Shown here: piece after piece, positions 1 to 64,000 of the stretch
Position numbering within the stretch: the stretch's first letter is position 1
Layout of the letters: each line of letters opens with the position of its first letter
Source of the DNA: Saprospiraceae bacterium
Lineage (GTDB): Bacteria; Bacteroidota; Bacteroidia; Chitinophagales; Saprospiraceae
Reading direction: 5' to 3'
Assembly (NCBI GenBank): GCA_020627535.1
Contig: JAHDGU010000001.1
Span: 164,670-228,669, forward strand
Length of the DNA stretch: 64,000 nucleotides
The notes under the pieces: model-generated
The model's input: the letters and a program-made list of their open reading frames with translations, nothing else
What the model was told of the DNA's origin: nothing
The model's database searches: none
Translations under genes and position numbers: made by a program

Positions 1-3000
1 AACCCTTGATCATCATAACAATCCAGGAGGGACTCGGCTTGATCCGATTGAAAGCTTGCTGTGCCTTGGATTGTATCTCCACAGCTCACACGTGTAGCAG
101 TCTTACACTCTGACCCGGAGAGCTCGTAGGCACCGATATCCACATACTGATCCATGATGCGGAATGAACCTTGGAGGTCCGTCTCTACGTCTGACGGAAT
201 CGCATCATTGTTGCCCTGATTGATGGCAGGTGAGCCTGTGGAGAGGCGAAGATCTCCTGTGAGCGTATCTAAGAAGAGTGGATCAGCGTCAAGATTATTC
301 CCGCCGTCAGTGACATTGGGAGGCATGATGACCATTCCATCTTCTGTGTCATCTTCCAAGATGGAATATGCTATGGTGACACTTTCTGATGATGTACTAG
401 CGATCTGAGCTCCAGAACTATTTGGGGCAGTATTTCCCCAGAAAATTGATCCCTGAATATCCAAGGAGCTCATACCTTCAGAACTAATGGCACCTCCTTG
501 TTGAGAGGCCATGTTTTGTGAAAAACTACAGTTGATAATTTCGTGATCATTCTGGCCTACGCTTCCTGTACTAAATATTGCTCCACCGTTGGCACAACTA
601 TTTTTGTAAAAAGCACAGTTGATCATCTCCGTAGAGCAACTTCCTGTGGAGCCCCAGTTATATATAGCAGCTCCTGCCAGGCTTGTTTCGTTTTTTGTGA
701 ATGCACAATTCAAAATTCTTGTGCTATTATTCCCCAAAGAAGCTCCATCGTTGAAAATACCAGCGCCAAAGATTCCAGAATTGCTGCTGAAAGAACAATT
801 GGAAATCGTGGGACTGCAAATGTTTCCTCCTTCTCTACCTCTCGTGTGGATGCCTCCCCCGGCACTTTCCGGGAAGGGGCCATCGCAATTCCCTCCTCTA
901 AAGCTGAAGCCATCCACCACGCAGCTCGAGTCTATATTTCCACGCACACTTTCACCATGGATGATCATGATGTGATAGCTATTGTCAGTGCTATCCCCGG
1001 TGACACCTATATCTCCTGAGAGTATGGTCTCATGTGCACGGAAGTCTCGATCTGCCCGAGCTGTCTCTGATCCATCAAAGCCTCCATAGATGGCAAGATT
1101 CTTTGGGATATAAAAAGTCTTGTGTCTGTCACTGGCAGGTAGAATTCCCAAACTCACGGTATCCGTCGGAAGATATGTCCCCTCTGCCACCCATATCTCC
1201 CCTGCGAGACTATCACACTCACAGGCGAGGTCGATAGCGTCTTGCAGATCTCTGAATGCACCAGACCAGATATTGCCGTGCTCAGGACCAGTCGCATCGA
1301 TATCTACGAGCAGGGCATTTTGCGCGCCGGGACAGAGATTTTCGTATGCACCCATGTCTACGGTATCTCGTATGATCCGAGGACTGCCTGCAAGATCGGT
1401 CGTGATGCCATCTGGAATGCTATCATTGTTCCCTGCATTGATGGCAGGGCTACCTAGCGTCAGACGCAGATCGGTGCTGTCTCGGAAGAGCGGGTCGCTA
1501 TCTAGATTGTTACCGCCGTCGATGACATCAGTCGGGACTCCACCTCCTATGATGGAGTGGCTGAGAGTGGTATGGTTGAGTGATGAGCTCTCATAGATTT
1601 CGTTTTCTAGGTTGGCTTCATTCTCCCAGAAGATGCAATTGCTGATAGTGATTGAATCTGTTACAGAATTGTAAATAGCCCCTCCATTAATGACAGCCAG
1701 ATTTTTTGAAAAACTACAATTGGTGATTGAGGCGTAGCATGCATTATTATATATCGCTCCACCAATATTGGCCTTGTTATTCAAAAAGACAGAGTTGCTC
1801 AATTCATATCTGGTAGAAGCTGTATTCCAGGCGTAGATTGCGCCGCCATCATTTGAGACTTCATTCTTCAAGAATGAGCAGTTAGCGATCTTGGCAGAAG
1901 TTTCACCTAATCTGCCATCTAGAAAGATTGCACCGGCATACCGGCCTTGATTTTCTCTAAATGTACAGTTGGCAATGGTCGGATTACAGACATTCCCTGC
2001 ATTTCGTCCTCGCACATATATCGCTCCTCCAGCATAGGCAGGATTGGTGCCATTACATAGGCCATGCTCAAATATAAATCCGTCGATCTCACAGCTCCTA
2101 TCGATATTGCCTCGCTCCAGCTCCCCATGGATCAGCATGATATGATAGCTATTGTCAGTGCTATCCCCAGTGACGCCGATGTCTCCCGAGAGTATGGTCT
2201 CATGCTCTCTCCAGTCTCTCTGAGATCTGGCATACTCTGTCCCGTCAAATCCACCAAATAGCTTGACATTCTTTGGGATGTAAAATGTCTTGTCTCGGTC
2301 TGTAGCAGCGACATCTGGATTGAAAGTGAGCGTCGGCAGATAGGTGCCTTCTGCCACCCAGATCTCACCCACCAGAATATCACAGTCGCAGGCGAGCTCT
2401 ATGGCGTCTTGTAGGTCTGTGATGGCATCGGACCATCGAAGGCCATCGTCATTACCTGTGGCATCTATATCTACCAATAGCCTTGAACCAGTGCCAAGTG
2501 GACAGAAAAACTCATAAGCACCCATGTCTTGTACTTCGTTGATCATTCTTTTTCTTCCTCGGATGTCTGTGGGCTCAGATTGATCTATATTGGTCCCAGT
2601 GTTGAGACAAGGACTTATGTACTGCAGGCTGTAATCACCTCCTCCGACAAATCGTGGATTCTCAGAAATATTTCCGTTGCTACCATTGGTCAGACCGCTC
2701 CCAGTATATTCTTCTAGGCTATTATGATGGCCCACTGTTATATTGCCTCCACCCGCGATATCTGAGGGCGTGCCATTGTCAAGGTTGTTATAAAAGATGC
2801 AGTTGATCAGTGAGTCAATATTGGCGGCTTTTTCTAGGGCTCCACCCGTTCCATTGGACTCATTATCGGCGAAAGTGCAGTTGAATATATCCATGCTTCC
2901 CACCTCATGTGCCAGTGCTCCAGCTGTGGTGCCAGATGTATTCCCAACAAATAGACAGTTGGTAATACGATTGCTATCTGCACGGCTATTGACTGCACCA

Positions 3001-3530
3001 CCGACGATGGCTGATCTATTGCCCCGGAAGCTGCATCGGTTCATGAACAGCTCTGTGCCCTCGTTGAGTCGGATGGCTCCTGCGAGGAATGAGGAGTTAT
3101 TCTCGAAGTTGCAGTCCTTGAGTATGAGAGCGTCCGCTCCAGTGGTAATTATCGCCCCTCCAAATCCTGTCGCAAGGCTTGTATCACCGCCATTAGAAAA
3201 GGAAATTCCAGTGAGTCGTAACTCTCCGCCAATATGATTGATAAATCTGCTGTCACGATCGACATCCTGCGAACCATCGACGAATGTGAGTCCTGGTCCA
3301 TTGCCCAATATAACCAGACTCCGGTTGATGGTGATCTGACCACTCGTCAAGAAGATGGTGTCCCCATCCAGAGATGTATCAAATCGTATGGTGTCTCCAC
3401 TACTTGCAGAATTGATGACATCTCGTAGACTACCAGTGCCACTGTCATTGAGATTGATGACTGTATCCGCTTGCGCGAAAATGCAAAGTGCGGTGAGGCT
3501 AAGTGCTAGGGTGAAAATGGTCCTTTTCAT
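1..3530 (-). CDS. Secreted right-handed parallel beta-helix repeat protein (three choice-of-anchor-Q-like modules); 5' end complete, 3' end beyond the window
   Basis: Absent from the ORF track because it has no stop codon in the window. Reading the minus strand from the ATG at 3528-3530 gives an open frame down to position 3 (about 1176 codons). The N-terminus MKRTIFTLALSLTALCIFAQA is a signal peptide. The body is full of NCxFxxNxAxxGGAIY-type beta-helix turns. Each of three modules ends in DPxF...SPAINxGNND...D(I/M)GAYE. The + strand track ORFs at 220-3615 are shadow frames of this gene. Confidence 0.85.
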   Translation of the reverse strand, partial: MKRTIFTLALSLTALCIFAQADTVINLNDSGTGSLRDVINSASSGDTIRFDTSLDGDTIFLTSGQITINRSLVILGNGPGLTFVDGSQDVDRDSRFINHIGGELRLTGISFSNGGDTSLATGFGGAIITTGADALILKDCNFENNSSFLAGAIRLNEGTELFMNRCSFRGNRSAIVGGAVNSRADSNRITNCLFVGNTSGTTAGALAHEVGSMDIFNCTFADNESNGTGGALEKAANIDSLINCIFYNNLDNGTPSDIAGGGNITVGHHNSLEEYTGSGLTNGSNGNISENPRFVGGGDYSLQYISPCLNTGTNIDQSEPTDIRGRKRMINEVQDMGAYEFFCPLGTGSRLLVDIDATGNDDGLRWSDAITDLQDAIELACDCDILVGEIWVAEGTYLPTLTFNPDVAATDRDKTFYIPKNVKLFGGFDGTEYARSQRDWREHETILSGDIGVTGDSTDNSYHIMLIHGELERGNIDRSCEIDGFIFEHGLCNGTNPAYAGGAIYVRGRNAGNVCNPTIANCTFRENQGRYAGAIFLDGRLGETSAKIANCSFLKNEVSNDGGAIYAWNTASTRYELSNSVFLNNKANIGGAIYNNACYASITNCSFSKNLAVINGGAIYNSVTDSITISNCIFWENEANLENEIYESSSLNHTTLSHSIIGGGVPTDVIDGGNNLDSDPLFRDSTDLRLTLGSPAINAGNNDSIPDGITTDLAGSPRIIRDTVDMGAYENLCPGAQNALLVDIDATGPEHGNIWSGAFRDLQDAIDLACECDSLAGEIWVAEGTYLPTDTVSLGILPASDRHKTFYIPKNLAIYGGFDGSETARADRDFRAHETILSGDIGVTGDSTDNSYHIMIIHGESVRGNIDSSCVVDGFSFRGGNCDGPFPESAGGGIHTRGREGGNICSPTISNCSFSSNSGIFGAGIFNDGASLGNNSTRILNCAFTKNETSLAGAAIYNWGSTGSCSTEMINCAFYKNSCANGGAIFSTGSVGQNDHEIINCSFSQNMASQQGGAISSEGMSSLDIQGSIFWGNTAPNSSGAQIASTSSESVTIAYSILEDDTEDGMVIMPPNVTDGGNNLDADPLFLDTLTGDLRLSTGSPAINQGNNDAIPSDVETDLQGSFRIMDQYVDIGAYELSGSECKTATRVSCGDTIQGTASFQSDQAESLLDCYDDQG
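123..2480 (-). repeat. Internal tandem duplication of a ~1.15-1.2 kb (about 390 aa) module inside the beta-helix gene
   Basis: The protein segments LVDIDATGNDDGLRWSDAITDLQDAIELACDCD...ETILSGDIGVTGDSTDNSYHIMLIHG and LVDIDATGPEHGNIWSGAFRDLQDAIDLACECD...ETILSGDIGVTGDSTDNSYHIMIIHG are collinear. The DID codons at 2463-2471 and 1296-1304 are 1167 nt apart. DNA identity is still visible, for example tgatagctattgtcagtgctatcccc near 975 and near 2140. Confidence 0.8.
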
Positions 3531-3579
3531 GAGGGTATTTTATGATTGTTACAAAGTTGGAATCGTGAAGGAGTCATGT

Positions 3580-3598
3580 CAACTACATGATGATGTGG
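3580..3598. promoter_or_regulatory. Dyad-symmetric box CAACTACATGATGATGTGG, candidate LuxR-type operator, 49 nt upstream of the beta-helix gene ATG
   Basis: Shares 17 nt with the box at 7136-7154 and its arms with the perfect palindrome at 3730-3747. Spacing and orientation relative to the downstream minus-strand start codon match the 7136 copy. Confidence 0.45.
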
Positions 3599-3645
3599 TG
3601 GTTGATGGTTCGTAGTTCAGAGTTCGTAGTTCAGAGTTCAGAGTT
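3595..3645. repeat. Degenerate heptanucleotide tandem array (7 units)
   Basis: GTGGTGG TTGATGG TTCGTAG TTCAGAG TTCGTAG TTCAGAG TTCAGAG. Includes an exact 14-mer CGTAGTTCAGAGTT twice (3611-3624, 3625-3638). Intergenic, between the divergent beta-helix and response-regulator genes. Confidence 0.8.
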
Positions 3646-3729
3646 TCTCCATGCCTGAAATACGTTGACCTTAATGGAAAATGGCTGATGAGACTTTGGA
3701 AAGAAACTCAATCACACAATCAGTCGCCG

Positions 3730-3747
3730 ACTACATGATCATGTAGT
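3730..3747. promoter_or_regulatory. Perfect 18-bp palindrome ACTACATGATCATGTAGT, candidate LuxR-type operator, 36 nt upstream of the response-regulator ATG
   Basis: Self-complementary by direct reading. Same arms (CTACATGAT / ATCATGTAG) as the boxes at 3580 and 7136. Confidence 0.5.
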
Positions 3748-3783
3748 TGCAGCTCGACTTGAAGCGCTGTACCTTGGTACTTC

Positions 3784-4425
3784 ATGGAAGAGATAGCCGT
3801 TGCCATTATAGAAGATGATCCCGTGATCAGAGCCAGCTTGGTCAAGAGTGTGGAAATGTATCCTGCGATGAATCTGGTCTTTGCCGCTGGAAGTGTAGAG
3901 GATGCCCTTGACCATTTGGATGACAATCCTTCTGACATCCCAGATGTGGTCATGATGGATATAGGTCTGCCTGGCATGGATGGCATCTCTGGGATACCAC
4001 AGGTCAAGGAACGTCTGGAGAAAACCAATATCATCATGCTCACCACCTATGAAGAGCAAGAAAAGATATTCGCGGCGCTCTGCGCTGGCGCCTGCTCCTA
4101 TATTTCTAAGCGTACATCTCTCAAGCAGATCATGGATGCCATCTTCACCGTGTATCGCGGAGGTAGTTACATGTCACCTTCTATAGCGCGCAAAGTCGTC
4201 GAGCACTTCAAGCCGATCCAAGCCGTCAATCATACGGAGAAGCTGTCAGATCGGCAACTTCAGATCGTCGAGCATCTCAGTGATGGCAAGAGCTACAAGG
4301 CGATCGCTGATGTGCTTAAGATCAGTATCGATACGGTAAGATTTCACATCAAGAAGATCTATAAGCTCCTTGAGGTCAACACCAAGCTGGATGTCATCAA
4401 TCTGTATCGAGATGGTAAGCTCTAG
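3784..4425 (+). CDS. NarL/FixJ-family response regulator (receiver + LuxR/GerE HTH)
   Basis: Receiver motifs IIEDDP...VVMMDIGLPGMDG...IIMLTTY, followed by the C-terminal HTH LSDRQLQIVEHLSDGKSYKAIADVLKISIDTVRFHIKKIYKLL. Confidence 0.9.
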   Translation: MEEIAVAIIEDDPVIRASLVKSVEMYPAMNLVFAAGSVEDALDHLDDNPSDIPDVVMMDIGLPGMDGISGIPQVKERLEKTNIIMLTTYEEQEKIFAALCAGACSYISKRTSLKQIMDAIFTVYRGGSYMSPSIARKVVEHFKPIQAVNHTEKLSDRQLQIVEHLSDGKSYKAIADVLKISIDTVRFHIKKIYKLLEVNTKLDVINLYRDGKL

Positions 4426-6755
4426 GGATTGACCAAGAAGCTAGCGGAGATTTTAAATCCTCCATCCATCTTATATTCAAAAGATCCACCGCACTCTTCG
4501 GCTCGTTGACGCATGCTTTGAAGACCAAGTCCAGAGGTCTTGATTTGTTGTGGATCTGGCTTGCCATTGTCTTGGATGGTCAGGTGTAGCATAGCACCTT
4601 CATCCTTGATTATGGCCTTGATTTCCGATCCGCCGCTGTGCTTAAGTGCATTGGTGATGGCTTCCTTGTAAACTAGATAGACGTTTTGTCGAGTCTTGGG
4701 ATGGATTTTCCTATGCTCTTTGAGCTTGCTTCTCAGGCTGATACTCTGATGGCTGAGATTGTCGCTCTCCGCGGTAAAGTCTCTCATGCGATCGATGAGA
4801 TCCGAGGTGTTGTCTTTGCGAGAGTCAATCGCCCAGACTGTGTCTCGCATGCTTTGCATGGCTTGACGGCTCATCTTGGCCAAGTTTTCTGTGGCTGCCT
4901 TGTCTTTTTCACTACTGAAGTCGTTGAGCAACTCTGACTGCATGGCTAGACCTGTCAGCGTGGAGCCGACCTCATCATGCAAGTCACGCGAGAGCTGAGA
5001 TCTGAACTGCTCTCTCTCTGATGCTCGTTGCTTATTGATGCGCTGTCTTTGGAGTTGATTTCCGAGATAAACCAGCAGCCCAAAGAATATCAGGGTGGCG
5101 ATCGTCAGCCAGCGCCATAGGCGTTTTTGACTACTTTCTTTTTGGCTCTGGAGCTCAAGACTGAGGATCTCCTTATCTTGCTCCGCGGTCTTATATTTGG
5201 TCTCCCACTCAGTGATGGCTTGCGTGCGCTCAGATCGATACATGCTATCGCGGAGTATAGCATAGTCTTCTAATGCTTGAGATTGGGCTCTGGGATTGTC
5301 ATAGCGCTTGTAGAAGCTACGCATAGTCTTGAGAGCGAGTAGCTGATTTTCCACATTGCCTTGCTCCTTGCTCATCGCATATGCCTGCTGCAGCTGCGCT
5401 TCGATTTCTGCCAGTGAGACAGGTACATTTTCAGTCTTGGCACTTTTATCACCGTCGCTTTGGTCGTATAGATCTGCGTAAAGCTCAGCCAGATTGATGA
5501 GGATCGCAGCTTGCTCGGGCTTCAGGCTAAGCTCGATGGAGGATGCCAGTGCATCTTGCAAGATCACATATGCTTCTTGGTGTCTCTCAAGAGAGATGAG
5601 ATCTTGACCAATTGCTTGATTGATTTCTAGAACGAGCTTTTTTTGCTGGAGTGGAGTTGCAAGTTTTTTGGCCTTGAGGTGAGATTGGAGTGCTTCGCTG
5701 TGTGCTGTCTGCGCCCGATGACAGTTGCCGATGCGTAGAGCATTGTATGCTTGTAAGAATTCATACGAGAGCTCTTCGGCTATTGCATTTGATAGACCAA
5801 AGCTCTCCATGGCCGACGGATAATCCTCCAGATCATACTTCACAGCGCCAATATTGTGATGCGCTAGCGCTGCACTACGTCGATTGCCTAGTCGCTCCTT
5901 GATCTCGAGGGACTGATAGTAGTACTGAAGTGCCTGGTCATACAGGCCTTGAGTGTGAGCTATATTCCCCAGATTATTAGTGACGACGGCAATCTGTGTT
6001 TCGTGATCGACCAGCATTGCAAGATCCAGTGCCTGGCGATAAGACTCGTATGCTTCTTCATATCTGCCAGCACTTCGATGGAGTCGCCCTTGTGTGCTGT
6101 ATGCTGAAGAGACCGCGGTAGTCATCTCATGCGACATCTCATTTGCACGAAAGTGCAGTGCTCGATCCAGTACCCCAAGTGCAGAATCAGGCTTACCATC
6201 ATCTCTGAGTTGCTGTGCTTGCTCTACAAGTGTGTAAATGATATTGGCGCTATCGTTAGTATTCCGATAGATCATTAAGGCAGAATCTGTCAGGCTTTGA
6301 GCCAAGGAGTGTTCTCCGCGCTCCTTGGCGAGCTCGCCAAGGCCCAAGAGAGCTTTGCCTTGGAATACTGTCAAGCCACTAGTACTTGCCATGTCGAACA
6401 AGACATAATACATCGACCCCGCCATCTCGACTTCTCCAAGCTGCACCAGTCGACCTGCCGAGAGGTGAGTCAATCTATGGGTACAGCTATCTCCCGTACA
6501 TTTTTTTCGGGCTTCCGCCAAAATGACCTCAAGGTCCTCTGGAAATCGAGTCTTGCCAATGAGTCTCGTGAGGGACTCTTCCACATTGACCACTTCTTCA
6601 TCTTGATATGCTGCCCAGTGATCCTTAAATGTGATTTGTCCTGGAGGCGCTTGTGCGTGAGTCACAGCCAGAAAAAACACCTGACAAAAAATGACGACAA
6701 CAAGATGCGCTGGTCGGAAGAGGGGTAATAGGAGAGTGACTTTTCTCCTGATCAT
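4422..6755 (-). CDS. Sensor histidine kinase: TPR-repeat sensor region, one TM, HisKA_3 + HATPase_c
   Basis: N-terminal signal/TM segment. About 450 aa of TPR-like repeats (YSTQGRLHRSAGRYEEAYESYRQALDLA and similar). TM WRWLTIATLIFFGLLVYLG. H-box LSRDLHDEVGSTLTGL. ATPase motifs KEAITNALKHSGG, DNGKP, GLGLQSM. Confidence 0.85.
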   Translation of the reverse strand: MIRRKVTLLLPLFRPAHLVVVIFCQVFFLAVTHAQAPPGQITFKDHWAAYQDEEVVNVEESLTRLIGKTRFPEDLEVILAEARKKCTGDSCTHRLTHLSAGRLVQLGEVEMAGSMYYVLFDMASTSGLTVFQGKALLGLGELAKERGEHSLAQSLTDSALMIYRNTNDSANIIYTLVEQAQQLRDDGKPDSALGVLDRALHFRANEMSHEMTTAVSSAYSTQGRLHRSAGRYEEAYESYRQALDLAMLVDHETQIAVVTNNLGNIAHTQGLYDQALQYYYQSLEIKERLGNRRSAALAHHNIGAVKYDLEDYPSAMESFGLSNAIAEELSYEFLQAYNALRIGNCHRAQTAHSEALQSHLKAKKLATPLQQKKLVLEINQAIGQDLISLERHQEAYVILQDALASSIELSLKPEQAAILINLAELYADLYDQSDGDKSAKTENVPVSLAEIEAQLQQAYAMSKEQGNVENQLLALKTMRSFYKRYDNPRAQSQALEDYAILRDSMYRSERTQAITEWETKYKTAEQDKEILSLELQSQKESSQKRLWRWLTIATLIFFGLLVYLGNQLQRQRINKQRASEREQFRSQLSRDLHDEVGSTLTGLAMQSELLNDFSSEKDKAATENLAKMSRQAMQSMRDTVWAIDSRKDNTSDLIDRMRDFTAESDNLSHQSISLRSKLKEHRKIHPKTRQNVYLVYKEAITNALKHSGGSEIKAIIKDEGAMLHLTIQDNGKPDPQQIKTSGLGLQSMRQRAEECGGSFEYKMDGGFKISASFLVNP

Positions 6756-6852
6756 AGGACTACTGGTTCAGACCTACAAGATAGTTTTATTATTTGGAGT
6801 GCGAAACGGTGTTCTTATTCCTCAATTGGCCAGCCCGATCCTGCGAAGGCGA

Positions 6853-7086
6853 CTATGAAGCCAAAGAATACTTCGCCAATAGATTTTGTAAAAGGGCTTC
6901 GCGTACGATGCCTGCCACATTGCGTACCTGTAGTTTTTGCATGATCTTCTTGCGATGCGACTTGACGGTCTCGTCACTGATGTAGAGTCTCTGTGCGATT
7001 TCCTTGGTGCTACACTCTTGGACAATGAGCTCAATCACCTCTGATTCTCTTGTGCTTAGGCGGGTTTCGTGATTTTGAATTCTCAT
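6853..7086 (-). CDS. Stand-alone LuxR/GerE-type HTH regulator (77 aa, no receiver domain)
   Basis: LSTRESEVIELIVQECSTKEIAQRLYISDETVKSHRKKIMQKLQV is a full GerE helix-turn-helix. ATG at 7084-7086. Confidence 0.75.
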   Translation of the reverse strand: MRIQNHETRLSTRESEVIELIVQECSTKEIAQRLYISDETVKSHRKKIMQKLQVRNVAGIVREALLQNLLAKYSLAS

Positions 7087-7135
7087 GGTGATTTTCTTTT
7101 CTCAGGATAAAGGTTTGATTCTCTGACTTGTCAAT

Positions 7136-7154
7136 CAACTACATGATGATGTAG
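7136..7154. promoter_or_regulatory. Dyad-symmetric box CAACTACATGATGATGTAG, candidate LuxR-type operator, 49 nt upstream of the LuxR-solo ATG and in the divergent region with the M36 protease gene
   Basis: Near-identical to 3580-3598, with the same 49-nt spacing to a minus-strand ATG. Confidence 0.45.
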
Positions 7155-7539
7155 CGAGCGCATCAGTCCTTGACGCATCTGACGCTGAAGTCTGCCCGAA
7201 GTGCGGTTGGGAAAAACTGTCTAATGTCAATCGTGTTGAAAACGGCGAATGGTGCAAGATAGATAGCACCAGGAGCATAGGTATGCCAATAGGACGCTAG
7301 TAAGAGATCTCCAAAGAGTCCTGAAACCTCCATCTCGGGTTATAAATCCAGAAGAGTCTGTTGCATTAGTTCTGGAATAGATTTGTCCAAAACTATCCTA
7401 GCCAAGTTCAGTTCATAAGAGCTTCTGATGCATCGATTCTCATGGTCAGACCGACGGTTTTTGAAGCATACATTTTATCCCCATCTATGTCTGTAGAGAG
7501 TCAAGAAAAAGCGGCATCTTGATGCTATCTTTAGAAGTA

Positions 7540-10068
7540 ATGAGATACGCTATTGTTGCTATTTTTCTTGCCTATTTTTCTGACCTCAGTGCTCAAGAAG
7601 AACTGCTTGTTCATCGACTCAATCAAGAGCTTGCTTCAGGAGTTTGCTCAGATTTGCAGTTTGAAGTTTCTTCCTATTACCAGAATTCCAAGAGCAAGAT
7701 CCAATACTTGTATGCCTATCCCTTTATTCAGGGCATACGAATTGCCAATCACCAAGTCCAGTTGGTCGCTGACGAAAAAGGGCAGTTGATTCACAGTCAT
7801 CTTCTCACGTGTGATTGGGATGATTCTCAGTCAGAGCATCTGAGAGGTATGGAAGAGTCTCTGTGGCAATATATCCAGTCGAAAGAGTATGATGTCGATC
7901 TGAGCGCGTATTCAGCTCAGCTTTCACAGGCCAAGTGGGAAGTTGAGAATCCCTCGGAGATCCTAGAGGAGATGCAGGCAGAAAAGGTCTATTATTTGAC
8001 ATCGACAGAAGTACGAGACTCAGACGGGTCTAGTTCTTTGCAATTTTCATTGAGAGCGGCCTACGAAATCCATATTCGTGAAAGCTCAGGAAATCACTGG
8101 TGGAACGCGATCGTGAGTGCTAGCGATGACGAAATTCTGCAAGATCAAGATCTTGTCTTGCACTGTGAGTTTCATCATGTCAAGGCTCCGAATCATGATT
8201 GTGGCCATGATCATTCAGAAAATCTTCAGGCGACGATCCCCAATTCATACAGAGTTCTACCCCTATATGTGGAATCACCATCACACGGTGATTTTACCTT
8301 GGAGGTGGATCCAGCAGATTTGGACGTAAGTCCCCTAGGATGGCATGATGACGGTACGACGAGCTACACGGATACACGGGGCAACAATGTGGACGCCTAC
8401 GAAGATCGAGATGCCAACAATGCTCCTGGATACAGACCAGATGGTGGAGCAGACCTTGAGTTTGATTTCTCTTTTGATCCCAATAGCCCTCCGATCAACA
8501 GTGAGGATGCGATTATCACCAATCTCTTTTATTGGAACAATCTGATGCATGATGTATGGTATCGATATGGTTTTGATGAGGCATCAGGAAACTTCCAAGA
8601 GGACAATTTCGGCAATGGCGGGATAGCAGGAGACTATGTAAGAGCAGAAGCTCAAGATGGATCCGGTACCAATAATGCCAACTTCAGCACACCGACAGAT
8701 GGTGGCAATCCTAGGATGCAGATGTTCCTCTGGACTGGCGTGGCCCAGCTCGAGATTACCAATCCTTCGAGCAGTGCAGGATTCTACAACTACAGCGCAG
8801 CAGGATTTGGCCCGTCAATCAATAGCAATATATCTGGTAACATCATCCTAGCATATGATGCCAATCCGGACAGTTCGCAAGCTTGTGGTGCAATTGTAAA
8901 TAGCGCGGAGGTCAATGGAAATATCGCCTTGGTAGATCGTGGAGCCTGCTTTTTCGAGACCAAGGTCAACAATTGTGAAGCTGCTGGTGCGATCGCTGTC
9001 ATTGTATGTAATAATCAGCCGGGTGCAGGGACATTCGGTATGGGAGGTGTGGATACGATACCTGACCCAGGCATTCCGTCTATAATGATCAGCTACGAGG
9101 ATTGTCAGACTATCCGGATGGATCTTGACAATGGACTGGCCGGGACGATTGAGAGTGAATCCATTGCTTTTGACTCGGATCTAGACAATGGGATTATCTG
9201 CCACGAATACGGGCATGGCATCAGTATACGTTTGACGGGTGGTGCGGGGACCAATAGCTGTCTAGGCTCTGCCGAGCAAATGGGTGAAGGCTGGTCAGAT
9301 TACTTCGGTCTTGTGATGTCCCAAAAGCCTGGTCATACTCACGATCTGCCTCGTGGTATCGGTACCTATGTGCTCGGGCAGGATACACTGGGATCTGGAA
9401 TCAGGCCGGCAGAGTACTGTACGGATTTTGCAGTGAATGACTTTACCTACGACGATATCGACCAGGTCTCTCAGCCACATGGTGTAGGATTTGTCTGGTG
9501 TACCATGATCTGGGATATGACATGGGCACTAGAGAACCACTACGGCTATGAGCCCGATATCTTCAATGATTCTAGTAGTGCTGGGAATATTGTTGCTTAT
9601 CACCTAGTAATGGAAGGACTAAGACTACAGGCATGCAATCCTGGATTTGTGGATGGAAGAGACGCTATATTGATGGCAGATTCGATTCTCTACAACAAGG
9701 AACACGAATGCATCATATGGAATGCGTTTGCACGACGTGGACTAGGCTTTAGTGCAGATCAAGGCTCAGCGAATAATCGGAGCGACGGGGCGGAAGCTTT
9801 TGACCTGCCAACTGGCTGTGATGCTTTGAGCTATGAGGAGCTATTTGTCATTGGTCCCAATCCTTGTGATGGCGACAATCTAGTAATTGAAGATCCCATC
9901 ACGATGGATTCTACTTACAGAGCCAAGTTTTTGATAGAGAGTAATGCCACCATCGGCTCTGGTCTAGATATTATCTATCAAGCTGGGCAGTCGATAGAGC
10001 TAGATACCAATTTTACGGTAACTACTGGTGCCTTGTTTGAGGCGAGGATCGATCCTTGTCAGGATTGA
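7540..10068 (+). CDS. Secreted fungalysin-like (MEROPS M36) zinc metalloprotease with an inserted PA domain
   Basis: Signal peptide MRYAIVAIFLAYFSDLSAQ from the ATG at 7540 (the track ORF begins at an upstream TTG at 7519). Zinc motif HEYGHGIS and downstream GEGWSDY as in fungalysins. PA domain IALVDRGACFFETKVNNCEAAGAIAVIV. The C-terminal approximately 90 aa (...AGQSIELDTNFTVTTGALFEARI) is not a classical T9SS tail. Confidence 0.8.
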   Translation: MRYAIVAIFLAYFSDLSAQEELLVHRLNQELASGVCSDLQFEVSSYYQNSKSKIQYLYAYPFIQGIRIANHQVQLVADEKGQLIHSHLLTCDWDDSQSEHLRGMEESLWQYIQSKEYDVDLSAYSAQLSQAKWEVENPSEILEEMQAEKVYYLTSTEVRDSDGSSSLQFSLRAAYEIHIRESSGNHWWNAIVSASDDEILQDQDLVLHCEFHHVKAPNHDCGHDHSENLQATIPNSYRVLPLYVESPSHGDFTLEVDPADLDVSPLGWHDDGTTSYTDTRGNNVDAYEDRDANNAPGYRPDGGADLEFDFSFDPNSPPINSEDAIITNLFYWNNLMHDVWYRYGFDEASGNFQEDNFGNGGIAGDYVRAEAQDGSGTNNANFSTPTDGGNPRMQMFLWTGVAQLEITNPSSSAGFYNYSAAGFGPSINSNISGNIILAYDANPDSSQACGAIVNSAEVNGNIALVDRGACFFETKVNNCEAAGAIAVIVCNNQPGAGTFGMGGVDTIPDPGIPSIMISYEDCQTIRMDLDNGLAGTIESESIAFDSDLDNGIICHEYGHGISIRLTGGAGTNSCLGSAEQMGEGWSDYFGLVMSQKPGHTHDLPRGIGTYVLGQDTLGSGIRPAEYCTDFAVNDFTYDDIDQVSQPHGVGFVWCTMIWDMTWALENHYGYEPDIFNDSSSAGNIVAYHLVMEGLRLQACNPGFVDGRDAILMADSILYNKEHECIIWNAFARRGLGFSADQGSANNRSDGAEAFDLPTGCDALSYEELFVIGPNPCDGDNLVIEDPITMDSTYRAKFLIESNATIGSGLDIIYQAGQSIELDTNFTVTTGALFEARIDPCQD

Positions 10069-10073
10069 GTATA

Positions 10074-10991
10074 TTATCTATAGAGTTCGAAAATACTCGC
10101 ATCCACCCAGTACAGATCTTGATCACTCGTGTAAAAAAAGTACTTACCATCCGGTGTCACGTAAGGACATAGTTCATGCTTGCTTGTATTGATGAGAGGA
10201 CCCATCGAAACGGCTTCAGACCAGAGGCGATCTTCATTTCTGAAGCTGATGTAGAGATCGCCTTGACCAGAGCCATCTCTCCGTATCGAGCAAAATATGA
10301 GATATGATTCATCAGGTGCCACAAACACATCTGCCTCATACCGCGCTGTATTGATACTGTCGCTCAGTCTCTCAGGTTTTAAAAACTTGTGTCCGTCCCA
10401 CTGGGAGCGATAAATATCCATCGCATAGCTGGGAGCCTCAGGTGCTAGATCTCGAGACGAAAAGTATAGGCTGCCATCACTGGTAAAAGAGCTGTAGTAT
10501 TGGTCAAGATGATTGTTGATAGGAGCACCAAGATTGATGGGATCGGACCAGTGATCTCCTTCTCTGGTAGCGTACCATAGATCGATATCACTTTGCCCCT
10601 CCTTGGCTTCCTTTGGACGATTAGAGATGAAATATAGCCGATCTTCTTGAGGAGAGAGCATCGGGTCATTGTGCCCAAAATTTTCCAGAGCAAAAAGCTG
10701 AGTTTCTTCAGACCAACTGCCTTGAGAAAATCTCCGATGATATATTTCAGTCACACCGTTATTGTCTACGCCGAAGTAGAGGTCTTCTCCATTTTTCGAA
10801 ATGGTGCAGCCAAATTCATATCGATCAGGTAACGAGATGATTCCTGGGGCAAATATCATAGGGGTATCACGTGGAGCAATTTGACCTAAGTATTTTACCT
10901 TCTCTGTTTTGTTATTTTGCTGGACTTGATCTTGACAGCACAATGTTGCTATCATGCCTAGAATTAAAAGAAGGAATAGAGCAACTCTCAT
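10074..10991 (-). CDS. Secreted TolB-like PD40/WD40 beta-propeller repeat protein
   Basis: Signal peptide MRVALFLLLILGMIATLC. Repeated ...DxxPxxSPDGxxLYFxS...-type blades (DPMLSPQEDRLYFISNR, SSFTSDGSLYFSSRD, DVFVAPDESYLIFCS, CPYVTPDGKYFFYTSD). Confidence 0.7.
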   Translation of the reverse strand: MRVALFLLLILGMIATLCCQDQVQQNNKTEKVKYLGQIAPRDTPMIFAPGIISLPDRYEFGCTISKNGEDLYFGVDNNGVTEIYHRRFSQGSWSEETQLFALENFGHNDPMLSPQEDRLYFISNRPKEAKEGQSDIDLWYATREGDHWSDPINLGAPINNHLDQYYSSFTSDGSLYFSSRDLAPEAPSYAMDIYRSQWDGHKFLKPERLSDSINTARYEADVFVAPDESYLIFCSIRRDGSGQGDLYISFRNEDRLWSEAVSMGPLINTSKHELCPYVTPDGKYFFYTSDQDLYWVDASIFELYR

Positions 10992-11003
10992 CTTGGTTTT
11001 GAT

Positions 11004-12164
11004 TTATATTGCAGCAAAGCCCCTCTCCAAATCCTCAATAATCACCTTCACATCCTCCAGCCCAATACTCAAGCGATACAGATTCCAAGGATGCTGCTCC
11101 TCTGCTGGTGCAGACGCATCCCAGAAGGTCACCAGCGGTATGATCAAGGATTCATATCCTCCCCAGCTCACAGCAATCCGAATGTGCTCGAGGGCATCAG
11201 CAAATGCTTCTGCCTCCTCTCGCGTGCCTAGTTGAAGCTCAAAGCTGAAGAGTCCTGTGCTTCCAGACATTTGCTGGCAGGCGAGATCATACTGAGGATG
11301 AGAGGAATGTCCTAGATGGTGCACCGCAGATACCTTCTCATGAGATACAAGGTAGTCTACCACCTTCTCAGTTGTTTCTTGTATCCTTTTCATACGCACA
11401 GGCAAGGTCCTGAGTCCTCTCAGGATCAGACTCGCGTCATGAGGCGACATCACTGCACCAAATGTCATATAGCCCTTGTAGAAGATGTGATCAATGAGCT
11501 CCTTGGATCCCATCACTGCTCCAGCGACCACATCGCTATGACCTGCAATGTACTTGCTGATGCTATGCGTCACAAGATCCACGCCAAGCTCTGCAGGATT
11601 TTGGAAGAGTGGAGTAGCATAGCTATTATCGAGCGTAGTGAGAATGTCATTTTTTTTGGCCCAGTCACAGGCAGCCTTGATGTCTTGCAGATGGAAGTAC
11701 ATGCTATTGGGGCTCTCGAGGATCAGCATGCGTGTGTGATCAGTCTTCGCCGCCATGATTTCTTCCATAGATCGGCCATCGACGAAGCTATGGCTTACGC
11801 CAAAATCCTCAAGAATATTGATCAATAGCTTATTGGTCCATGAGTATGCTCCTTTGACACAAATCACATGGTCACCCGCCTTCAGAAAACTGCAAATCGT
11901 CGCACTGATCGCAGCGATTCCACTGCTGAAGACTAGACAGGACTCCGTCTTCTCCAGAGCGGCAAGTTTTTGACACAATAGCACCTGACTGGGATTGTTC
12001 CCTCTGGTGTAGAGTGTACTATCCGCTTCCGCTAAAAAAGCCAGTCGAAAACTCTCGACACTGTCAAAAGCAAAGTTGCTCGTCTGGTAGATTGGCGGTA
12101 CGATGCTGCCATACGGATCAAGTGCATTTTCCTTAGGATCAAAGAGGCCGGACATAAGATTCAT
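11004..12164 (-). CDS. PLP-dependent trans-sulfuration family enzyme (cystathionine beta-lyase / gamma-synthase / methionine gamma-lyase type)
   Basis: Cys/Met-metabolism PLP fold. Schiff-base lysine context THSISKYIAGHSDVVAG. YTRGNNPS near the N-terminus. Substrate specificity cannot be resolved by eye. Confidence 0.8.
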   Translation of the reverse strand: MNLMSGLFDPKENALDPYGSIVPPIYQTSNFAFDSVESFRLAFLAEADSTLYTRGNNPSQVLLCQKLAALEKTESCLVFSSGIAAISATICSFLKAGDHVICVKGAYSWTNKLLINILEDFGVSHSFVDGRSMEEIMAAKTDHTRMLILESPNSMYFHLQDIKAACDWAKKNDILTTLDNSYATPLFQNPAELGVDLVTHSISKYIAGHSDVVAGAVMGSKELIDHIFYKGYMTFGAVMSPHDASLILRGLRTLPVRMKRIQETTEKVVDYLVSHEKVSAVHHLGHSSHPQYDLACQQMSGSTGLFSFELQLGTREEAEAFADALEHIRIAVSWGGYESLIIPLVTFWDASAPAEEQHPWNLYRLSIGLEDVKVIIEDLERGFAAI

Positions 12165-12201
12165 ATTGTGGAACCTAAATCTAGCAGATTCTCAGGGAAG
12201 G

Positions 12202-12257
12202 GGTGTTGGTTGATAGTTAAGGGTTTCGTGAACCGAGGACCGTGAACCGTGGACCGA
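12202..12257. repeat. Degenerate heptanucleotide tandem array (8 units)
   Basis: GGTGTTG GTTGATA GTTAAGG GTTTCGT GAACCGA GGACCGT GAACCGT GGACCGA. Lies about 40 nt upstream of the start of the 11004-12164 gene. Confidence 0.75.
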
Positions 12258-12524
12258 AGTGATGTTTGCTGAGCGCGCCCGCCTGCCTTTGGTAGGTCTC
12301 GCTAGAGCTTTATGCGTCCTCGTACTGAGAAGGATGAACTGGAGTTGGAACTTGGGACAAACCGTTTCTCGAGTGAGCTAGTCAATCGATGCACAAATTC
12401 ATAAAAGCAATGAATCTCTGCAAAAGCCCTAGAATTCAACGAAGCCAAAGCCCAGCGTATAGCATGCAAGAGGTACGATCAAAAAGCTGCTCTGCGAACG
12501 AACAATCGTGGCACGAATAATAAA

Positions 12525-12594
12525 CAACTGTCACCTGTCAACTATCAACTGTCAACCGCTCGACGGTTTACGGTCCACGGTTCACGGTAAACCT
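12525..12594. repeat. Degenerate heptanucleotide tandem array (10 units)
   Basis: CAACTGT CACCTGT CAACTAT CAACTGT CAACCGC TCGACGG TTTACGG TCCACGG TTCACGG TAAACCT. Ends 3 nt before the GH9 stop codon (12598-12600). Confidence 0.8.
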
Positions 12595-12597
12595 CCC

Positions 12598-15294
12598 TCA
12601 CTCCACCTTCACGATCTTCTGCACACAAAGTGCACTATTGCCAGGGTCATACACCTTCACGAAGAACAATCCATTGCCCAGTAGTTCTGTATTGATATTG
12701 ACCTCTGTTCCTACATTGGGGAGCTCTTGGATGAGTGTACCACTCGCATCCAGTATTTGAAGTCGATATGATGGAAGATCTCCTTGGATCCTGAAGTAGT
12801 TGTCCACAGGATTGGGGAAGACTTCGATGCAGCTAATTGTCGCCTCTATCTGTCTCGAACTGGTAGCAACTTCACTGCAATCATAATCTCCACTGAGTGC
12901 ACCGTAGACGACAGCTGCTGTGACACTGTTTTGGTTGATGGTAAACTCGCCGGTGAGAGGACTTGGGCGCTGTTCGAAGAATCGCTCATGTCCTGGCCAC
13001 TCTTCGATGGCAGGATATACATTTTGATCAGGCCAGTGATGCTCCCAGGGACCGACATTGAAGAGTCCTCCACGTCTCCATGGACCATATGGTACAATAC
13101 CGGCTTTGATTTCGCCTTCTCCCGTAGCCCAGCTATCGAGATGCAGCAGACCTTGAGGGCTTTTTTCGCCGATACCAGTGATCCAAGTCATACCTAGAGG
13201 ATTGGTCCCGAGGAAGTAGTCTGCCGTAGTGTGTATGTACTTGAGGTAGTCAGCTGCCTTGGTAGGATCAGTGCCTTGCAGTATGGCGGACATAAACACT
13301 GCTTCCGCGACAAATGGCGTCGTGCCGTGCCCTACGAGCATAGGGAAGTAGTGGTTCCCTCCCCAGCGACAAGCGCGGAGATCAACATTGTCAAGAATAA
13401 GGAAATCCGCAGTCTGTATCATTTTGTCGCTGACGATCGTGCGTTGACTGGCATCTTGGTTGTCTGCATCGGTCATGAGGTAGATCAGAGCACCGTAGGC
13501 CTGCTCACCTTGGACATTTTCCCAAAACTCGAGCCCCGCCTGATCCCAGCTCTGCTCAAAATCTTGCTGATAGAAATCATTTTCTGTGAGTCTGTAGAGA
13601 GCCGCGGAGGCGAAGCTTCGCTGCCAGATCATCTCGTAGATATGACAAGCAAAGTCAGGGTCATATTGCGCATTGGCCCAGGCATATGCATCGATGGCTT
13701 CTTGCTCCCAGTCGATCTCCTCCGGATCAGTCCAGCCATTAGTCTCTAGGAGGTAGGCGATCTGCGCGGCCACGCCTGCGTAGTAGTAGCTCATGATCGG
13801 ATCAGGAGCGGATACGACCCAGATGCGATCTGTATCTTCCCAGCTGCCTCGGATAATATCATCATCGCCGAGATCGTAGCCCCAGAGATCACCAAATATC
13901 CGTCCACCTGGCACACCTCCTGTCGTGTAGCCTTTCTCCTCTGTTTCTTGCTTGAGATGATAGTAGAATCTCGGCAACCATCTCGCTTCATCAAAGACAT
14001 CTGGTAGTCCATTGCCACTCTCTGCGATCTGTAGCTGGCCATCGACGAAGTTGTCTCCGTACAACTCTAGCAGTATCAGTAGCTCCACAGGGACTTCCAT
14101 ATGTCTGATGTACGCGTCCCAGTCGCCAGCGTCCTGGTACCACCCAGCAGTCTCGATATCTCCGAGGATGCCAGCATCCCAAGTGGCCTTGTCATCCTCT
14201 GAGGCATCCTCGTCTGTCACATCGCAGATAGATACGTCACTATACTTCAGCTGCCCTGCAAATCCGGGTGTCACAGCAGGATTGTGTGGCGCTGGACGTG
14301 TGGCTTCCGTGTGCGGATGATCCAGAGCAATTCCACTGCGCTGATTGTAGAGGCCCTTCATCACCAGTTCGAATGCAGGCCTGAGACCATTGCAAGCAAG
14401 GTCAAACTCATGAGATCTGCCGATACCATCAACCACGAGGTAGTAGGATCCAGGCGTATTGTAAGCACTAAAATCACACTCGTATACCTCAGCACTATTG
14501 AAATTTTGATTCGGGGTTTCATCGCTATCATCGACAAATGTCTCTTGCGTCATCTCATCCTTGCGAAAAGTCAGATTTCCTGTGAAGACTGCATCGCCTG
14601 ATGTCGCATCGATAAGACGAAATTCATTGCCAGCGTAGCTGCTAAGATCCAACTTGCCGCCGTCTCCCATCCAATGATATACGTAGGCATACTTGAGCTC
14701 TGCATTGGTAGAGTAGGCTAGATTGTTGACGTGTATAGCAGGAGAAAGGAAGCTGTTTTCATCATATTTTAAGATCCATTCTGTCTGATCTGGACTGATG
14801 GCTTGATCTATGTTGATCTCGTAGGTCTTACCCGGTTCTAGTGCAATAGGTAGCTCCAGATACAGCCAGTGTTCCTTGGCATGATCAGGCTCTTGATTGG
14901 CACATCCCCAGACACCATAGTAGTCCAGGAGCTCCCAGCCTTGACACACATCTAGGAATTCTGTAGGCTTGCTTTTTCGCGAAAGCGATACTGGACTCTC
15001 CCCACTGCCATAAGCTGCATCATCAGGCGAACTGATCATGTAATTGTTGAGGTCTTCGGCAATGGGTATATCCAGCAGATCTACGAAGATCTCTCCACTA
15101 TTTTTAGGTTCACCGGCTTTGGGCTGTAACACATAGCCTTCATCGACATGGATCAAGAGGATCTTATCTGTGAGCATGGTCAGCTCCACCTCACTTTGGG
15201 CCATGATCTGGTCGGTCAGGCAGGTCAATAGGATAAGGACTAGAGCAGATTGTAGGACTTTCATTGTTGCAAATGATTTGAACTTCACTTGCAT
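12598..15294 (-). CDS. Secreted glycoside hydrolase family 9-like endoglucanase with a T9SS type-A C-terminal sorting domain
   Basis: Signal peptide (an alternative start at 15264 gives MKVLQSALVLILLTCLTDQIMAQ). N-terminal Ig-like region. GH9-type motifs AGWYQDAGDWDAY and ...GEFTINQNS.... The last approximately 80 aa, FPNPVDNYFRIQG...LFFVKVYD..., is a Por/T9SS tail. Confidence 0.7.
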   Translation of the reverse strand: MQVKFKSFATMKVLQSALVLILLTCLTDQIMAQSEVELTMLTDKILLIHVDEGYVLQPKAGEPKNSGEIFVDLLDIPIAEDLNNYMISSPDDAAYGSGESPVSLSRKSKPTEFLDVCQGWELLDYYGVWGCANQEPDHAKEHWLYLELPIALEPGKTYEINIDQAISPDQTEWILKYDENSFLSPAIHVNNLAYSTNAELKYAYVYHWMGDGGKLDLSSYAGNEFRLIDATSGDAVFTGNLTFRKDEMTQETFVDDSDETPNQNFNSAEVYECDFSAYNTPGSYYLVVDGIGRSHEFDLACNGLRPAFELVMKGLYNQRSGIALDHPHTEATRPAPHNPAVTPGFAGQLKYSDVSICDVTDEDASEDDKATWDAGILGDIETAGWYQDAGDWDAYIRHMEVPVELLILLELYGDNFVDGQLQIAESGNGLPDVFDEARWLPRFYYHLKQETEEKGYTTGGVPGGRIFGDLWGYDLGDDDIIRGSWEDTDRIWVVSAPDPIMSYYYAGVAAQIAYLLETNGWTDPEEIDWEQEAIDAYAWANAQYDPDFACHIYEMIWQRSFASAALYRLTENDFYQQDFEQSWDQAGLEFWENVQGEQAYGALIYLMTDADNQDASQRTIVSDKMIQTADFLILDNVDLRACRWGGNHYFPMLVGHGTTPFVAEAVFMSAILQGTDPTKAADYLKYIHTTADYFLGTNPLGMTWITGIGEKSPQGLLHLDSWATGEGEIKAGIVPYGPWRRGGLFNVGPWEHHWPDQNVYPAIEEWPGHERFFEQRPSPLTGEFTINQNSVTAAVVYGALSGDYDCSEVATSSRQIEATISCIEVFPNPVDNYFRIQGDLPSYRLQILDASGTLIQELPNVGTEVNINTELLGNGLFFVKVYDPGNSALCVQKIVKVE

Positions 15295-15406
15295 GACGCA
15301 TTGCTCAGATCATACCCTACGACAAGTCAGGAAAGATTTATTTTTTGATGGAGACCTTGCCTCAAGGATTGATCTAGGCAAAGTAAAACTGCGAAAATGC
15401 TCTGGG

Positions 15407-15958
15407 TTATTTTCCGTGATTCGCCTGCCAGTCTTTGACAATCTGTGGTGGCTCTTCTCCTTCCGCGACAAAGATGAGTGACGCAGAATTCATACAGTAT
15501 CTCAAGCCTGTGGGCTCTGGCCCATCTTTGAAGACATGCCCCAGATGAGATCCACTTCCGCTATCCACTACTTCTATCCTGACCATACCGTAGCTTTTAT
15601 CGACGACCTCGACTACGGCATCTTCCTCAATCGGCTCGTAAAAACTTGGCCAACCAGTACCTGAGCGAAATTTCGTCTCTGAGCTGAATAAGGGCTGACC
15701 AGTGGCAGCAGAGTAGTAAATGCCTTTCTTCTTATTGTCCCAATACTCACCTGTGAATGCACGCTCAGTACCATGCTTGCGCAAAATGTAAAACTGCTCA
15801 TCCGTCAGCTGTTGCTTCCACTCTTCATCCGTCTTTTGGACTGGGTAGTTTGTATGATCATCAGACGAAGTGCTTTTTGTCTGACAAGACACGGGTAAGA
15901 ATGCAAGACAAAGACCAAGAACCAGTGAAAATCTCATAATACGCTTGTTTGACATCAT
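15407..15958 (-). CDS. msrB: Peptide-methionine (R)-S-oxide reductase MsrB, exported/lipoprotein form
   Basis: [20 protein letters not shown] and [21 protein letters not shown] are MsrB hallmarks. The likely start is [26 protein letters not shown] (lipobox-like). The track ORF extends to 16039 through an unlikely N-terminal extension. Confidence 0.9.
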
Positions 15959-16057
15959 AATTCGAAAAACCAAGTTTTTGTTGTCCAGTCCCATGGTAGC
16001 ACCAAGACAAAGTCTCCAATCTATCCATGCTTCGGTCAACGTATTTCAGGTATGGAG

Positions 16058-16120
16058 AAACTATCAACTATCAACCAACAACCAACAACCAGTCCACGGT
16101 CTACGGTCCTCGGTTGACGA
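16058..16120. repeat. Degenerate heptanucleotide tandem array (9 units)
   Basis: AAACTAT CAACTAT CAACCAA CAACCAA CAACCAG TCCACGG TCTACGG TCCTCGG TTGACGA. Lies between the divergent msrB and tail-fibre-like genes. Confidence 0.8.
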
Positions 16121-16196
16121 AACCAAATACCGAACTCGGGGGATTGCGCCCATCTGATTCCACTCAGTTCTTTGCGTCATAAATCAAAGCTACACT

Positions 16197-18485
16197 ATGA
16201 TGTATTCTAGATTCAATCTCATTCTTGCCTTATCACTCTTGACCATTGGCCTTTCTGCACAGGCTATCGACGACGCTGAGATCCGTGGTGACGGTATCGT
16301 CGTGCCTGCTGTGGATCGGCTGGCGGTCGTTGCCCCATCCACTGGTCAGCTCGTCTTCGATGTCAATACGCTCAGCTACTGGATGCACGATGGTAATGTG
16401 TGGCGGGCTGTAGGAGACAATATTGTCGGTAACATGATTCAAGACGCGGATGGAAGCACCAGTGTGCAGACAGAACCTGGCGGACTAGAGCAAGTCCTGA
16501 TCGAGGTCGATGGTCGAGATCGGTGGAGGTTTTTGGGACATGCGCTAGAGCCTCTCATTCCCAGTAGTTCCATATTCATGGGACAGTCAGCAGGTGCCGC
16601 TAGTTCTGATACAGCTTACAACAATGTCGGCATCGGAAATTTCTCGCTGATCTCGGTCAGCTCAGGAAGATGGAATGTAGGCATCGGCCATAATGCCCTG
16701 AGCGACAATACATCAGGAGAAAAAAATGTTGCCATCGGTTCTTCCGCAATGCTTGGCAACAAGGCGAGCTCCGACAATGTCGCCATAGGTAATAGTGCAT
16801 TACTCTCGGTCGACTCCTCACAGTTCAATGTCGCTATCGGCTCTTATGGACTCCATAGCCTAGACAAAGGTCTTCGCAATGTAGCCATCGGAACCTCTAG
16901 CCTCTATGAATCCGAGACAGGAAAGCTCAACACCTCCATCGGCTATGCTGCAGGACACAATACCCTCGGAGATGGCAATGTATTTCTCGGCCACGAGGCT
17001 GGTTTCAATGAACTAGGAAGTAACAAACTCTACATCGCCAACTCCAATGCCGATAGCGCCGATGCGCTGATCTACGGTGACTTTTCCAGTTCTGAACTCT
17101 ACATCAATGGAGATCTGCAGTCTGATCAGTTCACCACAGATCAGATCACGACCACTACCATAGACGTCGACGACAAACTCACCGTCAAGAGCGACTCTCG
17201 CCTGTTTGGTCATCTCTTTCTACACGCCCTCCAGGGCCTAGGGCAAAGTGGCACAGCCTATATCCAAGCCAGAGATCACACTGCTGCTACGAGTGTTGGT
17301 CTACAGTTTCGCGTGACGGACAATGGTGTGGTTGATGACGCCCTCGCGATCAATAAAGATGGTCAAGTCCTGTTTCAGAACAAGGAGATCTACTTCGGTA
17401 CGAGTCTCTTGATTCACACCACAGGTAGCAACAACTTCTTTGCAGGATTTGCTGCTGCCCCTTCAGCCTCGGGTTCCTCCAATACAGCGGTCGGTTCGCA
17501 AGCAGCTCAGAGCCTTTCTACGGGCTCTCAGAATTCAGCAATCGGCCGGCTTGCAGGTCAGGACCTCTCCAGCGGATTTGGAAATACACTATTGGGTTTT
17601 TCTGCGGGTAAAGACTTGACGACCACGACTGGCAACACCATGATCGGTAACAATGCAGGTGCTTCGATCAATAACGGGGGCTCCAATACCATCATCGGTA
17701 GCCAAGCAGGATGGAACACCAGCTTTTCGTCAAGCAACACCTTCATAGGATTTGATGCGGGCAGGTACACCGCTGGAAGCAAAAACACATTCCTTGGGAC
17801 CAATGCTGGTGAGACCACTTCTGGTGGTCCCAGCTACGATAATAGCATAGCTATCGGATACAGTGCTGTGGCCAATTGCCATAACTGTGCAGTGATCGGC
17901 AATGATGGATCAGAGGATGTTAATCTCGGTATCGGTATCTCGGCTCCTCAGTCCGTCATCCATGTCAAGCAGCGCAACTCAGGCACAGATCGCGGTATCC
18001 GTATAGAAGACACCGATGGGACATACTGGAATACCTACATCGACGCATCTAATGATTACAACTTCGCTCACGACGGCACACTTCGTGCTTACATACAGGA
18101 TGGTGCTGGTGCCTTTGTCATCACTTCTGATCGCAGCGTCAAGACAGCCATCAGCTCTGTCGGAGACGTATTGCCACGGGTGATGGGGCTTTCGCCCAAA
18201 TGGTACAGATACAACAACATGTCACCCGATCAACCCAAGGTCATGGGCTTCATCGCACAAGAAGTGGAGGAGCAGTTTCCTGGCATCGTACGCCAAAAAG
18301 GAAAGCTCAAGACCCTCGCATACGATGACTTTGCCATCATCAGCATCAAAGCCATCCAAGAACTCAATGACAAGGTCAACGAAAAGGATTCAAGGATCAC
18401 AGAACTAGAAGAGCAAAATGAGGAATTGGCCAAGCGACTAGAGAGATTGGAAGCGTTGGTACTCAGTGATCCATTGACTGACTAA
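16197..18485 (+). CDS. Tail-fibre-domain protein: signal peptide, two blocks of GxxNxAIG-type repeats, C-terminal S74-type intramolecular chaperone domain and coiled coil
   Basis: MMYSRFNLILALSLLTIGLSAQA. Repeats NVGIGNFSL / NVGIGHNAL / NVAIGSSAM / NVAIGNSAL / NVAIGSYGL / NVAIGTSSL, then LYIANS...LIYGDF. The C-terminus SDRSVKTAISSVGDVLPRVMGLSPKWYRYNN...MGFIAQEVEEQFPGIV...LAYDDFAIISIKAIQEL resembles the phage endosialidase/tail-spike chaperone (Peptidase_S74) domain. Confidence 0.75.
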   Translation: MMYSRFNLILALSLLTIGLSAQAIDDAEIRGDGIVVPAVDRLAVVAPSTGQLVFDVNTLSYWMHDGNVWRAVGDNIVGNMIQDADGSTSVQTEPGGLEQVLIEVDGRDRWRFLGHALEPLIPSSSIFMGQSAGAASSDTAYNNVGIGNFSLISVSSGRWNVGIGHNALSDNTSGEKNVAIGSSAMLGNKASSDNVAIGNSALLSVDSSQFNVAIGSYGLHSLDKGLRNVAIGTSSLYESETGKLNTSIGYAAGHNTLGDGNVFLGHEAGFNELGSNKLYIANSNADSADALIYGDFSSSELYINGDLQSDQFTTDQITTTTIDVDDKLTVKSDSRLFGHLFLHALQGLGQSGTAYIQARDHTAATSVGLQFRVTDNGVVDDALAINKDGQVLFQNKEIYFGTSLLIHTTGSNNFFAGFAAAPSASGSSNTAVGSQAAQSLSTGSQNSAIGRLAGQDLSSGFGNTLLGFSAGKDLTTTTGNTMIGNNAGASINNGGSNTIIGSQAGWNTSFSSSNTFIGFDAGRYTAGSKNTFLGTNAGETTSGGPSYDNSIAIGYSAVANCHNCAVIGNDGSEDVNLGIGISAPQSVIHVKQRNSGTDRGIRIEDTDGTYWNTYIDASNDYNFAHDGTLRAYIQDGAGAFVITSDRSVKTAISSVGDVLPRVMGLSPKWYRYNNMSPDQPKVMGFIAQEVEEQFPGIVRQKGKLKTLAYDDFAIISIKAIQELNDKVNEKDSRITELEEQNEELAKRLERLEALVLSDPLTD

Positions 18486-18677
18486 GTGATACTTCTCGCG
18501 CGCGTTCCTTTTTTCTTGCTGTGCCTGTCTACCTCTGGCAGGCGCGTCCCCGCGCCAGCCACTGCGAGGCAAGTCCCTCATGTCAAGAGGGATTTAGGGA
18601 GTTCTCACTACACAGTTTTCAGCCAGCAAGGAACCCACCCAAACGCCCTCAAGAAAAAGGGCTTACACCAATTTTTC

Positions 18678-18765
18678 TATCAACGCCCAACTCCCAATCA
18701 GTCCTGAATTCACGGTCCACGGTTCTCGGTCCACGGCTCACGTCCTCGCTCTCCAGTCCACAGTC
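18678..18765. repeat. Degenerate heptanucleotide tandem array (about 12 units)
   Basis: ...TATCAAC GCCCAAC TCCCAAT CAGTCCT GAATTCA CGGTCCA CGGTTCT CGGTCCA CGGCTCA CGTCCTC GCTCTCC AGTCCAC AGTC. Lies in the convergent gap between the tail-fibre-like gene and the histidine kinase. Confidence 0.75.
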
Positions 18766-18804
18766 TTGATAGCTATCGGGAACGATTTACGACCGTCAGC
18801 CATG

Positions 18805-21800
18805 TCATTCATCCAAAGGCATTACTAGTCTTATACGATAACCATCTTCTCGGTCAATCTTCAGAGTGCCTCGGATCTGCTCAGCGCGCAAGCGCATATT
18901 GCTGATGCCGAGACCATCTGTGCTGAGAAGTTCGTGCTTGGAGCCATTGTCATGGACAGTATAGGATAGTCGAGGGCCTTCTGCTACTAGACGGATGGCT
19001 ACTGCATTTCCGTCTGAGTGCTTCTGGATGTTGGTGATGGCTTCTTTGTGGATGAGATAGAGCTGCTGCCGCAGGGTGGGGCTCATGCTTTTTGAGCTAT
19101 CGATACCTGTGACCTGAAAGTCTACGGCCCAGCGCTGTTCTGGCAGTCGCTTTTGGGCGAAAGCTCGCATCCGATCGATGAGATTCTCGTACTTGTCTTT
19201 GCGAGAATCTATGAGCCAAACGGTATCGCGCATCCTCTCCATCGCATCACGACTCATCTCATTCATCTCGGCGAGTGATTCCTTGTCTTCTTCTTTGGCC
19301 GTCATGCTCATGATCTCGGACTGCATGGCCAGACCTGATAAGATGCTACCTACATCATCATGCAGATCACTGCTGACTTTGACGCGCCACTGATTGAGCG
19401 CTTTTTCCTTATTCACTTTTGCGCGAAAGCGCGCATAAAATACACCAAATACGATCCCACAAGCAAGTAGCAAGCCCAGCGCCTGTACCCAGCGACGATG
19501 ATACCAGACTGCAGGTCGATAAAAATCAATATGATGCTCAGCGTACTGCTCACCCTGTGGATCTGCACTGGCTCTGAGATGCACAGTGAATGCCCCTGTA
19601 GGTAGTGAGATCAATTCCAGCTCCGATCTCGTATCGTATCGACTCCAGCTGCCTTCTTCGCCATTGAGACTGTAAGCGTACCAGCGATCGTCAGTGATGC
19701 TGGGAGAGCTGTACCTCATGGTCAAGAGTTCGTCAGATGGGAGTAGTTTGATGGGCTCAGTCCGAGACATGAGATCCGAAAATACACTGCGGTACTCATC
19801 GAACTTACTGTTGTAGATACTCACATTGTGCACAAATAGATCGGATATACTTTCCTTCGGCGAGGCAAAAGGCAATATATCTGGATTGATGCGGAAGAGC
19901 CCCTCTACGCTCCCAAGATACGTATGTCCATCGCTTGCGCTAAAATGTGCATTGCGATTATATTCTACTTGACTGAGAGGATGACCATCGGGAAGTCGCT
20001 CGATGAGACCAGTGTCCATGCGATAGATCAATAGTCCTTGCCCCGTACCAAGTAGCAGCCTAGAGTCTGCCAAAGGATGGATGAAATAAATGGCGTCGTG
20101 TACATCTTCACCGTCCTGCTTACGGGCAAATCCCGGCAGGAGCTCACCTTGATTTTCTCCTTCTCGGATGACAGCTAGGCCAAAGTGTGTACCGTAATAC
20201 AGATCACCTTTAGCTTGATGCAGGGAGGTGACAATCGTATTTTTTCTGGTCAGCCCTAAGTCCTCTCTGATCATTTGCTTGGTCATATGTCCACGACGAT
20301 CTAGCCAGTGGATCCCTCGCAGGTCTGTAGCTAGTATGAAGGCGCTCTCGCTTTGATCCTGATTGCGAATGAGTGCATTCCCTATGATCGGTTTGTCAAA
20401 GAGGGCTTCTTGGATAATGGTATCCCTCATACTCTCGAGCTGTGTCTTGAATATCCTGGCATTGCGATCATAGGTCCAGAGAGTGTCCTTTTCGTGGAGA
20501 TGAAGGCTCATAGACTTCTTGAGAGACCCAGGGAGGCGACTCAGCTGGAGGTCGCTGAGTCGATACCTGTAGTTGTCCCAGATGAGATGTGTCGCAGAAG
20601 TCGACAGGCTAAAGGCTTCATTGTAGGTGTTCTGAGGATTCAGACGCAGTGACCTAAAGCTCTCTGTGCCAGCTTCGCATACGCTGACATCGGTATAGTA
20701 GCTCACATATACATTTCCCTCGGAGTCCTCACATATCTGTCGCACGCTCGGATATGGCTCTGTCTGCGATACTGGAACTCGCCAGTCATCTAGAGAAGCT
20801 GCCACTGGCTCTGCCAGATATAAGGTACTATTGAAGACTAGAATGTAGGAATCAGCACCATAGCTGATGACCTGCTGCAAGGTCTCATTCCTTTTTTTGA
20901 GATCAAAGCGATCATTGAGTTCCGCGAGCTCAGATGTATAGTCCTCTGTGGTTTTTGTAGTGCTATTGTACAGCCAGACGCGCTGTTTGAAGTCACTGAG
21001 CCAGACCTCTTGTGGAAAAGTGAATGTGTTGTAGCTGCTTCCTTCAAATTCAGCGTTTTTGATCTCGATAGGTTTGACGATTTGGCGGATCGGATCTACA
21101 CTGAGGCTCTTTTCTTCGCTCGCGCGCATGATGTGCAAGCCGGGTTGATTGGTCAATTCAAAGCTGCCATAAGCTGGCAACGTCATCAGCTCGTTGCCCA
21201 TGCGATCTAGAGCGATCAAGGAGAGATCCTTGAAGATCCAAATAGTGTCCTGGAGGACTCTCGGTGGAGAGGAACTTCCAACTGGTAACTTCGTCTTGAA
21301 GAGTAGCGAGGTATCCTCAGTCATCTCATATACATGGCCAAGGTCGGACTTCCTATGACGGGCAATGAAATAGGATTTTCTTGTGGCAATATCCTGGCAC
21401 AAATAAAGCAGAGCGAATTTGTCCTCCAATCTTATTTCCTTCATCACCTGCCGTCGATCTGTGTCCCAAAGACAGAGCTTGTAGTGGAAGTTGATGTTGT
21501 CAAAGAAGATCAGCCATATCCTTGAGCTATCAAGGCCTGCCATCGACAAGAATCCATAGCCGTCTTGATTGATTTGCAAGGTGTCGCCTGCTGCCGTGAA
21601 GTTGTATCTCGTCGCTCGCTGACCGTCAAAGCAGATAAGATTTTCTTGTGCAGCATACCACAGGAAACCATGACGGTCCCAGTGTGGAGGATTGGACGAG
21701 ACGATCCAGAGACCTTCATCCTCAGGACTACTGAGTAGGCTGATATTATAACTGAGCTCTTCATCATTCTGCGCGTGTGCAATCTCTGGGATCAGAGACA

Positions 21801-21837
21801 AGACAAGTAGGATCAAGATGTAAGGACTGAGTCTCAT
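18805..21837 (-). CDS. Sensor histidine kinase with a large periplasmic beta-propeller/Y_Y_Y-type sensor, HisKA_3 + HATPase_c
   Basis: The likely start is MRLSPYILILLVLSLIPEIAHAQ at 21837 (the track starts at 21876). About 750 aa periplasmic region. TM ALGLLLACGIVFGVFYARF. H-box VSSDLHDDVGSILSGL. HKEAITNIQKHSDG, DNGSK, GLGISNM. The kinase core is clearly paralogous to 4422-6755. Confidence 0.85.
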   Translation of the reverse strand: MRLSPYILILLVLSLIPEIAHAQNDEELSYNISLLSSPEDEGLWIVSSNPPHWDRHGFLWYAAQENLICFDGQRATRYNFTAAGDTLQINQDGYGFLSMAGLDSSRIWLIFFDNINFHYKLCLWDTDRRQVMKEIRLEDKFALLYLCQDIATRKSYFIARHRKSDLGHVYEMTEDTSLLFKTKLPVGSSSPPRVLQDTIWIFKDLSLIALDRMGNELMTLPAYGSFELTNQPGLHIMRASEEKSLSVDPIRQIVKPIEIKNAEFEGSSYNTFTFPQEVWLSDFKQRVWLYNSTTKTTEDYTSELAELNDRFDLKKRNETLQQVISYGADSYILVFNSTLYLAEPVAASLDDWRVPVSQTEPYPSVRQICEDSEGNVYVSYYTDVSVCEAGTESFRSLRLNPQNTYNEAFSLSTSATHLIWDNYRYRLSDLQLSRLPGSLKKSMSLHLHEKDTLWTYDRNARIFKTQLESMRDTIIQEALFDKPIIGNALIRNQDQSESAFILATDLRGIHWLDRRGHMTKQMIREDLGLTRKNTIVTSLHQAKGDLYYGTHFGLAVIREGENQGELLPGFARKQDGEDVHDAIYFIHPLADSRLLLGTGQGLLIYRMDTGLIERLPDGHPLSQVEYNRNAHFSASDGHTYLGSVEGLFRINPDILPFASPKESISDLFVHNVSIYNSKFDEYRSVFSDLMSRTEPIKLLPSDELLTMRYSSPSITDDRWYAYSLNGEEGSWSRYDTRSELELISLPTGAFTVHLRASADPQGEQYAEHHIDFYRPAVWYHRRWVQALGLLLACGIVFGVFYARFRAKVNKEKALNQWRVKVSSDLHDDVGSILSGLAMQSEIMSMTAKEEDKESLAEMNEMSRDAMERMRDTVWLIDSRKDKYENLIDRMRAFAQKRLPEQRWAVDFQVTGIDSSKSMSPTLRQQLYLIHKEAITNIQKHSDGNAVAIRLVAEGPRLSYTVHDNGSKHELLSTDGLGISNMRLRAEQIRGTLKIDREDGYRIRLVMPLDE

Positions 21838-21915
21838 GCTGTAAGAAGCGGTGTGAAGATATAGTGCAGTTCCCAATCACCCCATCTCGGTATGGTGTCC
21901 GCGCTAGAGAAGCTC

Positions 21916-21923
21916 TACATTTG
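21916..21923 (+). promoter_or_regulatory. Candidate Bacteroidota -7 promoter box TACATTTG (consensus TAnnTTTG)
   Basis: Exact match to TAnnTTTG, 17 nt upstream of the ATG at 21941. Confidence 0.4.
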
Positions 21924-21940
21924 AAACTGAATATCTCCAG

Positions 21941-22570
21941 ATGAAGCTACACATCATAGAAGACAATCTCAAGATCAGAGCTCACCTCGAGACCTTTCTT
22001 GGCCATCAAGAGGATATCGCCTGTGTGCAAAGCCACACAAGTGTAGAGTTTTTCTTGAGTGCTGTGGATTCTGGTCAAGCCAAGCCAGATGTGATTCTAT
22101 TGGATATCGGGCTTCCTGGGATGTCTGGTGTAGAAGGTATCCCGGAGATCACTCAGCGACTTCCCGAGACAGATATCATCATGCTCACCACCTATGAGGA
22201 GGAAGAAGTCATACTCAATGCGCTCTGTGCCGGTGCTCATGCCTATCTCAGCAAGAAGAGTAGTCTGCAAGAGATCCATACTGCGATCAAGGTGGTACGG
22301 GCTGGAGGAAGCTATATGTCGCCCAATATTGCTCGCCAGATCGTGAGACATTTTGGCGGAAGCCGTACACCTAAAAAAGCCGAAATCCTCACCGAACGCC
22401 AGCTCAAAGTCCTCAAACTACTTGTGGATGGATTGACCTACGGAGCGATTGCCAAAGAGCTTTTTATTTCTGCAGAGACGGTCAAGACGCATGTCAAGAA
22501 CATCTACAAGAGTCTCCACGTGAGCAACAAGGCCGAAGCCATCCAGAAGTATATGCGAGGAGAGATCTAG
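21941..22570 (+). CDS. NarL/FixJ-family response regulator (receiver + LuxR HTH), paralog of 3784-4425
   Basis: IIEDN...VILLDIGLPGMSG...IIMLTTYEEEE and the HTH LTERQLKVLKLLVDGLTYGAIAKELFISAETVKTHVKNIYKSL. Roughly half of the positions are identical to the first regulator by eye. Confidence 0.9.
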   Translation: MKLHIIEDNLKIRAHLETFLGHQEDIACVQSHTSVEFFLSAVDSGQAKPDVILLDIGLPGMSGVEGIPEITQRLPETDIIMLTTYEEEEVILNALCAGAHAYLSKKSSLQEIHTAIKVVRAGGSYMSPNIARQIVRHFGGSRTPKKAEILTERQLKVLKLLVDGLTYGAIAKELFISAETVKTHVKNIYKSLHVSNKAEAIQKYMRGEI

Positions 22571-23346
22571 AGGTAAATCGTACCCTCTAGATACTTCTGA
22601 CATCGTCCACTGATCAAGACACGATCTCCGAGGAACGTGCTTGTGAATTCCGCGCCTCTCGTAGAGAGCTGTCTGGAACTGAGTCGATCCTTGCCCAGTC
22701 GATCACTCCAATAAGGCACCAATGGTGTCTGCGCGGATCCAGTTGCTGGGTCCTCATCGATACCAGCCTGCGGGAAGAATCCACGATAGACAAAGTCGCT
22801 CTCCCTACCAGGCGCAGTGGCCAAAAATCCACGTCCATCCGCAGAGCGAAGTGCTGAGAAATCGGGAGACAGATCGGCTACAGTCTCTTCTGTCTCATAG
22901 ATGAGCAAATAGTCATCTCTGCCCGTCCATATCTCGATTGGCGGAGTGCCAAGTGCCTCGATGAAGTGCTCATCAAGTGATGATCTAGATGGCGGATCAG
23001 CCGGAAAATTTAGCTGAATATCGTCACTCTTGATGTCCACACTGAGCTTACCACTCAAGCTGTCCATCTCTATGTGTCGCTCGCCAGTCTTCTCTTGGAT
23101 CATATAGGCACTCGCTAGGGTAGCGTGGCCACAAAGCCTTACCTCCACCGCAGGTGTAAACCATCTGATGTGCCAGTGATCTTCTTTGCGTACCAAGTAG
23201 GCGGTCTCAGATAGATTGTGCTGCTCTGCAATCTGCTGTAGTCGTTGATCGTCTAGCCAGCTCTCTAGTAAGATGACGGCAGCCGGATTACCACTGAATG
23301 CATGATCAGTGACGAAGGCATTGACGATGTCAACATGTAGCATCAT
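22567..23346 (-). CDS. PhzF-family isomerase
   Basis: AFSGNPAAVILLE, LSETAYLV, RWFTPAVEVRLCGHATLASA, DPATGSAQ. The start ATG overlaps the tyrS stop (TAATG). Confidence 0.85.
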   Translation of the reverse strand: MMLHVDIVNAFVTDHAFSGNPAAVILLESWLDDQRLQQIAEQHNLSETAYLVRKEDHWHIRWFTPAVEVRLCGHATLASAYMIQEKTGERHIEMDSLSGKLSVDIKSDDIQLNFPADPPSRSSLDEHFIEALGTPPIEIWTGRDDYLLIYETEETVADLSPDFSALRSADGRGFLATAPGRESDFVYRGFFPQAGIDEDPATGSAQTPLVPYWSDRLGKDRLSSRQLSTRGAEFTSTFLGDRVLISGRCQKYLEGTIYL

Positions 23347-24620
23347 TAGTCTTTGATGACCAAGAGATACTTATTTTTCTTGCCATTTTCTATCATGATA
23401 TACTTGTTGTGTATCAGATCAGTGGACTCGATCAGGCGATCCGGATCTAGCGTCTTGACCTTGTTGATAGAGATGGCATTGCCCTTGAGAGCACGCCGAG
23501 CCTCGCTACCGCTACTGGTGATATCCGTGGCTTCCGCCAAAATGTCTACGATGTTTTTTCCGATCATCTGATCTGATGACATCTCGTAGTGTTGGATCTC
23601 GAGCTTGATGATTTTGAATGAGTCTACACTCAATTCTCTGAGTTGCTCTTCGCTGCTTTTTCTACTAAACAATAGAGACGTCGCATCCATGGCCGATTTT
23701 GTCTCATCAGCGCTATGTACCTGAGTAGTGATCTCCTCGGCAAATTGCTTCTTGATTCCAGCAGGATCATTCTCTAGCTCAGCGATCATCTCCTCCATCT
23801 CAGATCTGCTTCGATCGGAGAAGTATTTGATAAATTTTGGGATGTCCGCATCCGCTGCGTTGATCCAGTATTGGTAAAACTTGTACGGACTTGTCAAGCT
23901 TGGATCAAGCCAGATATTTCCTTCTGTAGATTTGCCAAATTTGCTACCATCTGCCTTGGTCAGCAATGGGGTAGTCACAGCGTAGGCCTTGCCTTCATTC
24001 ATCTTTCGCACGAGCTCGGTACCACTCGTGATATTGCCCCACTGATCCGATCCACCCATTTGGAAGCAGCAGTCATATCCTTTGTGAAGACAGACGTAGT
24101 CATAGGCCTGTAACAGCTGGTAGGAGAATTCTGTGTAGGATATTCCGGTCTCGAGACGAGTCTTCACCGAGTCCTTGGCCATCATGTAGTTGACCGTGAT
24201 ATTCTTGCCTACGTCGCGGAGAAATTCCAGCGCACCAAGGCCTTTGTAGAAGTCATAGTTGTTGATCAGCAACGCTGCATTCTTACCGCTATCAAAGTTG
24301 AGATACTTGGATGCTTGTGCTGCTTGATGCTTGAGATTGTGGTCTAGATCCTCATAACTCAATAGAGATCTTTCTTTGTCTTTGCCACTAGGATCTCCGA
24401 TGCGACCGGTGGCTCCACCCATCAGCACGATCGGTCGATGTCCATGCTGCTGAAAGAGCTTTAGGATCCTGAGCTGCACATAGTTACCTATGGTCAAAGA
24501 AGGCGCTGTAGGATCGAAACCTATGTAACCCGTCTGCATCCCTGATGCCAACTTCTCCTCCGCTCCAGGAGACTTGTCGAAGAGCATTCCTCTCCACTCT
24601 AGTTCTTCTATAAACCCCAT
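23346..24620 (-). CDS. tyrS: Tyrosine--tRNA ligase
   Basis: Class I signature region GFDPTAPSLTIGNY, KMSKS-type GSKFGKS, and a C-terminal S4-like domain (SGSEARRALKGNAISINKVK). The likely start is MGFIEELEWRG at 24620; the track start at 24644 adds 8 codons. Confidence 0.92.
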   Translation of the reverse strand: MGFIEELEWRGMLFDKSPGAEEKLASGMQTGYIGFDPTAPSLTIGNYVQLRILKLFQQHGHRPIVLMGGATGRIGDPSGKDKERSLLSYEDLDHNLKHQAAQASKYLNFDSGKNAALLINNYDFYKGLGALEFLRDVGKNITVNYMMAKDSVKTRLETGISYTEFSYQLLQAYDYVCLHKGYDCCFQMGGSDQWGNITSGTELVRKMNEGKAYAVTTPLLTKADGSKFGKSTEGNIWLDPSLTSPYKFYQYWINAADADIPKFIKYFSDRSRSEMEEMIAELENDPAGIKKQFAEEITTQVHSADETKSAMDATSLLFSRKSSEEQLRELSVDSFKIIKLEIQHYEMSSDQMIGKNIVDILAEATDITSSGSEARRALKGNAISINKVKTLDPDRLIESTDLIHNKYIMIENGKKNKYLLVIKD

Positions 24621-24630
24621 GTGATTGACT

Positions 24631-24649
24631 GCGCTTTCGCGCAAAAGTA
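24631..24649 (-). promoter_or_regulatory. tyrS upstream element: -7 box TACTTTTG fused to a GCGC-GAAA-GCGC mini-hairpin
   Basis: The minus strand reads CTACTTTTGCGCGAAAGCGCagtcaatcacATG. TACTTTTG matches TAnnTTTG. The same 18-mer precedes the ppk2 start (39860-39878). Confidence 0.45.
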
Positions 24650-24693
24650 GAGCTTCTTCTAGATCAGATCGAGAATTGGGGTGCTCAAGTGAT

Positions 24694-26025
24694 ATGATTC
24701 ATTCTGCTACCACTTCCACGTATCTTCACATCGTGAATCTACCTGCATTTATCGCGAGACGTACCATCTTCCCTAAGGGAAAAAGTTTTGCAGGTTTCAT
24801 CATGCGCCTGGCCATCATCGCATATGCCCTGAGTATCGCTGTGATGATCATTGCAAGTGCACTCATTCGAGGGTTCAAGAAGGAGATTAGCCAAAAGATG
24901 TTTGGCTGTTGGGGACACATTCATATCGTCAAGACGACCAGCAATCGCAACTTTGAACAAGACCCTATCAAGCTCGACGATGCTTTTTATCCATCTCTTG
25001 AAGAGACAGAGTCTGTGAGATATGCGGAGGTCATCGAGGATGACCTCGAAGCTGATCCCATCTGGCGAGAGACCAAAGGAGGCATTCGAAAGATCCAGGT
25101 CTTCACCAATCTTCCAGGAATTATCGTCAGGGGTGATCAGTTTGAAGGTATGATCTTGAAGGGCGTGGACCGTGACTATGACTGGGAATATTTTGAGCGA
25201 CAGCTAGTCCATGGGTCTACTCTTGAGCTGCCTCGAGATAGCCTTACAGATCAGTTGATGATCAGTAAGACCACGAGCGATCGGATGCAAATCGACACGG
25301 GAGATGCTGTTGTCGTACACTTCATTCGCAATCGCAAAGAAGTCAGGAAACGCTTTCGAGTATGCGGCGTCTACAGCACAGGTCTCTCAGATTTTGACAG
25401 CAAGTTTGCCTTGATCGATATGCGCAAGGCAAGAGAGATTTTGCAGTGGGAAGACAATTGGATCGGTGGATATGAGGTTTTTGTAGATCACCTTGAAGAT
25501 GTCGAGCCGATCAATGACTACATCTATGGTGATGTCATACCTCATGATCTGTACTCGGAGAGTATCAAGACGAAGTTTCCCAATATTTTTGATTGGCTAG
25601 AGCTGCAAGACATCAATGAGTGGGTCATCATGGGCCTCATGCTCATCGTAGCCATGATCAATCTGGTCATCATGCTGCTCATCATTATCCTAGAGCGCAC
25701 ACAGATGATCGGTGTGATGAAGTCGCTAGGTGCACGGGACACAAGTCTGAGACGAGTTTTCCTGTACAAGGCTGCCATTATCATGGTGATAGGTACACTC
25801 CTAGGTAATGTGATCGGTATCGGTCTTTGCAAGATTCAGCAGTGGACCAAGTGGATCAGCTTGAATGAAGAGAATTACTTTTTGGATTATGCACCAATTT
25901 ATCTTGATCCCTGGATCATCTTGCTGATCAATGTGGGAGCCATGATACTCTGTTTGTTGATTTTGATCATACCGAGCACGTTGATTTCGCGGTTGACACC
26001 GAGTAAGGTGCTGAGATTTCGGTGA
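24694..26025 (+). CDS. LolC/LolE-FtsX family ABC transporter permease
   Basis: LPAFIARRTIFPKGKSFAGFIMRLAIIAYALSIAVMI (N-terminal TM), a large periplasmic loop, and a C-terminal FtsX 3-TM domain (MLLIIILERTQMIGVMKSLGA...). The ATG at 24694 is chosen because the track start at 24625 overlaps the tyrS promoter region. Confidence 0.8.
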   Translation: MIHSATTSTYLHIVNLPAFIARRTIFPKGKSFAGFIMRLAIIAYALSIAVMIIASALIRGFKKEISQKMFGCWGHIHIVKTTSNRNFEQDPIKLDDAFYPSLEETESVRYAEVIEDDLEADPIWRETKGGIRKIQVFTNLPGIIVRGDQFEGMILKGVDRDYDWEYFERQLVHGSTLELPRDSLTDQLMISKTTSDRMQIDTGDAVVVHFIRNRKEVRKRFRVCGVYSTGLSDFDSKFALIDMRKAREILQWEDNWIGGYEVFVDHLEDVEPINDYIYGDVIPHDLYSESIKTKFPNIFDWLELQDINEWVIMGLMLIVAMINLVIMLLIIILERTQMIGVMKSLGARDTSLRRVFLYKAAIIMVIGTLLGNVIGIGLCKIQQWTKWISLNEENYFLDYAPIYLDPWIILLINVGAMILCLLILIIPSTLISRLTPSKVLRFR

Positions 26026-26153
26026 GATTCTACTCTAAGTTATGTGTCTGTCAGACTTGCATGACGACTTTGTATAAGGTCTGATGAGGTATTTAACAGA
26101 ACCTTTCGAAGGTCATATATTAATCGATGGCCCAATCATGATTAACTTGGTCA

Positions 26154-26843
26154 ATGGTGACTAGAATTTTCTTACTGCTGTCTTTTTTGCTTGTATCCGG
26201 ATTTGCTAATTGCCAATCTTCTATCGAGGCATCAGTTTCAATTTGGTGTGAGATCATGAATCCTTCTTTTGAAGAGGCAGGTAGCGACTCAGGTCAATTT
26301 AATATGACTGGGAAGTCAGGTGAGTTTGGTCATCTCTCAAGCTGGACAAACTGTGGAGATGTCAATCAGTCACCTCCTACCTTGCATACATCTGAGGACG
26401 GGATATTTAATGTAAAGACTACTGCAAGTCACGGAGACCACTTTTTATCTATGGTTGTGCGTGATATAGAGAGCGTAGAGCGAATTTCTCAAAAGCTGAT
26501 AAAGCCGCTTGAGGCGCAGATGAGCTACTATCTAGAGCTAGATCTGGCCATGGCCGCTAAAATGAAGAGTGCAACAACCAGATCACAAGGCAAGGAACTT
26601 TCTTTTGATAGAGCCTGCATACTCAGGGTCTATTGTGGTATGAGTGATTGTGATAAAGCAGAACTACTGACACAGACCAGTTTGATTGAGCAAGAAGATT
26701 GGACAAGGGTACGGTTGGAATGGAGCGCAAAACAGGCGTGCTCACATCTTATTTTTGAAGTCTTCTACGACATCCCAGTCCTCCAAGGCTACAACGGAAA
26801 TATGCTCATCGACAATTTGAGTCCGATTTATGTCATTGAGTAG
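26154..26843 (+). CDS. Hypothetical secreted protein
   Basis: Signal peptide MVTRIFLLLSFLLVSGFANCQ. No motif recognised. Confidence 0.5.
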   Translation: MVTRIFLLLSFLLVSGFANCQSSIEASVSIWCEIMNPSFEEAGSDSGQFNMTGKSGEFGHLSSWTNCGDVNQSPPTLHTSEDGIFNVKTTASHGDHFLSMVVRDIESVERISQKLIKPLEAQMSYYLELDLAMAAKMKSATTRSQGKELSFDRACILRVYCGMSDCDKAELLTQTSLIEQEDWTRVRLEWSAKQACSHLIFEVFYDIPVLQGYNGNMLIDNLSPIYVIE

Positions 26844-26858
26844 CAGGACTAGCGAGCA

Positions 26859-27368
26859 TTACTCTTCACAGTCTCCATAGCACTGATCATAGATGGAGCA
26901 ATAGCAGATTTCGATATTTCCCAATAGCTCCGCAAATACTTCATGTGGTATGGGGACGGGTAGTTCAAGTTTAAGAATATCGAAGCTCTCTTGAGGTGCC
27001 ATCACCCTGTTGGAAGCATCACCGAAGGAAAGATTTTCTGGTTGATACTCTACGAGTTTTTGCAATAGCGTCTTGTAGTCCGATAGAACGACCCCTTCCG
27101 AGATGATATTGCAGCTTTTGATTTTGGCTGGGCCAACGCCCTTGTTTTCGATGGCAATATGGATCTCTTGTCTCCCATTTTTGGTAATGAGTCTGGTGGC
27201 TGTAGTGACATGTGGCCACACAGATCCCTCCTGCTGAGAGGCCATGATCTCTTGCTGTGACTTCAATATCTGCGTCTGCTTGACTGCAATGATCACAGCA
27301 CCGAGACTCATGAGCAAGGCCATGAAAGCTATGAGATCTGATCTGCTAATTCCTTTCTGATTTGTCAT
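26859..27368 (-). CDS. Hypothetical single-pass membrane protein, Cys-rich C-terminus
   Basis: The likely start is MTNQKG at 27368. One TM, LIAFMALLMSLGAVIIAV. C-terminal ...ICYCSIYDQCYGDCEE. No family recognised. Confidence 0.45.
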   Translation of the reverse strand: MTNQKGISRSDLIAFMALLMSLGAVIIAVKQTQILKSQQEIMASQQEGSVWPHVTTATRLITKNGRQEIHIAIENKGVGPAKIKSCNIISEGVVLSDYKTLLQKLVEYQPENLSFGDASNRVMAPQESFDILKLELPVPIPHEVFAELLGNIEICYCSIYDQCYGDCEE

Positions 27369-27419
27369 GATCAAATAATATGAAATGTGCCTCTCTTGTT
27401 TGCAGATTGTCAACAAACA

Positions 27420-27796
27420 CTATGCAAGTAGACCATCTCTTTGATAGAGTTTAATGGCCTTTTCAATCATACTCTTGATCTCAGAATGCAAGGCATCATC
27501 CAAGTACTTGATATGAAAGCAAGACTTGCCTTTCTTCATTTTGCTGAGTTCACTGGATAGATTTTCAAAGCTATCTGGATTTGTATAACTCGGGTAGAAG
27601 TAAAATCTTACATCCTTCTCCTTTGGCACGAGATTGGAAAATAAATACCCTCAACCATTTTCTTACCCTGTGGAGCCTCTATGGTGCCATGCACTTCAAA
27701 ATTTGTGGGCTTATCTACTCTCACTCTGAGGCTACTGGGATGGCTCAATAGCATCGCTTTGAGGGCCTCGCGTATCTCTTGCAGATCTTTTGTCAT
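27420..27796 (-). pseudogene. Frameshifted small gene (YdhG/DUF1801-like), split into track ORFs 27608-27847 and 27420-27629
   Basis: The upstream frame reads MTKDLQEIREALKAMLLSHPSSLRVRVDKPTNFEVHGTIEAPQGKKMVEGIYF. The downstream frame continues as (SNLV)PKEKDVRFYFYPSYTNPDSFENLSSELSKMKKGKSCFHIKYLDDALHSEIKSMIEKAIKLY. The frames join if one extra T is added in the run at 27638-27641. The DUF1801 assignment is a recollection of the family pattern, not a search result. Confidence 0.5.
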
Positions 27797-27827
27797 ACGA
27801 CGAATATAGCCCCAAAAGTCTTGAAGC

Positions 27828-29162
27828 TTACTGACAGCCCAGATCACTCAGACTCTGGAAGTCTGCATTGGGGAAGCAGTTGCCACTTGGAAGCTCCTCT
27901 GGTACAAATCTGTCTAGCTCGTGATCGTAGAGTGCTTTCTCTATGAATGTCGTGAGATCACTGATCTCTGACTCTGTCAATCCAAGAGGTGTAAAAAATG
28001 GACTGACATGATCAGATGGTACACGATCATTGTCTATCTCGGCATCATTGAAGTAACGTACCACACTTTCTATATCTGGGTGACTTGCGCCATGAAAGAA
28101 ATGGTCATTACCAAACAGGTTGTAGAGTTGTGGAACACGAAACTTGAACATGTCCTCCGCTCTGCCAGTGAATCCTCCTCTACCGAGGTTCTTTTTGTCA
28201 TCAGCATCTGTGAAAAGTGCGTCAGAGTTTTGCCAGAGATCATTGACTCCTAGCGCGTGGAAGCCATCGCTTCCGAGATTGGGCCCATTGTGGCATCGTG
28301 CACATCCCGCCTTTCCAAAGAATAGGGTGGCACCTGCTATTTCCGTCTCTGTCATGGCATCTTCGTCACCTCGAAGATATTGTTGAAAGCCTGCCCTTGA
28401 TGTGGTGAGACTTCTGATATATGCACTGAGTGCATGACTCAAGCTAAGATTGTCATATCGCTCACTCACGGGTACATCAGCAAAGGCCAAGTCAAATAAC
28501 TCCTTGTAACCAAGTTCTGTGATAAGCTCTTCATCAATGCTCATTCTATGCAACTTGATGCCTTCAATATTTTGAGACTCTATGGCTTCAAAGCCAAGAT
28601 CATTCACCTGTGTCTCTTCAAACTGTCTCCAGACATCTTCGAGTCCTGTGTTCACACCGCCACTGCCAAATTGTCCATTCCAAAGGGTGTTGCTCACAAA
28701 GGCACTATTCAGCACTGAGAGTGGTCTGATGCCTTGTGCATCGATCTGATTTTCAGCGTAACCGCCATTGAGCACTCGACCGTCTCCGTCATCACCAAAT
28801 CCTAGTCCTCCATCGGCAATTCCTTGTGCTCGACCAGGTCTGAAACCCTTATTGGCCACATGACAGCTAGCACAGCTGTATGTATTGAGACCAGCGGTGT
28901 GAAATGCTTCTCCTCCTATACCAGTTTCATGGAACAGCATCATGCCGAGTTCTACCTTCGCAGCATTGAGCGGATTCCGGTCATCTGCAGGGATGGCTGA
29001 GAGATCGACGTGATCTGGAAGGATATAATCATGATAATCACCGCTTGGAGCGGTCGATGCGATGAGGGCAAGTAAGCTGTCATCTTGTACAGACACCGAT
29101 TCATGGGTGCATGAGGATAACAAGAGCAGACTTGCAAGTGTGCTTAAGGTCAGATATTTCAT
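27828..29162 (-). CDS. Di-haem cytochrome c peroxidase family lipoprotein
   Basis: Lipoprotein signal MKYLTLSTLASLLLLSSC from the ATG at 29162. Two haem c sites, CASCH and CARCH, at CCP/MauG-like spacing. Confidence 0.85.
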   Translation of the reverse strand: MKYLTLSTLASLLLLSSCTHESVSVQDDSLLALIASTAPSGDYHDYILPDHVDLSAIPADDRNPLNAAKVELGMMLFHETGIGGEAFHTAGLNTYSCASCHVANKGFRPGRAQGIADGGLGFGDDGDGRVLNGGYAENQIDAQGIRPLSVLNSAFVSNTLWNGQFGSGGVNTGLEDVWRQFEETQVNDLGFEAIESQNIEGIKLHRMSIDEELITELGYKELFDLAFADVPVSERYDNLSLSHALSAYIRSLTTSRAGFQQYLRGDEDAMTETEIAGATLFFGKAGCARCHNGPNLGSDGFHALGVNDLWQNSDALFTDADDKKNLGRGGFTGRAEDMFKFRVPQLYNLFGNDHFFHGASHPDIESVVRYFNDAEIDNDRVPSDHVSPFFTPLGLTESEISDLTTFIEKALYDHELDRFVPEELPSGNCFPNADFQSLSDLGCQ

Positions 29163-29205
29163 GGTCAAGACTAAACGTCCTAACGACAAAATTAAGACCA
29201 AAAAT

Positions 29206-30474
29206 CTACGCGTCGAATTTTAATAGCACTTTTTCTATAATATCGCAGCACTCATGCAATTGCTCTTCCGTCATCACGAGCGGTGGTGCAAATCGTATGA
29301 TATTCCCATGAGTAGGTTTGGCCAGGAGGCCTTGATCTCTCAAGGCTATACAAATATTCCAGGCAGTCTTGCTCTCAGGGGAGTCATTGATTACCACAGC
29401 ATTGAGCAAACCTTTGCCCCTGGTCAGCGAGGCAATATTGGTCTTGTTCACTACCCCTTGCATCCTAGCACGGAAGATTTCACCTAGACGCTGTGCATTT
29501 TCTGCGAGTGCTTCATCTCTTACGACTTCAAGCGCTTCTTTGGCTACTGCACAGGCTAGTGGGTTTCCACCAAATGTGCTGCCGTGCTCTCCGGGCTTGA
29601 TGCACATCATAATATGATCATCTGCTAATACAGCACTCACGGGCATCATGCCACCGCTCAAGGCCTTGCCCAAGATCAAGATGTCTGCTTTGACTTCGGG
29701 GCGCTTTTCGCAGCTCTTGTTACAGTCGCAATTGCCACAAGTGGCTAGTAGCTTGCCGGTTCTTGCGATTCCTGTCTGAACCTCATCTGCGATGAATAGA
29801 GCATTGGCTTCTTCGCAGAGCTTTTTGGCGGAAGCCAGATAGCCCTCATCAGGGACGACCACACCAGCTTCTCCCTGTATCGGCTCCACAAGAAATCCTG
29901 CGATATGAGGATCTTGCAGCGCAGTGCGCAATGCTTCAATATCATTGTAAGGCACGAGCTCGATCCCTGGCATGTAAGGACCGTACTCATTGCGTGCATC
30001 TGGATCGACGCTTGCACTGATCACTGCCAGGGTGCGGCCATGGAAGTTTTGCTCGGCAAAGATGATCTTGGCGCTGTGCTCAGGGATGCCTTTCTTTTGG
30101 TAAGCCCATTTGCGGCATAGCTTCATAGCGGTCTCTACAGCTTCGACACCAGTATTCATCGGAAGAATCTTGTCATAACCAAAGTACTCGCTCATATACT
30201 TCTCATACTCACCTAGCTGATCATTGTAAAATGCTCTGGAGGTGAGTGTCAGAGTTTCCATCTGTCCCTTCATGGCTGAGACGAGTCGAGGATGACAATG
30301 CCCTTGATTGACGGCCGAGTAAGAGGACAAGAAATCAAAGTACCTCTTGCCTTCTACATCCCAGACATAGACGCCTTCTCCACGGGATAGGACGACTGGA
30401 AGTGGGTGATAGTTGTGCGCTCCGTACTTGTCTTCGAGCTGCATCAGTTCTTGGGAAGTCTTGGTCTCAATCAT
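29206..30474 (-). CDS. rocD: Ornithine--oxo-acid aminotransferase
   Basis: Collinear by eye with ornithine delta-aminotransferases: YGAHNYHPLPVVL, DEVQTG, ILGKALSGG, EHGSTFGGNPLA, LAKPTHGNIIRFAPPL. The likely start is MIETKT at 30474. Confidence 0.88.
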   Translation of the reverse strand: MIETKTSQELMQLEDKYGAHNYHPLPVVLSRGEGVYVWDVEGKRYFDFLSSYSAVNQGHCHPRLVSAMKGQMETLTLTSRAFYNDQLGEYEKYMSEYFGYDKILPMNTGVEAVETAMKLCRKWAYQKKGIPEHSAKIIFAEQNFHGRTLAVISASVDPDARNEYGPYMPGIELVPYNDIEALRTALQDPHIAGFLVEPIQGEAGVVVPDEGYLASAKKLCEEANALFIADEVQTGIARTGKLLATCGNCDCNKSCEKRPEVKADILILGKALSGGMMPVSAVLADDHIMMCIKPGEHGSTFGGNPLACAVAKEALEVVRDEALAENAQRLGEIFRARMQGVVNKTNIASLTRGKGLLNAVVINDSPESKTAWNICIALRDQGLLAKPTHGNIIRFAPPLVMTEEQLHECCDIIEKVLLKFDA

Positions 30475-30658
30475 AATCTTAAAAGTACAAAGTAGTCTTG
30501 CATACATCCCTGTGAAGTGTATCTTCCTATCAGATTTTTCCTCAACTCGATCAACTACTAGAAATCATCGACCAATCAAGCCATCCGCTGAAACTTAAAA
30601 CCATAGAAATGGCATTGATTTTAGTAATCCTTAACACTTTTTCAAAAAGCTAGAAACC

Positions 30659-31195
30659 ATGACAATCATCGATATTCTCTTTTGGATCTCCATCTTCAGC
30701 GGTGGTTTACTTGTACTGATGCTCTTGCTTTCTATCTTCAGTGGTCTTGATCTCGACATGGATGTTGATCTGGATACAGGTGATGGAGACGTCAGCCCAG
30801 GATTTGGTTTGACCAAATCGATATTGACACTACTCTCTGTCGGTTCCTGGGTCACTAAAATCATGATCGCCAAGGAAATCAATGTCGTAGTTGCACTACT
30901 GATTGGATTGGCGGCCGGTGGTATAGCCATCGTTCTTTTTGTCCTGGTCTTCAAATTTTTCTTGAGCCAAGAAGAGGAAGTGAATTGGGATGTAGCCGAT
31001 GCCATTGGCCAGAGAGCCAAAGTCTATGTCACAGTGCCTGCTGACGGCAAAGGGATCATCCAAGTCATGCTCGGCGGGACTAAGAGAGACCTATCGGCAG
31101 TATCACTTGATCATCAAAGCTTCCCTACAGGCGCAGAGGTCCTCATTGTGGATCGCAATGATGATCAGATGGTCGTCACAAATACAGATTCTTAA
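30659..31195 (+). CDS. NfeD-family membrane protein
   Basis: Three or four N-terminal TM helices and a C-terminal OB-like beta domain (GQRAKVYVTVPADGKGIIQVMLGGTKRDLSAVS...GAEVLIVDRNDDQMVV). Immediately upstream of a flotillin gene, the classic NfeD-SPFH pairing. Confidence 0.75.
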   Translation: MTIIDILFWISIFSGGLLVLMLLLSIFSGLDLDMDVDLDTGDGDVSPGFGLTKSILTLLSVGSWVTKIMIAKEINVVVALLIGLAAGGIAIVLFVLVFKFFLSQEEEVNWDVADAIGQRAKVYVTVPADGKGIIQVMLGGTKRDLSAVSLDHQSFPTGAEVLIVDRNDDQMVVTNTDS

Positions 31196-31225
31196 ATCCT
31201 ATCACTATACCAAAAATCAATCATT

Positions 31226-32776
31226 ATGAACACACAACTGCTCATTCTCTTAGGAGGCGTCCTTTTTCTTTTCCTCCTCGTAGTTATCTTTTTTGTCAGC
31301 AGATACAAGAGATGTCCATCAGATAAAATTCTTGTAGTCTATGGGAAGACCGGAGGTCAGCAAAGCTCTAAGTGCTACGCTGGAGGCGCCAAGCTTGTAT
31401 GGCCAGTGATTCAAGACTACAAGTACTTGGACCTCACGCCTCTGAGTATAGATGTCAATCTGCAGGATGCTCTGTCCAAGCAGAATATCCGGGTAAGCGT
31501 GCCGTCGCAGTTCACAGTCGGTATCAGCACCAAACCGGATCTCATGCAAGCTGCTGCCGAAAGACTTCTCGGCCAAACGAGATCTGATATCTCTAGACTT
31601 GCTCACGATATCATCATGGGACAGATGAGACTCGTCATCGCCAATATGGATATCGAAGAACTCAATACTGATCGCGACAAATTTGTCCACAGTGTGTACG
31701 ATCATGTCGGTGCGGAGCTTCATAAGATCGGTCTGGATCTGATCAATGTCAATGTCACGGACATCCATGACGAATCTGGCTATATCTCAGCTCTCGGAAA
31801 GGAAGCTGCGGCAAAAGCCATCAATGATGCTAAGATCAAGGTCGCCAATGAGGTCAAGATCGGTAGTATCGGAGAAGCTCAAGCCGTACAGGAGCAGCGT
31901 ATCAAAGTCGCAGAAGCGAACACGCAGGCAGAAATTGGTGAAGCCAATGCCGAGCAAGAGCAACGTGTGCAGGTTGCTGGTGCCAATAGTCGAGCTGAAA
32001 TCGGTGAAGCTGATGCCCTGCAGAGCCAGCGTATCCAAGTCGCAGAAGCCAATTCCAAGGCAGAGATCGGAGAAGCAGACGCGAGAGCCAATGCTACGGA
32101 GGGTAAGAACTCTGCAGCCATCAAAATTGCCAACTCTGATGCTGCCCGCGATATTGAGATGGCAGAAGCACAGCGAAAGGCAACGGCTGCACGCAAAGTC
32201 GCTTCAGCAAAGGCGCTTGAGGAGGCCTACAAGGCAGAAGAAGCAGCTGAAGTTGCTCGAGGCTTGAAAGAAAAGGCAAAGCGTGAGGCCGATGAGGTCG
32301 TCATCGCAGACATCGAAAAGCAAAAGGCTGTGATTGCTGCACAGGCAGAAGCGCAGACGCAGAAGGAAATCGCAGAGGGAGAAGCTGCCGCGATCCTCGC
32401 CAAGTTCAAGGCACAAGCAGAGGGTACAGAAGAGCTGCTCCGTAAGCAGGCCGAAGGATTTTCCAAGCTCGTGGAAGCTGCAGGTGGAAGCGCCAAAGAT
32501 GCAGTAGGATTTCTGTTGATCGACAAGCTCACTGAGTTGGCGAGTATCCAGGTAGAGGCCATCAAGGAAGTAGACATCGACAAGGTTGTCGTCTATGACA
32601 ATGGATCTGGAAAGGGTGTCGGCAATTTTGTCCAGGGACTATACTCTATGATGCCACAGCTCAATGACTTCCTTAACCAGGCAGGGATGAGTCTGCCAGA
32701 TGGCTTGATCAAGCAAGCTGAAGAGGCAGAAGAGGACGAAGAGTCTGAGGCAAGTGCACAGACACAGCAAGGATAG
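31226..32776 (+). CDS. Flotillin (SPFH/band-7 domain protein, FloT/YuaG-like)
   Basis: N-terminal TM, SPFH domain (KILVVYGK...LSIDVNLQDALSKQNIRVSVPSQFTVGI), a long Glu/Ala-rich coiled-coil repeat region, and a C-terminal flotillin-like tail. Confidence 0.88.
   Translation: MNTQLLILLGGVLFLFLLVVIFFVSRYKRCPSDKILVVYGKTGGQQSSKCYAGGAKLVWPVIQDYKYLDLTPLSIDVNLQDALSKQNIRVSVPSQFTVGISTKPDLMQAAAERLLGQTRSDISRLAHDIIMGQMRLVIANMDIEELNTDRDKFVHSVYDHVGAELHKIGLDLINVNVTDIHDESGYISALGKEAAAKAINDAKIKVANEVKIGSIGEAQAVQEQRIKVAEANTQAEIGEANAEQEQRVQVAGANSRAEIGEADALQSQRIQVAEANSKAEIGEADARANATEGKNSAAIKIANSDAARDIEMAEAQRKATAARKVASAKALEEAYKAEEAAEVARGLKEKAKREADEVVIADIEKQKAVIAAQAEAQTQKEIAEGEAAAILAKFKAQAEGTEELLRKQAEGFSKLVEAAGGSAKDAVGFLLIDKLTELASIQVEAIKEVDIDKVVVYDNGSGKGVGNFVQGLYSMMPQLNDFLNQAGMSLPDGLIKQAEEAEEDEESEASAQTQQG
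31868..32095 (+). repeat. About 3.4 tandem 66-nt (22-aa) Glu/Ala repeats inside the flotillin gene
   Basis: IGEAQAVQEQRIKVAEANTQAE / IGEANAEQEQRVQVAGANSRAE / IGEADALQSQRIQVAEANSKAE / IGEADARANA... Confidence 0.85.
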
Positions 32777-32800
32777 AACACAGTCGATGCGGACGTGTGA

Positions 32801-32830
32801 GGTCGGCGCCACTAGGCGTCGGCCTTTTTT
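32801..32830 (+). terminator. Rho-independent terminator of the nfeD-flotillin operon
   Basis: GGTCGGCGCC-acta-GGCGTCGGCC (10-bp stem including two G-U pairs) followed by TTTTTT. Overlaps the 3' end of the convergent coaE gene. Confidence 0.75.
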
Positions 32831-33411
32831 AGTTGAGTCAAGAGCCACACGTGGCACTCGAGTACCTGCTGGATGAGACCCTGAGTGCCATCATTGTATA
32901 TGACCCAATCAGCAAGTCGATCCTTTTCCTCTTGTGACATTTGTTGGGACATCCTTGCTCTGACCTGCTCTTCTGATAGACCATCTCTCGAGATGACCCT
33001 CTCAAGTCTGACCTGCTCAGGTGCAGACACAGATATGTTGTAATCCATTCGCTCGTGACCGCCTGTCTCAAAGTGCAGGGCTGCTTCATTGATGACATAC
33101 TTCGAGGTCTGGGCTTTCGCCCAAATGTCAAAATCTCTGCGCACAGCTGGATGCACCAGCGCATTAAGCCCTACAAGTAATTCTTGATTGCCAAAGACTT
33201 GCTGTCCAATGTATGCTCGATTCAGCTCTCCATTGTTGTCATAGGCATCGTTTCCCAATAGACCAGTGATCGCTCCTACAAGCTCAAGATCCTTGGTCAT
33301 CAGCCTCTTGGCCTTTTTGTCGGAAAAATAAATGGGTATACCCAATACCTCAAATACTCTGGCAACTGTAGACTTTCCTGCTCCAATACCTCCAGTGAGA
33401 CCTACTCGCAT
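32812..33411 (-). CDS. coaE: Dephospho-CoA kinase
   Basis: MRVGLTGGIGAGKST P-loop at the N-terminus; length and layout are typical of CoaE. Confidence 0.88.
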   Translation of the reverse strand: MRVGLTGGIGAGKSTVARVFEVLGIPIYFSDKKAKRLMTKDLELVGAITGLLGNDAYDNNGELNRAYIGQQVFGNQELLVGLNALVHPAVRRDFDIWAKAQTSKYVINEAALHFETGGHERMDYNISVSAPEQVRLERVISRDGLSEEQVRARMSQQMSQEEKDRLADWVIYNDGTQGLIQQVLECHVWLLTQLKKADA

Positions 33412-33420
33412 ATCAAAAGA

Positions 33421-33888
33421 CTACTGAAATAAGCCGATGATCCCAGCTCCAGCTCCAAATAGTATCATGATGAGAAATGTACCTCCATACAGCGCGAGGA
33501 AAATGATGAGGAGTACGCCTTGAAACTTGAAGTAAGATTTGAGATTTTTGAATGATTCGGTGAGGCTCATATCATCTTCATGCTCTAGTGCCATTCTCAT
33601 CTTGGTAGCAAACTTGTAGAGGTACAGATAAAACCAGATGAAAAGCCCTATGAAAAGCAGCATCGGGATTACCATCAAGATGGGAGCTACACCTAGTCCT
33701 AATTCACTAGCAGCACTGGCCGTGCCCATAATCGCACCGAAAAATAAATAAATGATAGCGATGAGACCGAACAATACAAAGCCCGTAATGGCAATAAACT
33801 TGGACCACTTGGCTGCGGAGTTGAGATATGTGCGTTTTTCTTGGTCGAGAGTCAGCTGTGACTCGTAGGAGGATTCTACGTTTTCCAT
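33421..33888 (-). CDS. Hypothetical multi-pass membrane protein
   Basis: Four predicted hydrophobic helices (FIAITGFVLFGLIAIIYLFFGAIMG and others). No family recognised. Confidence 0.55.
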   Translation of the reverse strand: MENVESSYESQLTLDQEKRTYLNSAAKWSKFIAITGFVLFGLIAIIYLFFGAIMGTASAASELGLGVAPILMVIPMLLFIGLFIWFYLYLYKFATKMRMALEHEDDMSLTESFKNLKSYFKFQGVLLIIFLALYGGTFLIMILFGAGAGIIGLFQ

Positions 33889-33977
33889 TATTGTTTGTTT
33901 AGTGAATTATCAGTGATGGGACATTAAATCATTGACTTGGACTCGTGCCGCCACACGCAAGGTAAGCAAATCACTCG

Positions 33978-35705
33978 TCAATAGGCAAATATCATTGACT
34001 TGACATCAACCTTCTCTCCATCGATCCAAAGTCCATAGTAGTAAGTACCTGCTCGATTGTAGCCATGCCTAAAAAGGTATTCATTGAGTCCAAGCTTGAG
34101 ATCGAGATAGTCTCGCTTGATCTCTCGACCTGTATGGTCAAATATTCGTAGAAGCGCTTCGTCATGTGGGACTTCTTCTTTGAGAAGTACATTGATGTAA
34201 GTGGCTTCATCAAAGGGGTTAGGAACATTTTGCATCAATTCAATTTTGGACGAAAGTCCTATGAGATCCTCGGTGCTCGTAGTCCTAGCAAATTCCTCTT
34301 GACCAAAGCAACTCTCGACTCCTGCGCTATCCACACTCGCTACACTGATAAATCGTATCCCTCCAGTGCTGAAAGGAAGTAAAACCTCTCGTTCCGTAGT
34401 CTGGATCAATGTGTCCCATTCTGTACCCGTTTGTCTGACACTGACCAAGTAGTTGTCATAGTCTAGACTATCATAGATGCGCAGTAAAATATCAAAATTA
34501 TCCGTCCGGAAAACTTCAAAATCAGGGGTGACCGGAGCACGGCTAATCATGGCAGCTGCATTGGCATTGATCGTAGCATTGCGTCTCAGGTAATTGAAGT
34601 CTACAAAAAAGCTATCCACCATACCGTCTCCATCCAGATCTACACCGGCGACATCTCTGTGCGAATGTTGGCGATCCGTATAGCCGGGTGTGGGATTGGC
34701 ATTGCCGTGCTCATGTGCAGATGTAAATCTGATCGCCGGGAAGCCTCTCCTTCTGAAGGGGATATGATCACCACCACGCCCTGTGCGATCCTCCGCGCTC
34801 ATGATAGAAATATTCATTGGTACCTTGGCCTCGTCGATGAGCATGTCTCCGTACTGCAACTTCACATAGCGCGCCAGTTGCTTGTGGACGGATCCACCAC
34901 CACTAGAGAAAATCCTGACCTGTGTGGAATCAATGAGATTCTCTCCAGGACAAGATGGTGGTGAGCTCGTCGCTCCGCAGATGATGCCACCAATGACATC
35001 ATTGTTCAGAACTGCTTTGATCGGTAAATTGCGCTCTTGAGCATAGAGCGCCATGGCATCTGCTCCGATCAGGCCTTGCTCTTCGCCAGTGGTGCACATA
35101 AATACCATCGTATGCTTGAAGCTCAGTTGACTCATCACACGAGCTAATTCCATGACCAGAGCCGTACCTGTGGCATTATCCTCCACACCTTGCGCTATAC
35201 AGTCTATGTCACAAGGATCCTCACATCGAGAGTCAATATGTCCCTCGATGAGTATGATACCATGCTCTTCTGGCGCATATCCTGGTAGTACTGCAATCAT
35301 ATTGCGATGTGCAGACATACCACAGACGTCGGCATCAAAGTCTACATAGCCTGTAAGCAATCGACCATTCACTCTCCTGGCATAATCGTCAAAGACTGAT
35401 TTGGCCCACCTTCTAGCAGCTCCCATTCCCCAAGTATTGCTCACTGTATCCGCGCCAGTATTTCGGTTGCCAAAACTTGCAATTTCCAAGACGAGCTTCT
35501 TGAGAGTGTCTGCCGATATCTCGTCATTCAACCACTCAGTGATCTCTTGCGGGTCATCGATTCTCATACCTCCGGCATAGTCTTCTGACACGAAGTCTCC
35601 ATCGAGGACTTCGGCCATGATTGGATTTGACAATCGGACATTGGTCTGCGCTGTAAGGGAATTGACCGTGAGAATGAACAGGGTGGAGGCCAATAAGTGT
35701 TTCAT
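33978..35705 (-). CDS. Secreted M28-family aminopeptidase with a T9SS type-A C-terminal sorting domain
   Basis: Signal peptide MKHLLASTLFILTVNSLTAQ. M28 metal-ligand contexts IEGHIDSR, EDNATGTALVMELAR, TTGEEQGLIGA, LNNDVIGG. C-terminal LMQNVPNPFDEATYINV...YYYGLWIDG... is a Por tail. Confidence 0.8.
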   Translation of the reverse strand: MKHLLASTLFILTVNSLTAQTNVRLSNPIMAEVLDGDFVSEDYAGGMRIDDPQEITEWLNDEISADTLKKLVLEIASFGNRNTGADTVSNTWGMGAARRWAKSVFDDYARRVNGRLLTGYVDFDADVCGMSAHRNMIAVLPGYAPEEHGIILIEGHIDSRCEDPCDIDCIAQGVEDNATGTALVMELARVMSQLSFKHTMVFMCTTGEEQGLIGADAMALYAQERNLPIKAVLNNDVIGGIICGATSSPPSCPGENLIDSTQVRIFSSGGGSVHKQLARYVKLQYGDMLIDEAKVPMNISIMSAEDRTGRGGDHIPFRRRGFPAIRFTSAHEHGNANPTPGYTDRQHSHRDVAGVDLDGDGMVDSFFVDFNYLRRNATINANAAAMISRAPVTPDFEVFRTDNFDILLRIYDSLDYDNYLVSVRQTGTEWDTLIQTTEREVLLPFSTGGIRFISVASVDSAGVESCFGQEEFARTTSTEDLIGLSSKIELMQNVPNPFDEATYINVLLKEEVPHDEALLRIFDHTGREIKRDYLDLKLGLNEYLFRHGYNRAGTYYYGLWIDGEKVDVKSMIFAY

Positions 35706-35713
35706 GATTGCAA

Positions 35714-35721
35714 TAGCTTTG
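35714..35721 (+). promoter_or_regulatory. Candidate -7 promoter box TAGCTTTG
   Basis: Matches TAnnTTTG, 19 nt upstream of the menA GTG start at 35741. Confidence 0.35.
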
Positions 35722-35740
35722 AGCTCGTAAGTATAGTGCT

Positions 35741-36643
35741 GTGAATCTAAAGAAATCTGTCGGAATTTGGCTATCTGCCTTGAGACTGAGGACGATACCT
35801 CTTGCGATCAGTAGCATTCTGATGGGTAGTTTTCTCGCTGCGCGAACTGGAGATTTTCGCTGGGATGTGATGATCCTGGCTTGCCTGACCGCGATCTTAC
35901 TGCAATTGCTCTCAAATCTCGCCAATGACTATGGAGATAGCATTCACGGTGCGGATAGCGACTTGCGAAAAGGACCATCACGTGCTGTCCAATCAGGCAT
36001 GATCACGGCAGATCGTATGAAAAGAGCAATCTACCTCTTTGCTGCACTGGCGCTCGTCAGTGGTGTGACATTAGTAATCATGGCATCCATTACGGTGAAG
36101 ATGAAGCTCCTTTTCCTTGGGCTCGGTTTAGTTGCTATCGCGGCTGCCTACTACTACACCAATGGGGCTCGACCATACGGATACGCTGGGCTAGGAGATA
36201 TCAGTGTTTTCTTATTTTTTGGACTATTGGGAGTGATGGGTAGTTACTATTTGCACACTGCACGATGGGATCAGGCAGTGATCTTGCCAGCCGTCTCAGT
36301 AGCAGCTTTCTCTGTCGGTGTGCTCAATGTGAATAACATCCGAGATATGATCTCCGATCAGAAAGCTGGGAAGTACAGTGTACCCGTCAGACTAGGCTAT
36401 ACTGGAGCGCGAGTCTATCACTCACTCCTCATATTGACAGGTATATTGGCGGCGATGATCTATAGTGGTGCTGCACAAGGCGTCTGGACTACGTACCTGT
36501 ACGCTGCTCTTTTACCGATATTTTTTCTGCATCTGCGTGCCATTTGGTCGAAAGACCGTGAACAGCTAGATCCACAGCTCAAGCAGCTCGCCTTGCTGAC
36601 TTTCAGTTTTGTCATCTTATTTGGTGTAGGGCTATTAGTCTAG
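35741..36643 (+). CDS. menA: 1,4-dihydroxy-2-naphthoate polyprenyltransferase
   Basis: UbiA-superfamily polytopic membrane protein. First Asp-rich motif NLANDYGDSIHGAD. N-terminal WLSALRLRTIPLA is typical of MenA. GTG start. Confidence 0.85.
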   Translation: MNLKKSVGIWLSALRLRTIPLAISSILMGSFLAARTGDFRWDVMILACLTAILLQLLSNLANDYGDSIHGADSDLRKGPSRAVQSGMITADRMKRAIYLFAALALVSGVTLVIMASITVKMKLLFLGLGLVAIAAAYYYTNGARPYGYAGLGDISVFLFFGLLGVMGSYYLHTARWDQAVILPAVSVAAFSVGVLNVNNIRDMISDQKAGKYSVPVRLGYTGARVYHSLLILTGILAAMIYSGAAQGVWTTYLYAALLPIFFLHLRAIWSKDREQLDPQLKQLALLTFSFVILFGVGLLV

Positions 36644-37845
36644 CCCTTTGTGACTGCAGTGTAGATATACACTCCACAAAATGCTATGCCTGTCACAATG
36701 ATACCCGTGATAAAAATAGTATAGCAGATCCGTAGTCTTGAATACTTGAAGCCAAGACTCTTGCCCAGATAAAATAGATCCATCAAGGCGGCATTGTCCA
36801 AAACGACGTTGTCCTCAAAGATGGAGAGCATACCTTCCTTGAATTTGTTGTAGTCCATACGGAAGAAGTTGCCAAAGAAGAATAGATTGAGATTTTTTTG
36901 TGCCTCTTTAGATATCTCTGATCGCCCTGTCATGGCGATGGGTCGAGTGACCATCGTAGCATAAAACATGGTCGTCAAGCAAGTGAGGGTCAAGGGTATG
37001 ATGCCAAAGAGCAACAGGCTGTTTTCATTGACATCATCTGCCAATATCGGTAGTGCCACCGATAAGATGATGGCATTGATACTGAGCATGATATTTGCCT
37101 TGTTGTCTGCGATGGCGGTAAGATCAATCTGATTGCGCATCGTAGTCTTGAACATCATCTGAGCGCTCTTCTTGTCAAGAATGGCATCTACATCTGTGGC
37201 AGGTTTTTTCGCCATTTTCTTCTTCTTTTTTTTCTTTTTACTGCTGCCATCAAGTTGAGCCTCTTGATTTTGGATCTTGAGCAAGTGCTCGGCCTTTGAA
37301 GGATTGTAGATTTCTTGCGCTGAACGGGTGTAATACTTGTGTCCGAGGAGAAAATTAAGATTAAGCTCTCGCCATCCTTCATCGGTAAACTGATGACCGA
37401 GTGCCGACCACTCTTCGCGGAGGCGATGATTGCATGGGCCAAATCTCTCTGTGCCCAGATGGGACAGGTCAGCATCACACATGATCTGAGATAGGTGATC
37501 TTCCGGCTCTTTGCCCATGCGTGTTGATTCTATGATCTTATGGATCTGCGGTAGTATTGCTGCTTCCAAATGGTGTGACTTGACATAGGCGGTTAAAATA
37601 TTTTTGCTATGTGTCTCGTGATCTTCTGCCTGTACCGTAAATCCTGTGTCATGAAAGAGCACAGCTAGCTCCAGGAGCCTGAGCTGGTCTTCCTGAAGCC
37701 CTTCTTTGGCCGCCAGATTTCTGGCAGCCTCCAGCACATTGGCAGTGTGTCGCCAGTCGTGATAGATGATCGCAGGATCAAGTTGATCACTCAAAAGCTT
37801 TTTGACGTAAGTCTCGGCTTGGGATATGTCCTGCCTTGTCAGCAT
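36640..37845 (-). CDS. HD-domain phosphohydrolase fused to a C-terminal Pycsar-effector-like (DUF5706/PycTM-type) transmembrane domain
   Basis: N-terminal HD motif YHDWRHTANV...LAVLFHDTGF. A poly-Lys linker SSKKKKKKKKMAKKP. The C-terminal approximately 180 aa, ...LTAIADNKANIMLSINAIILSVALPIL...IIPLTLTCLTTMFYATMVTRP...ICYTIFITGIIVTGIAFCGVYIY, has three or four TM helices laid out as I recall for DUF5706. Confidence 0.65.
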   Translation of the reverse strand: MLTRQDISQAETYVKKLLSDQLDPAIIYHDWRHTANVLEAARNLAAKEGLQEDQLRLLELAVLFHDTGFTVQAEDHETHSKNILTAYVKSHHLEAAILPQIHKIIESTRMGKEPEDHLSQIMCDADLSHLGTERFGPCNHRLREEWSALGHQFTDEGWRELNLNFLLGHKYYTRSAQEIYNPSKAEHLLKIQNQEAQLDGSSKKKKKKKKMAKKPATDVDAILDKKSAQMMFKTTMRNQIDLTAIADNKANIMLSINAIILSVALPILADDVNENSLLLFGIIPLTLTCLTTMFYATMVTRPIAMTGRSEISKEAQKNLNLFFFGNFFRMDYNKFKEGMLSIFEDNVVLDNAALMDLFYLGKSLGFKYSRLRICYTIFITGIIVTGIAFCGVYIYTAVTKG

Positions 37846-37927
37846 AGTAGAATAAAGTTAGCTCGTCTGCACTTCACTTCAACAATCTGGCCATACAAGC
37901 ATTGTGATAGCTAAAAGTGCCTGCCCT

Positions 37928-38422
37928 ATGATTGAGATTACAAAGAAGTCTGGTATCTATCAGTTGGTTTCGCGTCAAGCTCTCGCGGCTAGTAGAGAAG
38001 AACTTTGGGACTTTTTATCGGATCCGGGAAATCTCAAGGTCATCACACCTGAGCACATGAACTTTGAGATCACCACTGACCCTATAGATCGTGTCTATCC
38101 AGGTGTGATGATCAGTTATCGTGTGAGCCCTCTTCCTGGTCTGAGGACCAACTGGGTCACGGAGATTACCCATGTTCAAGAGGGGCAGTACTTCGTTGAT
38201 GAGCAAAGAGTAGGGCCGTACGTCATGTGGCATCACGAGCATCATATCCTCGAGGAGGATGGCCAGATGTGGATGCATGACATTGTTACCTACAAACTTC
38301 CTATGGGTGCCTTAGGTAATCTTGTTGGAGGTGGATTCGTACAAGGACAACTCCGTCAGGTCTTTCAATACAGAGAGGACCAACTCGAAAAAATATTCAA
38401 CCAAAGAGAGGTGCTAGTCTGA
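37928..38422 (+). CDS. SRPBCC (START/Bet v1-like) superfamily protein
   Basis: About 165 aa. REELWDFLSDPGNLKVITPE...W.TEITHV..G..FVDEQ..GPY..W.H.H pattern of cyclase/dehydrase-like ligand-binding proteins. The ATG at 37928 is preferred over the track GTG at 37904. Confidence 0.6.
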   Translation: MIEITKKSGIYQLVSRQALAASREELWDFLSDPGNLKVITPEHMNFEITTDPIDRVYPGVMISYRVSPLPGLRTNWVTEITHVQEGQYFVDEQRVGPYVMWHHEHHILEEDGQMWMHDIVTYKLPMGALGNLVGGGFVQGQLRQVFQYREDQLEKIFNQREVLV

Positions 38423-38474
38423 GACTCAGTAGTCTTGCTTCTTCGCGAATGGAAGATGTATCGGAGCTCTAGAC

Positions 38475-38642
38475 TTAGATTTTATTCGTCGCGACCACGA
38501 AGTAGGTCAGGACAAAGGGTAGTGGTACCCAAAACCATTCTGGCTTGGTAAATAGAAGCCATAAAGTGATTACAAGACTGACCAAAAAGATGACCCAAGG
38601 GATGAGGGTAGATTTGTTTTCTTCTTGCTGTGTACTTGACAT
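38475..38642 (-). CDS. Small two-TM membrane protein (55 aa), below the track length cut-off
   Basis: MSSTQQEENKSTLIPWVIFLVSLVITLWLLFTKPEWFWVPLPFVLTYFVVATNKI has two clear hydrophobic helices. It is in a different frame from, and more protein-like than, the 70-aa track ORF 38482-38694. Confidence 0.4.
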   Translation of the reverse strand: MSSTQQEENKSTLIPWVIFLVSLVITLWLLFTKPEWFWVPLPFVLTYFVVATNKI

Positions 38643-38680
38643 GTGTCTGCGTGTTAAGATCTGAGTGCAAAAGTAAGCTT

Positions 38681-39106
38681 TCAGTCCTGATCATCTGGAG
38701 ATATCATATCATGATCTTCGAACATATCATCTTTGAAATCTGATATCGTTCGACGTTCACGCTTGGTTGGCCTTCCGGCTCCTTTCTCCCTGATCTCGGA
38801 TCTGCCTTTACCGACAAACCAGCTCTCATATTTGTTCAATTCTTCTGCGGAGGTAAGGTCGGTGTAGCACTCTTGAGCGAGTGGGGCAGAGACGCGCTTG
38901 GCGATGAGCTTATCCACTTGGATCTCATAGGTAAAGCCATTCTTTTTGACATAGAGTAGATCACCGACTTGTATGAGGTATGAAGGTCTCAAGATCTTGT
39001 CCCCGAGGATCACCTTGTTGGATTTGCAGGCATCTGATGCGATAGATCTTGACTTGAAGATTCTCACGCTCCAGAGCCACTTGTCGACGCGCAATTTTTC
39101 GATCAT
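38681..39106 (-). CDS. S4-domain RNA-binding protein (Hsp15/HslR-like)
   Basis: LRVDKWLWSVRIFKSRSIASDACKSNKVILGDKILRPSYLIQVGDLL is an S4 fold. The start MIEKLRVDKWLW at 39106 forms an ATGA overlap with the upstream ppk2 stop. Confidence 0.8.
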   Translation of the reverse strand: MIEKLRVDKWLWSVRIFKSRSIASDACKSNKVILGDKILRPSYLIQVGDLLYVKKNGFTYEIQVDKLIAKRVSAPLAQECYTDLTSAEELNKYESWFVGKGRSEIREKGAGRPTKRERRTISDFKDDMFEDHDMISPDDQD

Positions 39107-39852
39107 GACGGAAGCTCCATATCTACGATCGGCCAATCTTGAGGTAAAGCTTCCATGGCCTCCAGGACCTTGCTTGCGATGAAGTAATTCCTATACCATC
39201 TCTGGTCTACAGGGGCGATGATCCATGGGATCTCGCTGCGATTGATGGCATCTTCGTAGCACCGGCGATACTCGTTCCAGTGCTTTCTTGCTTCCCAGTC
39301 ACCGACATTGTGTTTCCAGTTTTTTCGCTGCATATCGATGCGCTCTTGGAGCTTTTCTTGTTGGCGCTCTTTGGAAAGGTGTAGATAAAATTTGAGCACG
39401 ATGGTATTTGCGTCTTCTGAGATGAGTCGCTCCCAATCATTGATCGCTCTGATACGACGGAGCGCTTTCTCTTCACTGATCCATCCATGCACCCGCTGGA
39501 TCAACACGTCTTCATAGTGCGATCGTACGAAGATCTTGATCTGCCCCTTACCTGGTGCATTTTTGTGGATGCGCCACAGGAAGTCATGGGCAAACTCTTC
39601 ATCTGTGGGCTTTTTATAGCCTACGGCCGATGCGATCGACGGACTTACTTTCCGAAAGACCTTCTCGGTGGCTCCATCTTTTCCGCTGCTATCCATACCT
39701 TGGAAGACAACCAGTATACTGTGTTCTTTTCTTGCAGCGAGTATCTCCGAGAGCTCAGCGATACGATCTGTGATCCGGTCGAGTTCTATGCTCGCGGTCT
39801 TCTTGTCGAGACCTTCTGGAGCTCGTGTGGATATTTCTGAGAGTTTGATCAT
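39103..39852 (-). CDS. ppk2: Polyphosphate kinase 2 family (polyphosphate:nucleotide phosphotransferase)
   Basis: Walker-A-like VVFQGMDSSGKDGATEKV, FLWRIHKNAP, VRSHYEDVL. The single-domain size (about 250 aa) is typical of PPK2/PAP. The likely start is MIKLSEIST at 39852. Confidence 0.82.
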   Translation of the reverse strand: MIKLSEISTRAPEGLDKKTASIELDRITDRIAELSEILAARKEHSILVVFQGMDSSGKDGATEKVFRKVSPSIASAVGYKKPTDEEFAHDFLWRIHKNAPGKGQIKIFVRSHYEDVLIQRVHGWISEEKALRRIRAINDWERLISEDANTIVLKFYLHLSKERQQEKLQERIDMQRKNWKHNVGDWEARKHWNEYRRCYEDAINRSEIPWIIAPVDQRWYRNYFIASKVLEAMEALPQDWPIVDMELPS

Positions 39853-39859
39853 GATGTGA

Positions 39860-39878
39860 GCGCTTTCGCGCAAAAGTA
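39860..39878 (-). promoter_or_regulatory. ppk2 upstream element: -7 box TACTTTTG fused to a GCGC-GAAA-GCGC mini-hairpin
   Basis: The minus strand reads TTACTTTTGCGCGAAAGCGCtcacatcATG. The 18-mer ACTTTTGCGCGAAAGCGC is identical to the one upstream of tyrS. Confidence 0.45.
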
Positions 39879-39891
39879 ACGCTTGATCAGA

Positions 39892-40821
39892 CTATGTTGC
39901 CATCCTGGAACGCTTGACCAAATAGGCTTGCAAGACTTGGTCAAATCCTCGATTGATATCGCAATCCACAAAGTCAATCCGATATTGCAGACACTTGGCT
40001 TTGATCGCATCGAGATAGCCGCTGACTTGTGTCTGGTAGTATTCTTGGATCTGGTTGGCCTGGAGCCTCACCTTGTCCCCAGATTCCAAATCTATCAGCT
40101 CGTAGGGGCGATTCTCAAATTCAAAGTCAAGCTCTAGCTTTTTGTCTGCCACATGAAATACGACGACTTCGTGTTTGTTGTACTTCAGGTGTTGTAGCGC
40201 AGCAAAGAGATTTTCGAGCTCGTAGTTGTCTTGGAACATGTCACTGAAGATCATGACGAGAGATCTCTTGTGCACAGTCTCAGCGATTTGATGCAGTGCC
40301 TCAGCCACACCACTTTTCTTGTTCTCTTGCATTTGCATCACATATTTCTCGATGTGACTCAAAAGAAGACGGTAGTGCGCTGTGCTCGATTTGCACCGCG
40401 TATTGATATGTACTTCCTCATCAAAGAGACTGAGTCCAAAGGCATCTCTTTGTCTGCGAAGCAAATTCATCAATGAAGCAATGGCCAATGCCGAAAATCT
40501 GAGCTTATTGATTTCTGTGTAAGCATCAGATTTGGGAACAGGGAAGTTCATGGAGGAGGAGATGTCTAGGAGCATCTGACAGCGCAGATTGGTCTCTTCC
40601 TCAAACTTCTTGACAAACAACTTGTCCGTACGAGCATAGACCTTCCAGTCGACATTCTTCGTGCTGTCACCTGGATTGTACAGACGGTGCTCAGCAAATT
40701 CTACACTGAATCCATGAAACGGACTTTTGTGGAGTCCAATGATAAATCCCTCAACTACCTGCTTGGCGAGTAGCTCGAGATTATTAAGATTGCGGAGTTC
40801 GTGTTGATCAAAAAAACTCAT
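39892..40821 (-). CDS. DUF58-family protein (vWA-like, MoxR-associated family)
   Basis: GFSVEFAEHRLYNPGDSTKNVDWKVYARTDKLFVKKFEEETNL is the DUF58 signature region. No MoxR ATPase or Bat genes are adjacent. Confidence 0.75.
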   Translation of the reverse strand: MSFFDQHELRNLNNLELLAKQVVEGFIIGLHKSPFHGFSVEFAEHRLYNPGDSTKNVDWKVYARTDKLFVKKFEEETNLRCQMLLDISSSMNFPVPKSDAYTEINKLRFSALAIASLMNLLRRQRDAFGLSLFDEEVHINTRCKSSTAHYRLLLSHIEKYVMQMQENKKSGVAEALHQIAETVHKRSLVMIFSDMFQDNYELENLFAALQHLKYNKHEVVVFHVADKKLELDFEFENRPYELIDLESGDKVRLQANQIQEYYQTQVSGYLDAIKAKCLQYRIDFVDCDINRGFDQVLQAYLVKRSRMAT

Positions 40822-40835
40822 AGATGCTAAAACAA

Positions 40836-40870
40836 CGCAGGAGAACCAAGTAGATTATGGTTCTCCTGCG
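40836..40870 (-). terminator. Rho-independent terminator downstream of trxA
   Basis: Perfect 12-bp stem CGCAGGAGAACC / GGTTCTCCTGCG with an 11-nt loop. On the minus strand it is followed by TTGTTTTA. Confidence 0.7.
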
Positions 40871-40898
40871 AGACTTATTGGCTAAAATAAGTATTCTC

Positions 40899-41219
40899 TT
40901 AGTTGAGTAGGGCGTCGATTTTGCTCGCAAGAGCTTGCTTGCTGGCTGTGCCGACATGCTTGTCCACGACCTCTCCACCTTTCATAAAGAGGATGGTAGG
41001 TATGCTTCTCACACCAAACTGGAGTGATACTTCTGGATTGTGGTCCACATTGACTTTCCCAATGAGTGCTTTCCCTTCGTATTCTGTTGCTAGCTCTTCG
41101 ATGATGGGGCTGATCATTCTGCATGGTCCACACCACTCTGCCCAAAAATCAACGACTGCGACGCCTTCAGTCTCGACTGCTGATTCTTTAAAGTTTGCGT
41201 CTGTAAATTCAAATGCCAT
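40899..41219 (-). CDS. trxA: Thioredoxin
   Basis: WAEWCGPCRM active site; 106 aa. Confidence 0.95.
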   Translation of the reverse strand: MAFEFTDANFKESAVETEGVAVVDFWAEWCGPCRMISPIIEELATEYEGKALIGKVNVDHNPEVSLQFGVRSIPTILFMKGGEVVDKHVGTASKQALASKIDALLN

Positions 41220-41331
41220 GATGCTTCTTTTGTAGTAATAAATTCAATCTCTATAACTCCAAACAAAGATATAGGTTCCACAAGAGCCTCGACATCGTGA
41301 CATTTGTCTTGTGAACGATGTACTGAGATTA

Positions 41332-42381
41332 ATGAAATCTTATCATGGGGTGGTTTTGGCTGCCTTGGTGCTCGCAATATCATCGCTGATAGGACAGGAG
41401 TCTGCCTTGGTTGAGCGATATTATAGTCGAGGATTTTACCTGTATTTGCGTAGGCTATATGATCTGATTGATCCAGTCTTAGTGGTTCCGGGAATCTTGA
41501 TCGCGATTGTGCTGGTCATCATAGTCCCACTATGGCGGGCTTTCGCCCAAAAACGCTCTTGGAAAAGCAAGCTCAAAACGATCGTCAACATCATTGGCTG
41601 GATTGTTTTCCTTTTTTACCTGCTGTGGGGATTTAACTATCAGCGCATCCCATATGTCAAGCAGACCAATCTTGGAATTGTTACACCTAGCGACAGTCTT
41701 CTCCGTGCTGAAGTAGTAGAGACAGTGATGACATTGACTGAATTGCGACACAGAAAGGTGTGGTCGAGAGATTCTGCCATCAATCTGTCCGCTCTTCAAG
41801 GTCTCTTGTCTGATGAGATGGGAGTCTATCTATCTTCCGTAGATTATCCAACAAATTTTGATGTACGAGTCCGGGTATGGAAGCTCAAGGGCTTGCTACT
41901 TAGATTCAGTACGGCAGGAATCTACATCCCTCACAGCTTGGAGGGGAATGTAGATGGTGGCTTACACCCTTTGCAATTGCCATTCACAGGTTCTCATGAG
42001 ATGGTTCATGCCTTTGGCATCACGCATGAAGGAGTCGCCAATCTCTGCGCATACATGGCTTGCTCCAAATCTGAAAATATCTATGTGCGCTACTGTGCCG
42101 AATTGGCATACTTCAGATATCTCCTGACAGATCTCAGACGAAGTGATCAGGCGGCCTGGGAGGAAGTATGGGCGGGGCTAGACCCTCTGATTGTGAAGGA
42201 TCTTCAAGACATCCGACAGCAAATGGATAAATATCCAGATTTCATACCCAAGATCAGGAACAAGGTCTACGACAGTTATCTCAAGCAGCATGGAATGGCA
42301 GATGGCCTGAAGAGCTATAGCCAGATGGTCAAACTTGTCATGAGTGAGAAAGCACGAGCTTCAACCCATTTCGTCCATTAG
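41332..42381 (+). CDS. DUF3810-like membrane-associated putative zinc metallopeptidase
   Basis: N-terminal TM helices. The HEMVHAFG (HExxH) motif is preceded by IYIPHSLEGN. The family name is from memory of similar Bacteroidota proteins. The ATG at 41332 is preferred over the track GTG at 41311. Confidence 0.6.
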   Translation: MKSYHGVVLAALVLAISSLIGQESALVERYYSRGFYLYLRRLYDLIDPVLVVPGILIAIVLVIIVPLWRAFAQKRSWKSKLKTIVNIIGWIVFLFYLLWGFNYQRIPYVKQTNLGIVTPSDSLLRAEVVETVMTLTELRHRKVWSRDSAINLSALQGLLSDEMGVYLSSVDYPTNFDVRVRVWKLKGLLLRFSTAGIYIPHSLEGNVDGGLHPLQLPFTGSHEMVHAFGITHEGVANLCAYMACSKSENIYVRYCAELAYFRYLLTDLRRSDQAAWEEVWAGLDPLIVKDLQDIRQQMDKYPDFIPKIRNKVYDSYLKQHGMADGLKSYSQMVKLVMSEKARASTHFVH

Positions 42382-42631
42382 GACTTATGTGCTCGGATTG
42401 AGCATTCTATTTGTAATTTTTACTTAGGGTAAAATTGATACTTTCCTTTCAAGAAACTGCGGTTTTGGGTTGACTGTGTCAGGTTCTTCGCGCATTGCGT
42501 ATTTCTGCTTCACAATCAAGCACTTCCTCTCCTCGCCATAGATTGCTATGCCTCATCGACTAAGCAGCTGATTCTTTTGCAAGAATCCACTATCCATCGA
42601 AGCCCAATGCAGGAATTGGGTTTAACCAACC

Positions 42632-42663
42632 AAAAAAGCCTGTCTCTCATTGAGAAACAGGCT
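42632..42663 (-). terminator. Rho-independent terminator of groES-groEL
   Basis: The minus-strand RNA forms GCCUGUUUCU...AGAGACAGGC (10-bp stem with one G-U pair) followed by UUUUUU, 35 nt after the groEL stop. Confidence 0.8.
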
Positions 42664-42697
42664 TTCTAATTTCTAGTTGTCTTGACTTGATGATTGA

Positions 42698-44389
<1,692 letters not shown>

Positions 44390-44659
44390 CTACTCAATGA
44401 TGACGAGGATGTCATCTTCTCTCATGATGAGATAGTCAGCACCTTCGTAATTGAGCTCTTGTCCGCTGTACTTTCCGTAGAGTACGACGTCACCGACATT
44501 TACTGTCATCAGATTGCCGTCTTTTCCAGGTCCCACTGCGATGACCTCACCTCTTTGAGGCTTTTCTTTAGCCGTGTCAGGGATGATGATTCCACCTGCT
44601 GTCTTCTCGTCTGCAGCTGCTGGCTTGACGACGACGCGGTCATTGATTGGTTTGAGCAT
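44390..44659 (-). CDS. groS: Co-chaperonin GroES
   Basis: [13 protein letters not shown]...[26 protein letters not shown]; 89 aa, directly upstream of groEL. Confidence 0.97.
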
Positions 44660-44748
44660 ATTTCCTTTGATTTTGTGTTAGTTAAAATTGGATATGCCTG
44701 CAAGATCATACTCCGTGCCAAGGCATGTTCCATGACATTATTTCCGAT

Positions 44749-44814
44749 CATCAATGACACATGATTCCATTGAGACTCACTTGTCAGCTTTCACTGGACA
44801 ATCTGTCATTGATG
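44749..44814. promoter_or_regulatory. 11-bp perfect inverted repeat CATCAATGACA-N44-TGTCATTGATG upstream of groES
   Basis: Arms at 44749-44759 and 44804-44814, 90-155 nt upstream of the groES ATG (44659). This is not the CIRCE consensus. Confidence 0.3.
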
Positions 44815-44857
44815 GCCTCCGCATTTTGGCGAAAGCCTAGAAATAAAATGAATGATA

Positions 44858-45091
44858 CTAGGACGCGACCACGTGTGTCGTCACGATACAGAGCGCAAAT
44901 AGAAGGACTGCTAGTCCCCAAGTGACCTTTTCGATGAAGTCCGTGCTTCTTGATGCCCCAAACATCTGGTTGGCGCCTTGACCACCGAAAGTTGAATCGA
45001 TACCACCTCCCTTAGGATTTTGGATCAATACGGCTAGAATCAACAAGATGCTGATGAGTGCGATGAGTATGGTAAGTACAGTAATGCCCAT
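44858..45091 (-). CDS. secG: Preprotein translocase subunit SecG
   Basis: Two TM helices flanking LIQNPKGGGIDSTFGG. Confidence 0.88.
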   Translation of the reverse strand: MGITVLTILIALISILLILAVLIQNPKGGGIDSTFGGQGANQMFGASRSTDFIEKVTWGLAVLLFALCIVTTHVVAS

Positions 45092-45093
45092 GA

Positions 45094-45858
45094 TTATCCT
45101 CGGAGCTTTTGAATTTGGTCTGCAAAGATGGAGCTTTTTTCGGGATTGCGCAATGTGAGCTCCTGATACATTTCTATGGCTTCCTTCTTATAGCCCTGAT
45201 TCGCTAGTAGAGCCGCTAAGGCTTCACTTGCAGGAGCATTGGCGGAGGCTTCATTGCTGATTATAGCTGGCTTCGGACTTATAGACTGAGCTTCTGCTGC
45301 TTGATCCTTAGTAGGACTCTCAGTGGGTATAAGCTGCTGTAGCCAAGATACGAAGCTGTCAAGCTCCTCATCTTCTTTGCTCGGACTTCGCTCAGCATGT
45401 GCCACTTTATCCGGTATGGGACTCGTCATTGCAGCCGTCTCAGTATGGTCGGATTGAGCTTCTGATATGGCTTTTGGCGATTGATCAGACTCCTTTTGGG
45501 CAGCTGCGAGCTCCTCAGTCACTTTGGGACTCGGAGTAGCCTCGCTTTTTGTGGCATCAGTGACGATGTCAAAACCCAGCGTGCTAGCGTCAACATTGTC
45601 TGTGGGAAGGTCTTGAGAGATATCAATATGCTCGTCGATAGATATGGCCTCCAGAGGGACGACCTCTTCAAGAACTTTGTCCTGCTGCATGGATGCTATA
45701 TCATCCGCTGTCTCTGTCATCAGATGATAATAAAGCGGATTTCCACTGAGATCGGCGGCAGAGGGAAGCGTGCCTTGCTTGGCGAGTAGGGCTTTCGCCC
45801 AAATGGAATTTGACTGCTCCTTCAAGATCTTATCAGCCCACTTGTCCTTCTTATCCAT
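45094..45858 (-). CDS. Hypothetical acidic low-complexity protein with a C-terminal TPR-like helix pair
   Basis: No enzymatic motif. The C-terminus LLANQGYKKEAIEMYQELTLRNPEKSSIFADQIQKL is TPR-like. Packed 2 nt from both secG and the lptE-like gene. Confidence 0.5.
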   Translation of the reverse strand: MDKKDKWADKILKEQSNSIWAKALLAKQGTLPSAADLSGNPLYYHLMTETADDIASMQQDKVLEEVVPLEAISIDEHIDISQDLPTDNVDASTLGFDIVTDATKSEATPSPKVTEELAAAQKESDQSPKAISEAQSDHTETAAMTSPIPDKVAHAERSPSKEDEELDSFVSWLQQLIPTESPTKDQAAEAQSISPKPAIISNEASANAPASEALAALLANQGYKKEAIEMYQELTLRNPEKSSIFADQIQKLRG

Positions 45859-45860
45859 GT

Positions 45861-46358
45861 CTACCAGTTTGAAAAAGCCTTGTTAAAGATATCTTCTAAG
45901 ATCTGATCATACACTTCCTCGATGAGCTGATCCTCGACATCTGCTAGGTTGGTGTTGCGATCAAAGTCTGTGTAAAATGTGAAGGTATTCGTCCAGCTGT
46001 CTTCATCAATGACGTTCTCATAGTCTACTTTGACGGCGACCTCAAGACGATTGATGGCACCTCCGAGACCTTGCTGAGGAGCAACTGTCTCGACATCATA
46101 TCTCGTGATGCTACCTGTGAAAGACAGGTGAGGATCTACTTCCTGGTACTCTAGGCGTGTCTCCTGCAATAGTTTGTCCCTCAGACTTTCGCTAAAGATG
46201 ATACCGATAGTCGGTGGGGCCGAGAATGCGTCAATCTCAAATGTCCCGATGTAAAAACTCTTTACTGCAGGTGATATGCTGGTGTTCTTAAATGACACGG
46301 TGCATGATGAGAGTACAATCACGATGCTTAGGAGAAAGTATGAGAGAGGACTTCTCAT
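45861..46358 (-). CDS. lptE: LptE-like LPS-assembly lipoprotein
   Basis: Lipoprotein signal MRSPLSYFLLSIVIVLSSC. Size and position (between the sigma-54 activator and secG) match what I recall for Bacteroidota LptE. Sequence-level evidence is weak. Confidence 0.55.
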   Translation of the reverse strand: MRSPLSYFLLSIVIVLSSCTVSFKNTSISPAVKSFYIGTFEIDAFSAPPTIGIIFSESLRDKLLQETRLEYQEVDPHLSFTGSITRYDVETVAPQQGLGGAINRLEVAVKVDYENVIDEDSWTNTFTFYTDFDRNTNLADVEDQLIEEVYDQILEDIFNKAFSNW

Positions 46359-46359
46359 A

Positions 46360-47631
46360 TCAAATGTTGTATTGCTTGATCTTGCGATAGAGCGTGCGCT
46401 CTGAGATACCGAGCTCGGAGGCTGCCTCTTTGCGCCTTCCCTTGTACTTGCTAAGGGCTTTTCCGATCATCTCTTTTTCCATATCTTCTAGGGACAATAT
46501 CTCCTCTACGATCTCGGCATTGCTCAAAGGCTCTGCACTGTGATCGATAGTAAATGACTCTTCTTGTCCGCCATAGAGGAGTGACTCATCCGACGAGTAG
46601 TCTGTTGCTGGCGAGCTGGCGCTGTAGTCTCGATCATTTTGCGGAAGCAGCTCCGTGATGGAGGTAATCTGCGATCCATTTTGAAATGACGGGATATCGA
46701 GATCATTCTTTTGGATCAGCCCAAAGACTAGGCCCTTGAGGTCATTGAGGTCGGACTTCATATCAAAGAGGAGTTTGTACAAGATCTCTCTTTCCTCCAT
46801 GCTTCCAGATGCCTCGCCTTGCTCTGTTTTTGCTGGCAGATTTCTTTTGAGTAAGTAAGGGAAATTGTCAAGAAGGATTTGCGCATCAATCTGCTTTTCT
46901 TCAGACAGAACGCTGAGTTGCTCTACAAGATTTTTGAGTTCACGGATATTTCCTGGCCAAGCATAGTTTTGGATCACAAGTTCCGCTCTCTCATCCAGCC
47001 GGACCGGACTTGTGTTGTACTTTTCAGCAAAGTCAGAGGCAAATTTTCTAAAGAGTACAGTGATGTCTTCTTTTCGTTCTTTGAGAGCAGGTACTTCGAT
47101 TGGCACTGTACTGAGACGGTAGTATAGATCTTCACGGAACTTGCCTTTTTTGATTTTTTCAAGCAGATCTACATTGGTCGCTGCAATGATTCGTACATCT
47201 GTCTTTTGGACTGTGCTCGAGCCGACTTTGATATACTCACCGTTTTCTAGGACTCTGAGAAGATAGGCTTGGGTGTCAAGTGGCATTTCTCCGATCTCGT
47301 CTAAGAAGATCGTCCCCTTATTTGCCACTTCGAAGTAGCCTCGCCGATCCGAGGTGGCTCCGGTAAAGGCTCCTTTTTCGTGACCAAATAACTCAGAATT
47401 GATGGTGCCAGCCGGAATCGCTCCACAATTGATTGCGATGAAGGACTCGTGCTTACGTGCGCTCTGCTGGTGAATGATCCGTGAAAAAACCTCCTTACCT
47501 ACACCGCTCTCTCCCTTGATGAGGACAGTCAGATCTGTAGGCGCCACGCGCACAGCTGTGCTCAGGGCGCGATCTAGTAGCTCAGAGTGACCGATGATGT
47601 TGTGGCGAAGTTTGACGGACTTTAGATTCAT
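46360..47631 (-). CDS. Sigma-54-dependent transcriptional activator (AAA+ + Fis-type HTH, no receiver domain)
   Basis: GESGVGKE Walker A, GAFTGA sigma-54 contact loop, C-terminal HTH EAASELGISERTLYRKIKQY. Confidence 0.9.
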   Translation of the reverse strand: MNLKSVKLRHNIIGHSELLDRALSTAVRVAPTDLTVLIKGESGVGKEVFSRIIHQQSARKHESFIAINCGAIPAGTINSELFGHEKGAFTGATSDRRGYFEVANKGTIFLDEIGEMPLDTQAYLLRVLENGEYIKVGSSTVQKTDVRIIAATNVDLLEKIKKGKFREDLYYRLSTVPIEVPALKERKEDITVLFRKFASDFAEKYNTSPVRLDERAELVIQNYAWPGNIRELKNLVEQLSVLSEEKQIDAQILLDNFPYLLKRNLPAKTEQGEASGSMEEREILYKLLFDMKSDLNDLKGLVFGLIQKNDLDIPSFQNGSQITSITELLPQNDRDYSASSPATDYSSDESLLYGGQEESFTIDHSAEPLSNAEIVEEILSLEDMEKEMIGKALSKYKGRRKEAASELGISERTLYRKIKQYNI

Positions 47632-47633
47632 AG

Positions 47634-49082
47634 CTAGGCGTGAATCTTCTCTTGTACAAATACCTCTCCGATGAGGGTGACGGAGTTGAAGTCAGTCACT
47701 TTGACATGGCAATAGTCACCTGCGCTGAGACCAGGAAGTTTTGGGAAGACGAGCATCTTGTTCTGGCTATTTCTTCCTTTGAAGTGCTGGGCACTTTTTT
47801 TGGAGTCGCCTTCTATCAATACTTTGAAGACCTTGCCAAGATCGGCCTTATTGTGCTGATAACTGACTTGTTGTTGGATTCGGATGATCTCTGCAAGTCG
47901 ACGTTTCTTTGTCTCCAAGGGGATGTCATCTTCGTACTTTCTAGCTGCAAGCGTTCCGGGTCTTTCGCTGTAGAAAAACATGTAGCTCATGCTATACTTT
48001 GACCACTCGATGATGCTCAGACTGTCTTGATGCTCTTCTTCCGTTTCACTGCAGAATCCGGCAATCATATCAGAGCTGATAGCGCAGTCAGGTAGGATGC
48101 GATAGATGGATTCAACTCTTTCCATATACCACTCCCGATCATAGGTGCGGTTCATCTTTTTGAGGATGCGGCTATTACCTGATTGCACAGGAAGGTGTAT
48201 GTACTTGCAGATATTCTCATAGGCTGCCATCGTGTGCAGCACCTGGTCTGTAATATCCTTAGGATGACTCGTGCTAAATCGCACGCGCAGCTGCGGATCT
48301 ACAAGAGCTACTCGCTCAAGGAGCTCAGCGAAGTTGACCGACTCCCCAGATTCTTCATGACTCCAGTGGTATGAATCCACATTTTGGCCAAGCAATGTGA
48401 CTTCTCTATATCCACGATCAAAGAGATCTGTTGCTTCGGCAACGATGCTGTAAGCATCACGACTCCGCTCTCTCCCTCGTGTAAAAGGGACTACACAAAA
48501 TGAGCACATATTGTCACAGCCACGCATGATACTGATAAATGCTGTGACGCCATTGCTATTGAGTCGGATGGGGGATATGTCAGCGTAGGTTTCTTCACGA
48601 CTGAGGATGACATTGATTCCTTTCTCGCCATCATCGGCTTCTGCGACGAGCTTGGGCAAATCTCGATAGGCGTCTGGTCCTACCACGATGTCTACCAATT
48701 TTTCTTCTTCTAAAAACTTCTTTTTGAGCCTTTCTGCCATGCAGCCCAGCACACCGATGATCGTTCCCGGGTGCTTCAGCTTGATCTTGTCAAATTCTCG
48801 CAGACGCTGACGCACTGTCTCCTCGGCCTTCTCTCTGATGGAGCAAGTATTGATCAAGATGAGATCCGCGATGTCCATATTACCGGTGGAGCTATAGCCG
48901 ATCTCGTGTAAGATGGAAGCAACGATCTCGCTGTCGCTAAAATTCATCTGACATCCATAGCTCTCAATGTAAAAGCGTTTTTTGCCTTCGACTCTTTCCA
49001 TATCCGAGGCATATACCTCGCCTTGTCTTTCTCCGTCGATTTGATGATCGCTGAGGCCTCGTGATTTGCTTTTCTTTAGCAT
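47634..49082 (-). CDS. miaB: tRNA-2-methylthio-N6-dimethylallyladenosine synthase
   Basis: [11 protein letters not shown] (UPF0004 domain), radical-SAM [12 protein letters not shown]-terminal TRAM domain. The start is uncertain (49082 MLKKSK, or the track start at 49115). Confidence 0.93.
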
Positions 49083-49188
49083 AGTGCAAAGGTAGGCAGG
49101 GTGACAAAATGTCATAGAGACAAACTTGCATCAATTGTCATCTTTGTTTCCCTTCTTTTGTTGAAACCAAAAATGAACAGCTAGCCAC

Positions 49189-50367
49189 TTGAAGACTCAG
49201 CTCAACTTTGAAGATTATCAGACTGCTTTTGCTCATCTGAGCGATTCAGACCTGAGAGCCGCGCATCGGTTGTTTTCCCTGATGAATCAATCATGGCTGG
49301 TCAATCTAGCCAGTCCTCTCGGATTGGCAGCCTTGCGTCTCAGAGTGCCACTGACGCGATACATGATCGAAAAGACCATGTTTCGGCAGTTTTGTGGTGG
49401 GAAGACACTAGATGGCAGCAAGCAGACCATTGCCGGATTGTGGGAAAGTAGAGTCGCCACATTACTTGATTTTGGGATGGAAGGCAAAAATCACGAAGAC
49501 GCCTTCGAAAAGACACTTGCAGAAAATCTCCGTGCCATCGAGTTCGCAGCTTCAGAGCAGTCAGTGCCGGTAGTAGTCACCAAGATCTCTGGGCTAGCAG
49601 CCAATGAGCTGCTCGAAAAGTCAGATCGAGAAGAGGAGCTAAGCGATCAAGAGCTGATCGCCTACGGCAAACTAGAGAACCGACTGCATCTACTGGCCTC
49701 CAAGGCCTCAGAACTAGGGGTGTCATTGTTTATCGATGGAGAAGAGAGTTGGATGCAGAACACGATTGACCGTCTGACAATAGATCTCATGGCGGAGTTC
49801 AACAAAGACCGCGTAGTGGTTTACAATACTTACCAGATCTACAGATGGGATAAGCTCGCTGACCTGAAGTCAGATATCGAAGAAGGGCAAAAGAAGGGAT
49901 ACAAGATCGGCGCAAAACTTGTCAGAGGAGCTTATATGGACAAGGAGCGCAAAAGAGCAGAACTGCTAGCTTATAAGAGTCCTATCCATGCCAATAAGGA
50001 AGCTGTGGATGCCGACTATGATGAGGCCTTGATCTACTGTGCGGATCGCTACGAAGATGTCGCACTCTGCTGTGCATCACACAACGCGAAGAGCAACAAG
50101 TTACTCGCAGACTACATTGTCGAAAAGAAGCTCCCCAAGGATCATCCACATCTCAATTTTTGTCAGTTACAAGGCATGAGCGATAATCTCACATTTAACC
50201 TTGCCTCACAAGGCTACAATGTCGCCAAGTACGTGGTCTATGGTCCTGTCAAAGAAGTATTCCCCTATCTCGTCAGACGTGCAAAGGAGAACAGCTCTGT
50301 CACCGGAGATGTCAGCCGAGAGCTATCAATGATCAGACATGAGATGAAGAGAAGGGATCTCTGCTAG
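49189..50367 (+). CDS. Proline dehydrogenase (monofunctional PutA-like)
   Basis: The N-terminus FEDYQTAFAHLSDSDLRAAHRLFSLM and KLVRGAYMDKER, QLQGMSD, VVYGPVKEVFPYLVRRAKEN match PRODH family motifs. TTG start. Confidence 0.85.
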   Translation: MKTQLNFEDYQTAFAHLSDSDLRAAHRLFSLMNQSWLVNLASPLGLAALRLRVPLTRYMIEKTMFRQFCGGKTLDGSKQTIAGLWESRVATLLDFGMEGKNHEDAFEKTLAENLRAIEFAASEQSVPVVVTKISGLAANELLEKSDREEELSDQELIAYGKLENRLHLLASKASELGVSLFIDGEESWMQNTIDRLTIDLMAEFNKDRVVVYNTYQIYRWDKLADLKSDIEEGQKKGYKIGAKLVRGAYMDKERKRAELLAYKSPIHANKEAVDADYDEALIYCADRYEDVALCCASHNAKSNKLLADYIVEKKLPKDHPHLNFCQLQGMSDNLTFNLASQGYNVAKYVVYGPVKEVFPYLVRRAKENSSVTGDVSRELSMIRHEMKRRDLC

Positions 50368-50371
50368 ATTA

Positions 50372-51100
50372 CTATCTGCCAAATAAGATCAACTTATTTC
50401 GACCAGTACATGTGGTTTTGGCCAACTTTCCGAAAGCATATGTCAGTTCGATATTGAACTGAGCCGAAAGCTCCGTAGTCTTAGCGTATTCTGGATATGT
50501 CACAGATGCAGTTTCAGGAACACGAGCGCCTCGGCCATCATCGGCCACCCAATCCGTGAAAGCATAGTGAATCCTCATTCCGAGACTCAATGTCACCACG
50601 TCCGATCCAGCAAGATAAGACCCGAAGCCAAATACTCCAGAGATGTTATCTCGTAGAGCTCCAGAAATATCTATGTCTGTTTGGTTTGCAAAGTCTTGGG
50701 TGGCAGCTGAGACGATGGAGTACTTAGGGCCAAGTTCGATATAGGCACCTCGTCCGCTATATCGATACAATAGCATCAAGTCATGATTTCTCCAGTTGTA
50801 TGCGACTGGCTGATCTCCCACGACAAGATCGGATCTGAATGTAAACTCTTGGTTGGAATTGGCGAAATTGTAGAGAATATGGAAGCCAGAATACTTGCCA
50901 TTATTAATTCCCAATTTGACGCCAAATCGCTGACCACTGTTGATTTTATAGTCGAAGTCACTGTCGTTGAGGAGGTTGCTATTCAAGAGGGCCGTAGGAC
51001 CGTACGAGAAGTTCACACCTATGTCAAACCATGTAGACTGCGCATGGGCCGCCGTGCAGATTAGTCCAAGTGCCAGGAGAGTTGTTGTAATTCTTTTCAT
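50372..51100 (-). CDS. Outer-membrane beta-barrel (porin-family) protein
   Basis: Signal peptide MKRITTTLLALGLICTAAHAQ. Alternating amphipathic beta strands. The C-terminal ...ELTYAFG is followed by a short tail. Confidence 0.65.
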   Translation of the reverse strand: MKRITTTLLALGLICTAAHAQSTWFDIGVNFSYGPTALLNSNLLNDSDFDYKINSGQRFGVKLGINNGKYSGFHILYNFANSNQEFTFRSDLVVGDQPVAYNWRNHDLMLLYRYSGRGAYIELGPKYSIVSAATQDFANQTDIDISGALRDNISGVFGFGSYLAGSDVVTLSLGMRIHYAFTDWVADDGRGARVPETASVTYPEYAKTTELSAQFNIELTYAFGKLAKTTCTGRNKLILFGR

Positions 51101-51163
51101 ATGATCTAAGTAGTGTTAATCATCATTTAAGACCGAAGGTATAGGCTTTTTGTTGTACTCTCG

Positions 51164-53047
51164 TCAAGGACTCATGTATTCCCATGCCGATCTGTAAGCA
51201 TTGACTGACTCAGCGAGATCGAGCAATTTGTCATAGGGGTAGTGTCTGCCAAGAGTGGAGAAGTCACCAATGACGACAAGTTTTTTCTTCGCTCTTGTCA
51301 ATGCAACATTGATCCTGCGGGCATCAGAAAGAAATCCTATCTCACCCTTGTCATTGGACCTGACGAGGCTGAGATAAATGACATCGCGCTCTTGACCTTG
51401 AAATCCATCAATACTATTGGCCGTGACATCTATGCCGCGAAAGAGATCCTCGGATTCGAGCTTTTCTCTGATCAGTTTTACTTGACTCACATAAGGGCTG
51501 ATGATTCCGATATCTTGCTCCTCGTATTTTGAGATATTTTGACGGAAGTGCTCTTCAAGGATAAAGTACTCTCCTGGATTGTGGCTACTTGTGCTATCAT
51601 AGTGCCGTGCCTCGTCAAATCCACATCCACTGGTATCGATCACCACCAAGGGTTGATCATCCAGAGAGCGCTCCGCGACAGATGTGTCAGAGACCAACTT
51701 TCCTTCATAAAACTCTCGATTGCTAAAGGCTAAGATCTGGTCATGCATACGATACTGCGTGGTCAACAAGTGACTCTTTGAGATGCGTCCCATGAGGAGA
51801 TCGAGCATCGTGACACCGAGCCCTAGCTTCTGAGCTTCAGCTGATTTGACCGTAGGAGGCAACTGTTTGTGATCTCCTGCAAGGATGATGCGCTCGGCTC
51901 GCAGCATAGCATTCCAGCTTTCTGCTTGCAGTGCCTGAGATGCTTCATCGATAACCACTGTACGAAATCTCATGTCTGACACATCTGGATGGCTCAAGCC
52001 AATGAGCGTGCTACAAATAACTTGTGCACCGTCAAGCACAGACTGCGTGATGCGCCTCTCAAGATCTCTCGCCCATTTATTGAGTTCTCGGGCTTCTTTG
52101 TGCAGCATCTTTCTTTGCTCTCGCTGACTGGGGCCGTATTTCCGTTTGAAGACCTCTGCCTGTCTCTTGGCTTCTGCCGCCTCTATTTTGATCTTTTTGA
52201 TGTGATTCCAGTCTTGGTGCCCACGGGCTCTTTCTGCCAGACTCAGTGAGATGGCACGCTCGCTGACTCTGGTGACATTTCCGACGCGTACGACATCCAG
52301 GCCGATTTCTTGGAGCCTTTCGGCCAAAAGATCCACCGCATTGTTGCTGGCCGCTGTGACCAGGATTTGCTTCTCTTGATGCGAGAGCTCTTTGATGAGC
52401 CTTGCCAGGGTAGTCGTCTTGCCAGTGCCTGGTGGTCCATGTATGATCCCTACGAGTTCGCTATCAAGCATACCTGCTATTGCCTGATTTTGGGAAGGAT
52501 TGAGTCCATAGTGTCCAGAGGATGCAGGAGCCTGTTCTTGATGAGTGATTTCATCAGTTGCTGAGTAAAGCAGTTCTCGGAGACGGGCGGCAGGTCCAGA
52601 TCGCAGAGACATGGCTGTCTCAAGAGCTTCTTTCATGACGCGATAGGGGCGCTCGTCATAGATCCGCTCTACAGATGCTCTCGTTTTCCTGGAGACTTGT
52701 TTAAGATCATAGACTTCTTTGCTAAGGATGATGCCCATAGTGTCCCTTCGGACAAATGAGACTGTGCCACTATACTGTGCTCCGTCTTGATCTAGGAAGC
52801 TCAACTGGCATCCAGTGCCTGTTTTAAAACTATGAGAGCCTTTAATGGCGGGTCTTTGGATGACCACTTCGATCGCTTCTCCCAGTGTGTAGTGTGCCTT
52901 AGTGATCTCTATCGGGTACCAAGCCATACCAGACTCGACCTTTTCCTTTAGACTCTTTTTGGCCGAAAGGCCGCGAAAATACTCGAGCTCTGCAAGCCGC
53001 TCTGCCTCAGTAGCATCGATCAACCTCTGTATAGAATCTGTCATCAT
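51164..53047 (-). CDS. Superfamily-1 (Upf1/IGHMBP2-like) AAA helicase
   Basis: N-terminal beta-barrel region. Walker A GPPGTGKTTT. DEASQ (motif II). Later helicase motifs QYRMH, GFQGQERDVIYLSLVRSN, RRINVALTRAKKKL. The ATG at 53047 is preferred over the track TTG at 53071. Confidence 0.85.
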   Translation of the reverse strand: MMTDSIQRLIDATEAERLAELEYFRGLSAKKSLKEKVESGMAWYPIEITKAHYTLGEAIEVVIQRPAIKGSHSFKTGTGCQLSFLDQDGAQYSGTVSFVRRDTMGIILSKEVYDLKQVSRKTRASVERIYDERPYRVMKEALETAMSLRSGPAARLRELLYSATDEITHQEQAPASSGHYGLNPSQNQAIAGMLDSELVGIIHGPPGTGKTTTLARLIKELSHQEKQILVTAASNNAVDLLAERLQEIGLDVVRVGNVTRVSERAISLSLAERARGHQDWNHIKKIKIEAAEAKRQAEVFKRKYGPSQREQRKMLHKEARELNKWARDLERRITQSVLDGAQVICSTLIGLSHPDVSDMRFRTVVIDEASQALQAESWNAMLRAERIILAGDHKQLPPTVKSAEAQKLGLGVTMLDLLMGRISKSHLLTTQYRMHDQILAFSNREFYEGKLVSDTSVAERSLDDQPLVVIDTSGCGFDEARHYDSTSSHNPGEYFILEEHFRQNISKYEEQDIGIISPYVSQVKLIREKLESEDLFRGIDVTANSIDGFQGQERDVIYLSLVRSNDKGEIGFLSDARRINVALTRAKKKLVVIGDFSTLGRHYPYDKLLDLAESVNAYRSAWEYMSP

Positions 53048-53206
53048 GAGCTGCAAAGGTGCATGCAACAATCGTCAGTATTTAGTCAATCTTCCCAACA
53101 TATACAAGTATTTTTTAATATGTAAGGAATTAATCTGAAATTTGTCTTAAGAAAGTAAGATCTAGCAAACACGGCACGTTACAGCCACATATAAATCGAA
53201 AAACTC

Positions 53207-53908
53207 ATGTATTCTCTCTTCTTTTCTCTCTTTCAAGACGCCACTCCCACACAAGAAGAAGGTGGATTGGCATTTGTCAGTTTATTCCAAATTATCAAGG
53301 ATAGTGGAATCCTTGGTCAGATCATCATTGCCATATTGTTCGTACTGCTTTTGATAGCTCTCTACATCTTCATCGAAAGATATCTCACGATTAAGAAGGC
53401 GGGCAGAATCGATCAGACATTCATGAATCAAATCAGGACAAGTGTGCTCGCGGGCAACATCAAGCATGCAGAAGGCCTCTGTGCTGATGAGGATTCACCG
53501 ATTGCGCGACTTGTAGAGAAAGGAATTCAAAGAATCGGCAAACCGCTAAGAGACATTGATGCAGCTATTGAGAATGTCGGTAATCTTGAGCTCTTCAAAC
53601 TGGAGAAGAGATTGTCCACCTTGGCCAGTATCGCAGGAGCAGCACCTATGATCGGCTTCTTCGGGACGGTCACGGGTATGATCCTTGCATTCTTCCGGAT
53701 GTCTACAGAGCAAAATGTCACGCCACAGGTCCTAGCGGGTGGTATCTTTCAAGCGCTACTGACCACAGCCGCTGGTCTACTCATAGGTATTGTCGCCTTC
53801 ATAGGATACAATTTACTTGTGGCCAATGTCGAGAAGGTCGTCTTTAAGATGGAACGCTCGACGATGGAGTTTATGGATCTCCTGCAGGAGCCCTCTTCAA
53901 AGTCATAG
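53207..53908 (+). CDS. exbB: MotA/TolQ/ExbB proton-channel protein
   Basis: Three TM helices. LASIAGAAPMIGFFGTVTGMI signature. Confidence 0.88.
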   Translation: MYSLFFSLFQDATPTQEEGGLAFVSLFQIIKDSGILGQIIIAILFVLLLIALYIFIERYLTIKKAGRIDQTFMNQIRTSVLAGNIKHAEGLCADEDSPIARLVEKGIQRIGKPLRDIDAAIENVGNLELFKLEKRLSTLASIAGAAPMIGFFGTVTGMILAFFRMSTEQNVTPQVLAGGIFQALLTTAAGLLIGIVAFIGYNLLVANVEKVVFKMERSTMEFMDLLQEPSSKS

Positions 53909-53941
53909 ATCAATCAATCACCAAATCATAAATCGTAAGCC

Positions 53942-54337
53942 ATGGGATTGAAAAAAAGAAATAAAGTCAGTGCAGAGTTCTCGATGTCCTCATTGACTGA
54001 TATCATTTTCCTACTTCTGATTTTCTTCATGTTGACCTCGACGCTCGTGAGTCAAAATGCGCTCAATCTGAAACTGCCAAGTTCTAGTAGCAAAACAGTC
54101 GCTCCTCAGTCCATCGCTGTATCAATCCAAAAGAATGGCCGATACTATCTCAATGGTACCAGGACATCATATGCCAATCTCAAGACCGCTATCAGAAACA
54201 AAGCTCGATCAGAGCCCAATGCGTCTATCACAATTTTGTCAGAGCTTGGCACACCGATCGAGTATGTCGTACAAGTGATGGATATCGCCAATCAGCTCAA
54301 GATTAGTGCCATCTTGGCTACCGAGCCAGTGAAGTGA
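53942..54337 (+). CDS. exbD: ExbD/TolR biopolymer transport protein
   Basis: MSSLTDIIFLLLIFFMLTS N-terminal TM containing the conserved Asp; 131 aa. Confidence 0.88.
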   Translation: MGLKKRNKVSAEFSMSSLTDIIFLLLIFFMLTSTLVSQNALNLKLPSSSSKTVAPQSIAVSIQKNGRYYLNGTRTSYANLKTAIRNKARSEPNASITILSELGTPIEYVVQVMDIANQLKISAILATEPVK

Positions 54338-54411
54338 CCCACCTGTTAAAGATTGAATAAGAGACTTGACAATCTAGCCGTCAGAGGGTAGATTCATACC
54401 AACTACAGATC

Positions 54412-55431
54412 ATGTATACAGATATACTCATATACGAAGAGAAGCACAAGAAGATCGCACGGGTGATCACTGGAATCATTGGCGTCCTCTTGTTGCTATT
54501 TCTTTTTTTGAGGATGATGAGTTATCCTGACCCTCCACTGGAGCAAGAAGGCGTACTTGTGAGTTTTGGGGAGCCAGACAAGGGTAGCGGTCAATCCATG
54601 CCAGATACGCAGCAAGATGAGCCAGTAGAAGAAACCGGTGCCGAAGAAGAGGAAGCCGAGGCAGAAGCTGTCGAAGAGGTCGTCGAAGAAGTGCCAGAAG
54701 AGACAGTAGAAGAAGTCGTTGAGGAAACTGTGGATGCCTCTCCTCCAGAAGAATCAACGCCTACAGAAAGCTCTGAAAAAGAAGTCGTGACCCAAGAAGA
54801 TCCGGCTGAGGTCGCTATGAAAAAAGCAGAGGAGGAAGCCAAGAAGCGAGCACAAGAACAAGCCGAGAAAGAAGCACGAGAAGAAGCAGAACGTGAGGCA
54901 AGAGAAGAGGCTGAGAAAAAAGCAGCCGAGGAAGCCAAGCGGAAAGCGGAGGCCGAAGCCAAGCGAAAGGCAGAAGAGGAGGCCAAGCGTAAAGCCGAAC
55001 AAGAGGCAAAGGAAAAAGCAGAGTACGATGCCAAAAAGAAGCAGTACGGAGATCTCTTTGGCGATGGTAAAGGCGAGACAGACACAGATGGTAATCAAGG
55101 AGACCCTAATGGAGATCCCAATAGCGATATCCTAGAAGGAATCAGCACTGGAAGTGGTAAAGTCGGTGGTGGGCTCTCTGACCGAGGACTCAAATATGAG
55201 CCAGAAGTCAGCGACAATACGCAGAAAACCGGTAAAGTTGTCATGAAAGTCTGTGTAGGTGCCAATGGCAAGGTGATCCCTTCAAGTGTGCAGTACACCC
55301 AGCGTGGTAGCACCACAACAGATTCTCACCTCATCGAGCTGGCCAGAAAGAACGCTCTCAAGTTTGAGTTTGATGGCAGCACGATTGACAAGCAGTGCGG
55401 GACAATTACCTTTGATTTCAAGGTGCAGTAG
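54412..55431 (+). CDS. TonB-like energy transducer with a long Glu/Lys/Ala-rich spacer
   Basis: N-terminal TM VITGIIGVLLLLFLFL. About 150 aa of spacer (EEAKRKAEAEAKRKAEEEAKRKAEQEAKEKAE). The C-terminal approximately 80 aa is a TonB_C-like beta domain (GKVVMKVCVGANGKV...GTITFDFKV). Follows exbB-exbD. Confidence 0.7.
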   Translation: MYTDILIYEEKHKKIARVITGIIGVLLLLFLFLRMMSYPDPPLEQEGVLVSFGEPDKGSGQSMPDTQQDEPVEETGAEEEEAEAEAVEEVVEEVPEETVEEVVEETVDASPPEESTPTESSEKEVVTQEDPAEVAMKKAEEEAKKRAQEQAEKEAREEAEREAREEAEKKAAEEAKRKAEAEAKRKAEEEAKRKAEQEAKEKAEYDAKKKQYGDLFGDGKGETDTDGNQGDPNGDPNSDILEGISTGSGKVGGGLSDRGLKYEPEVSDNTQKTGKVVMKVCVGANGKVIPSSVQYTQRGSTTTDSHLIELARKNALKFEFDGSTIDKQCGTITFDFKVQ

Positions 55432-55440
55432 CGATAGGCG

Positions 55441-56736
55441 ATGAGTGCTTTGCAGCGCGAGTATCAAGAGACCATTGATTACCTTTTTAACACGATTCCT
55501 GCTTTTTTCAGAGCTGGAAAGACTGCCGTCAAAAAGGATCTCAGGAATATCAGACTCCTTTGTGATCGTCTAGGCGACCCACAGTCAGATCTTAAGTGCA
55601 TTCATATTGCTGGTACCAATGGAAAGGGCTCCGTGAGCCATATTCTAGCTAGTCTTTATCAAGCCTCAGGGCTCAAAGTAGGGCTCTACACCTCACCGCA
55701 TTATGTAGACTTCAGGGAGCGCATCAAGATCAATGGTGAGTGCTGTGATCAGCAATTTGTGATCGATTTTGTGTCTGCACATCGTGATCTTTTTGAGGAA
55801 ATCATTCCGTCATTTTTTGAAGTGACCGTGGCCATGGCCTTTCAGTATTTTAAAGAGCAATCAGTAGATCTTGCGATCATCGAAACAGGGCTAGGTGGAC
55901 GACTAGATAGCACCAATATCATTGAGAGTCAACAACAGATCATTACCACCATCGGCTTCGATCATATGGATTTTCTAGGAAACACGCTAGAGGAGATCGC
56001 TGGTGAAAAGGCGGGCATCATCAAGACAGGTGGATCAGTGGTCATAGGGGAAACTATCGTGGATAGTGCTCGAGAAGTCATTTTGGCGAAAGCCTCTGAG
56101 AAGAGAGCCGTGGTGGAAGCCACAGAGAGTGTGGTAGATGTGACGCTGAGTGATGCGGGGGAAATCCAGATCTCGACAGGAGGAGTAAGCTGCACTTGCC
56201 CATGTGACCTCTCAGCGAGCTACCAAGCTGATAATTTGAAGACAGCATTGGCAGCCTACATGATAGCCAATGAACCTTGGGAGGAGTCTGTCCTGGTGAG
56301 TATCTTGAGGCGTGGTCTGGCTGACATATCTCGTCGCACAGGCATGATCGGACGCTGGCAGCAGATACAAGATTCTCCTGTGGTGATTGTCGATGGCGCT
56401 CACAACGAACAGGCTTTTGAGCATCTAGTCAAGGAGATCGAGCGCAGAGGCCCCGACCACTGTATCGTCCTCCTCGGCTTCAGTGCCGACAAGGATGTGC
56501 AAGCACTGATTGATATGCTGCCAGCCGTCAAGCGTAAATTATTCACCTCAGCAGCAATGAGTCGTGCCATGAGCAAGGAACAATTTCAGGAGATTTCTGG
56601 CTCAGGAGACTTTGAGATGATAGAGAATTCTTCTCTTGCCTTATCTCAGGCAATTGCTTTAGCCGATGAGGATGATGTTGTTATCTGTAGTGGCAGCATT
56701 TATCTCGTGGGAGAGCTGCTGGCTAGTAGAGTATGA
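55441..56736 (+). CDS. folC: Bifunctional folylpolyglutamate synthase / dihydrofolate synthase
   Basis: HIAGTNGKGS P-loop, Mur-ligase fold, ETGLGGRLDSTN. Confidence 0.92.
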   Translation: MSALQREYQETIDYLFNTIPAFFRAGKTAVKKDLRNIRLLCDRLGDPQSDLKCIHIAGTNGKGSVSHILASLYQASGLKVGLYTSPHYVDFRERIKINGECCDQQFVIDFVSAHRDLFEEIIPSFFEVTVAMAFQYFKEQSVDLAIIETGLGGRLDSTNIIESQQQIITTIGFDHMDFLGNTLEEIAGEKAGIIKTGGSVVIGETIVDSAREVILAKASEKRAVVEATESVVDVTLSDAGEIQISTGGVSCTCPCDLSASYQADNLKTALAAYMIANEPWEESVLVSILRRGLADISRRTGMIGRWQQIQDSPVVIVDGAHNEQAFEHLVKEIERRGPDHCIVLLGFSADKDVQALIDMLPAVKRKLFTSAAMSRAMSKEQFQEISGSGDFEMIENSSLALSQAIALADEDDVVICSGSIYLVGELLASRV

Positions 56737-59458
56737 GCGGAAACTGCTGTCGCGTTTCGCCGTCCAGTAATTCAAGAATGTAGTATCCCGAAGGCAAATG
56801 CGCAAGATCTTTCGTAGTCCTGAACATTCTACCTATCTCTGACATCTCTGTCCATCTTTCAAGGCTTCTTCCTTGAAGATCCCAGATTGTCAGTTGCACC
56901 AACTCACTCTTGGCATCAGGATACCGAATTTGAATATACCCTTGTGTTGGATTTGGAAAGGCCGTTAGTCGTTCAAAATTGGGAAATTCCTCTGTATAGA
57001 CTACGTTACTGACCAGGTGCATTCGATCCTCAGCGATACCCTTGATGAAGTAGAAGCTCTCTCCAAAAAGTGGCTTATTGTCTCTGGCGGTTCCTTCGCT
57101 ACCAGAGAATCCATCCAGCGCATCATAGAATTTGAAAGGCTCATCTTTAGGTGCTCTCCAGAGCTCAACCTGAGTGATTCCTACACTAGATCCGATGAGC
57201 TCAAATGGCAGATCAATGTAGGTGTTCTTAACGTCAGCGCTCAGAACGAGACTTCGATCTTCATCGAGCAAGCAATTTGGGTAAATCTCCACTTCATCTA
57301 TGGTAGACAGACCTTGTGGATCTGTCACAGTCAATCTGATGCGATACCAAAATGTCTCGAGATTACAAGGCGTAGGTAAAAGGTCGGCCACTGGTGACGT
57401 CGCTCGGATGACCGGTTCCTCATGAAAGTGAGTATTGTGATGAAAAAAGACTTGCCACTCGTATGTCAGTTCGTCTTCGAGGCTTTGAGCATCTGATACC
57501 TCTGCTCTCAGCTTGTAGAAATGGTCATCATCCTGGTCATAGATGTCTCCGTCGAGAGGAGCGGTAATCCTGACTTGTGGAGGCGAGTTGTCAAGGTGGA
57601 TAGTCGCTGTTGCCGTATCTGAGCGATCAGCACTGTCAGTGACGACCAACTGCACATCTTGTGTCGATGGGCCGTTTGCTGCACTAGTGAAGGTCCTCTG
57701 GAGCGATACCTCGGTCGATCCGCTTCCATCTGGAAGTAGCCACTCATAAGTCAATGGGAGATCTAGAGGATGAGAGCTGCCACTAGCATCAAGATCGATG
57801 GTCAGTGGGCTTTCGCCAAAATGAGTTGAGAGCTTGATCTCTGCTCTTGGAGGCTGATCTGTGCCAAAAGAGATGCGCACGATCGTGTCTTGATAAACCC
57901 TTGTATAGTAAATGTCTTCGGTGATGGGATTGATATTGACCGTGACGACATCTGGCGTAGAAGTGGCGAAGCTGTCAATCTTTGTCACGCGGAATATCTC
58001 ATCCTCTTCTTCAATCACGACTGAGTGGATAAAGCCGTAGAAGTCCGAGAAGATCACGCGCCCTTGATACTCCTCTGGGAGCTTGCTGCCCTGATAGACG
58101 AAGCTAGGGATGCAAGAGAAGCCTGCCATGGTAAAGCCATCAATGATCGCCTCTTCATCCTCGAGATTATAACTGATATCATTGCCATTATCATCGAAAG
58201 AGCCTGCAATGGTTCTCGGCGGATTATTCCAGTTGATATTGGCATAGTTGAACTGAGGTCTAGTATGGATGTGCTTGTACTCCTCTGATATCTCGATTTC
58301 TGGATTGCATTGGTTGGGGAATGCTCTAGGCGAAAAGAGCTTGGGTTGGCGGACGAGTTCATCATAGCTATGAAGGCGCTGTGTACAGGAGGCTCCGTCA
58401 TAGAGTGGGTTGGGCGCAAGGTAATTGGTCGTATCTAGCGAACGGAATGTCCAGCTGAATCCTTGGCCTTCATATTTGGGCCAGCCGAGATTTTCTCCCG
58501 GGCCATGGATGATATTGAATTCTTCATACTGCCAGCTTCCTACATCTCCCATGATGAGAGTACCAGGGCGACCGGCATCGGGATTTGTAGATCCAGTGTT
58601 CGGGATCTTGATGAACTTAAAGGGATTGCGCATGCCCATCGCATACACCTTTGATCTCCATGAGTCTGGCTTTTCTGCGTCATACCAGGGATTGCTAGGA
58701 ATACCCAAGCCAGTTTCTGGATCAAAGCGTAGGATCTTTCCGCTGGGCGAGTCAATATTTTGAGCGCGCCAAGCACCGACATTGAGCTCAGGTTTGAGGA
58801 TGCCATCATCGATTGCCTGCGCATACCAAGTCTCTGGTGAAGAGCCCACATCGCCTGACTGGAAGCTGGCAGCATCTCCTACAGAGAGAAGGAGAGTGCC
58901 ATCAGTCCCAAATACTAGGCTACCCATGCCATGGGATATCATCAGGATGGGGATTTGATCTGTGATCTCTTTACCGAGGATGATTTTGCGACTATTGGGG
59001 ACAAGTGTGCTGAAGTTGGTGGTAGGATCGAGTGTGTATCGTGTGACTCTGCCGATCGTAGCTTCACTGTTTTGATTCACTTCTGGGTCATATTCAGCCG
59101 TACCGAAGTAGAGCAAGTGGTGGCGATCAACGACATAGGCTAGATAGATATCTCCACTTGTCTCAAAGTCTGGAGCAAGGGCCAAACTTGTAAGACCGTG
59201 ATCAGCATAGGCAGCGACCTCTTCCGATATATCCAGGACCGGCTCGGATGTGATCTTTCCATTGAGAGTCATGATGTAGACCTTTCCATCTTTGGAAAAG
59301 ACATAGCCTTGACCATTATGGTCAAATTCGATTCCCAGAGGATTGGAAACCTCATGTTCTATTACCTCATGAAAAAAGCCTTCCGGCAACTCTGGACTTT
59401 GTGACCAAAGACCCCAAGATGAAATGAATAGCGTAGCAATCAGCACATATCGAGACAT
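56723..59458 (-). CDS. Secreted PQQ-dependent sugar (glucose/sorbosone) dehydrogenase-like beta-propeller with PKD-like domain(s) and a T9SS type-A sorting domain
   Basis: Signal peptide MSRYVLIATLFISSWGLWSQ from 59458. GSDH-type motifs (GLTSLALAPDF, MGMRNPFKF). PKD-like LDASGSSHPLDLPLTYEWLLPDGS. C-terminal FPNPTQGYIQIRY...GYYILELLDG. Confidence 0.7.
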   Translation of the reverse strand: MSRYVLIATLFISSWGLWSQSPELPEGFFHEVIEHEVSNPLGIEFDHNGQGYVFSKDGKVYIMTLNGKITSEPVLDISEEVAAYADHGLTSLALAPDFETSGDIYLAYVVDRHHLLYFGTAEYDPEVNQNSEATIGRVTRYTLDPTTNFSTLVPNSRKIILGKEITDQIPILMISHGMGSLVFGTDGTLLLSVGDAASFQSGDVGSSPETWYAQAIDDGILKPELNVGAWRAQNIDSPSGKILRFDPETGLGIPSNPWYDAEKPDSWRSKVYAMGMRNPFKFIKIPNTGSTNPDAGRPGTLIMGDVGSWQYEEFNIIHGPGENLGWPKYEGQGFSWTFRSLDTTNYLAPNPLYDGASCTQRLHSYDELVRQPKLFSPRAFPNQCNPEIEISEEYKHIHTRPQFNYANINWNNPPRTIAGSFDDNGNDISYNLEDEEAIIDGFTMAGFSCIPSFVYQGSKLPEEYQGRVIFSDFYGFIHSVVIEEEDEIFRVTKIDSFATSTPDVVTVNINPITEDIYYTRVYQDTIVRISFGTDQPPRAEIKLSTHFGESPLTIDLDASGSSHPLDLPLTYEWLLPDGSGSTEVSLQRTFTSAANGPSTQDVQLVVTDSADRSDTATATIHLDNSPPQVRITAPLDGDIYDQDDDHFYKLRAEVSDAQSLEDELTYEWQVFFHHNTHFHEEPVIRATSPVADLLPTPCNLETFWYRIRLTVTDPQGLSTIDEVEIYPNCLLDEDRSLVLSADVKNTYIDLPFELIGSSVGITQVELWRAPKDEPFKFYDALDGFSGSEGTARDNKPLFGESFYFIKGIAEDRMHLVSNVVYTEEFPNFERLTAFPNPTQGYIQIRYPDAKSELVQLTIWDLQGRSLERWTEMSEIGRMFRTTKDLAHLPSGYYILELLDGETRQQFPLILY

Positions 59459-59468
59459 GGACTCAAAG

Positions 59469-60410
59469 CTAAGGAGTATCCACATCTTGAGCTACTTCTT
59501 CTGCTTCCATCAGGCGATAAGTGTCTTGGTTGACAATGATGCTGGTATTGAGCTCAAAGCCGATCAGGAGTATCAAGGAATTGAGCTGAAACCACACCAT
59601 GATCAAGACCAGAGATCCGATCGACCCGTAGATCTTATTCCATGCCCCAAATTGATTGGCTATGTAGCTCAGAATCAAAGTGCACAGTATCGACAGTATT
59701 GTGGCGAGTATCGTCCCTGGACTGAAGAAACTCACCTTGCGACGGAAAGATGGCCCCAATTTATAGATGACACTGATGATGCTGTAGAAGAGAAAGAGAA
59801 TGGCCATCCACTTGACCACTGTCAGCATATTCACAGCAAATCGAGAAAGATTGAGCAAGTCAAGGGCAGCCAGTGTCAGTCGATTGCCAAGGAGAATAAG
59901 TATGACGCTGGTTGCACCTAGCAAGAAAAGAAAGAAGGTCAAGAGTATAGCAATACCGCGCTTCTTAAGACCTGATCGACGCTTGAATGAGATCTTGTAC
60001 TCCTTGTTGAAGCCTCGCATCATATTGATCATTCCATTGCTGCTGAAAAATAGTGCCGCCAAAAAACCTATGCTCAGGAGACCACCTCTTTTGATATTAT
60101 TGAGTTCACTGACGAGGTCAGTAATGAATATTTCAAACTCATCAGGGAAAAACTCTAGAAGCTTAAATTCCAAAAAGCTCTCGGCGCTACTATACGGGAT
60201 ATACGTAATCAGAGTGATCCCCACGATGATCAGCGGAAACAGAGAAATGAAAAAACTGAAAGCCATCGAGTTAGCCCTCATCATGACATTGTCCTTTTTG
60301 ATCTCTTGCCAGATGAAGCTCATGACCTCGTAGATGCTTAAGCCTTTGAAGCCAGCAAAACTCCTTGACTTACTCCATTGGATGAGGGCGGATCTGAGAC
60401 TGGATATCAT
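59469..60410 (-). CDS. YihY/BrkB-family membrane protein
   Basis: Six TM helices. N-terminal WQEIKKDNVMMRANSMAFSFFISLFPL is typical of the family. Confidence 0.8.
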   Translation of the reverse strand: MISSLRSALIQWSKSRSFAGFKGLSIYEVMSFIWQEIKKDNVMMRANSMAFSFFISLFPLIIVGITLITYIPYSSAESFLEFKLLEFFPDEFEIFITDLVSELNNIKRGGLLSIGFLAALFFSSNGMINMMRGFNKEYKISFKRRSGLKKRGIAILLTFFLFLLGATSVILILLGNRLTLAALDLLNLSRFAVNMLTVVKWMAILFLFYSIISVIYKLGPSFRRKVSFFSPGTILATILSILCTLILSYIANQFGAWNKIYGSIGSLVLIMVWFQLNSLILLIGFELNTSIIVNQDTYRLMEAEEVAQDVDTP

Positions 60411-60413
60411 GGT

Positions 60414-60839
60414 CTAAGGCGTGAAGTGCCTTCCGATTTTATCGATCACAGCTTGAGGAAGAGTGGTTTTTTTGCGCGAAAGCGCTTCGACATAGCATAG
60501 CCTGACCTTGGCTACACTCAGGAGTTTGTCTGCTTCATTTGTGATTTCAGATCTTACTGAGACCTTCTCATGATCAAATTGTCTGAAGCTAGTCTCGATG
60601 GTCAGTAACTCGTCATATTTGGCTGGGCGGAGATATCGACACTCAAAGTTGAGTACTGGCATGAGGATATCATACTCTTCCTCAAGCTGCCGATAGGAGA
60701 GTCCTACTTCGCGTAATGCCTCTACACGCGCTACTTCGCAGTAGCTGGCATAGTTGCCGTAGTAGACATAGCCCATCTTGTCGGTCTCTGAGTAGCGGAC
60801 CCTGATCTGGGTCTTGAAGCTATTTCGTATTGCTGTCAC
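60414..60839 (-). CDS. YbgC/4HBT-type acyl-CoA thioesterase
   Basis: RVRYSETDKMGYVYYGNYASYCEVARVEALR hot-dog fold signature; 141 aa. Confidence 0.85.
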   Translation of the reverse strand: MTAIRNSFKTQIRVRYSETDKMGYVYYGNYASYCEVARVEALREVGLSYRQLEEEYDILMPVLNFECRYLRPAKYDELLTIETSFRQFDHEKVSVRSEITNEADKLLSVAKVRLCYVEALSRKKTTLPQAVIDKIGRHFTP

Positions 60840-60905
60840 AATGCTCTATCTTGGGTACAAAGATCAGTACCTTCTGGAACCACCAAGGATGTTTTGATGT
60901 AAGAT

Positions 60906-60913
60906 TAATTTTG
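60906..60913 (+). promoter_or_regulatory. Candidate -7 promoter box TAATTTTG for the 60931-64000 operon
   Basis: Exact TAnnTTTG, 17 nt upstream of the ATG at 60931. Confidence 0.4.
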
Positions 60914-60930
60914 TAGTCGAATCTACACAG

Positions 60931-61620
60931 ATGTCAGGCATACTCAATAAGATGAAAGGTCTCTTTGTCACAGAGACCGGGGGAACCACTTCAAAAAGCA
61001 AATCGACCAAGGACGAAGCTAAGCCTGAAGAGGAAGTTGAACAAGTATCTCCACAGTCACGCCCATCAGAGGTCACACTAGAGATTGCCGATGTAGAAGG
61101 GCAAGTTGATGACAAGTTTCTTGAAATCTTGCTCAATGCGATGAATGAGGCCAATACCCCGGGTTTTGACTACCTCGAGTATAAGAGATCTCTTGTGAGC
61201 TTGCGCGAAATGAACATGGATGAGCCCACTCGCTATAAGGCGGCCTATGCAACAGCAGAAGCGATGGGGGCCAACCCCGCAGCACTACAAAACAGTGCAA
61301 AGTACTATCTCGATATACTCGGCAAAGAAGATGCGAAGTTTCTGGACGCACTCAAGGCTCAGTCGGTAAAGCGGCTATCTGGTGCTCAGGAGGCCATACA
61401 AGATCTTGAATCTGGAATTCAAGATAAGATCTCTCAGATCGAAAGACTCTCTCAGGAGATCGAAGAGGCAAAATCTGAGCTTTCGCTCAAAAAACAAGAG
61501 CTAGAAGCCAGTCAAGAAAAGCTTGGAAGAACCAAAGCAAACTTTGAAGCCTCCTACTCAAATCTCAGAGATCAGATTGCAAGTGATCTCCAAAACATAT
61601 CAAAATACCTCGCCGGCTAA
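60931..61620 (+). CDS. Hypothetical coiled-coil protein with an N-terminal amphipathic helix
   Basis: MSGILNKMKGLF, an acidic/Ser-rich linker, a helical domain (GFDYLEYKRSL...RYKAAYATAEAMG), and a C-terminal heptad coiled coil (IQDKISQIERLSQEIEEAKSELSLKKQELEASQEKL). No family recognised. Confidence 0.6.
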   Translation: MSGILNKMKGLFVTETGGTTSKSKSTKDEAKPEEEVEQVSPQSRPSEVTLEIADVEGQVDDKFLEILLNAMNEANTPGFDYLEYKRSLVSLREMNMDEPTRYKAAYATAEAMGANPAALQNSAKYYLDILGKEDAKFLDALKAQSVKRLSGAQEAIQDLESGIQDKISQIERLSQEIEEAKSELSLKKQELEASQEKLGRTKANFEASYSNLRDQIASDLQNISKYLAG

Positions 61621-61625
61621 GGAAT

Positions 61626-62648
61626 ATGGCAGAACAAAAACCTAAGACATTTTGGCGAAAGCCTGAAGGAAAACTGGGAGCTATAGTCCTCGCAGGTCTG
61701 ATCATCGGCGCAGGTGCGATTATCACAGCAAGCCTATCGGCCATAGCTAGTTTCGTAGCGACTACGCTGGGACTAGCGCTAAGTCTGCTTGCTCTCGGTG
61801 TGATCATTTTTGTAGCACTTGATAGCAAGGCACGCAGCCTCATCAGCTATATGTACAAGAGTGTGATGCGATGGATTACTGGACTATTTATCGAGATGGA
61901 TCCTATCGCAATTCTCAGAGGCTATGTCTCTGACCTCAAGGCCAATCTGCGAAAGATGAATCGCCAGGTGACGCAGCTCCGCGGCCAGATGCACAAGCTC
62001 AAAGAGCTGATACTCAACAATCAGAAGCAAATCCAATCCAATCTAGAGCTCGCTTCACAAGCAAAGGACACCAACCAACAGAAGGTCATGATCCTCAAGT
62101 CTAGAAAGGCAGGACGACTCAAAGAGTCGAACATGCGCCTTGAAGATCTCTACAAGAGGATGGAGGTGCTCTACAGAGTGCTCTTCAAAATGTATGAGAA
62201 CTCGGAGATCATGATGGAGGACATCAAGGATCAAGTTGAGGTCAAAGAGCAAGAGCGAAAGGCCATCAGAGCATCACATGGCGCTATGAAGTCAGCGATG
62301 AATATCATCAACGGCAATCAAGACAAGCGCTACATGTTTGATATGGCTCTCGAGGCTATCGCCGATGATGTCAGTCAGAAAGTGGGGGAGATGGAGCGCT
62401 TCATGGATATGAGTGAGGGCTTCATGAATAGCATTGATTTGCAGAATGGTGTCTTTGAAGAAGAAGGCCTGAAGATGCTCGAGAAATGGGAAAAAGAGGG
62501 GACGTCACTCCTGCTCGGAGAAAGCAAAGAGACTCTCTTGCTACAAGCCAATGACGACAGCGACGTCCTTGATCTTGACTCACCTATCGCCAAGCCTGAG
62601 CCCGTCAAAGCACGCGGTGGCAACCAGTACGACACATTTTTTGAATAA
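61626..62648 (+). CDS. Membrane-anchored PspA/IM30-like (ESCRT-III-superfamily-like) helical protein
   Basis: A two-TM hairpin (LGAIVLAGLIIGAGAIITASL...LGLALSLLALGVIIFVAL), then about 250 aa of all-helical sequence starting FIEMDPIAILRGYVSDLKANLRKMNRQVTQLRGQMHKLKE...ASQAKDTNQQKVMILKSRK. This has the layout of the PspA helical hairpin. The assignment is by pattern only. Confidence 0.5.
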   Translation: MAEQKPKTFWRKPEGKLGAIVLAGLIIGAGAIITASLSAIASFVATTLGLALSLLALGVIIFVALDSKARSLISYMYKSVMRWITGLFIEMDPIAILRGYVSDLKANLRKMNRQVTQLRGQMHKLKELILNNQKQIQSNLELASQAKDTNQQKVMILKSRKAGRLKESNMRLEDLYKRMEVLYRVLFKMYENSEIMMEDIKDQVEVKEQERKAIRASHGAMKSAMNIINGNQDKRYMFDMALEAIADDVSQKVGEMERFMDMSEGFMNSIDLQNGVFEEEGLKMLEKWEKEGTSLLLGESKETLLLQANDDSDVLDLDSPIAKPEPVKARGGNQYDTFFE

Positions 62649-62667
62649 GCAAGCATAGCATAAACAA

Positions 62668-64000
62668 ATGGCACGTAGACTCACGACATTCTCCAAACTC
62701 TTGATCACACTTTTGATCTTGGCGCTGATCTTCTTCGGTGGTAGATTTCTCTTGCAGAAGACAGGGCTAGGAGATAGCATCCTCAAAGGCGAACAAACAG
62801 AACAGAGTTCTGGCACATCAAACTCACAAAATGGGAGTAGTTCCGCGACGGGAACCCAAGATAAGAAGGGTGGCGGACTATTCGGAAAGTCGGACAAGGA
62901 AAGTAGCAGCCAGGCTGATGGCAATGCGGTAGGAAGTGACGATACAGACGCTATTGATGTGCATGTTGTAACATGGGGCGGGTTTGCTCCGGGTATCTAC
63001 TTCAATGAAGGTCTCAAGCACAGCGAGTATTCACGCTATTGGAAAGAATATGGTCTCAAGGTCAATTTCGTCTTGATGGATGACATGGTCTCCTCTTGGC
63101 AGGCTTGGAAAGGAGATCAACTCGATATGAGGGCCAATACATTTGATGGGATGCTCCTCGAGTATGAAGGTATGACCAAGGATGAGCCAGTGGTGGTGCT
63201 ACAAACTGACTGGTCACGTGGTGGAGATGTCTTGATAGGGCAACGGGGTATCAATAGTATCAATGATCTGAAAGGTAAGAGAGTGGTACTCACACCGATG
63301 ACGCCTTCTCAGACTTTTTTGATGATGGCGCTAGATGCGGCAGGGATGAGCTTGGATGATATCACAATCATCGAATCTGTAGATAATCCCACAGCAGCGA
63401 CTATCTTCAAAGCCGGAGAGGCGGATGCAGCTGTCGTATGGAGTCCTACACACTTTGAGATCATGGAGACAATGCCTGGTTCCCAAGTGATCCAGTCGAC
63501 CAATGATGCGGCCTACGCCTTGGCGGGTATTCTCTACGCGAAGAAAGACTACGTCGACGCCAATCAGGACAAGGTGCAGAAGTTCTATGAAGGCTGGATG
63601 AAAGCGTCAGCCGAACTCCGCAATGAAGCTAACAAAGAAAAAGCCGCGAAGATCCTAGGTGAGGCCTTTAACCTACCCGTCGAGGCGACAATGGGGATGA
63701 TGTTTGACGCCTACCATGCGACACATGGTGACAATAAGAGCTTCTTTGGCCTGCGCAATGATGGAGCCTTCAGTGGACAAGCACTCTATGACAATGTCAA
63801 TCGACTTTTCACCAAGCAAGGGATCATCAATGAGGCTCTTCCGTCCTACAGAAGTATATTGGCGAGCAGCTCAGTGAGTCGGACCTCGCTCACTGGTGCC
63901 TCTCATGATGGAGAGAAGTCGAAGAAGTTTACAGCGGCCACTACAGAGCAAAAGAAGGCCAAGGCCATGAGTACGAAGCCAGTCTCCATCAATTTCGCGA
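62668..64000 (+). CDS. Membrane-anchored NMT1/SsuA/NrtA-type solute-binding protein; 3' end beyond the window
   Basis: Not in the track (no stop in the window). From the ATG at 62668 it reads MARRLTTFSKLLITLLILALIFFGG (TM anchor), a Ser/Gly/Gln-rich linker, then VVTWGGFAPGIY...DLKGKRVVLTPMTPSQTFLMMALDAAGMSLDDI...GEADAAVVWSPT... typical of the nitrate/sulfonate/bicarbonate binding fold. The frame is open to the window end (444 codons). Confidence 0.75.
   Translation, partial: MARRLTTFSKLLITLLILALIFFGGRFLLQKTGLGDSILKGEQTEQSSGTSNSQNGSSSATGTQDKKGGGLFGKSDKESSSQADGNAVGSDDTDAIDVHVVTWGGFAPGIYFNEGLKHSEYSRYWKEYGLKVNFVLMDDMVSSWQAWKGDQLDMRANTFDGMLLEYEGMTKDEPVVVLQTDWSRGGDVLIGQRGINSINDLKGKRVVLTPMTPSQTFLMMALDAAGMSLDDITIIESVDNPTAATIFKAGEADAAVVWSPTHFEIMETMPGSQVIQSTNDAAYALAGILYAKKDYVDANQDKVQKFYEGWMKASAELRNEANKEKAAKILGEAFNLPVEATMGMMFDAYHATHGDNKSFFGLRNDGAFSGQALYDNVNRLFTKQGIINEALPSYRSILASSSVSRTSLTGASHDGEKSKKFTAATTEQKKAKAMSTKPVSINFA

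Follow-up and report, generated by a model that had tools for sequence, protein, structure and literature searches.

What are the short, degenerate heptanucleotide tandem arrays that occupy five gene-free gaps in a 64-kb stretch of DNA (the window), part of a 551-kb contig from an uncultured Saprospiraceae-like lineage, and how did they come to lie there? In many bacterial genomes, no class of long simple repeat is as over-represented as that with a 7-nt unit, and the origin and function of these repeats have been debated for more than 30 years. Among them are the STRRs of heterocystous cyanobacteria, for which Mazel et al. (1990) reportedly gave the units CCCCAGT, TTGGTCA, and CAACAGT. STRRs are characterised by some hundred or more copies scattered over a genome.

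The preliminary description of the window had placed period-7 arrays at positions 3595, 12202, 12525, 16058, and 18678, and all five were found by lag-7 identity, by a sliding scan, and by Tandem Repeats Finder (TRF). Over the coordinates given there, lag-7 identity amounts to 0.75, 0.63, 0.68, 0.71, and 0.54, respectively (binomial P per locus, 1e-7 to 6e-12); at lags 5, 6, 8, and 9, the same loci reach just 0.13–0.33. Scanned in sliding 28-nt windows at a lag identity of at least 0.68, the 64 kb showed period 7 at every locus except 12202; the latter emerged once the scan was relaxed to 35 and 42 nt, settings that returned no period-7 match in the 64 kb beyond these five. Periods 4–6, 8, 10, 11, and 13 yielded zero arrays in the scan of the whole window, and 30 Markov shuffles yielded none of period 7. 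TRF recovered five out of five loci at period 7 with 0% indels, and by these checks the period-7 signal is specific to the five loci. Being tandem repeats of a 5–11-nt unit that exceed the length expected by chance (0/30 shuffles; P, 1e-7 to 6e-12), the arrays belong to the long simple sequence repeats. All five cluster within 19 kb, and the remaining 45 kb, with at least seven gaps of more than 250 nt, holds none, in agreement with the absence already claimed for 19–64 kb. At 18678, a real period-7 locus, the left part (18678–18700) is barely periodic. Collectively, the data show that the tandem heptamer arrays in the five gap loci are real, intergenic, and built from one unit family.

Two separate unit families, a CAAC-type and an ACGG-type, had initially been distinguished; they are a single degenerate heptamer, SRACYNN, on opposite strands. 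Three tandem copies of SRACYNN match the window exactly ten times, all at the five loci (0.02 expected), and, with one mismatch allowed, 20 of 21 matches fall there. The arrays comprise 7–12 strongly degenerate units, mostly arranged as inverted pairs: three loci carry convergent inverted arrays and one a divergent array, and the array at 3595, for which both blocks had been claimed, is unidirectional, holding the unit in one orientation only (Table 1). The longest perfect tract spans about three units (TRF). A perfect 14-nt double unit is repeated 2.3 times at 3608–3639 in array 1, and TRF additionally reports 14-nt periods at 12227 and 18709, showing that the arrays grew by duplication of both single and double units.

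Table 1. Features of the five heptamer arrays and their surroundings (positions within the window)
Feature	Units or sequence	Position	Strand	Remark
Array 1, ~8 SRACYNN units, one strand only	TCTGAAC TCTGAAC TACGAAC TCTGAAC TACGAAC CATCAAC ...	3590..3649	-	
29-nt non-repeat flank, directly 5' of array 1	GGTCAACGTATTTCAGGCATGGAGAAACT	3642..3670	-	second copy 16034-16062 (+)
Array 2, degenerate arm	AACTATC AACCAAC	12204..12225	-	15/15 identity with 16066-16080
Array 2, well-kept arm	GAACCGA GGACCGT GAACCGT GGACCG	12227..12256	+	inverted partner of 12557-12586
20-nt end module	GGTCCTCGGTTCACGAAACC	12222..12241	-	common to 16105-16124 (+)
Unique 268-nt spacer core between arrays 2 and 3		12257..12524	.	
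Array 3, left arm	CAACTGT CACCTGT CAACTAT CAACTGT CAACC	12525..12557	+	
Array 3, right arm	GAACCGT GGACCGT AAACCGT	12563..12594	-	starts 3 nt past GH9 stop codon 12598-12600
29-nt flank, second copy	GGTCAACGTATTTCAGGTATGGAGAAACT	16034..16062	+	
Array 4, left arm	AACTATC AACTATC AACCAAC AACCAAC AACC	16058..16090	+	
Array 4, right arm	GGACCGT AGACCGT GGAC	16091..16124	-	plus 20-nt end module at 16105-16124
Array 5, weak left arm	CAACGCC CAACTCC CAATCAG	18683..18703	+	
Array 5, right arm	GAGCCGT GGACCGA GAACCGT GGACCGT GAA	18700..18766	-	decayed tail 18743-18766

The sequences adjoining the arrays speak to their spread. Both the 29-nt flank and the 20-nt end module occur twice in the window, with zero occurrences expected for either, and further matches of 15/15 and 30/33 positions link the loci in permuted order. 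This permutation also resolves what had appeared puzzling at 12202, i.e., blocks in the same order but complemented: the modules there read M2-M1, those at 16058 M1-M2. Since the loci share non-repeat flanks (29 and 20 nt) in permuted order, the pattern points to copying between gaps rather than to independent slippage: array pieces together with adjoining non-repeat sequence have been transferred among neighbouring gaps.

Comparison with relatives, as suggested in the preliminary description, covered three loci (L122, L125, and L331; ~47 kb) of the nearest ones available, at 59–64% protein identity. No period-7 array and no threefold SRACYNN were found in these ~47 kb, and the orthologous gaps are shorter: 65 nt versus 433 nt here between the GH9 and lyase genes, and 222 nt versus 319 nt in another gap. 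As the orthologous gaps of the nearest available relatives lack arrays, the sequence comparison shows the arrays to be lineage-specific, i.e., gained in this lineage or expanded there from nothing recognisable. The left third of the window, described as accessory-looking, does contain all of them; however, the GH9-lyase and S74-kinase junctions, two of the four array-bearing gaps, are conserved in a relative.

The reading we favour, with some reserve, is that these are non-coding heptanucleotide arrays of the one unit SRACYNN in direct and inverted orientation, which probably grew by slippage, were copied between gaps, and are largely passive. Units would be gained through slipped-strand mispairing or through unequal exchange, the arrays would spread among gaps when one recombines with another or serves as template in a strand switch, and the resulting DNA would act largely as passive spacer. 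Where arms are inverted, imperfect hairpins might form in DNA or RNA and may serve as transcript-end or insulating structures, the most plausible sites for either being the hairpin and U-run right past the GH9 stop codon and the array where the S74 and kinase genes converge.

Folding calculations give this last element an uneven basis. On the sense (-) strand, the arms of the 12525 array form a hairpin of -22.4 kcal/mol, with a U-rich run coming next, and the + strand of this array folds at z = -2.05 relative to shuffles; the - strand hairpin at 16058 reaches -25.3 kcal/mol (z = -2.84), and the whole 433-nt GH9-lyase spacer forms a long-range stem (z = -2.87). At 3595 and 18678, neither strand folds better than shuffles do, the array at 12202 is only weakly better, and this inconsistent hairpin potential counts against the favoured explanation. 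Two arrays lie in divergent promoter gaps, where a terminator role makes no sense. Furthermore, degenerate units slip poorly, so that any present-day dynamism of the arrays would be conjectural, and the concentration of all five within 19 kb is not predicted by simple genome-wide slippage.

The gene context raises the question of cis-regulation. All five arrays lie between called genes, with the neighbours named for them in the preliminary description (the beta-helix gene start at 3595, the GH9 stop at 12525, the ends of the tail-fibre-like gene, here Peptidase_S74, at 16058 and 18678) being correct. At 3595, the beta-helix gene (a faint Chlam_PMP match) starts 59 nt downstream of the array; the array at 12202 is 35 nt upstream of the start of a Cys/Met-lyase gene, and that at 12525 follows the GH9 stop at a distance of 3 nt. 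The array at 16058 occupies the divergent gap between MsrB and Peptidase_S74, that at 18678 the convergent gap between the latter and a HisKA_3 kinase. We consider it unlikely that the heptamers are regulator sites, or that they adjust spacing like a rheostat within the promoters or 5' UTRs of neighbouring surface- or secreted-protein genes. Such a role would accord with the arrays 59–73 nt upstream of two large secreted-protein genes (Chlam_PMP-like at 3595, Peptidase_S74 at 16058), with the single 29-nt upstream flank that both share in the same orientation relative to the genes, and with three HisKA_3/GerE two-component systems within 22 kb. There is also experimental precedent for heptanucleotide promoter repeats: in hmwA of Haemophilus influenzae, (ATCTTTC)n lies between the P2 and P1 promoters of a large surface-protein gene, and unit number tunes expression (PMC8262952); elsewhere, TAACTGA repeats close to gene starts have been suggested to be sites for a regulator (PMC4679880). 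However, the hmwA repeats are perfect and comprise 13–24 units whose variation alters expression (PMC8262952), whereas the present units are degenerate, with a longest perfect run of ~3 that would render slippage-based switching inefficient. Nor does length vary between assemblies, three of them from two runs, all of one strain, being 100% identical. The array positions are heterogeneous, one past a stop codon and one in a convergent gap, orthologous genes of relatives lack arrays, and a better operator candidate near the LuxR-type regulators is the palindrome ACTACATGATSATGTAGT, present in three copies. Even so, sequence alone cannot separate a passive origin from a weak regulatory role.

Non-autonomous mobile elements offer another account, in which the arrays would be terminal inverted repeats of MITE- or REPIN-like remnants, with the transposase encoded elsewhere in the genome; we regard this, too, as improbable. 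The GH9-lyase spacer does resemble an insertion, given its length in comparison with the relative, and its 268-nt core is bounded by arms (12227–12256 versus 12557–12586, ~300 nt between them) that are 87% complementary over 30 nt, one 18-mer even 100%; flanks are shared between loci, and other phyla commonly have REP-like hairpin families whose stems are heptamer arrays and whose apices are conserved. A MITE would have terminal inverted repeats around a non-coding core of 100–600 nt. On the other hand, neither a recognisable target-site duplication nor any direct repeat flanking these arms was found, the core is single-copy within the window and all loci retrieved for comparison, and no such inverted-end structure occurs at the other four loci, the five differing in architecture (unidirectional, convergent, divergent). 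The Pfam tables of the window contain no transposase, RAYT, or integrase domain, and the metagenome collection yielded no exact match to the 29-nt flank. REP/BIME/REPIN sequences of Proteobacteria are intergenic imperfect palindromes, mosaics of modules in varied order and orientation that often lie at gene 3' ends. The present arrays share these traits; unlike them, REPs are not made of tandem heptamers, and they typically come in hundreds of dispersed copies with an associated RAYT (IS200/IS605-type) transposase.

A structured ncRNA or riboswitch-like family transcribed from the arrays is highly improbable: although the folding at 12525 (+), 16058 (-), and across the GH9-lyase spacer surpasses shuffles, the better-folding strand varies from locus to locus, shuffles outdo the folding of two loci, the stems are simply the two repeat arms with a mismatch each 7 nt, relatives hold no conserved homologous element, and, as regards the possibility of an already described ncRNA family, Rfam returned zero matches at gathering score (64 kb) and zero even at E<=1 (1–20 kb). 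The array gaps, including the 268-nt core, contain no credible ORFs.

Heptanucleotide intergenic repeats are already known, including from cyanobacteria, Xanthomonas, and some Bacteroidetes, and the present arrays are a new example. The comparison with STRRs drawn in the preliminary description is right by analogy: the arrays are amplified heptanucleotide tandems (lag 7, TRF) at non-coding locations in 5/5 cases, degenerate, with variants mixed per array and, in some cases, hairpin potential. Host and unit differ, however. Named homologues belong to Saprospiraceae/Bacteroidota MAGs, and the proteins include Por_Secre_tail (T9SS) domains; the unit is SRACYNN, whose nearest form, CAACTGT, agrees with the reported CAACAGT at 6/7 positions, and the arrays are short and mostly inverted pairs. 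In metagenome contigs, CAACAGT, CAACTGT, and CAACGGT units are mixed within single arrays. For cyanobacterial STRRs, hairpins have been described (PMC2670836).

The preliminary description was aware of no equivalent in Bacteroidota; yet for five Bacteroidetes, as well as for Beggiatoaceae and Cyanobacteria, MacGregor 2015 reports intergenic TAACTGA repeats along with "other heptamer direct repeats", suggesting a role in gene rearrangement or regulation (PMC4679880). Like the present arrays, these are mixed heptamers missing from the same gap in close relatives; unlike them, they have a different unit, are concentrated just upstream of starts, and lack the inverted-arm arrangement. TAACTGATAACTGA was found on neither strand of the window, nor was any TAACTGA tandem. 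In Xanthomonas and Nostoc, the GGGAATC/GGGGAYT repeats (Rehm et al. 2015) are likewise heterogeneous, (GGGANTN)n, and intergenic, some being arranged as convergent inverted pairs that could form stem-loops or cruciforms, and related species differ in their length and sequence; however, they are G-rich and G-quadruplex-forming, while the present units carry GG doublets only (PMC4692102). The literature on bacterial long simple repeats describes heptamers as their most abundant class, longer than chance and intergenic, and proposes polymerase slippage (Mrazek 2007 in PMC4679880; PMC4692102); as portrayed there, this is a statistical class of mostly near-perfect repeats, whereas the present arrays are old or degenerate and share non-repeat flanks across loci.

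By themselves, these arrays reveal no new mechanism; the window is a clean case, combining one unit in two orientations, flank copying, and array-free orthologous gaps. Many phyla have arrays of a similar kind, (GGTTCAC)n and (CAACGGT)n, frequently in inverted arrangement. Genomes with (GGTTCAC)n are generally rich in period-7 arrays (102 extra versus 4 of period 8), the extra ones lying mostly outside long ORFs, and the commonest neighbour of a (GGTTCAC)n-type array is its own reverse complement. It is conceivable, if quite improbable, that SRACYNN/ACGGTYC-type arrays are the footprint of an undescribed copy-and-paste process, REPIN/RAYT-like or by templated repeat addition, spanning Bacteroidota, Acidobacteriota, Gemmatimonadota, and Verrucomicrobiota; inverted arrays would then have been installed in gaps as mobile, often bidirectional transcript-end hairpins, and the window would record a recent local burst of insertions. 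Elsewhere, inverted arrays lie between convergent ORFs at 9 of 13 assessable loci, mostly from high-GC Pyrinomonadaceae and under crude ORF calling; related arrays, often inverted pairs between convergent genes, come from many phyla, a hint that heptamer arrays of quasi-palindromic form may be a general intergenic element.

Five runs of 7-nt units (arrays 1–5; see table) are legible in the window sequence, and Tandem Repeats Finder (TRF) recovers every one of the five as arrays of period 7 and 14, free of indels (0%). In a sliding self-match scan of the entire 64-kb window (28-nt windows, identity ≥0.68), period 7 was detected at four of the five, the 12202 locus being added only under less stringent settings (35 and 42 nt). 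Outside these loci, no period-7 region was returned at any setting across the whole window, nor did periods 4–6, 8, 10, 11 and 13 give regions anywhere in it, and 30 first-order Markov shuffles of the window yielded zero period-7 regions. Lag-7 identity in arrays 1–5 amounts to 0.75, 0.63, 0.68, 0.71 and 0.54, respectively, vs. 0.13–0.33 at lags 5, 6, 8 and 9 of the same loci (binomial P = 1e-7 to 6e-12 for the lag-7 enrichment); periodicity is weak at the left end of array 5. Thus, the five arrays claimed in the preliminary description are real, and the signal is confined to them, with nothing comparable at 19–64 kb. Counted by hand from the ORF lists, arrays occupy four of six gaps >100 nt at 1–19 kb and none of at least seven gaps >250 nt at 19–64 kb (Fisher's exact P ~0.02 by hand arithmetic). 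The gaps are indeed gene-free: small proteins were dismissed, as the short ORFs there carry no coding signature and the gaps are empty in independent gene calls.

The preliminary description had distinguished two unit families, a “CAAC” and an “ACGG” block. This separation is not borne out; on the opposite strand, the “ACGG” block reads GRACCGT, and both this and the “CAAC” block (SAACYNN) fit a single degenerate heptamer, SRACYNN. Three consecutive SRACYNN units match the window 10 times (0.02 expected), always inside the five loci, and with one mismatch allowed, 20 of 21 matches fall there (1.09 expected in the window). The observation that the 12202 array is complemented while retaining the same left-to-right order finds its explanation in a permutation of two modules, which are arranged M1-M2 at 16058 (plus strand) and M2-M1 at 12202 (minus strand), with 15/15 and 30/33 matches. 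CAACGGT-like intermediates may also link the two blocks in direct orientation, which would be a second route; among the matches listed, metagenome arrays mix CAACGGT, CCACGGT, CTACGGT, CAACTGT and CAACAGT in phase.

Arrays, modules and accompanying elements; arm strands are those of the SRACYNN matches, and positions refer to the window unless a fetched locus (L-number) is named
Feature	Position	Arrangement or sequence	Context
Array 1	3595-3645	unidirectional, all units minus strand	59 nt upstream of 1353-aa beta-helix gene (Chlam_PMP, faint hit); divergent gap with GerE-type response regulator
Array 2	12202-12257	divergent, minus arm then plus arm	lyase start 35 nt downstream
Array 3	12525-12594	convergent inverted, plus arm then minus arm	starts 3 nt past GH9 stop
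Array 4	16058-16120	convergent inverted, plus arm then minus arm	divergent gap between MsrB and Peptidase_S74 “tail-fibre domain” protein
Array 5	18678-18765	convergent inverted, plus arm then minus arm	convergent gap between Peptidase_S74 gene and HisKA_3 kinase
Module M1		AACTATC AACCAAC	
Module M2		CCACGGT..CCTCGGTTSACGAAACC	
18-nt palindrome	3582-3599, 3730-3747, 7138-7155	ACTACATGATSATGTAGT	gaps adjoining GerE/LuxR-type regulators (response regulator 3784-4425; small GerE protein ~7.1 kb)
HisKA_3 kinase/GerE regulator pairs	3784-6755, 18805-22570		
Stand-alone GerE protein	~6.8-7.4 kb	77 aa	
Coding tandem repeat	31868-32076	66-nt unit x3.2	Band_7 protein gene
Lys/Glu-rich repeat	54819-55034	24/48-nt units	339-aa ORF without Pfam hit
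HD + PycTM (Pycsar effector) protein	36640-37845 (minus)	401 aa	housekeeping neighbours
Intergenic palindrome	L122 13670-14629, L125 9195-9773 (relatives)	TACATTTTACNGTAAAATGTA, 2-4 copies	upstream of SMC
Higher-order tandem repeat	L056 301-717 (Algoriphagus MAG)	~130 bp; (GTGGACY)n block then (AACTGCC)n block	
Long array	L012 6002-6455 (Saprospiraceae chromosome OZ245751.1)	nearly perfect (GGCTGAC)n, ~60 units	adjoins (GGTTTGA)n and (CCGTGAA)n arrays
REP-like hairpin family	L007, L008, L010, L016, L029, L041, L043, L074, L092, L102, L106, L107, L116	CCGTGAACCGTGAACCGTAAACCGTGACAAG - loop - CTTGTCACGGTTTACGGTTCACGGTTCACGG	Pyrinomonadaceae and other Acidobacteriota
Second hairpin element	L128, L130, L134, L145, L152, L153, L166, L189, L192, L216, L218, L219, L222, L225	(CAACYGA)n - loop - (CGGTTGT)n	metagenome contigs

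Perfect or near-perfect 14-nt double units were found by TRF at 3608-3639 (2.3 copies, 100% match), 12227 and 18709, which indicates that two-unit blocks were duplicated after the units had diverged; such duplication is characteristic of slippage or unequal exchange. Slippage at each locus on its own is insufficient, because non-repeat sequence is common to several loci: the 29-mer GGTCAACGTATTTCAGGYATGGAGAAACT adjoins arrays 1 and 4, the 20-mer GGTCCTCGGTTSACGAAACC lies at the end of arrays 2 and 4, and arrays 2 and 3 have an exact 18-mer in common (0 expected by chance in each case). With the remainder of each spacer being unique, these shared flanks point to the copying of array-plus-flank modules between neighbouring gaps. 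On balance, we consider it probable that arrays of one degenerate heptamer were born by slippage, then copied locally from gap to gap, and gained within the lineage of the window; they would be mostly passive, with the inverted arms possibly acting as transcript-end hairpins. By analogy, the ~130-bp higher-order repeat of an Algoriphagus MAG is a possible model for the origin of the permuted M1/M2 modules.

A comparison of orthologous gaps, as proposed in the preliminary description, places the gain in the lineage of the window. Two relatives, whose lyase is 64% identical to that of the window, keep the gene order Band_7 - 175 aa - Aminotran_3 - CCP_MauG - FtsX - TyrRS - (GH9) - lyase - M36 - SMC. 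The window retains the Band_7...TyrRS block at 23–33 kb, but differs in that PhzF, a response regulator, a kinase, S74 (the Peptidase_S74 gene) and MsrB sit between TyrRS and GH9, PD40 sits between lyase and M36, and the place of SMC is taken by the beta-helix gene together with a two-component system. The relatives' gaps are shorter and without arrays: in GCA_020630495.1, which retains the S74-kinase-regulator module, GH9-to-lyase measures 65 nt vs. 433 nt in the window, and S74-to-kinase 222 nt vs. 319 nt. Throughout ~47 kb of the relatives, neither a period-7 array nor a match to three consecutive SRACYNN units was present; hence, the arrays do not travel with genes. Movement as a cassette with the “tail-fibre” gene is rejected, given a 59%-identical S74 orthologue that has kinase and regulator neighbours and no arrays. 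Of the four array-bearing gaps, two correspond to gene junctions that a relative has conserved, which weakens a reading of the arrays as mere rearrangement scars. Two assemblies, which derive from two sequencing runs and represent the same strain, match the window at 100% identity and are thus uninformative on unit-number polymorphism. The relatives carry an intergenic palindrome of their own (TACATTTTACNGTAAAATGTA), which was not found in the window; intergenic repeat families appear to differ from lineage to lineage.

That the arrays are cis-regulatory repeats is unlikely. The sole experimentally understood role of heptanucleotide repeats is at Haemophilus hmwA promoters (PMC8262952). A scan for sigma-70 promoters and intrinsic terminators, ill-suited to Bacteroidota promoters, gave none at the arrays and fewer sites than in shuffles. 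A similarly small chance is given to remnants of MITE- or REPIN-like mobile elements: alongside the inverted arms and shared flanks stand a window in which no transposase or integrase domains were found and a 29-mer flank without a match in the metagenome scan. Integron attC sites are rejected, since RYYYAAC/GTTRRRY is, on inspection, not matched by the arms, and no integrase domain was found in the window. Structured RNA is very improbable: over five loci and both strands, z-scores run from -2.84 to +2.26 with the favoured strand varying by locus, and a uniform RNA or G-U wobble hairpin is rejected. Local structure is present nonetheless, namely a mismatched hairpin of -22.4 kcal/mol on the sense strand of array 3, immediately after the GH9 stop and followed by UUGUUUAUUAUU, and a long-range stem joining arrays 2 and 3 when the whole GH9-lyase spacer is folded (z = -2.87). 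Known ncRNAs, named in the preliminary description as a possible counter-explanation, are rejected, as Rfam gave no match at gathering score (64 kb) or at E ≤ 1 (1–20 kb).

Among long SSRs, heptamers are described as the commonest class in many bacteria, with polymerase slippage as the proposed cause (Mrazek 2007, as cited in PMC4679880 and PMC4692102). The STRRs of cyanobacteria, whose function is unknown, have a 7-bp unit and the potential to form hairpins (PMC2670836), and the GGGAATC arrays of Xanthomonas are intergenic, heterogeneous, at times convergent inverted pairs, and variable between species (PMC4692102). Several families of heptanucleotide elements occur in Geobacter metallireducens. 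The statement that no equivalent was known in Bacteroidota does not hold, as TAACTGA and other heptamer repeats have been reported from intergenic regions of five Bacteroidetes, where they are missing from the same gaps of close relatives (MacGregor 2015, PMC4679880). The STRR-like reading stands insofar as the window arrays behave like the STRR/long-SSR class; strict membership fails on host and unit sequence. Overall, the preliminary observation is confirmed, its interpretation in part.

Scanning one genome per species for CGGTYCACGGTYCACGG gave at least 120 loci, among the matches listed in Saprospiraceae, Bacteroidales, Algoriphagus, Pyrinomonadaceae and other Acidobacteriota, Gemmatimonadota, Opitutales, Desulfobacterales and Chloroflexota. 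A further 102 period-7 arrays, built from a variety of units, lie in the flanks of the listed loci (vs. 4 for period 8 and 8 for period 9), and 25–33% of the arrays at these loci lie within long ORFs vs. ~80% background. Among the matches listed, an (ACGGTYC)n array is most often neighboured by its own reverse complement, and inverted pairs lie between convergent ORFs at 9 of 13 assessable loci, mostly Pyrinomonadaceae with crude ORF calling in high-GC DNA. In L045 (Bacteroidales UBA4073) and L056 (Algoriphagus), CCGTGAA/GTGGACC blocks adjoin CAACCAT/CAACTAT/AACTGCC blocks. A bipartite CAAC...CGGT metagenome scan listed mostly homogeneous (CAACGGT)n arrays, which by themselves satisfy the pattern, so that it says nothing on block adjacency. 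In viral contigs, 17-mers of (GGTTCAC) were met at 41 loci and of (GGTCAAC) at 15, with three permuted control units giving 2, 10 and 16; the idea that bacteria at large favour one particular heptamer is thereby rejected, the preference being modest at most. The phenomenon is one of 7-nt arrays in general rather than of one special motif. Two hairpin elements with heptamer arms were noticed, a dispersed REP-like family with heptamer-array stems, mostly between convergent ORFs, and a conserved element flanked by CCAATGNAAAACYGA and TTTGAAATTTGAAATTG. The ~60-unit array of a Saprospiraceae chromosome indicates that large heptamer satellites exist in some members of this family.

Concerning the host, the Cys/Met lyase has its closest named homologues among Saprospiraceae/Bacteroidota MAG proteins (~50% identity), and several window proteins possess the T9SS Por_Secre_tail domain; the window is part of a 551-kb contig. 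Two HisKA_3/GerE pairs and a stand-alone GerE protein lie within 22 kb, alternating with secreted-protein genes (Chlam_PMP-like, M36, GH9, S74). The palindrome ACTACATGATSATGTAGT, present three times (0.01 expected) and bracketing array 1 with two copies, has the look of a lux-box-type operator and bears no relation to the heptamer arrays. Coding tandem repeats occur in the Band_7 gene and, as Lys/Glu-rich units, in a 339-aa ORF, and the HD + PycTM protein is a possible component of anti-phage defence.

Follow-up and report, generated by a model that had tools for sequence, protein, structure and literature searches.

The window, the whole 64-kb stretch of Saprospiraceae DNA analysed here, carries a 17-nt word dispersed among host genes that are, as a sequence-only reading had described them, unrelated. 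Taken along the stretch (plus and minus denoting the strand of each copy), the word lies sense to a GerE response regulator gene (CATTTGGATGACAATCC, 3913–3929, plus, GACA loop), antisense and then sense to a TPR-HisKA_3 kinase gene (CATTTGCACGAAAGTGC, 6140–6156, plus; CATTTTGGCGGAAGCCC, 6509–6525, minus), and antisense to genes for an M36 peptidase (CATTTGCTCGGCAGAGC, 9266–9282, minus, GGCA loop), GH9 (CTTTTTCGCGAAAGCGA, 14972–14988, plus) and MsrB, this last being the weakest member (TTTTTGTCTGACAAGAC, 15874–15890, plus, GACA loop, 5′ flank TT). An S74 tail-fibre-like gene then carries CATTTGGGCGAAAGCCC in antisense (18186–18202, minus), a HisKA_3 kinase gene carries two antisense copies (CTTTTGGGCGAAAGCTC, with one stem mismatch, 19150–19166, and CTTTTGCGCGAAAGCGC, 19416–19432, ARFRAK, both plus), and sense copies follow in a response regulator (CATTTTGGCGGAAGCCG, 22349–22365, plus) and in the body of TyrS (CATTTTGGCGGAAGCCA, 23528–23544, minus, DILAEA). 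Upstream of tyrS, (TA)CTTTTGCGCGAAAGCGC is intergenic and lies over a conserved −7 box with the ATG 10 nt downstream (24631–24647, minus); (TA)CTTTTGCGCGAAAGCGC recurs between genes at 39860–39876 (minus), with a TAnnTTTG box and the ppk2 ATG 7 nt downstream. Between these two stand a weak member sense to an FtsX permease gene (ATTTTGAGCGACAGCTA, 25190–25206, plus, GACA loop), an antisense copy in the ornithine aminotransferase gene (CTTTTTGGCGGAAGCCA, 29821–29837, plus), CATTTGGGCGAAAGCCC again, sense to CoaE (33111–33127, minus, IWAKA), and copies antisense to an M28 peptidase (ATTTTGGACGAAAGTCC, 34243–34259, plus) and sense to UbiA (CATTTGGTCGAAAGACC, 36541–36557, plus). Beyond them come a copy antisense to DUF3810 (TTTTTGGGCGAAAGCCC, 41537–41553, minus), an intergenic copy between secG and groES that is antisense to both (CATTTTGGCGAAAGCCT, 44822–44838, plus), a third CATTTGGGCGAAAGCCC, sense to a 254-aa gene without assigned function (45789–45805, minus, IWAKA), a sense and an antisense copy in an SF1 helicase gene (CTTTTGGCCGAAAGGCT, 52314–52330, minus; TTTTTGGCCGAAAGGCC, 52956–52972, plus), an antisense and a sense copy in a Mur-ligase/FolC-like gene (CTTTTTGACGGCAGTCT, 55520–55536, minus, GGCA loop; CATTTTGGCGAAAGCCT, 56079–56095, plus, ILAKA), a sense copy in a GSDH-PKD-T9SS gene (CATTTTGGCGAAAGCCC, 57807–57823, minus), antisense copies in a thioesterase gene (TTTTTGCGCGAAAGCGC, 60469–60485, plus) and in a 229-aa gene without assigned function (TTTTTGAGCGAAAGCTC, 61477–61493, minus), and finally CATTTTGGCGAAAGCCT once more, sense, 22 nt into a 340-aa gene likewise without assigned function (61648–61664, plus).

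In all, 29 copies were counted in the window (12 sense, 14 antisense and 3 intergenic), or about one per 2–3 kb (one per 2.2 kb or so in the window itself), and the 26 that lie inside genes occupy all frames and leave the ORFs intact, which bears out the earlier view that selection acts at the nucleotide level, independently of strand and frame. The 22 copies listed previously are real and show the pattern throughout, that at 19150–19166 with GGGC/GCTC as its mismatched stem, but the total was too low by seven (those starting at 3913, 9266, 15874, 25190, 34243, 36541 and 55520; GACA or GGCA loops were counted in four). A loose-scan match at 29562 (GGT.GGAA.ACC) was excluded, the aminotransferase peptide TFGGNP explaining it. 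Statements made here at genome-wide scale cover 64 kb of this genome (part of a 551-kb contig) and 61 kb from sister genomes; chromosomal copies probably number hundreds.

The word has sharp edges and consists of a fixed 5′ flank CWTTTK, a stem of 3–4 bp and a GRMA loop. Stem letters vary freely from copy to copy, pairing being the conserved property, and information content falls to zero beyond +10, 3′ of the hairpin, so that no conserved initiation trinucleotide is seen there. This definition replaces the core first proposed, GCGAAAGC. The loops GAAA and GGAA named along with it stand, but the limitation to these two was wrong and the word is broader, because GACA and GGCA loops belong too. 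Only these four are permitted: GCAA, GTAA and GAGA loops occur at chance level although they are equally stable (Tm table in PMC13037366), which points to recognition beyond mere stability. In the GRMA loop, which is of the mini-hairpin type, a sheared G·A pair forms the closure. That the GRMA strand is especially stable is a literature finding; nearest-neighbour folding gives only −2.5 to −4.9 kcal/mol here, with equal values for the complementary strand.

Neither codons nor proteins explain the enrichment: the 25 T-run hairpins and 15 occurrences of GCGAAAGC observed compare with 1.7±0.8 (maximum 5) and 3.1±1.4, respectively, in synonymous-codon shuffles that leave all proteins and the codon usage of each gene unchanged. 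Such shuffles had been named beforehand as a possible refutation; they do not refute the observation, which is stronger than first described. The 15 occurrences of GCGAAAGC/GCTTTCGC reported before compare with 2.0±1.6 (maximum 7) in dinucleotide shuffles, the three long exact words do occur 3, 4 and 3 times, at the coordinates given for them, with 0 expected, and GGCGAAAGCC is the commonest 10-mer in the window. T-run and hairpin are coupled: the three stem positions are paired at 25 of the 96 GRAA sites with TTT upstream (3.6 expected), and at 15 of the 950 without it (16.3 expected).

Compensatory variation of the stem, suspected from the outset, is confirmed by several comparisons. Candidate sites are paired in 56% of cases in the window vs 2.3% in 1 Mb of other Bacteroidota; for TTTK+NNN+GRMA+NNN, where pairing has a chance of 1 in 64, paired and unpaired sites stand at 28:22 in the window, 17:13 in sister genomes and 18:751 in other Bacteroidota (1.0 Mb), and for the strict form at 18:1, 7:0 and 0:0, respectively. 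Among the copies 16 different stems occur, and a fourth pair, never used in selecting copies, covaries, G(−1) being accompanied by C(+10) in 26/30 copies and T(−1) by C in 2/15 (Fisher p=2.7e-6). At the orthologous site upstream of tyrS the stem reads CGC/GCG in the window and, with a compensatory change, TGC/GCA in the sister-clade genomes MAG-106 and L116.

A search of related genomes confined the word to one small Saprospiraceae lineage: it is present at 92–93% GroEL identity (0.28 per kb in sister genomes) and missing from the nearest outgroups, at 85–87%. No described equivalent was found in the searchable literature, in agreement with the initial statement that no such element was known for Bacteroidota, and the word appears to be previously undescribed. 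Five of seven window copies are absent or degenerate at the orthologous sites of MAG-106, those in GH9, in the response regulator and at 19150 in the HisKA_3 kinase being missing and that in the S74 gene having 2 mismatches, while the TyrS body copy is missing in four relatives; such turnover, which affects most sites, is expected for a distributed signal. Some sites are nevertheless conserved far beyond neutral expectation, the tyrS-upstream site with its compensatory stem change among them. At the ARFRAK site MAG-106 is identical over 19 nt, with 6/6 codons identical vs a 40% background, and L116 retains the two L115 copies unbroken, at a nucleotide identity of 74–80%.

Point substitutions create the copies where they stand, whichever strand and frame are involved and whether the site is genic or intergenic; alignable ortholog comparisons reveal no indels at copy sites, and this, together with the intragenic location of 26/29 copies, upholds the resemblance to genome-wide signal words, uptake sequences for example, rather than to REP or MITE elements. 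An M36 site common to L115 and L116 is uninformative on insertion, because the window differs there by an indel region. Synonymously permitted sites are occupied in 16 of 21 cases in the window (~75%), 8 of 11 in the sisters and 0 of 35 in the background, and word-compatible peptides are 5–9 times commoner than in the background. The word has raised the number of such peptides and forced amino-acid replacements, as were required at DILAEA in TyrS.

The word is best explained as a lineage-specific dispersed DNA signal that is read single-stranded and has a role in uptake or recombination, a statement to which, taken whole, we assign a probability of about 0.4. That it is a structural, DNA-level word driven by substitution is very likely. 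The uptake or recombination role, argued entirely from analogy and from the absence of strand bias over 64 kb, is tentative and somewhat doubtful. Structure defines the signal as much as sequence does, a single-stranded CWTTTK flank being followed immediately by the hairpin, and the word would be read while the DNA is single-stranded, because a stem of 3–4 bp could not extrude from a duplex and copies are oriented without regard to transcription. Its reader would be a trans-acting factor of the clade, for which the T-rich flank, the loop and the existence of a stem are the recognised features. The process may be one during which either strand can turn single-stranded, either the uptake of DNA or the processing of self DNA by recombination. 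In that case the word would be a self-signal promoting uptake or recombination, functionally analogous to USS/DUS, Chi and HIP1, and the drive or selection that results, rather than the value of any single copy, would keep it abundant; with about three-quarters of protein-permitted sites filled, copies are strongly kept or regenerated. We know of no documentation of natural competence for Saprospiraceae, and a literature search found no relevant paper on it.

Like the USS of Pasteurellaceae and the DUS of Neisseriaceae, which are short words at about 1 per 1–3 kb, the word occurs in both orientations, mostly within genes and in every frame, arises by substitution, biases encoded peptides, and is lineage-limited, with usage differing between related lineages and individual sites turning over. 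USS and DUS are, however, fixed duplex words from another phylum, whereas here stem letters are free, pairing alone is kept and close inverted pairs forming terminators are lacking. Chi sites, too, are over-represented in the chromosome, where they are read on one strand and mark self DNA for repair by recombination, but Chi is unstructured, 5–8 nt long and strongly co-oriented with replication, a polarity that the word does not show in the window. REP elements, with their RAYT (TnpA-REP) transposases, follow a matching recognition logic, in which a conserved single-strand motif precedes (5′) a hairpin with a stem that covaries from class to class, as is characteristic of a protein that reads single-stranded DNA; REPs are extragenic, 20–40 nt long, with long imperfect stems and often paired as REPINs, in contrast to a 17-nt word that is mostly intragenic and not inserted. 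The nearest analogue is HIP1 of cyanobacteria (GCGATCGC), which is hyper-abundant, intragenic and conserved at orthologous sites beyond expectation, and whose extended form GGC-GATC-GCC has the same GGC/GCC arms as the commonest copy of the word. HIP1 consists of a single perfect palindrome and is connected with methyltransferases, whereas the word is asymmetric, with a one-sided T-run, a non-palindromic loop, many stems and no known methylation link. The function of HIP1 was long unknown (PMC5861425), but it has recently been linked to natural transformation, the efficiency of which it is reported to raise (bioRxiv 10.1101/2024.09.10.611283).

Structure-defined recognition would fit a priming or SSB-exclusion signal, in which an SSB-free mini-hairpin marks starts for primase or a restart primosome on exposed template, a role suggested for the origin of phage G4 and for the ssi signals of plasmids, and the spacing of about 2.2 kb is comparable to the length of Okazaki fragments. 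Mini-hairpins of the GCGNNAGC type, with the sheared G·A pair, are found at the complementary-strand origins of G4, St-1 and α3, at RSF1010 ssiA and in the N4 virion RNA polymerase promoters, where they are read in single-stranded DNA by primase or polymerase (PMC13037366). These known examples are single phage or plasmid sites rather than dispersed words, and a signal for the lagging strand would be expected to keep one polarity throughout a replichore, whereas plus and minus copies are interleaved without strand bias in the 64 kb (16:13) and lack an initiation trinucleotide; we consider this explanation unlikely. Just as unlikely is a word without function, left behind by a templated bias of mutation or repair that is specific to the clade and writes the word into near-matches, for example by gene conversion with a plentiful single-stranded template or by hairpin-templated correction. 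Rapid turnover (the five of seven sites above) and a near-saturation of compatible sites that resembles drive would suit it, and intrastrand template switching can yield perfect stems in one step. Such a bias would have to fix flank and loop while keeping 16 different stems paired, which one template cannot explain, and since GRAA hairpins without the T-run are not in excess, generic quasi-palindrome correction is excluded; conservation of some sites well past neutral expectation and the overriding of amino-acid sequence also speak against it.

Less probable again is a binding or loading site along the chromosome for a nucleoid-associated or SMC-type factor. The HIP1-like hyper-abundance, intragenic location and conservation are compatible with it, an organisational role having been proposed for HIP1 (PMC5861425), as is the slight excess of orientation switches between successive copies (16/22, p=0.04). 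Proteins that bind duplex read bases and not intrastrand pairing, so that covariation over 16 stems would be unexpected, and spacing within the 64-kb window, a length too short to reveal periodicity, is indistinguishable from random (CV 0.83, p=0.24).

Two copies overlap promoters, the full TAnnTTTG lying 7–10 nt before the tyrS and ppk2 start codons, and certain copies may therefore have transcriptional meaning. Five genomes conserve the tyrS box, which is followed by the hairpin in both word-positive lineages, and the ppk2 copy has the identical TACTTTTG box (seen in the window genome). As an account of the family, a transcription element, in which TTTG ends the −7 box, the hairpin acts at initiation or as a sigma-dependent pause and intragenic copies are internal or antisense promoters or pauses, is nonetheless quite improbable. 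The promoter match noted earlier holds for these two copies but does not extend family-wide, TA at −8/−7 being found in only 2/25 copies; L117 and L119 have the tyrS −7 box without the hairpin, and 26/29 copies are intragenic in both orientations. Usual Bacteroidota promoter geometry, moreover, places the start site inside or after the hairpin, which would therefore be absent from the RNA.

An RNA-level element, also entertained at first, would be a GNRA tetraloop hairpin with a U-run that influences the stability or processing of mRNA or binds protein; both GAAA and GGAA belong to the classic GNRA class, and sense copies would place UUUU and such a hairpin in mRNA. It is very improbable because sense and antisense copies are equally common in the window, with no sense bias (12 vs 14, p=0.85); the loop of antisense transcripts would be of the UUUC type, the word also uses GACA and GGCA loops, and Rfam has no match in the window. 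In one reading the T-run precedes the hairpin (5′) and in the other an A-run follows it (3′), so that a terminator forms on neither strand. A miniature mobile element of REP/RAYT or MITE type, suggested by the REP-like succession of fixed single-strand motif and covarying hairpin, is largely refuted, for the 17-nt unit lacks target duplication and flanking conservation, no copy coincides with an indel in alignable orthologs, and 26/29 copies sit in undisrupted ORFs in all frames.

The 17-nt word (a CWTTTK flank, a free-sequence stem of 3–4 bp and a GRMA loop) occurs 29 times in the window, with a single stem mismatch in one copy. The 8-mer GCGAAAGC/GCTTTCGC, counted by eye at 15 occurrences in the sequence-only reading, is indeed found 15 times, as compared with 2.0 ± 1.6 in dinucleotide-preserving shuffles, and GCGAAAGC stands at 15 against 3.1 ± 1.4 when synonymous codons are permuted within each gene (200 runs, keeping proteins and each gene's codon usage). 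Under the latter control T-run hairpins number 25, versus 1.7 ± 0.8 in the shuffles (maximum 5), and the two kinds of shuffle rule out chance, codon usage and protein motifs as sources of the word. An unbiased k-mer count of the window ranks GGCGAAAGCC first among 10-mers, and the sole 12-mers reaching five occurrences are its extensions. Three long words described as exact repeats do recur where reported, 3, 4 and 3 times with none expected, and all 22 copies originally listed fit the pattern when each is inspected with its flanks. Host genes proved as unrelated as claimed, including two histidine kinases, response regulators, GH9, an S74 tail-fibre-like protein, TyrS, ornithine aminotransferase, CoaE, M28 and M36 peptidases, UbiA, PPK2, DUF3810, an SF1 helicase, a Mur-ligase-like protein, a GSDH-PKD protein and a thioesterase, among others.

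Anchored on the loop, the copies yield a profile with sharp edges, its information content falling to approximately zero outside positions −6 to +10 and its interior reading C-W-T-T-T-K, three stem positions, G-R-A-A, three stem positions and C, with C at −6 in 18 of the 25 profiled copies. T-run and hairpin are a single unit: at GRAA sites with TTT upstream the three stem positions are paired in 25 of 96 cases (3.6 expected from arm shuffling), and at sites lacking TTT in 15 of 950 (16.3 expected). A generic excess of GNRA hairpins is thus ruled out, there being no excess in the absence of the T-run. Within this unit, pairing rather than sequence is the conserved property. The strict pattern (CWTTTK, NNC, GRAA, GNN) is represented in the window by 18 paired and 1 unpaired instances, where chance would give one paired for every 15 unpaired. 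Matches to the looser TTTK + NNN + GRMA + NNN are paired in 28 cases and unpaired in 22 in the window (0.44 paired per kb), 17 and 13 in word-positive sister genomes (0.28 per kb), and 18 and 751 in 1.0 Mb of other Bacteroidota (0.018 per kb), a background paired fraction of 2.3% that is near the 1.6% expected by chance. Sixteen different 3-bp stems are used in the window and its sisters, and a fourth pair, never a search criterion, also covaries, since G at −1 is matched by C at +10 in 26 of 30 copies but T at −1 in only 2 of 15 (Fisher p = 2.7e-6), and in one sister copy this pair is flipped to C...G. Given the pairing excess and the covariation of the fourth pair, the proposal that stems change in a compensatory way is well supported. 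The identical 17-mer CATTTGGATGACAATCC was also seen at two unrelated loci (window 3913–3929 and 5481–5497 of sister contig L120), so particular combinations of stem and loop recur independently.

A scan with no constraint on the loop sequence brought GACA and GGCA into the family, with the same flank, paired stems and no background occurrence, while GCAA, GTAA and GAGA, which form DNA mini-hairpins of equal stability (Tm table, PMC13037366), remain at singleton level; the loop is therefore best written G-R-M-A. Among copies GAAA is the commonest (29), followed by GACA (8), GGAA (5) and GGCA (3). Judged by sequence, most copies are of the GCGNNAGC mini-hairpin type, in which at least two G-C pairs close G-N-N-A and a sheared G·A pair is possible, and in a few stems the closing pair is T-A. 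Nearest-neighbour prediction assigns both strands similar energies, −2.5 to −4.9 kcal/mol. Published melting temperatures (PMC13037366) of 76.5 °C for d(GCGAAAGC), 71 °C for GCGGAAGC, 72 °C for GCGACAGC and 89 °C for CGGCGAAAGCCG, and of 33 °C for GCTTTTGC, speak for an asymmetry between the strands to which nearest-neighbour folding is blind.

Codon alignments of alignable orthologs contain no indels at copy sites, so the copies were made by substitution. This process has left its mark upon proteins. At the copy within the body of TyrS the window encodes D-I-L-A-E-A where relatives have S-V-L-S-E-A, H-V-L-A-D-A or D-L-L-S-E-A, amino acids having therefore been altered to fit the word. When every site was enumerated at which a change of synonymous codons, and nothing more, would let the protein accommodate the strict word, 21 such permitted places were found in 56.6 kb of coding DNA in the window and 11 in 52 kb at sister loci, of which 16 and 8, respectively, are occupied; about three quarters of permitted sites thus carry the word. 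In 871 kb of background coding DNA none of 35 permitted places (2.3 per 56.6 kb) is occupied, which speaks further against chance, codon usage or protein motifs. Permitted peptides are moreover 5–9 times commoner than in genomes lacking the word, which has therefore reshaped proteins, and this proteome bias is evident from the excess of compatible peptides (21 versus 2.3 per 56.6 kb). In practical terms, approximately one site per 2–3 kb has its codon or amino-acid choice dictated by DNA and not by protein.

Placement of the copies bears out the claimed independence of strand and frame, with both strands used (16 plus, 13 minus, interleaved across the 64 kb) and all three codon phases represented. 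Genes hold 26 of the 29 copies (12 sense, 14 antisense) and intergenic DNA holds 3, at a coding fraction of about 88%. Regular spacing is unsupported, the intervals being compatible with random placement (CV 0.83, p = 0.24). From one copy to the next between 6140 and 61648, orientation switches in 16 of 22 steps (permutation p = 0.04), a weak effect that does not bear interpretation over 64 kb. Some 7.5 kb are free of copies, comprising window positions 1–3912 and 3.6 kb past its left edge (L125 16601–20183). Most of the window portion (1–3530) belongs to a minus-strand gene for a 1353-aa Chlam_PMP-like protein, missed by ORF lists because it runs off the window edge; gene calls in the window are crude and this stretch was mis-called, but as it carries no copies the statistics are unaffected. 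The same 7.5 kb also hold a second S74 tail-fibre-like gene, and may have been acquired recently or be evolving fast.

The distribution of the word among relatives is sharply bounded. The source of the window, a Saprospiraceae bacterium, forms a tight group (GroEL identity 92–93%) with its closest sampled relatives. These are MAG-106 (GCA_020630495.1; L001, L115) together with the contigs L116 and L120–L122, which derive from two JGI samples and one ENA sample. They came to light solely through protein searches, scans of genome and metagenome contigs having yielded nothing closely related with the queries employed, and they provide about 61 kb of sequence for comparison with the 64-kb window; all other Saprospiraceae lie at or below 87%. 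The strict word occurs at every sister locus (0.14–0.21 per kb), where some of the stems differ (TGC, CCC, GAC, TCC). In 976 kb from elsewhere in the Bacteroidota, chosen independently of the word, it is absent, as it is from the two nearest outgroups, GCA_024642705.1 and a contig from SRR23272280 (GroEL 87% and 85%). Presence throughout Bacteroidota or Saprospiraceae is accordingly rejected, the word being present at GroEL identities of at least 92% and absent at 87% or below; two loose, flankless matches in L119, another Saprospiraceae genome, are probably due to chance. Phage origin or carriage was likewise dismissed, as an IMG/VR scan with a 16-mer returned 29 contigs with one match each and no further copies, by estimate about chance level.

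Within the clade, sites outlast neutral sequence yet turn over. Codons at columns of identical amino acid agree between the window and MAG-106 in approximately 40% of cases, as compared with 6 of 6 at the kinase copy encoding ARFRAK, where 19 nt are identical, and both L115 copies are intact in L116 despite 74–80% nucleotide identity. The copy upstream of tyrS keeps its position in MAG-106 with stem TGC/GCA in place of CGC/GCG, by comparison of the two sequences a compensatory change at an orthologous site. A further window copy is degenerate in MAG-106 (2 mismatches) and four are absent there. The same word is thus maintained in each lineage. Copies upstream of groES were rejected as an orthologous pair, as they sit on opposite sides of a conserved dyad; this dyad, GACAGwTTGTCC, is common to the window (~44740–44800, minus strand) and the sister clade (L120 ~9500–9520) and may be a heat-shock operator.

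The word belongs among the hyper-abundant intragenic genomic words and differs in being defined by structure. Like the uptake sequences USS and DUS it is short, hyper-abundant, present in both orientations, spread over genes and spacers as their lengths would predict, and accompanied by an excess of compatible peptides, but where those have an invariant 9–12 bp duplex core, only the flank and loop are fixed here, around 16 stems. HIP1 is a palindromic octamer, GCGATCGC, unlike this asymmetric word with its GRMA loop, although orthologous sites of both are conserved beyond neutral expectation (here ARFRAK and the L115/L116 copies). Abundance, in-gene location, protein reshaping, clade restriction, and turnover with excess conservation are shared with uptake sequences and HIP1 alike, and HIP1 was recently reported to raise natural transformation efficiency (bioRxiv 10.1101/2024.09.10.611283). 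REP/RAYT elements offer a structural parallel in their conserved 5′ single-strand motif and hairpin with covarying stem (compare 28:22 paired to unpaired with 18:751 in the background), but REPs are extragenic and spread by insertion, whereas here 26 of 29 copies lie within ORFs and alignable sites lack indels. The suggested resemblance to uptake-type words over REP or MITE elements is therefore upheld. As to Chi-type replication polarity, the 16 plus and 13 minus copies are interleaved in the 64 kb. No Bacteroidota equivalent had been known to the sequence-only reading, and the literature searched yielded none. Mini-hairpins were described there solely for individual initiation sites of phages or plasmids; an uptake-type signal in Bacteroidota or an account of repeats in Saprospiraceae did not turn up, and a survey of motifs in prokaryotes contained nothing similar.

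A description of the word as structural, acting at the DNA level and driven by substitution is very probably correct. A stem of 3–4 bp cannot extrude from duplex DNA, and a duplex-binding protein would select particular bases and not intrastrand complementarity; together with an orientation unrelated to transcription, this makes the word most simply read on single-stranded DNA, to which the pairing constraint itself (16 stems, compensatory changes at orthologous sites) also points. Restriction of the loop to GRMA and the fixed flank argue for a protein that would recognise flank, loop and stem together while the DNA is single-stranded, and the even division of copies between the strands over 64 kb fits a process capable of exposing either one, such as DNA uptake or recombinational processing. 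We therefore favour, as a guess with a probability of roughly 0.3, a role in uptake or recombination for the word, as a self-signal that is recognised while the DNA is single-stranded. It is a similarly tentative suggestion that the word may exemplify a new signal class, in which a lineage marks its own chromosome by structure, through a T-flanked G·A-loop mini-hairpin that a clade-specific protein would recognise in single-stranded form during uptake, recombination or restart.

Rivals to such a self-signal include a templated mutational bias without function, a role in the nucleoid and an element acting as RNA. A signal for lagging-strand priming or SSB exclusion would also be read from the exposed strand, but equal use of both strands in 64 kb fits priming less well. 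A transcription element draws its support from the proposed match to the Bacteroidota −7 promoter box, which holds for the tyrS and ppk2 copies. A TAnnTTTG box lies 5–25 nt before the tyrS start codon in five Saprospiraceae genomes (window 24621–24650, minus strand; L115 1425–1447; also L116, L117 and L119), and is followed by a hairpin only in word-positive lineages. For the family the match fails, as TA is found at −8/−7 in only 2 of 25 copies, so that the family as a whole is no promoter. As the tyrS box is so close to the start codon, the leader should be very short or all but missing. An intrinsic terminator is ruled out, since the T-run lies 5′ of the hairpin and the opposite strand has an A-run 3′ of it. 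Usual Bacteroidota promoter geometry places the transcription start inside or after such a hairpin, making the tyrS and ppk2 copies unlikely to act as RNA; a known RNA family is rejected as well, Rfam 15 giving no match at gathering threshold in the whole 64-kb window (no tRNA, riboswitch or other known RNA). A mobile mini-element is rejected on the lack of indels at alignable copy sites.

Were the self-signal reading true, Bacteroidota would have their first uptake- or Chi-like self-signal in this word, which is strong enough to rewrite protein sequences, and it would also be the first such signal to be defined by base pairing. USS, DUS, Chi and HIP1 are among the few examples of protein coding giving way visibly to a DNA process that acts genome-wide. 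Behind each of these in-gene words a specific molecular machine has come to light, save for HIP1, where a question has stood open for 30 years. The present word extends the series to another phylum and brings something new, a constraint on intrastrand pairing. Its sharp clade boundary means that a comparison of gene presence and absence could nominate a partner protein, and its shortness suits clean oligonucleotide tests, the wild-type form being CATTTGGGCGAAAGCCC.

Two further features of the window deserve mention. Many of its top 8-mers contain GATC (GATCTTGA, CAAGATCA, AGATCTTG, TGATCATG and others), which may be a matter of codon or dipeptide preference, or else another oddity in the composition of the genome. 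A 401-aa protein encoded at 36640–37845 (minus strand) contains both an HD and a PycTM (Pycsar effector) domain, and is a candidate anti-phage effector.

Follow-up and report, generated by a model that had tools for sequence, protein, structure and literature searches.

Intergenic arrays of heptamers have been noted in cyanobacteria since 1990; reports from Xanthomonas, Geobacter, Beggiatoaceae and a few Bacteroidetes followed. The cyanobacterial sequences, denominated STRR (short tandemly repeated repetitive) heptamers, were reportedly described by Mazel et al. in 1990, and the units of STRR1-3 are CCCCAGT, TTGGTCA and CAACAGT. Heptamers are over-represented among bacterial SSRs, and polymerase slippage is one of the ideas put forward in this respect (PMC4692102). 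Two Xanthomonas genomes each host 70-75 pairs of GGGAATC arrays, inverted and convergent (Rehm et al. 2015, PMC4692102). TAACTGA arrays have been identified in Beggiatoaceae, Cyanobacteria and five Bacteroidetes, where they are located before start codons or after stop codons (MacGregor 2015, PMC4679880). Geobacter metallireducens carries 49 elements, each made of four GGACCGG heptamers (Aklujkar et al. 2009, PMC2700814). No proven function is assigned to heptamer arrays in these three papers.

A 433-bp intergenic gap bounded by heptamer arrays is described here, which was analysed within a window corresponding to the whole stretch of 64,000 nucleotides. The gap is best read, with a probability of roughly 70%, as an oppositely oriented pair of members of a dispersed heptamer-array family, placed around a unique, lineage-specific intercistronic spacer; this and the other readings discussed below draw on about 68 kb of the host genome. 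The arrays belong in one class with cyanobacterial STRR and with the heptanucleotide repeats of Xanthomonas, Geobacter, Beggiatoaceae and some Bacteroidetes, and the locus adds to this class a deep-branching, uncultured lineage of Bacteroidota (Saprospiraceae-like). Taken alone, the locus is no new kind of element. Its arrays are compound, different loci have sub-array order and boundary motifs in common, and one array pair shows strong predicted long-range pairing across an intercistronic spacer.

The gap and its flanking genes

Both genes flanking the gap are on the - strand (Table 1), and belong to a co-directional string, msrB-GH9-PLP-PD40. That the interval from the PLP start (12164) to the GH9 stop (12598) is gene-free had been proposed in a first-pass annotation, and is borne out. 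The same annotation had seen in it no ORF longer than about 41 codons; the longest ORF called mechanically spans instead 55 codons (12302-12469, - strand, TTG start), and further small ORFs of 40-43 codons are found within the gap. The gap sequence is 100% identical in three Logan assemblies (SRR14415273, SRR14415274 and SRR14415275), and no strain polymorphism was detected across loci L001, L145, L146 and L147, each 100% identical to the window.

Table 1. Location of the gap, of its arrays and inverted-repeat arms, and of the sister arrays (window coordinates).
Feature	Position	Strand	Remarks
Whole gap	12165..12597		between GH9 stop and PLP-enzyme start
Downstream flanking gene, Cys/Met-metabolism PLP enzyme (Cys_Met_Meta_PP)	11004..12164	-	
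Upstream flanking gene, 898 aa, CelD_N+GH9+Por_Secre_tail (T9SS C-terminal sorting domain)	12598..15294	-	
Left compound heptamer array	12202..12260	-	ends 38 nt upstream of PLP start codon
Right compound heptamer array	12522..12593	+	ends 4 nt from GH9 stop codon
Left arm, exact 18-nt register	12239..12256	+	
Right arm, exact 18-nt register	12571..12588	+	
Left arm, alternative 30-nt register (offset two heptamers, 14 nt)	12227..12256	+	thermodynamically preferred pairing
Right arm, alternative 30-nt register	12557..12586	+	
Small local hairpin in right array, directly after GH9 stop	12565..12593		10-nt arms at 90%, 9-nt loop
Unique 261-nt core	12261..12521		no second copy, RNA family or gene detected; no folding above shuffles
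Sister compound array	16054..16124	+	divergent msrB / 16197 promoter region
Sister ACGG-type array, unpaired	18708..18742	+	gap between convergent genes
Sister array, other heptamers (TCTGAAC / TACGAAC)	3596..3649	-	upstream of PMP-repeat gene

The best matches of the proteins encoded in the window come from Saprospiraceae, Chitinophagales or Bacteroidota, and a T9SS domain is present. On these grounds the window is assigned to an uncultured lineage of Bacteroidota, and a cyanobacterial origin, which the STRR-like heptamers had at first suggested, was rejected. The host lineage is isolated. Leaving aside an identical protein, the best homologs of the PLP enzyme are 64% identical, and among species-representative genomes identity does not exceed 48%. 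No close paralog of the TPR-HisKA_3 kinase encoded in the window was found.

The nearest syntenic relative (L085, GCA_020630495.1) features in succession genes for TyrRS, GH9 and the PLP enzyme, followed by an M36 peptidase gene on the opposite strand. Its GH9 protein is 53% identical end to end to that of the window, its PLP enzyme 64%. The GH9 stop and the PLP start are separated here by 64 bp and no array intervenes; at a distance of 53-64% amino-acid identity the DNA is not alignable, and so short an interval does not count as a genuine empty-site allele. In a second relative (L082-L084), TyrRS is located directly upstream of the PLP gene, and no heptamer arrays were found in L082-L085. 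Because of the short spacing and the lack of arrays in the relative, about 370 bp and the arrays within the gap are plausibly a lineage-specific addition.

Compound heptamer arrays and the inverted repeat

Three period-7 repeats of 3.7-4.6 copies are reported by TRF in the gap (12227-12256, 12525-12556 and 12563-12588), and a period scan delimits the arrays at 12226-12260 and 12522-12593. Both analyses agree with the earlier view that the arms of the inverted repeat are embedded in heptamer arrays. Read on the - strand, the left array is composed of [TCCACGG TTCACGG TCCTCGG TTCACGA]-AACCC-TTAACTATCAACCAACACC. The right array is composed of [CAACTGT CACCTGT CAACTAT CAACTGT]-[TCGACGG TTTACGG TCCACGG TTCACGG]-TAAACC. 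The two have a period of 7 and at least three units, are non-coding, and juxtapose several unit types, which are the features distinguishing heptanucleotide arrays.

In addition to the sister arrays listed in Table 1, a sixth array (L146 20104-20160) was found outside the window, 3.5 kb past its left boundary. The unit types TYCACGG, CAACTRT, AACCAAC and AGTTCAG are found across the six arrays in about 68 kb. When the 64-kb window was scanned for non-codon periods, period 7 alone gave arrays. The five arrays of the window are all intergenic, intergenic DNA making up 8.4% of it, and all are located in the first 19 kb; the scan delimits the compound sister array at 16054-16119. When the gap was compared to the window by BLAST, the arrays proved to be the only sequence shared by different gaps. 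The tract 12222-12254 and the reverse complement of 16092-16124 match at 30 of 33 positions, the right array (12525-12593) and 16058-16124 give an alignment of 68 nt (score 55, the maximum among shuffles being 31), and a segment of the left array (12203-12218) matches 3595-3610.

The arrays are mosaics of CAACTRT-, AACCAAC- and TYCACGG-type sub-arrays, and the sequence (G/T)AAACC recurs after the TYCACGG block. In the array at 16054-16124 sub-arrays are arranged in the same order as in the right array of the gap, and the end is GAAACC. GAGAAAC and ACGAAACC are found as boundary motifs, and the 29-nt motif GGTCAACGTATTTCAGGYATGGAGAAACT is present at two loci. Paralogy as the source of the upstream motif common to 16034 and 3642 was ruled out, as the downstream proteins are unrelated. 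Metagenomes were searched with the array end and with the 29-nt motif, and no match was found; TYCACGG, used as a search word in the literature, retrieved only irrelevant primer matches.

Double units of 14 nt are matched at 93-100% according to TRF, single heptamers at 74-84%. The arrays may have grown through slipped-strand events that duplicated units of 7 and 14 nt, and the high match of the 14-nt units is what recent slippage of two-heptad units would give. Recurrence at other sites of the same sub-array order and of the GAAACC punctuation suggests that whole arrays also spread, or were copied, between intergenic sites.

Period 7 prevails also in a survey of 1.42 Mb of unrelated bacterial loci, in which it accounts for 25 arrays and any other period for at most 11. 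The hosts include Bacteroidota MAGs, Herpetosiphon, Dehalococcoidia, Acidobacteriota and Gemmatimonadales. Array pairs able to form hairpins are found in two of these loci (L009 13147-13234 and L055 3868-3937). The pattern CACGGTYYWCGGTYYWCGGT, representing TYCACGG arrays, was found in 59 IMG/VR contigs, often beside other heptamer arrays; most of these arrays are unpaired, and inverted pairs spaced by about 60 nt were seen twice.

An exact inverted repeat of 18 nt had been noted in the first-pass annotation, and is confirmed. Its arms, ACCGTGAACCGTGGACCG and CGGTCCACGGTTCACGGT, are 314 nt apart. In a second register the arms are 30 nt long and 87% complementary. By simple arithmetic, about 1e-6 exact 18-mer inverted repeats are expected by chance in 433 nt, and the feature is real and more than a chance occurrence. 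The 18-mer corresponds to the double unit TCCACGG-TTCACGG, common to both arrays, and the inverted repeat is automatic because two arrays of one dispersed family lie in opposite orientation. Pairs of random arrays were simulated by drawing from the unit pool of the ACGG-type arrays of the genome, and 3.9% of them shared a run of at least 18 nt; the exact inverted repeat is thus an expected by-product of oppositely oriented arrays. Among the ten real array pairs, the adjacent one shares 18 nt and the other nine 8-14 nt. For that specific pair p is about 0.04, a mild hint of either a recent common origin or selection for pairing. Most arrays have no partner in their own gap, and in three other gaps they are unpaired. 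A lesson is that exact inverted repeats found inside tandem arrays deserve little weight if the intervening sequence is not repeated as well. The right array also contains a small local hairpin, at 12565-12593, which is not followed by a T-run.

The core, RNA folding and transcription

The core was found only once in the 64-kb window, and neither the adjoining 3.6 kb nor about 2 Mb of other fetched loci contain a second copy. Plasmid and phage collections, compared to the gap by distant blastn, gave no match. Rfam 15, the database indicated at the outset, gave nothing at gathering score, and hits obtained in permissive mode had E values of 1.3-5.3. Three small ORFs of the gap found no match in Pfam. 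The 55-codon ORF is unsupported as a gene; an exhaustive search retrieved two translations of tandem repeats, matched in 12-13 stretches, which were rejected as an artefact. A GC-rich tract of the core (12268-12300) had been tentatively likened to 18527-18559 on the opposite strand, with the warning that the resemblance was weak and perhaps due to chance. The warning was justified. The alignment of the former to the reverse complement of the latter scores 18, the mean of shuffles being 17.6, and 229 of 500 shuffles score as well.

Folding of the whole gap is better than that of shuffled sequences (z = -2.9 on the - strand, -1.95 on the + strand). The core folded alone is at the level of shuffles (z = -0.01 and +0.25 on the two strands), and therefore all the excess folding stems from the arms. 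Since the core folds like shuffles and no Rfam family is recognized, the suggestion of a structured RNA is not supported, and the core is not a gene for one. The other suggestion, a long-range stem, is robustly predicted by z-scores and pairing probabilities alike. In a predicted read-through RNA of 933 nt the arms pair with a total probability of about 1, shared between the 30-bp register (about 0.88) and the exact 18-bp register (about 0.12), and the energy predicted for the duplex is about -52 kcal/mol. Extrusion of the same arms as a DNA cruciform is held unlikely, because the spacer measures 300 nt.

Of the 30 window sites of TAnnTTTG, the Bacteroidota -7 box, 13 are intergenic, which is a strong enrichment. 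None is found within the gap, and one is at 16185-16192 (- strand), upstream of msrB. Terminator-like sites are similarly missing in the gap. The GH9 and PLP genes are probably co-transcribed, given that the gap has neither a -7 box nor a terminator and that the two genes are spaced by 64 bp in the distant relative; the same observations suggest that msrB-GH9-PLP-PD40 are transcribed together. Lacking the gap both signals, a read-through RNA would pair the arms.

In a GH9-PLP RNA the arms would form an imperfect duplex of 30-40 bp at the base of a loop of about 300 nt. Duplexes of such length are classical RNase III substrates. The arm duplex could be cut by RNase III, or work as a stability or insulation element. 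A functional role of the duplex in a polycistronic RNA, or of the heptads as putative protein sites, is possible but unsupported.

A rival reading is that the arrays would be kept complementary by selection, as a site for RNase III processing or for stability or insulation that uncouples the cistrons. The predicted energy and pairing probability, the absence of promoter box and terminator in the gap, and the longest exact match being that of the adjacent pair are all in favour of a selected stem. The array at 16092-16124 is of interest in this respect, as use of the -7 box at 16185-16192 would place it in the msrB 5' UTR. The PLP-proximal array is complementary to it as well, and the two would form a duplex of -62.8 kcal/mol if they were in the same transcript. 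Set against this, arrays in opposite orientation are complementary automatically, most arrays have no partner in the same gap, and homologous loci in which covariation could be searched were not found. Selection for the stem is hence deemed unlikely, and the pair of oppositely oriented family members remains the preferred interpretation of the gap.

Other readings and known repeat systems

The arrays might also be seen, rather than as passive products of slippage, as very small dispersed cassettes with conserved punctuation that would be copied from one intergenic site to another, serving either as sites bound heptad by heptad by a regulator of a local regulon of T9SS-secreted proteins or as pairing modules of long operon RNAs. 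In the RNA version, which is part of this joint proposal, the A1-A3 and A2-A3 duplexes (-63 and -52 kcal/mol) would direct processing. If cassettes of this kind existed, the TYCACGG heptad found in 59 unrelated viral contigs would imply a widely shared heptad-recognising factor. The proposal is considered quite unlikely.

Somewhat harder to sustain is the view that the heptads are operator arrays on DNA, in which putative sites would be bound cooperatively by a small DNA-binding protein, one dimer per heptad, and would control the adjacent genes for secreted proteins. Models for heptad binding are known. The RHH repressor omega of pSM19035, encoded near its sites, binds contiguous WATCACW heptads, and heptamer sites are recognized by regulators of the NarL/LuxR type. 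The heptads are contiguous here too, and TATCAAC, TGTCACC and GGTTCAC partly resemble WATCACW, a likeness to the consensus to be taken as a lead only. For the arrays 3596-3649, 12202-12260 and 16054-16124, a distance of 38-72 nt separates the array end from the start codon downstream, and orientation relative to the gene is equal; the 19 kb in which the arrays cluster also encode HisKA_3 kinases and Response_reg+GerE regulators, two of each, together with a GerE protein of 77 aa. The three GerE-domain proteins of the window map to 3784-4425, 21941-22570 and, for that of 77 aa, within 6756-7521. Two arrays are however found at the 3' ends of genes (12522-12593, and 18708-18742, which lies between convergent genes), unit sequences are very heterogeneous, and many phyla host similar arrays without such neighbour genes. 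Control by operator arrays is accordingly regarded as improbable. The locus provides in any case a usable test case for distinguishing arrays that act in RNA (processing or insulation) from arrays that act on DNA through a heptad-binding protein.

The first-pass annotation had also likened the gap to a MITE-like insertion. The insertion would be a non-autonomous transposable element of about 350-390 bp with heptamer terminal inverted repeats, placed between the GH9 and PLP genes. The roughly 370 bp missing from the syntenic relative do have an inverted repeat at either end, and the exact run shared by the adjacent arrays is the longest among all array pairs. Against an insertion, the core is single-copy in the window, in the 3.6 kb beyond and in all fetched loci, and plasmid and phage collections contain nothing similar. 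No target-site duplication was seen by inspection directly outside either register. The arms are internally repetitive arrays that can pair in two competing registers rather than defined termini, and like arrays are unpaired in three other gaps. The insertion is not supported, as no further copy of the core is present in about 68 kb, target-site duplications are missing and the arms are ordinary arrays, and a MITE is very unlikely. The inverted repeat is in all likelihood not a transposon terminus.

Most improbable of all is the reading that disregards the arrays and takes as the true feature a small gene or sRNA, unannotated so far, within the core, since the 55-codon ORF (12302-12469, - strand) and the ORFs of 40-43 codons which could represent it have no match in Pfam and only tandem-repeat artefacts as database matches, and the region features no -7 box, no terminator, a fold z of about 0, and Rfam E values above 1 only.

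The pair of oppositely oriented arrays can be compared to several described systems. MITEs and REP, BIME and REPIN sequences are likewise intergenic, and carry inverted repeats with hairpin potential. In contrast to all of them, the gap lacks a repeated core, a target-site duplication and a palindromic unit, and its arms are tandem direct repeats. REP, BIME and REPIN elements are built on an imperfectly palindromic unit of 20-40 nt, with a short spacer in inverted doublets. In the gap, by comparison, the only local hairpin has arms of 10 nt, and the arms of the inverted repeat are 300-314 nt apart, which is far longer than the spacer of a REPIN.

Likenesses to heptamer systems are closer. The Geobacter elements have a near-identical unit (GGACCGT/GAACCGT here), are multicopy, and one copy is found beside transsulfuration (Cys/Met PLP) genes (PMC2700814); the resemblance of the units may be a coincidence. 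They differ in having a fixed number of four units and in being also intragenic, and have been proposed to be a regulatory RNA (PMC2700814). TAACTGA arrays are similarly found in 'forward' orientation before starts and in reverse after stops, and are mixed with other heptamers in Bacteroidetes (PMC4679880). The unit is different, being AACTGTC/AACTATC here, and arrays lie here 38-72 nt from the start codon, whereas TAACTGA arrays lie a few nt from it.

In Xanthomonas as well, 7-nt arrays are degenerate, dispersed and intergenic, and many are paired on opposite strands in a way that would allow stem-loops (PMC4692102); these arrays are largely transcribed (PMC4692102). The units in Xanthomonas are rich in G and form quadruplexes; those found here are TYCACGG, CAACTRT and AACCAAC, in a Bacteroidota MAG host, and the Xanthomonas pairs are in 'close proximity', as opposed to a spacing of about 300 nt in the gap. 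Strict membership in STRR1-3 does not hold, as the units of the gap differ, the nearest being CAACTGT versus CAACAGT, and the phylum is another. The organization of STRR is nonetheless that observed here: several heptamer families coexist in one genome, and are found in intergenic DNA as mixed arrays, often side by side.

Arrays and gene order

All five heptamer arrays of the window are contained in its first 19 kb (1-19000); the other 45 kb (19000-64000) has 12 intergenic gaps at least 100 bp long, and none of these contains an array. Also encoded in the array-bearing segment are two HisKA_3 kinases, regulators of the GerE type and several proteins that are secreted or belong to the T9SS group; compared with its nearest relatives, the segment is rearranged. 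With respect to the loci of these relatives (L082-L085), the PD40 gene (10074-10991), which separates the PLP gene from that of the M36 peptidase, is an insertion, and upstream of GH9 msrB (15407-15994) is found here, tyrS there. The whole neighbourhood, and not the gap at 12165-12597 alone, is therefore rearranged. A sixth, compound array is located 3.5 kb outside the window start, in the identical Logan contig L146. This contig stops 20-40 nt past the array, which suggests that assemblies break at heptamer repeats of this type. Tandem repeats of a different kind, with longer units, are found within two coding sequences of the window; one of the encoded proteins, 339 aa long, has no Pfam match.

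Features identified in the window and in other sequences (coordinates are those of the sequence named)
Feature	Sequence	Coordinates	Strand	Remarks
29-nt motif GGTCAACGTATTTCAGGYATGGAGAAACT, copy 1 of 2	window	16034-16062	+
29-nt motif GGTCAACGTATTTCAGGYATGGAGAAACT, copy 2 of 2	window	3642-3670	-
66-nt unit, 3.2 copies	window	31868-32076		coding, Band_7/SPFH protein gene (31226-32776)
24/48-nt Lys/Glu-rich repeats	window	54819-55034		coding, 339-aa protein gene (54412-55431)
Sixth compound array	L146	20104-20183		GACCACGGTCATCGGTCATCGGTCCACGAAACC-ATCAACTGTCAACTGTC
Tight inverted array pair	L009	13147-13234
Tight inverted array pair	L055	3868-3937
Tight inverted array pair	L137	2712-2821
Tight inverted array pair	L133	131-231

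Shared motif and promoter boxes

Two arrays quite different in unit sequence are each directly preceded by a copy of the same 29-nt motif, found twice in the window against zero occurrences expected by chance. The two loci share also an upstream block (CAAAGTCTC) and a downstream block (GATTCCA...CTTTG), and the common blocks fall within two divergent promoter regions. The genes downstream, encoding a 762-aa Peptidase_S74 protein and a 1353-aa PMP-repeat protein, are not homologous. No match to the 29-nt motif was found in JGI metagenomes. Of the 30 occurrences of TAnnTTTG, the Bacteroidota -7 promoter box, 13 fall in intergenic DNA, which makes up 8.4% of the sequence; this is an enrichment of about five-fold. 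A box at 16185-16192 (minus strand) is located upstream of msrB; if used, the array at 16054-16124, in antisense orientation, would be part of the msrB 5' UTR.

Heptamer arrays in other genomes

Translated tandem repeats may be mistaken for homologs when small ORFs are used as queries. The matches of the non-coding 55-aa ORF of the gap (12302-12469, minus strand) to P0140 and P0141 (E-values 2e-17 and 1e-8) were discarded, because inflated by the summing of 12-13 weak stretches; these representative-library entries (775 and 872 aa) are translated long tandem DNA repeats.

At the DNA level, TYCACGG arrays were found in 59 IMG/VR viral contigs (L086-L144), very different from each other in composition. 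CGGTAGGTTT or GGTAGGTTT comes after the array in at least six of them (L086, L090, L099/L120, L109, L111, L134), and in many the array is adjoined by other heptamer arrays (GAACCC, GGGGATC, CTGGGAG, TGGTCAG). Tight inverted pairs of heptamer arrays, forming short-loop hairpins, occur both in unrelated bacteria and in viral contigs; one of them, (GATTTCG)4...(CGAAATC)4, is found in a groundwater Bacteroidetes MAG.
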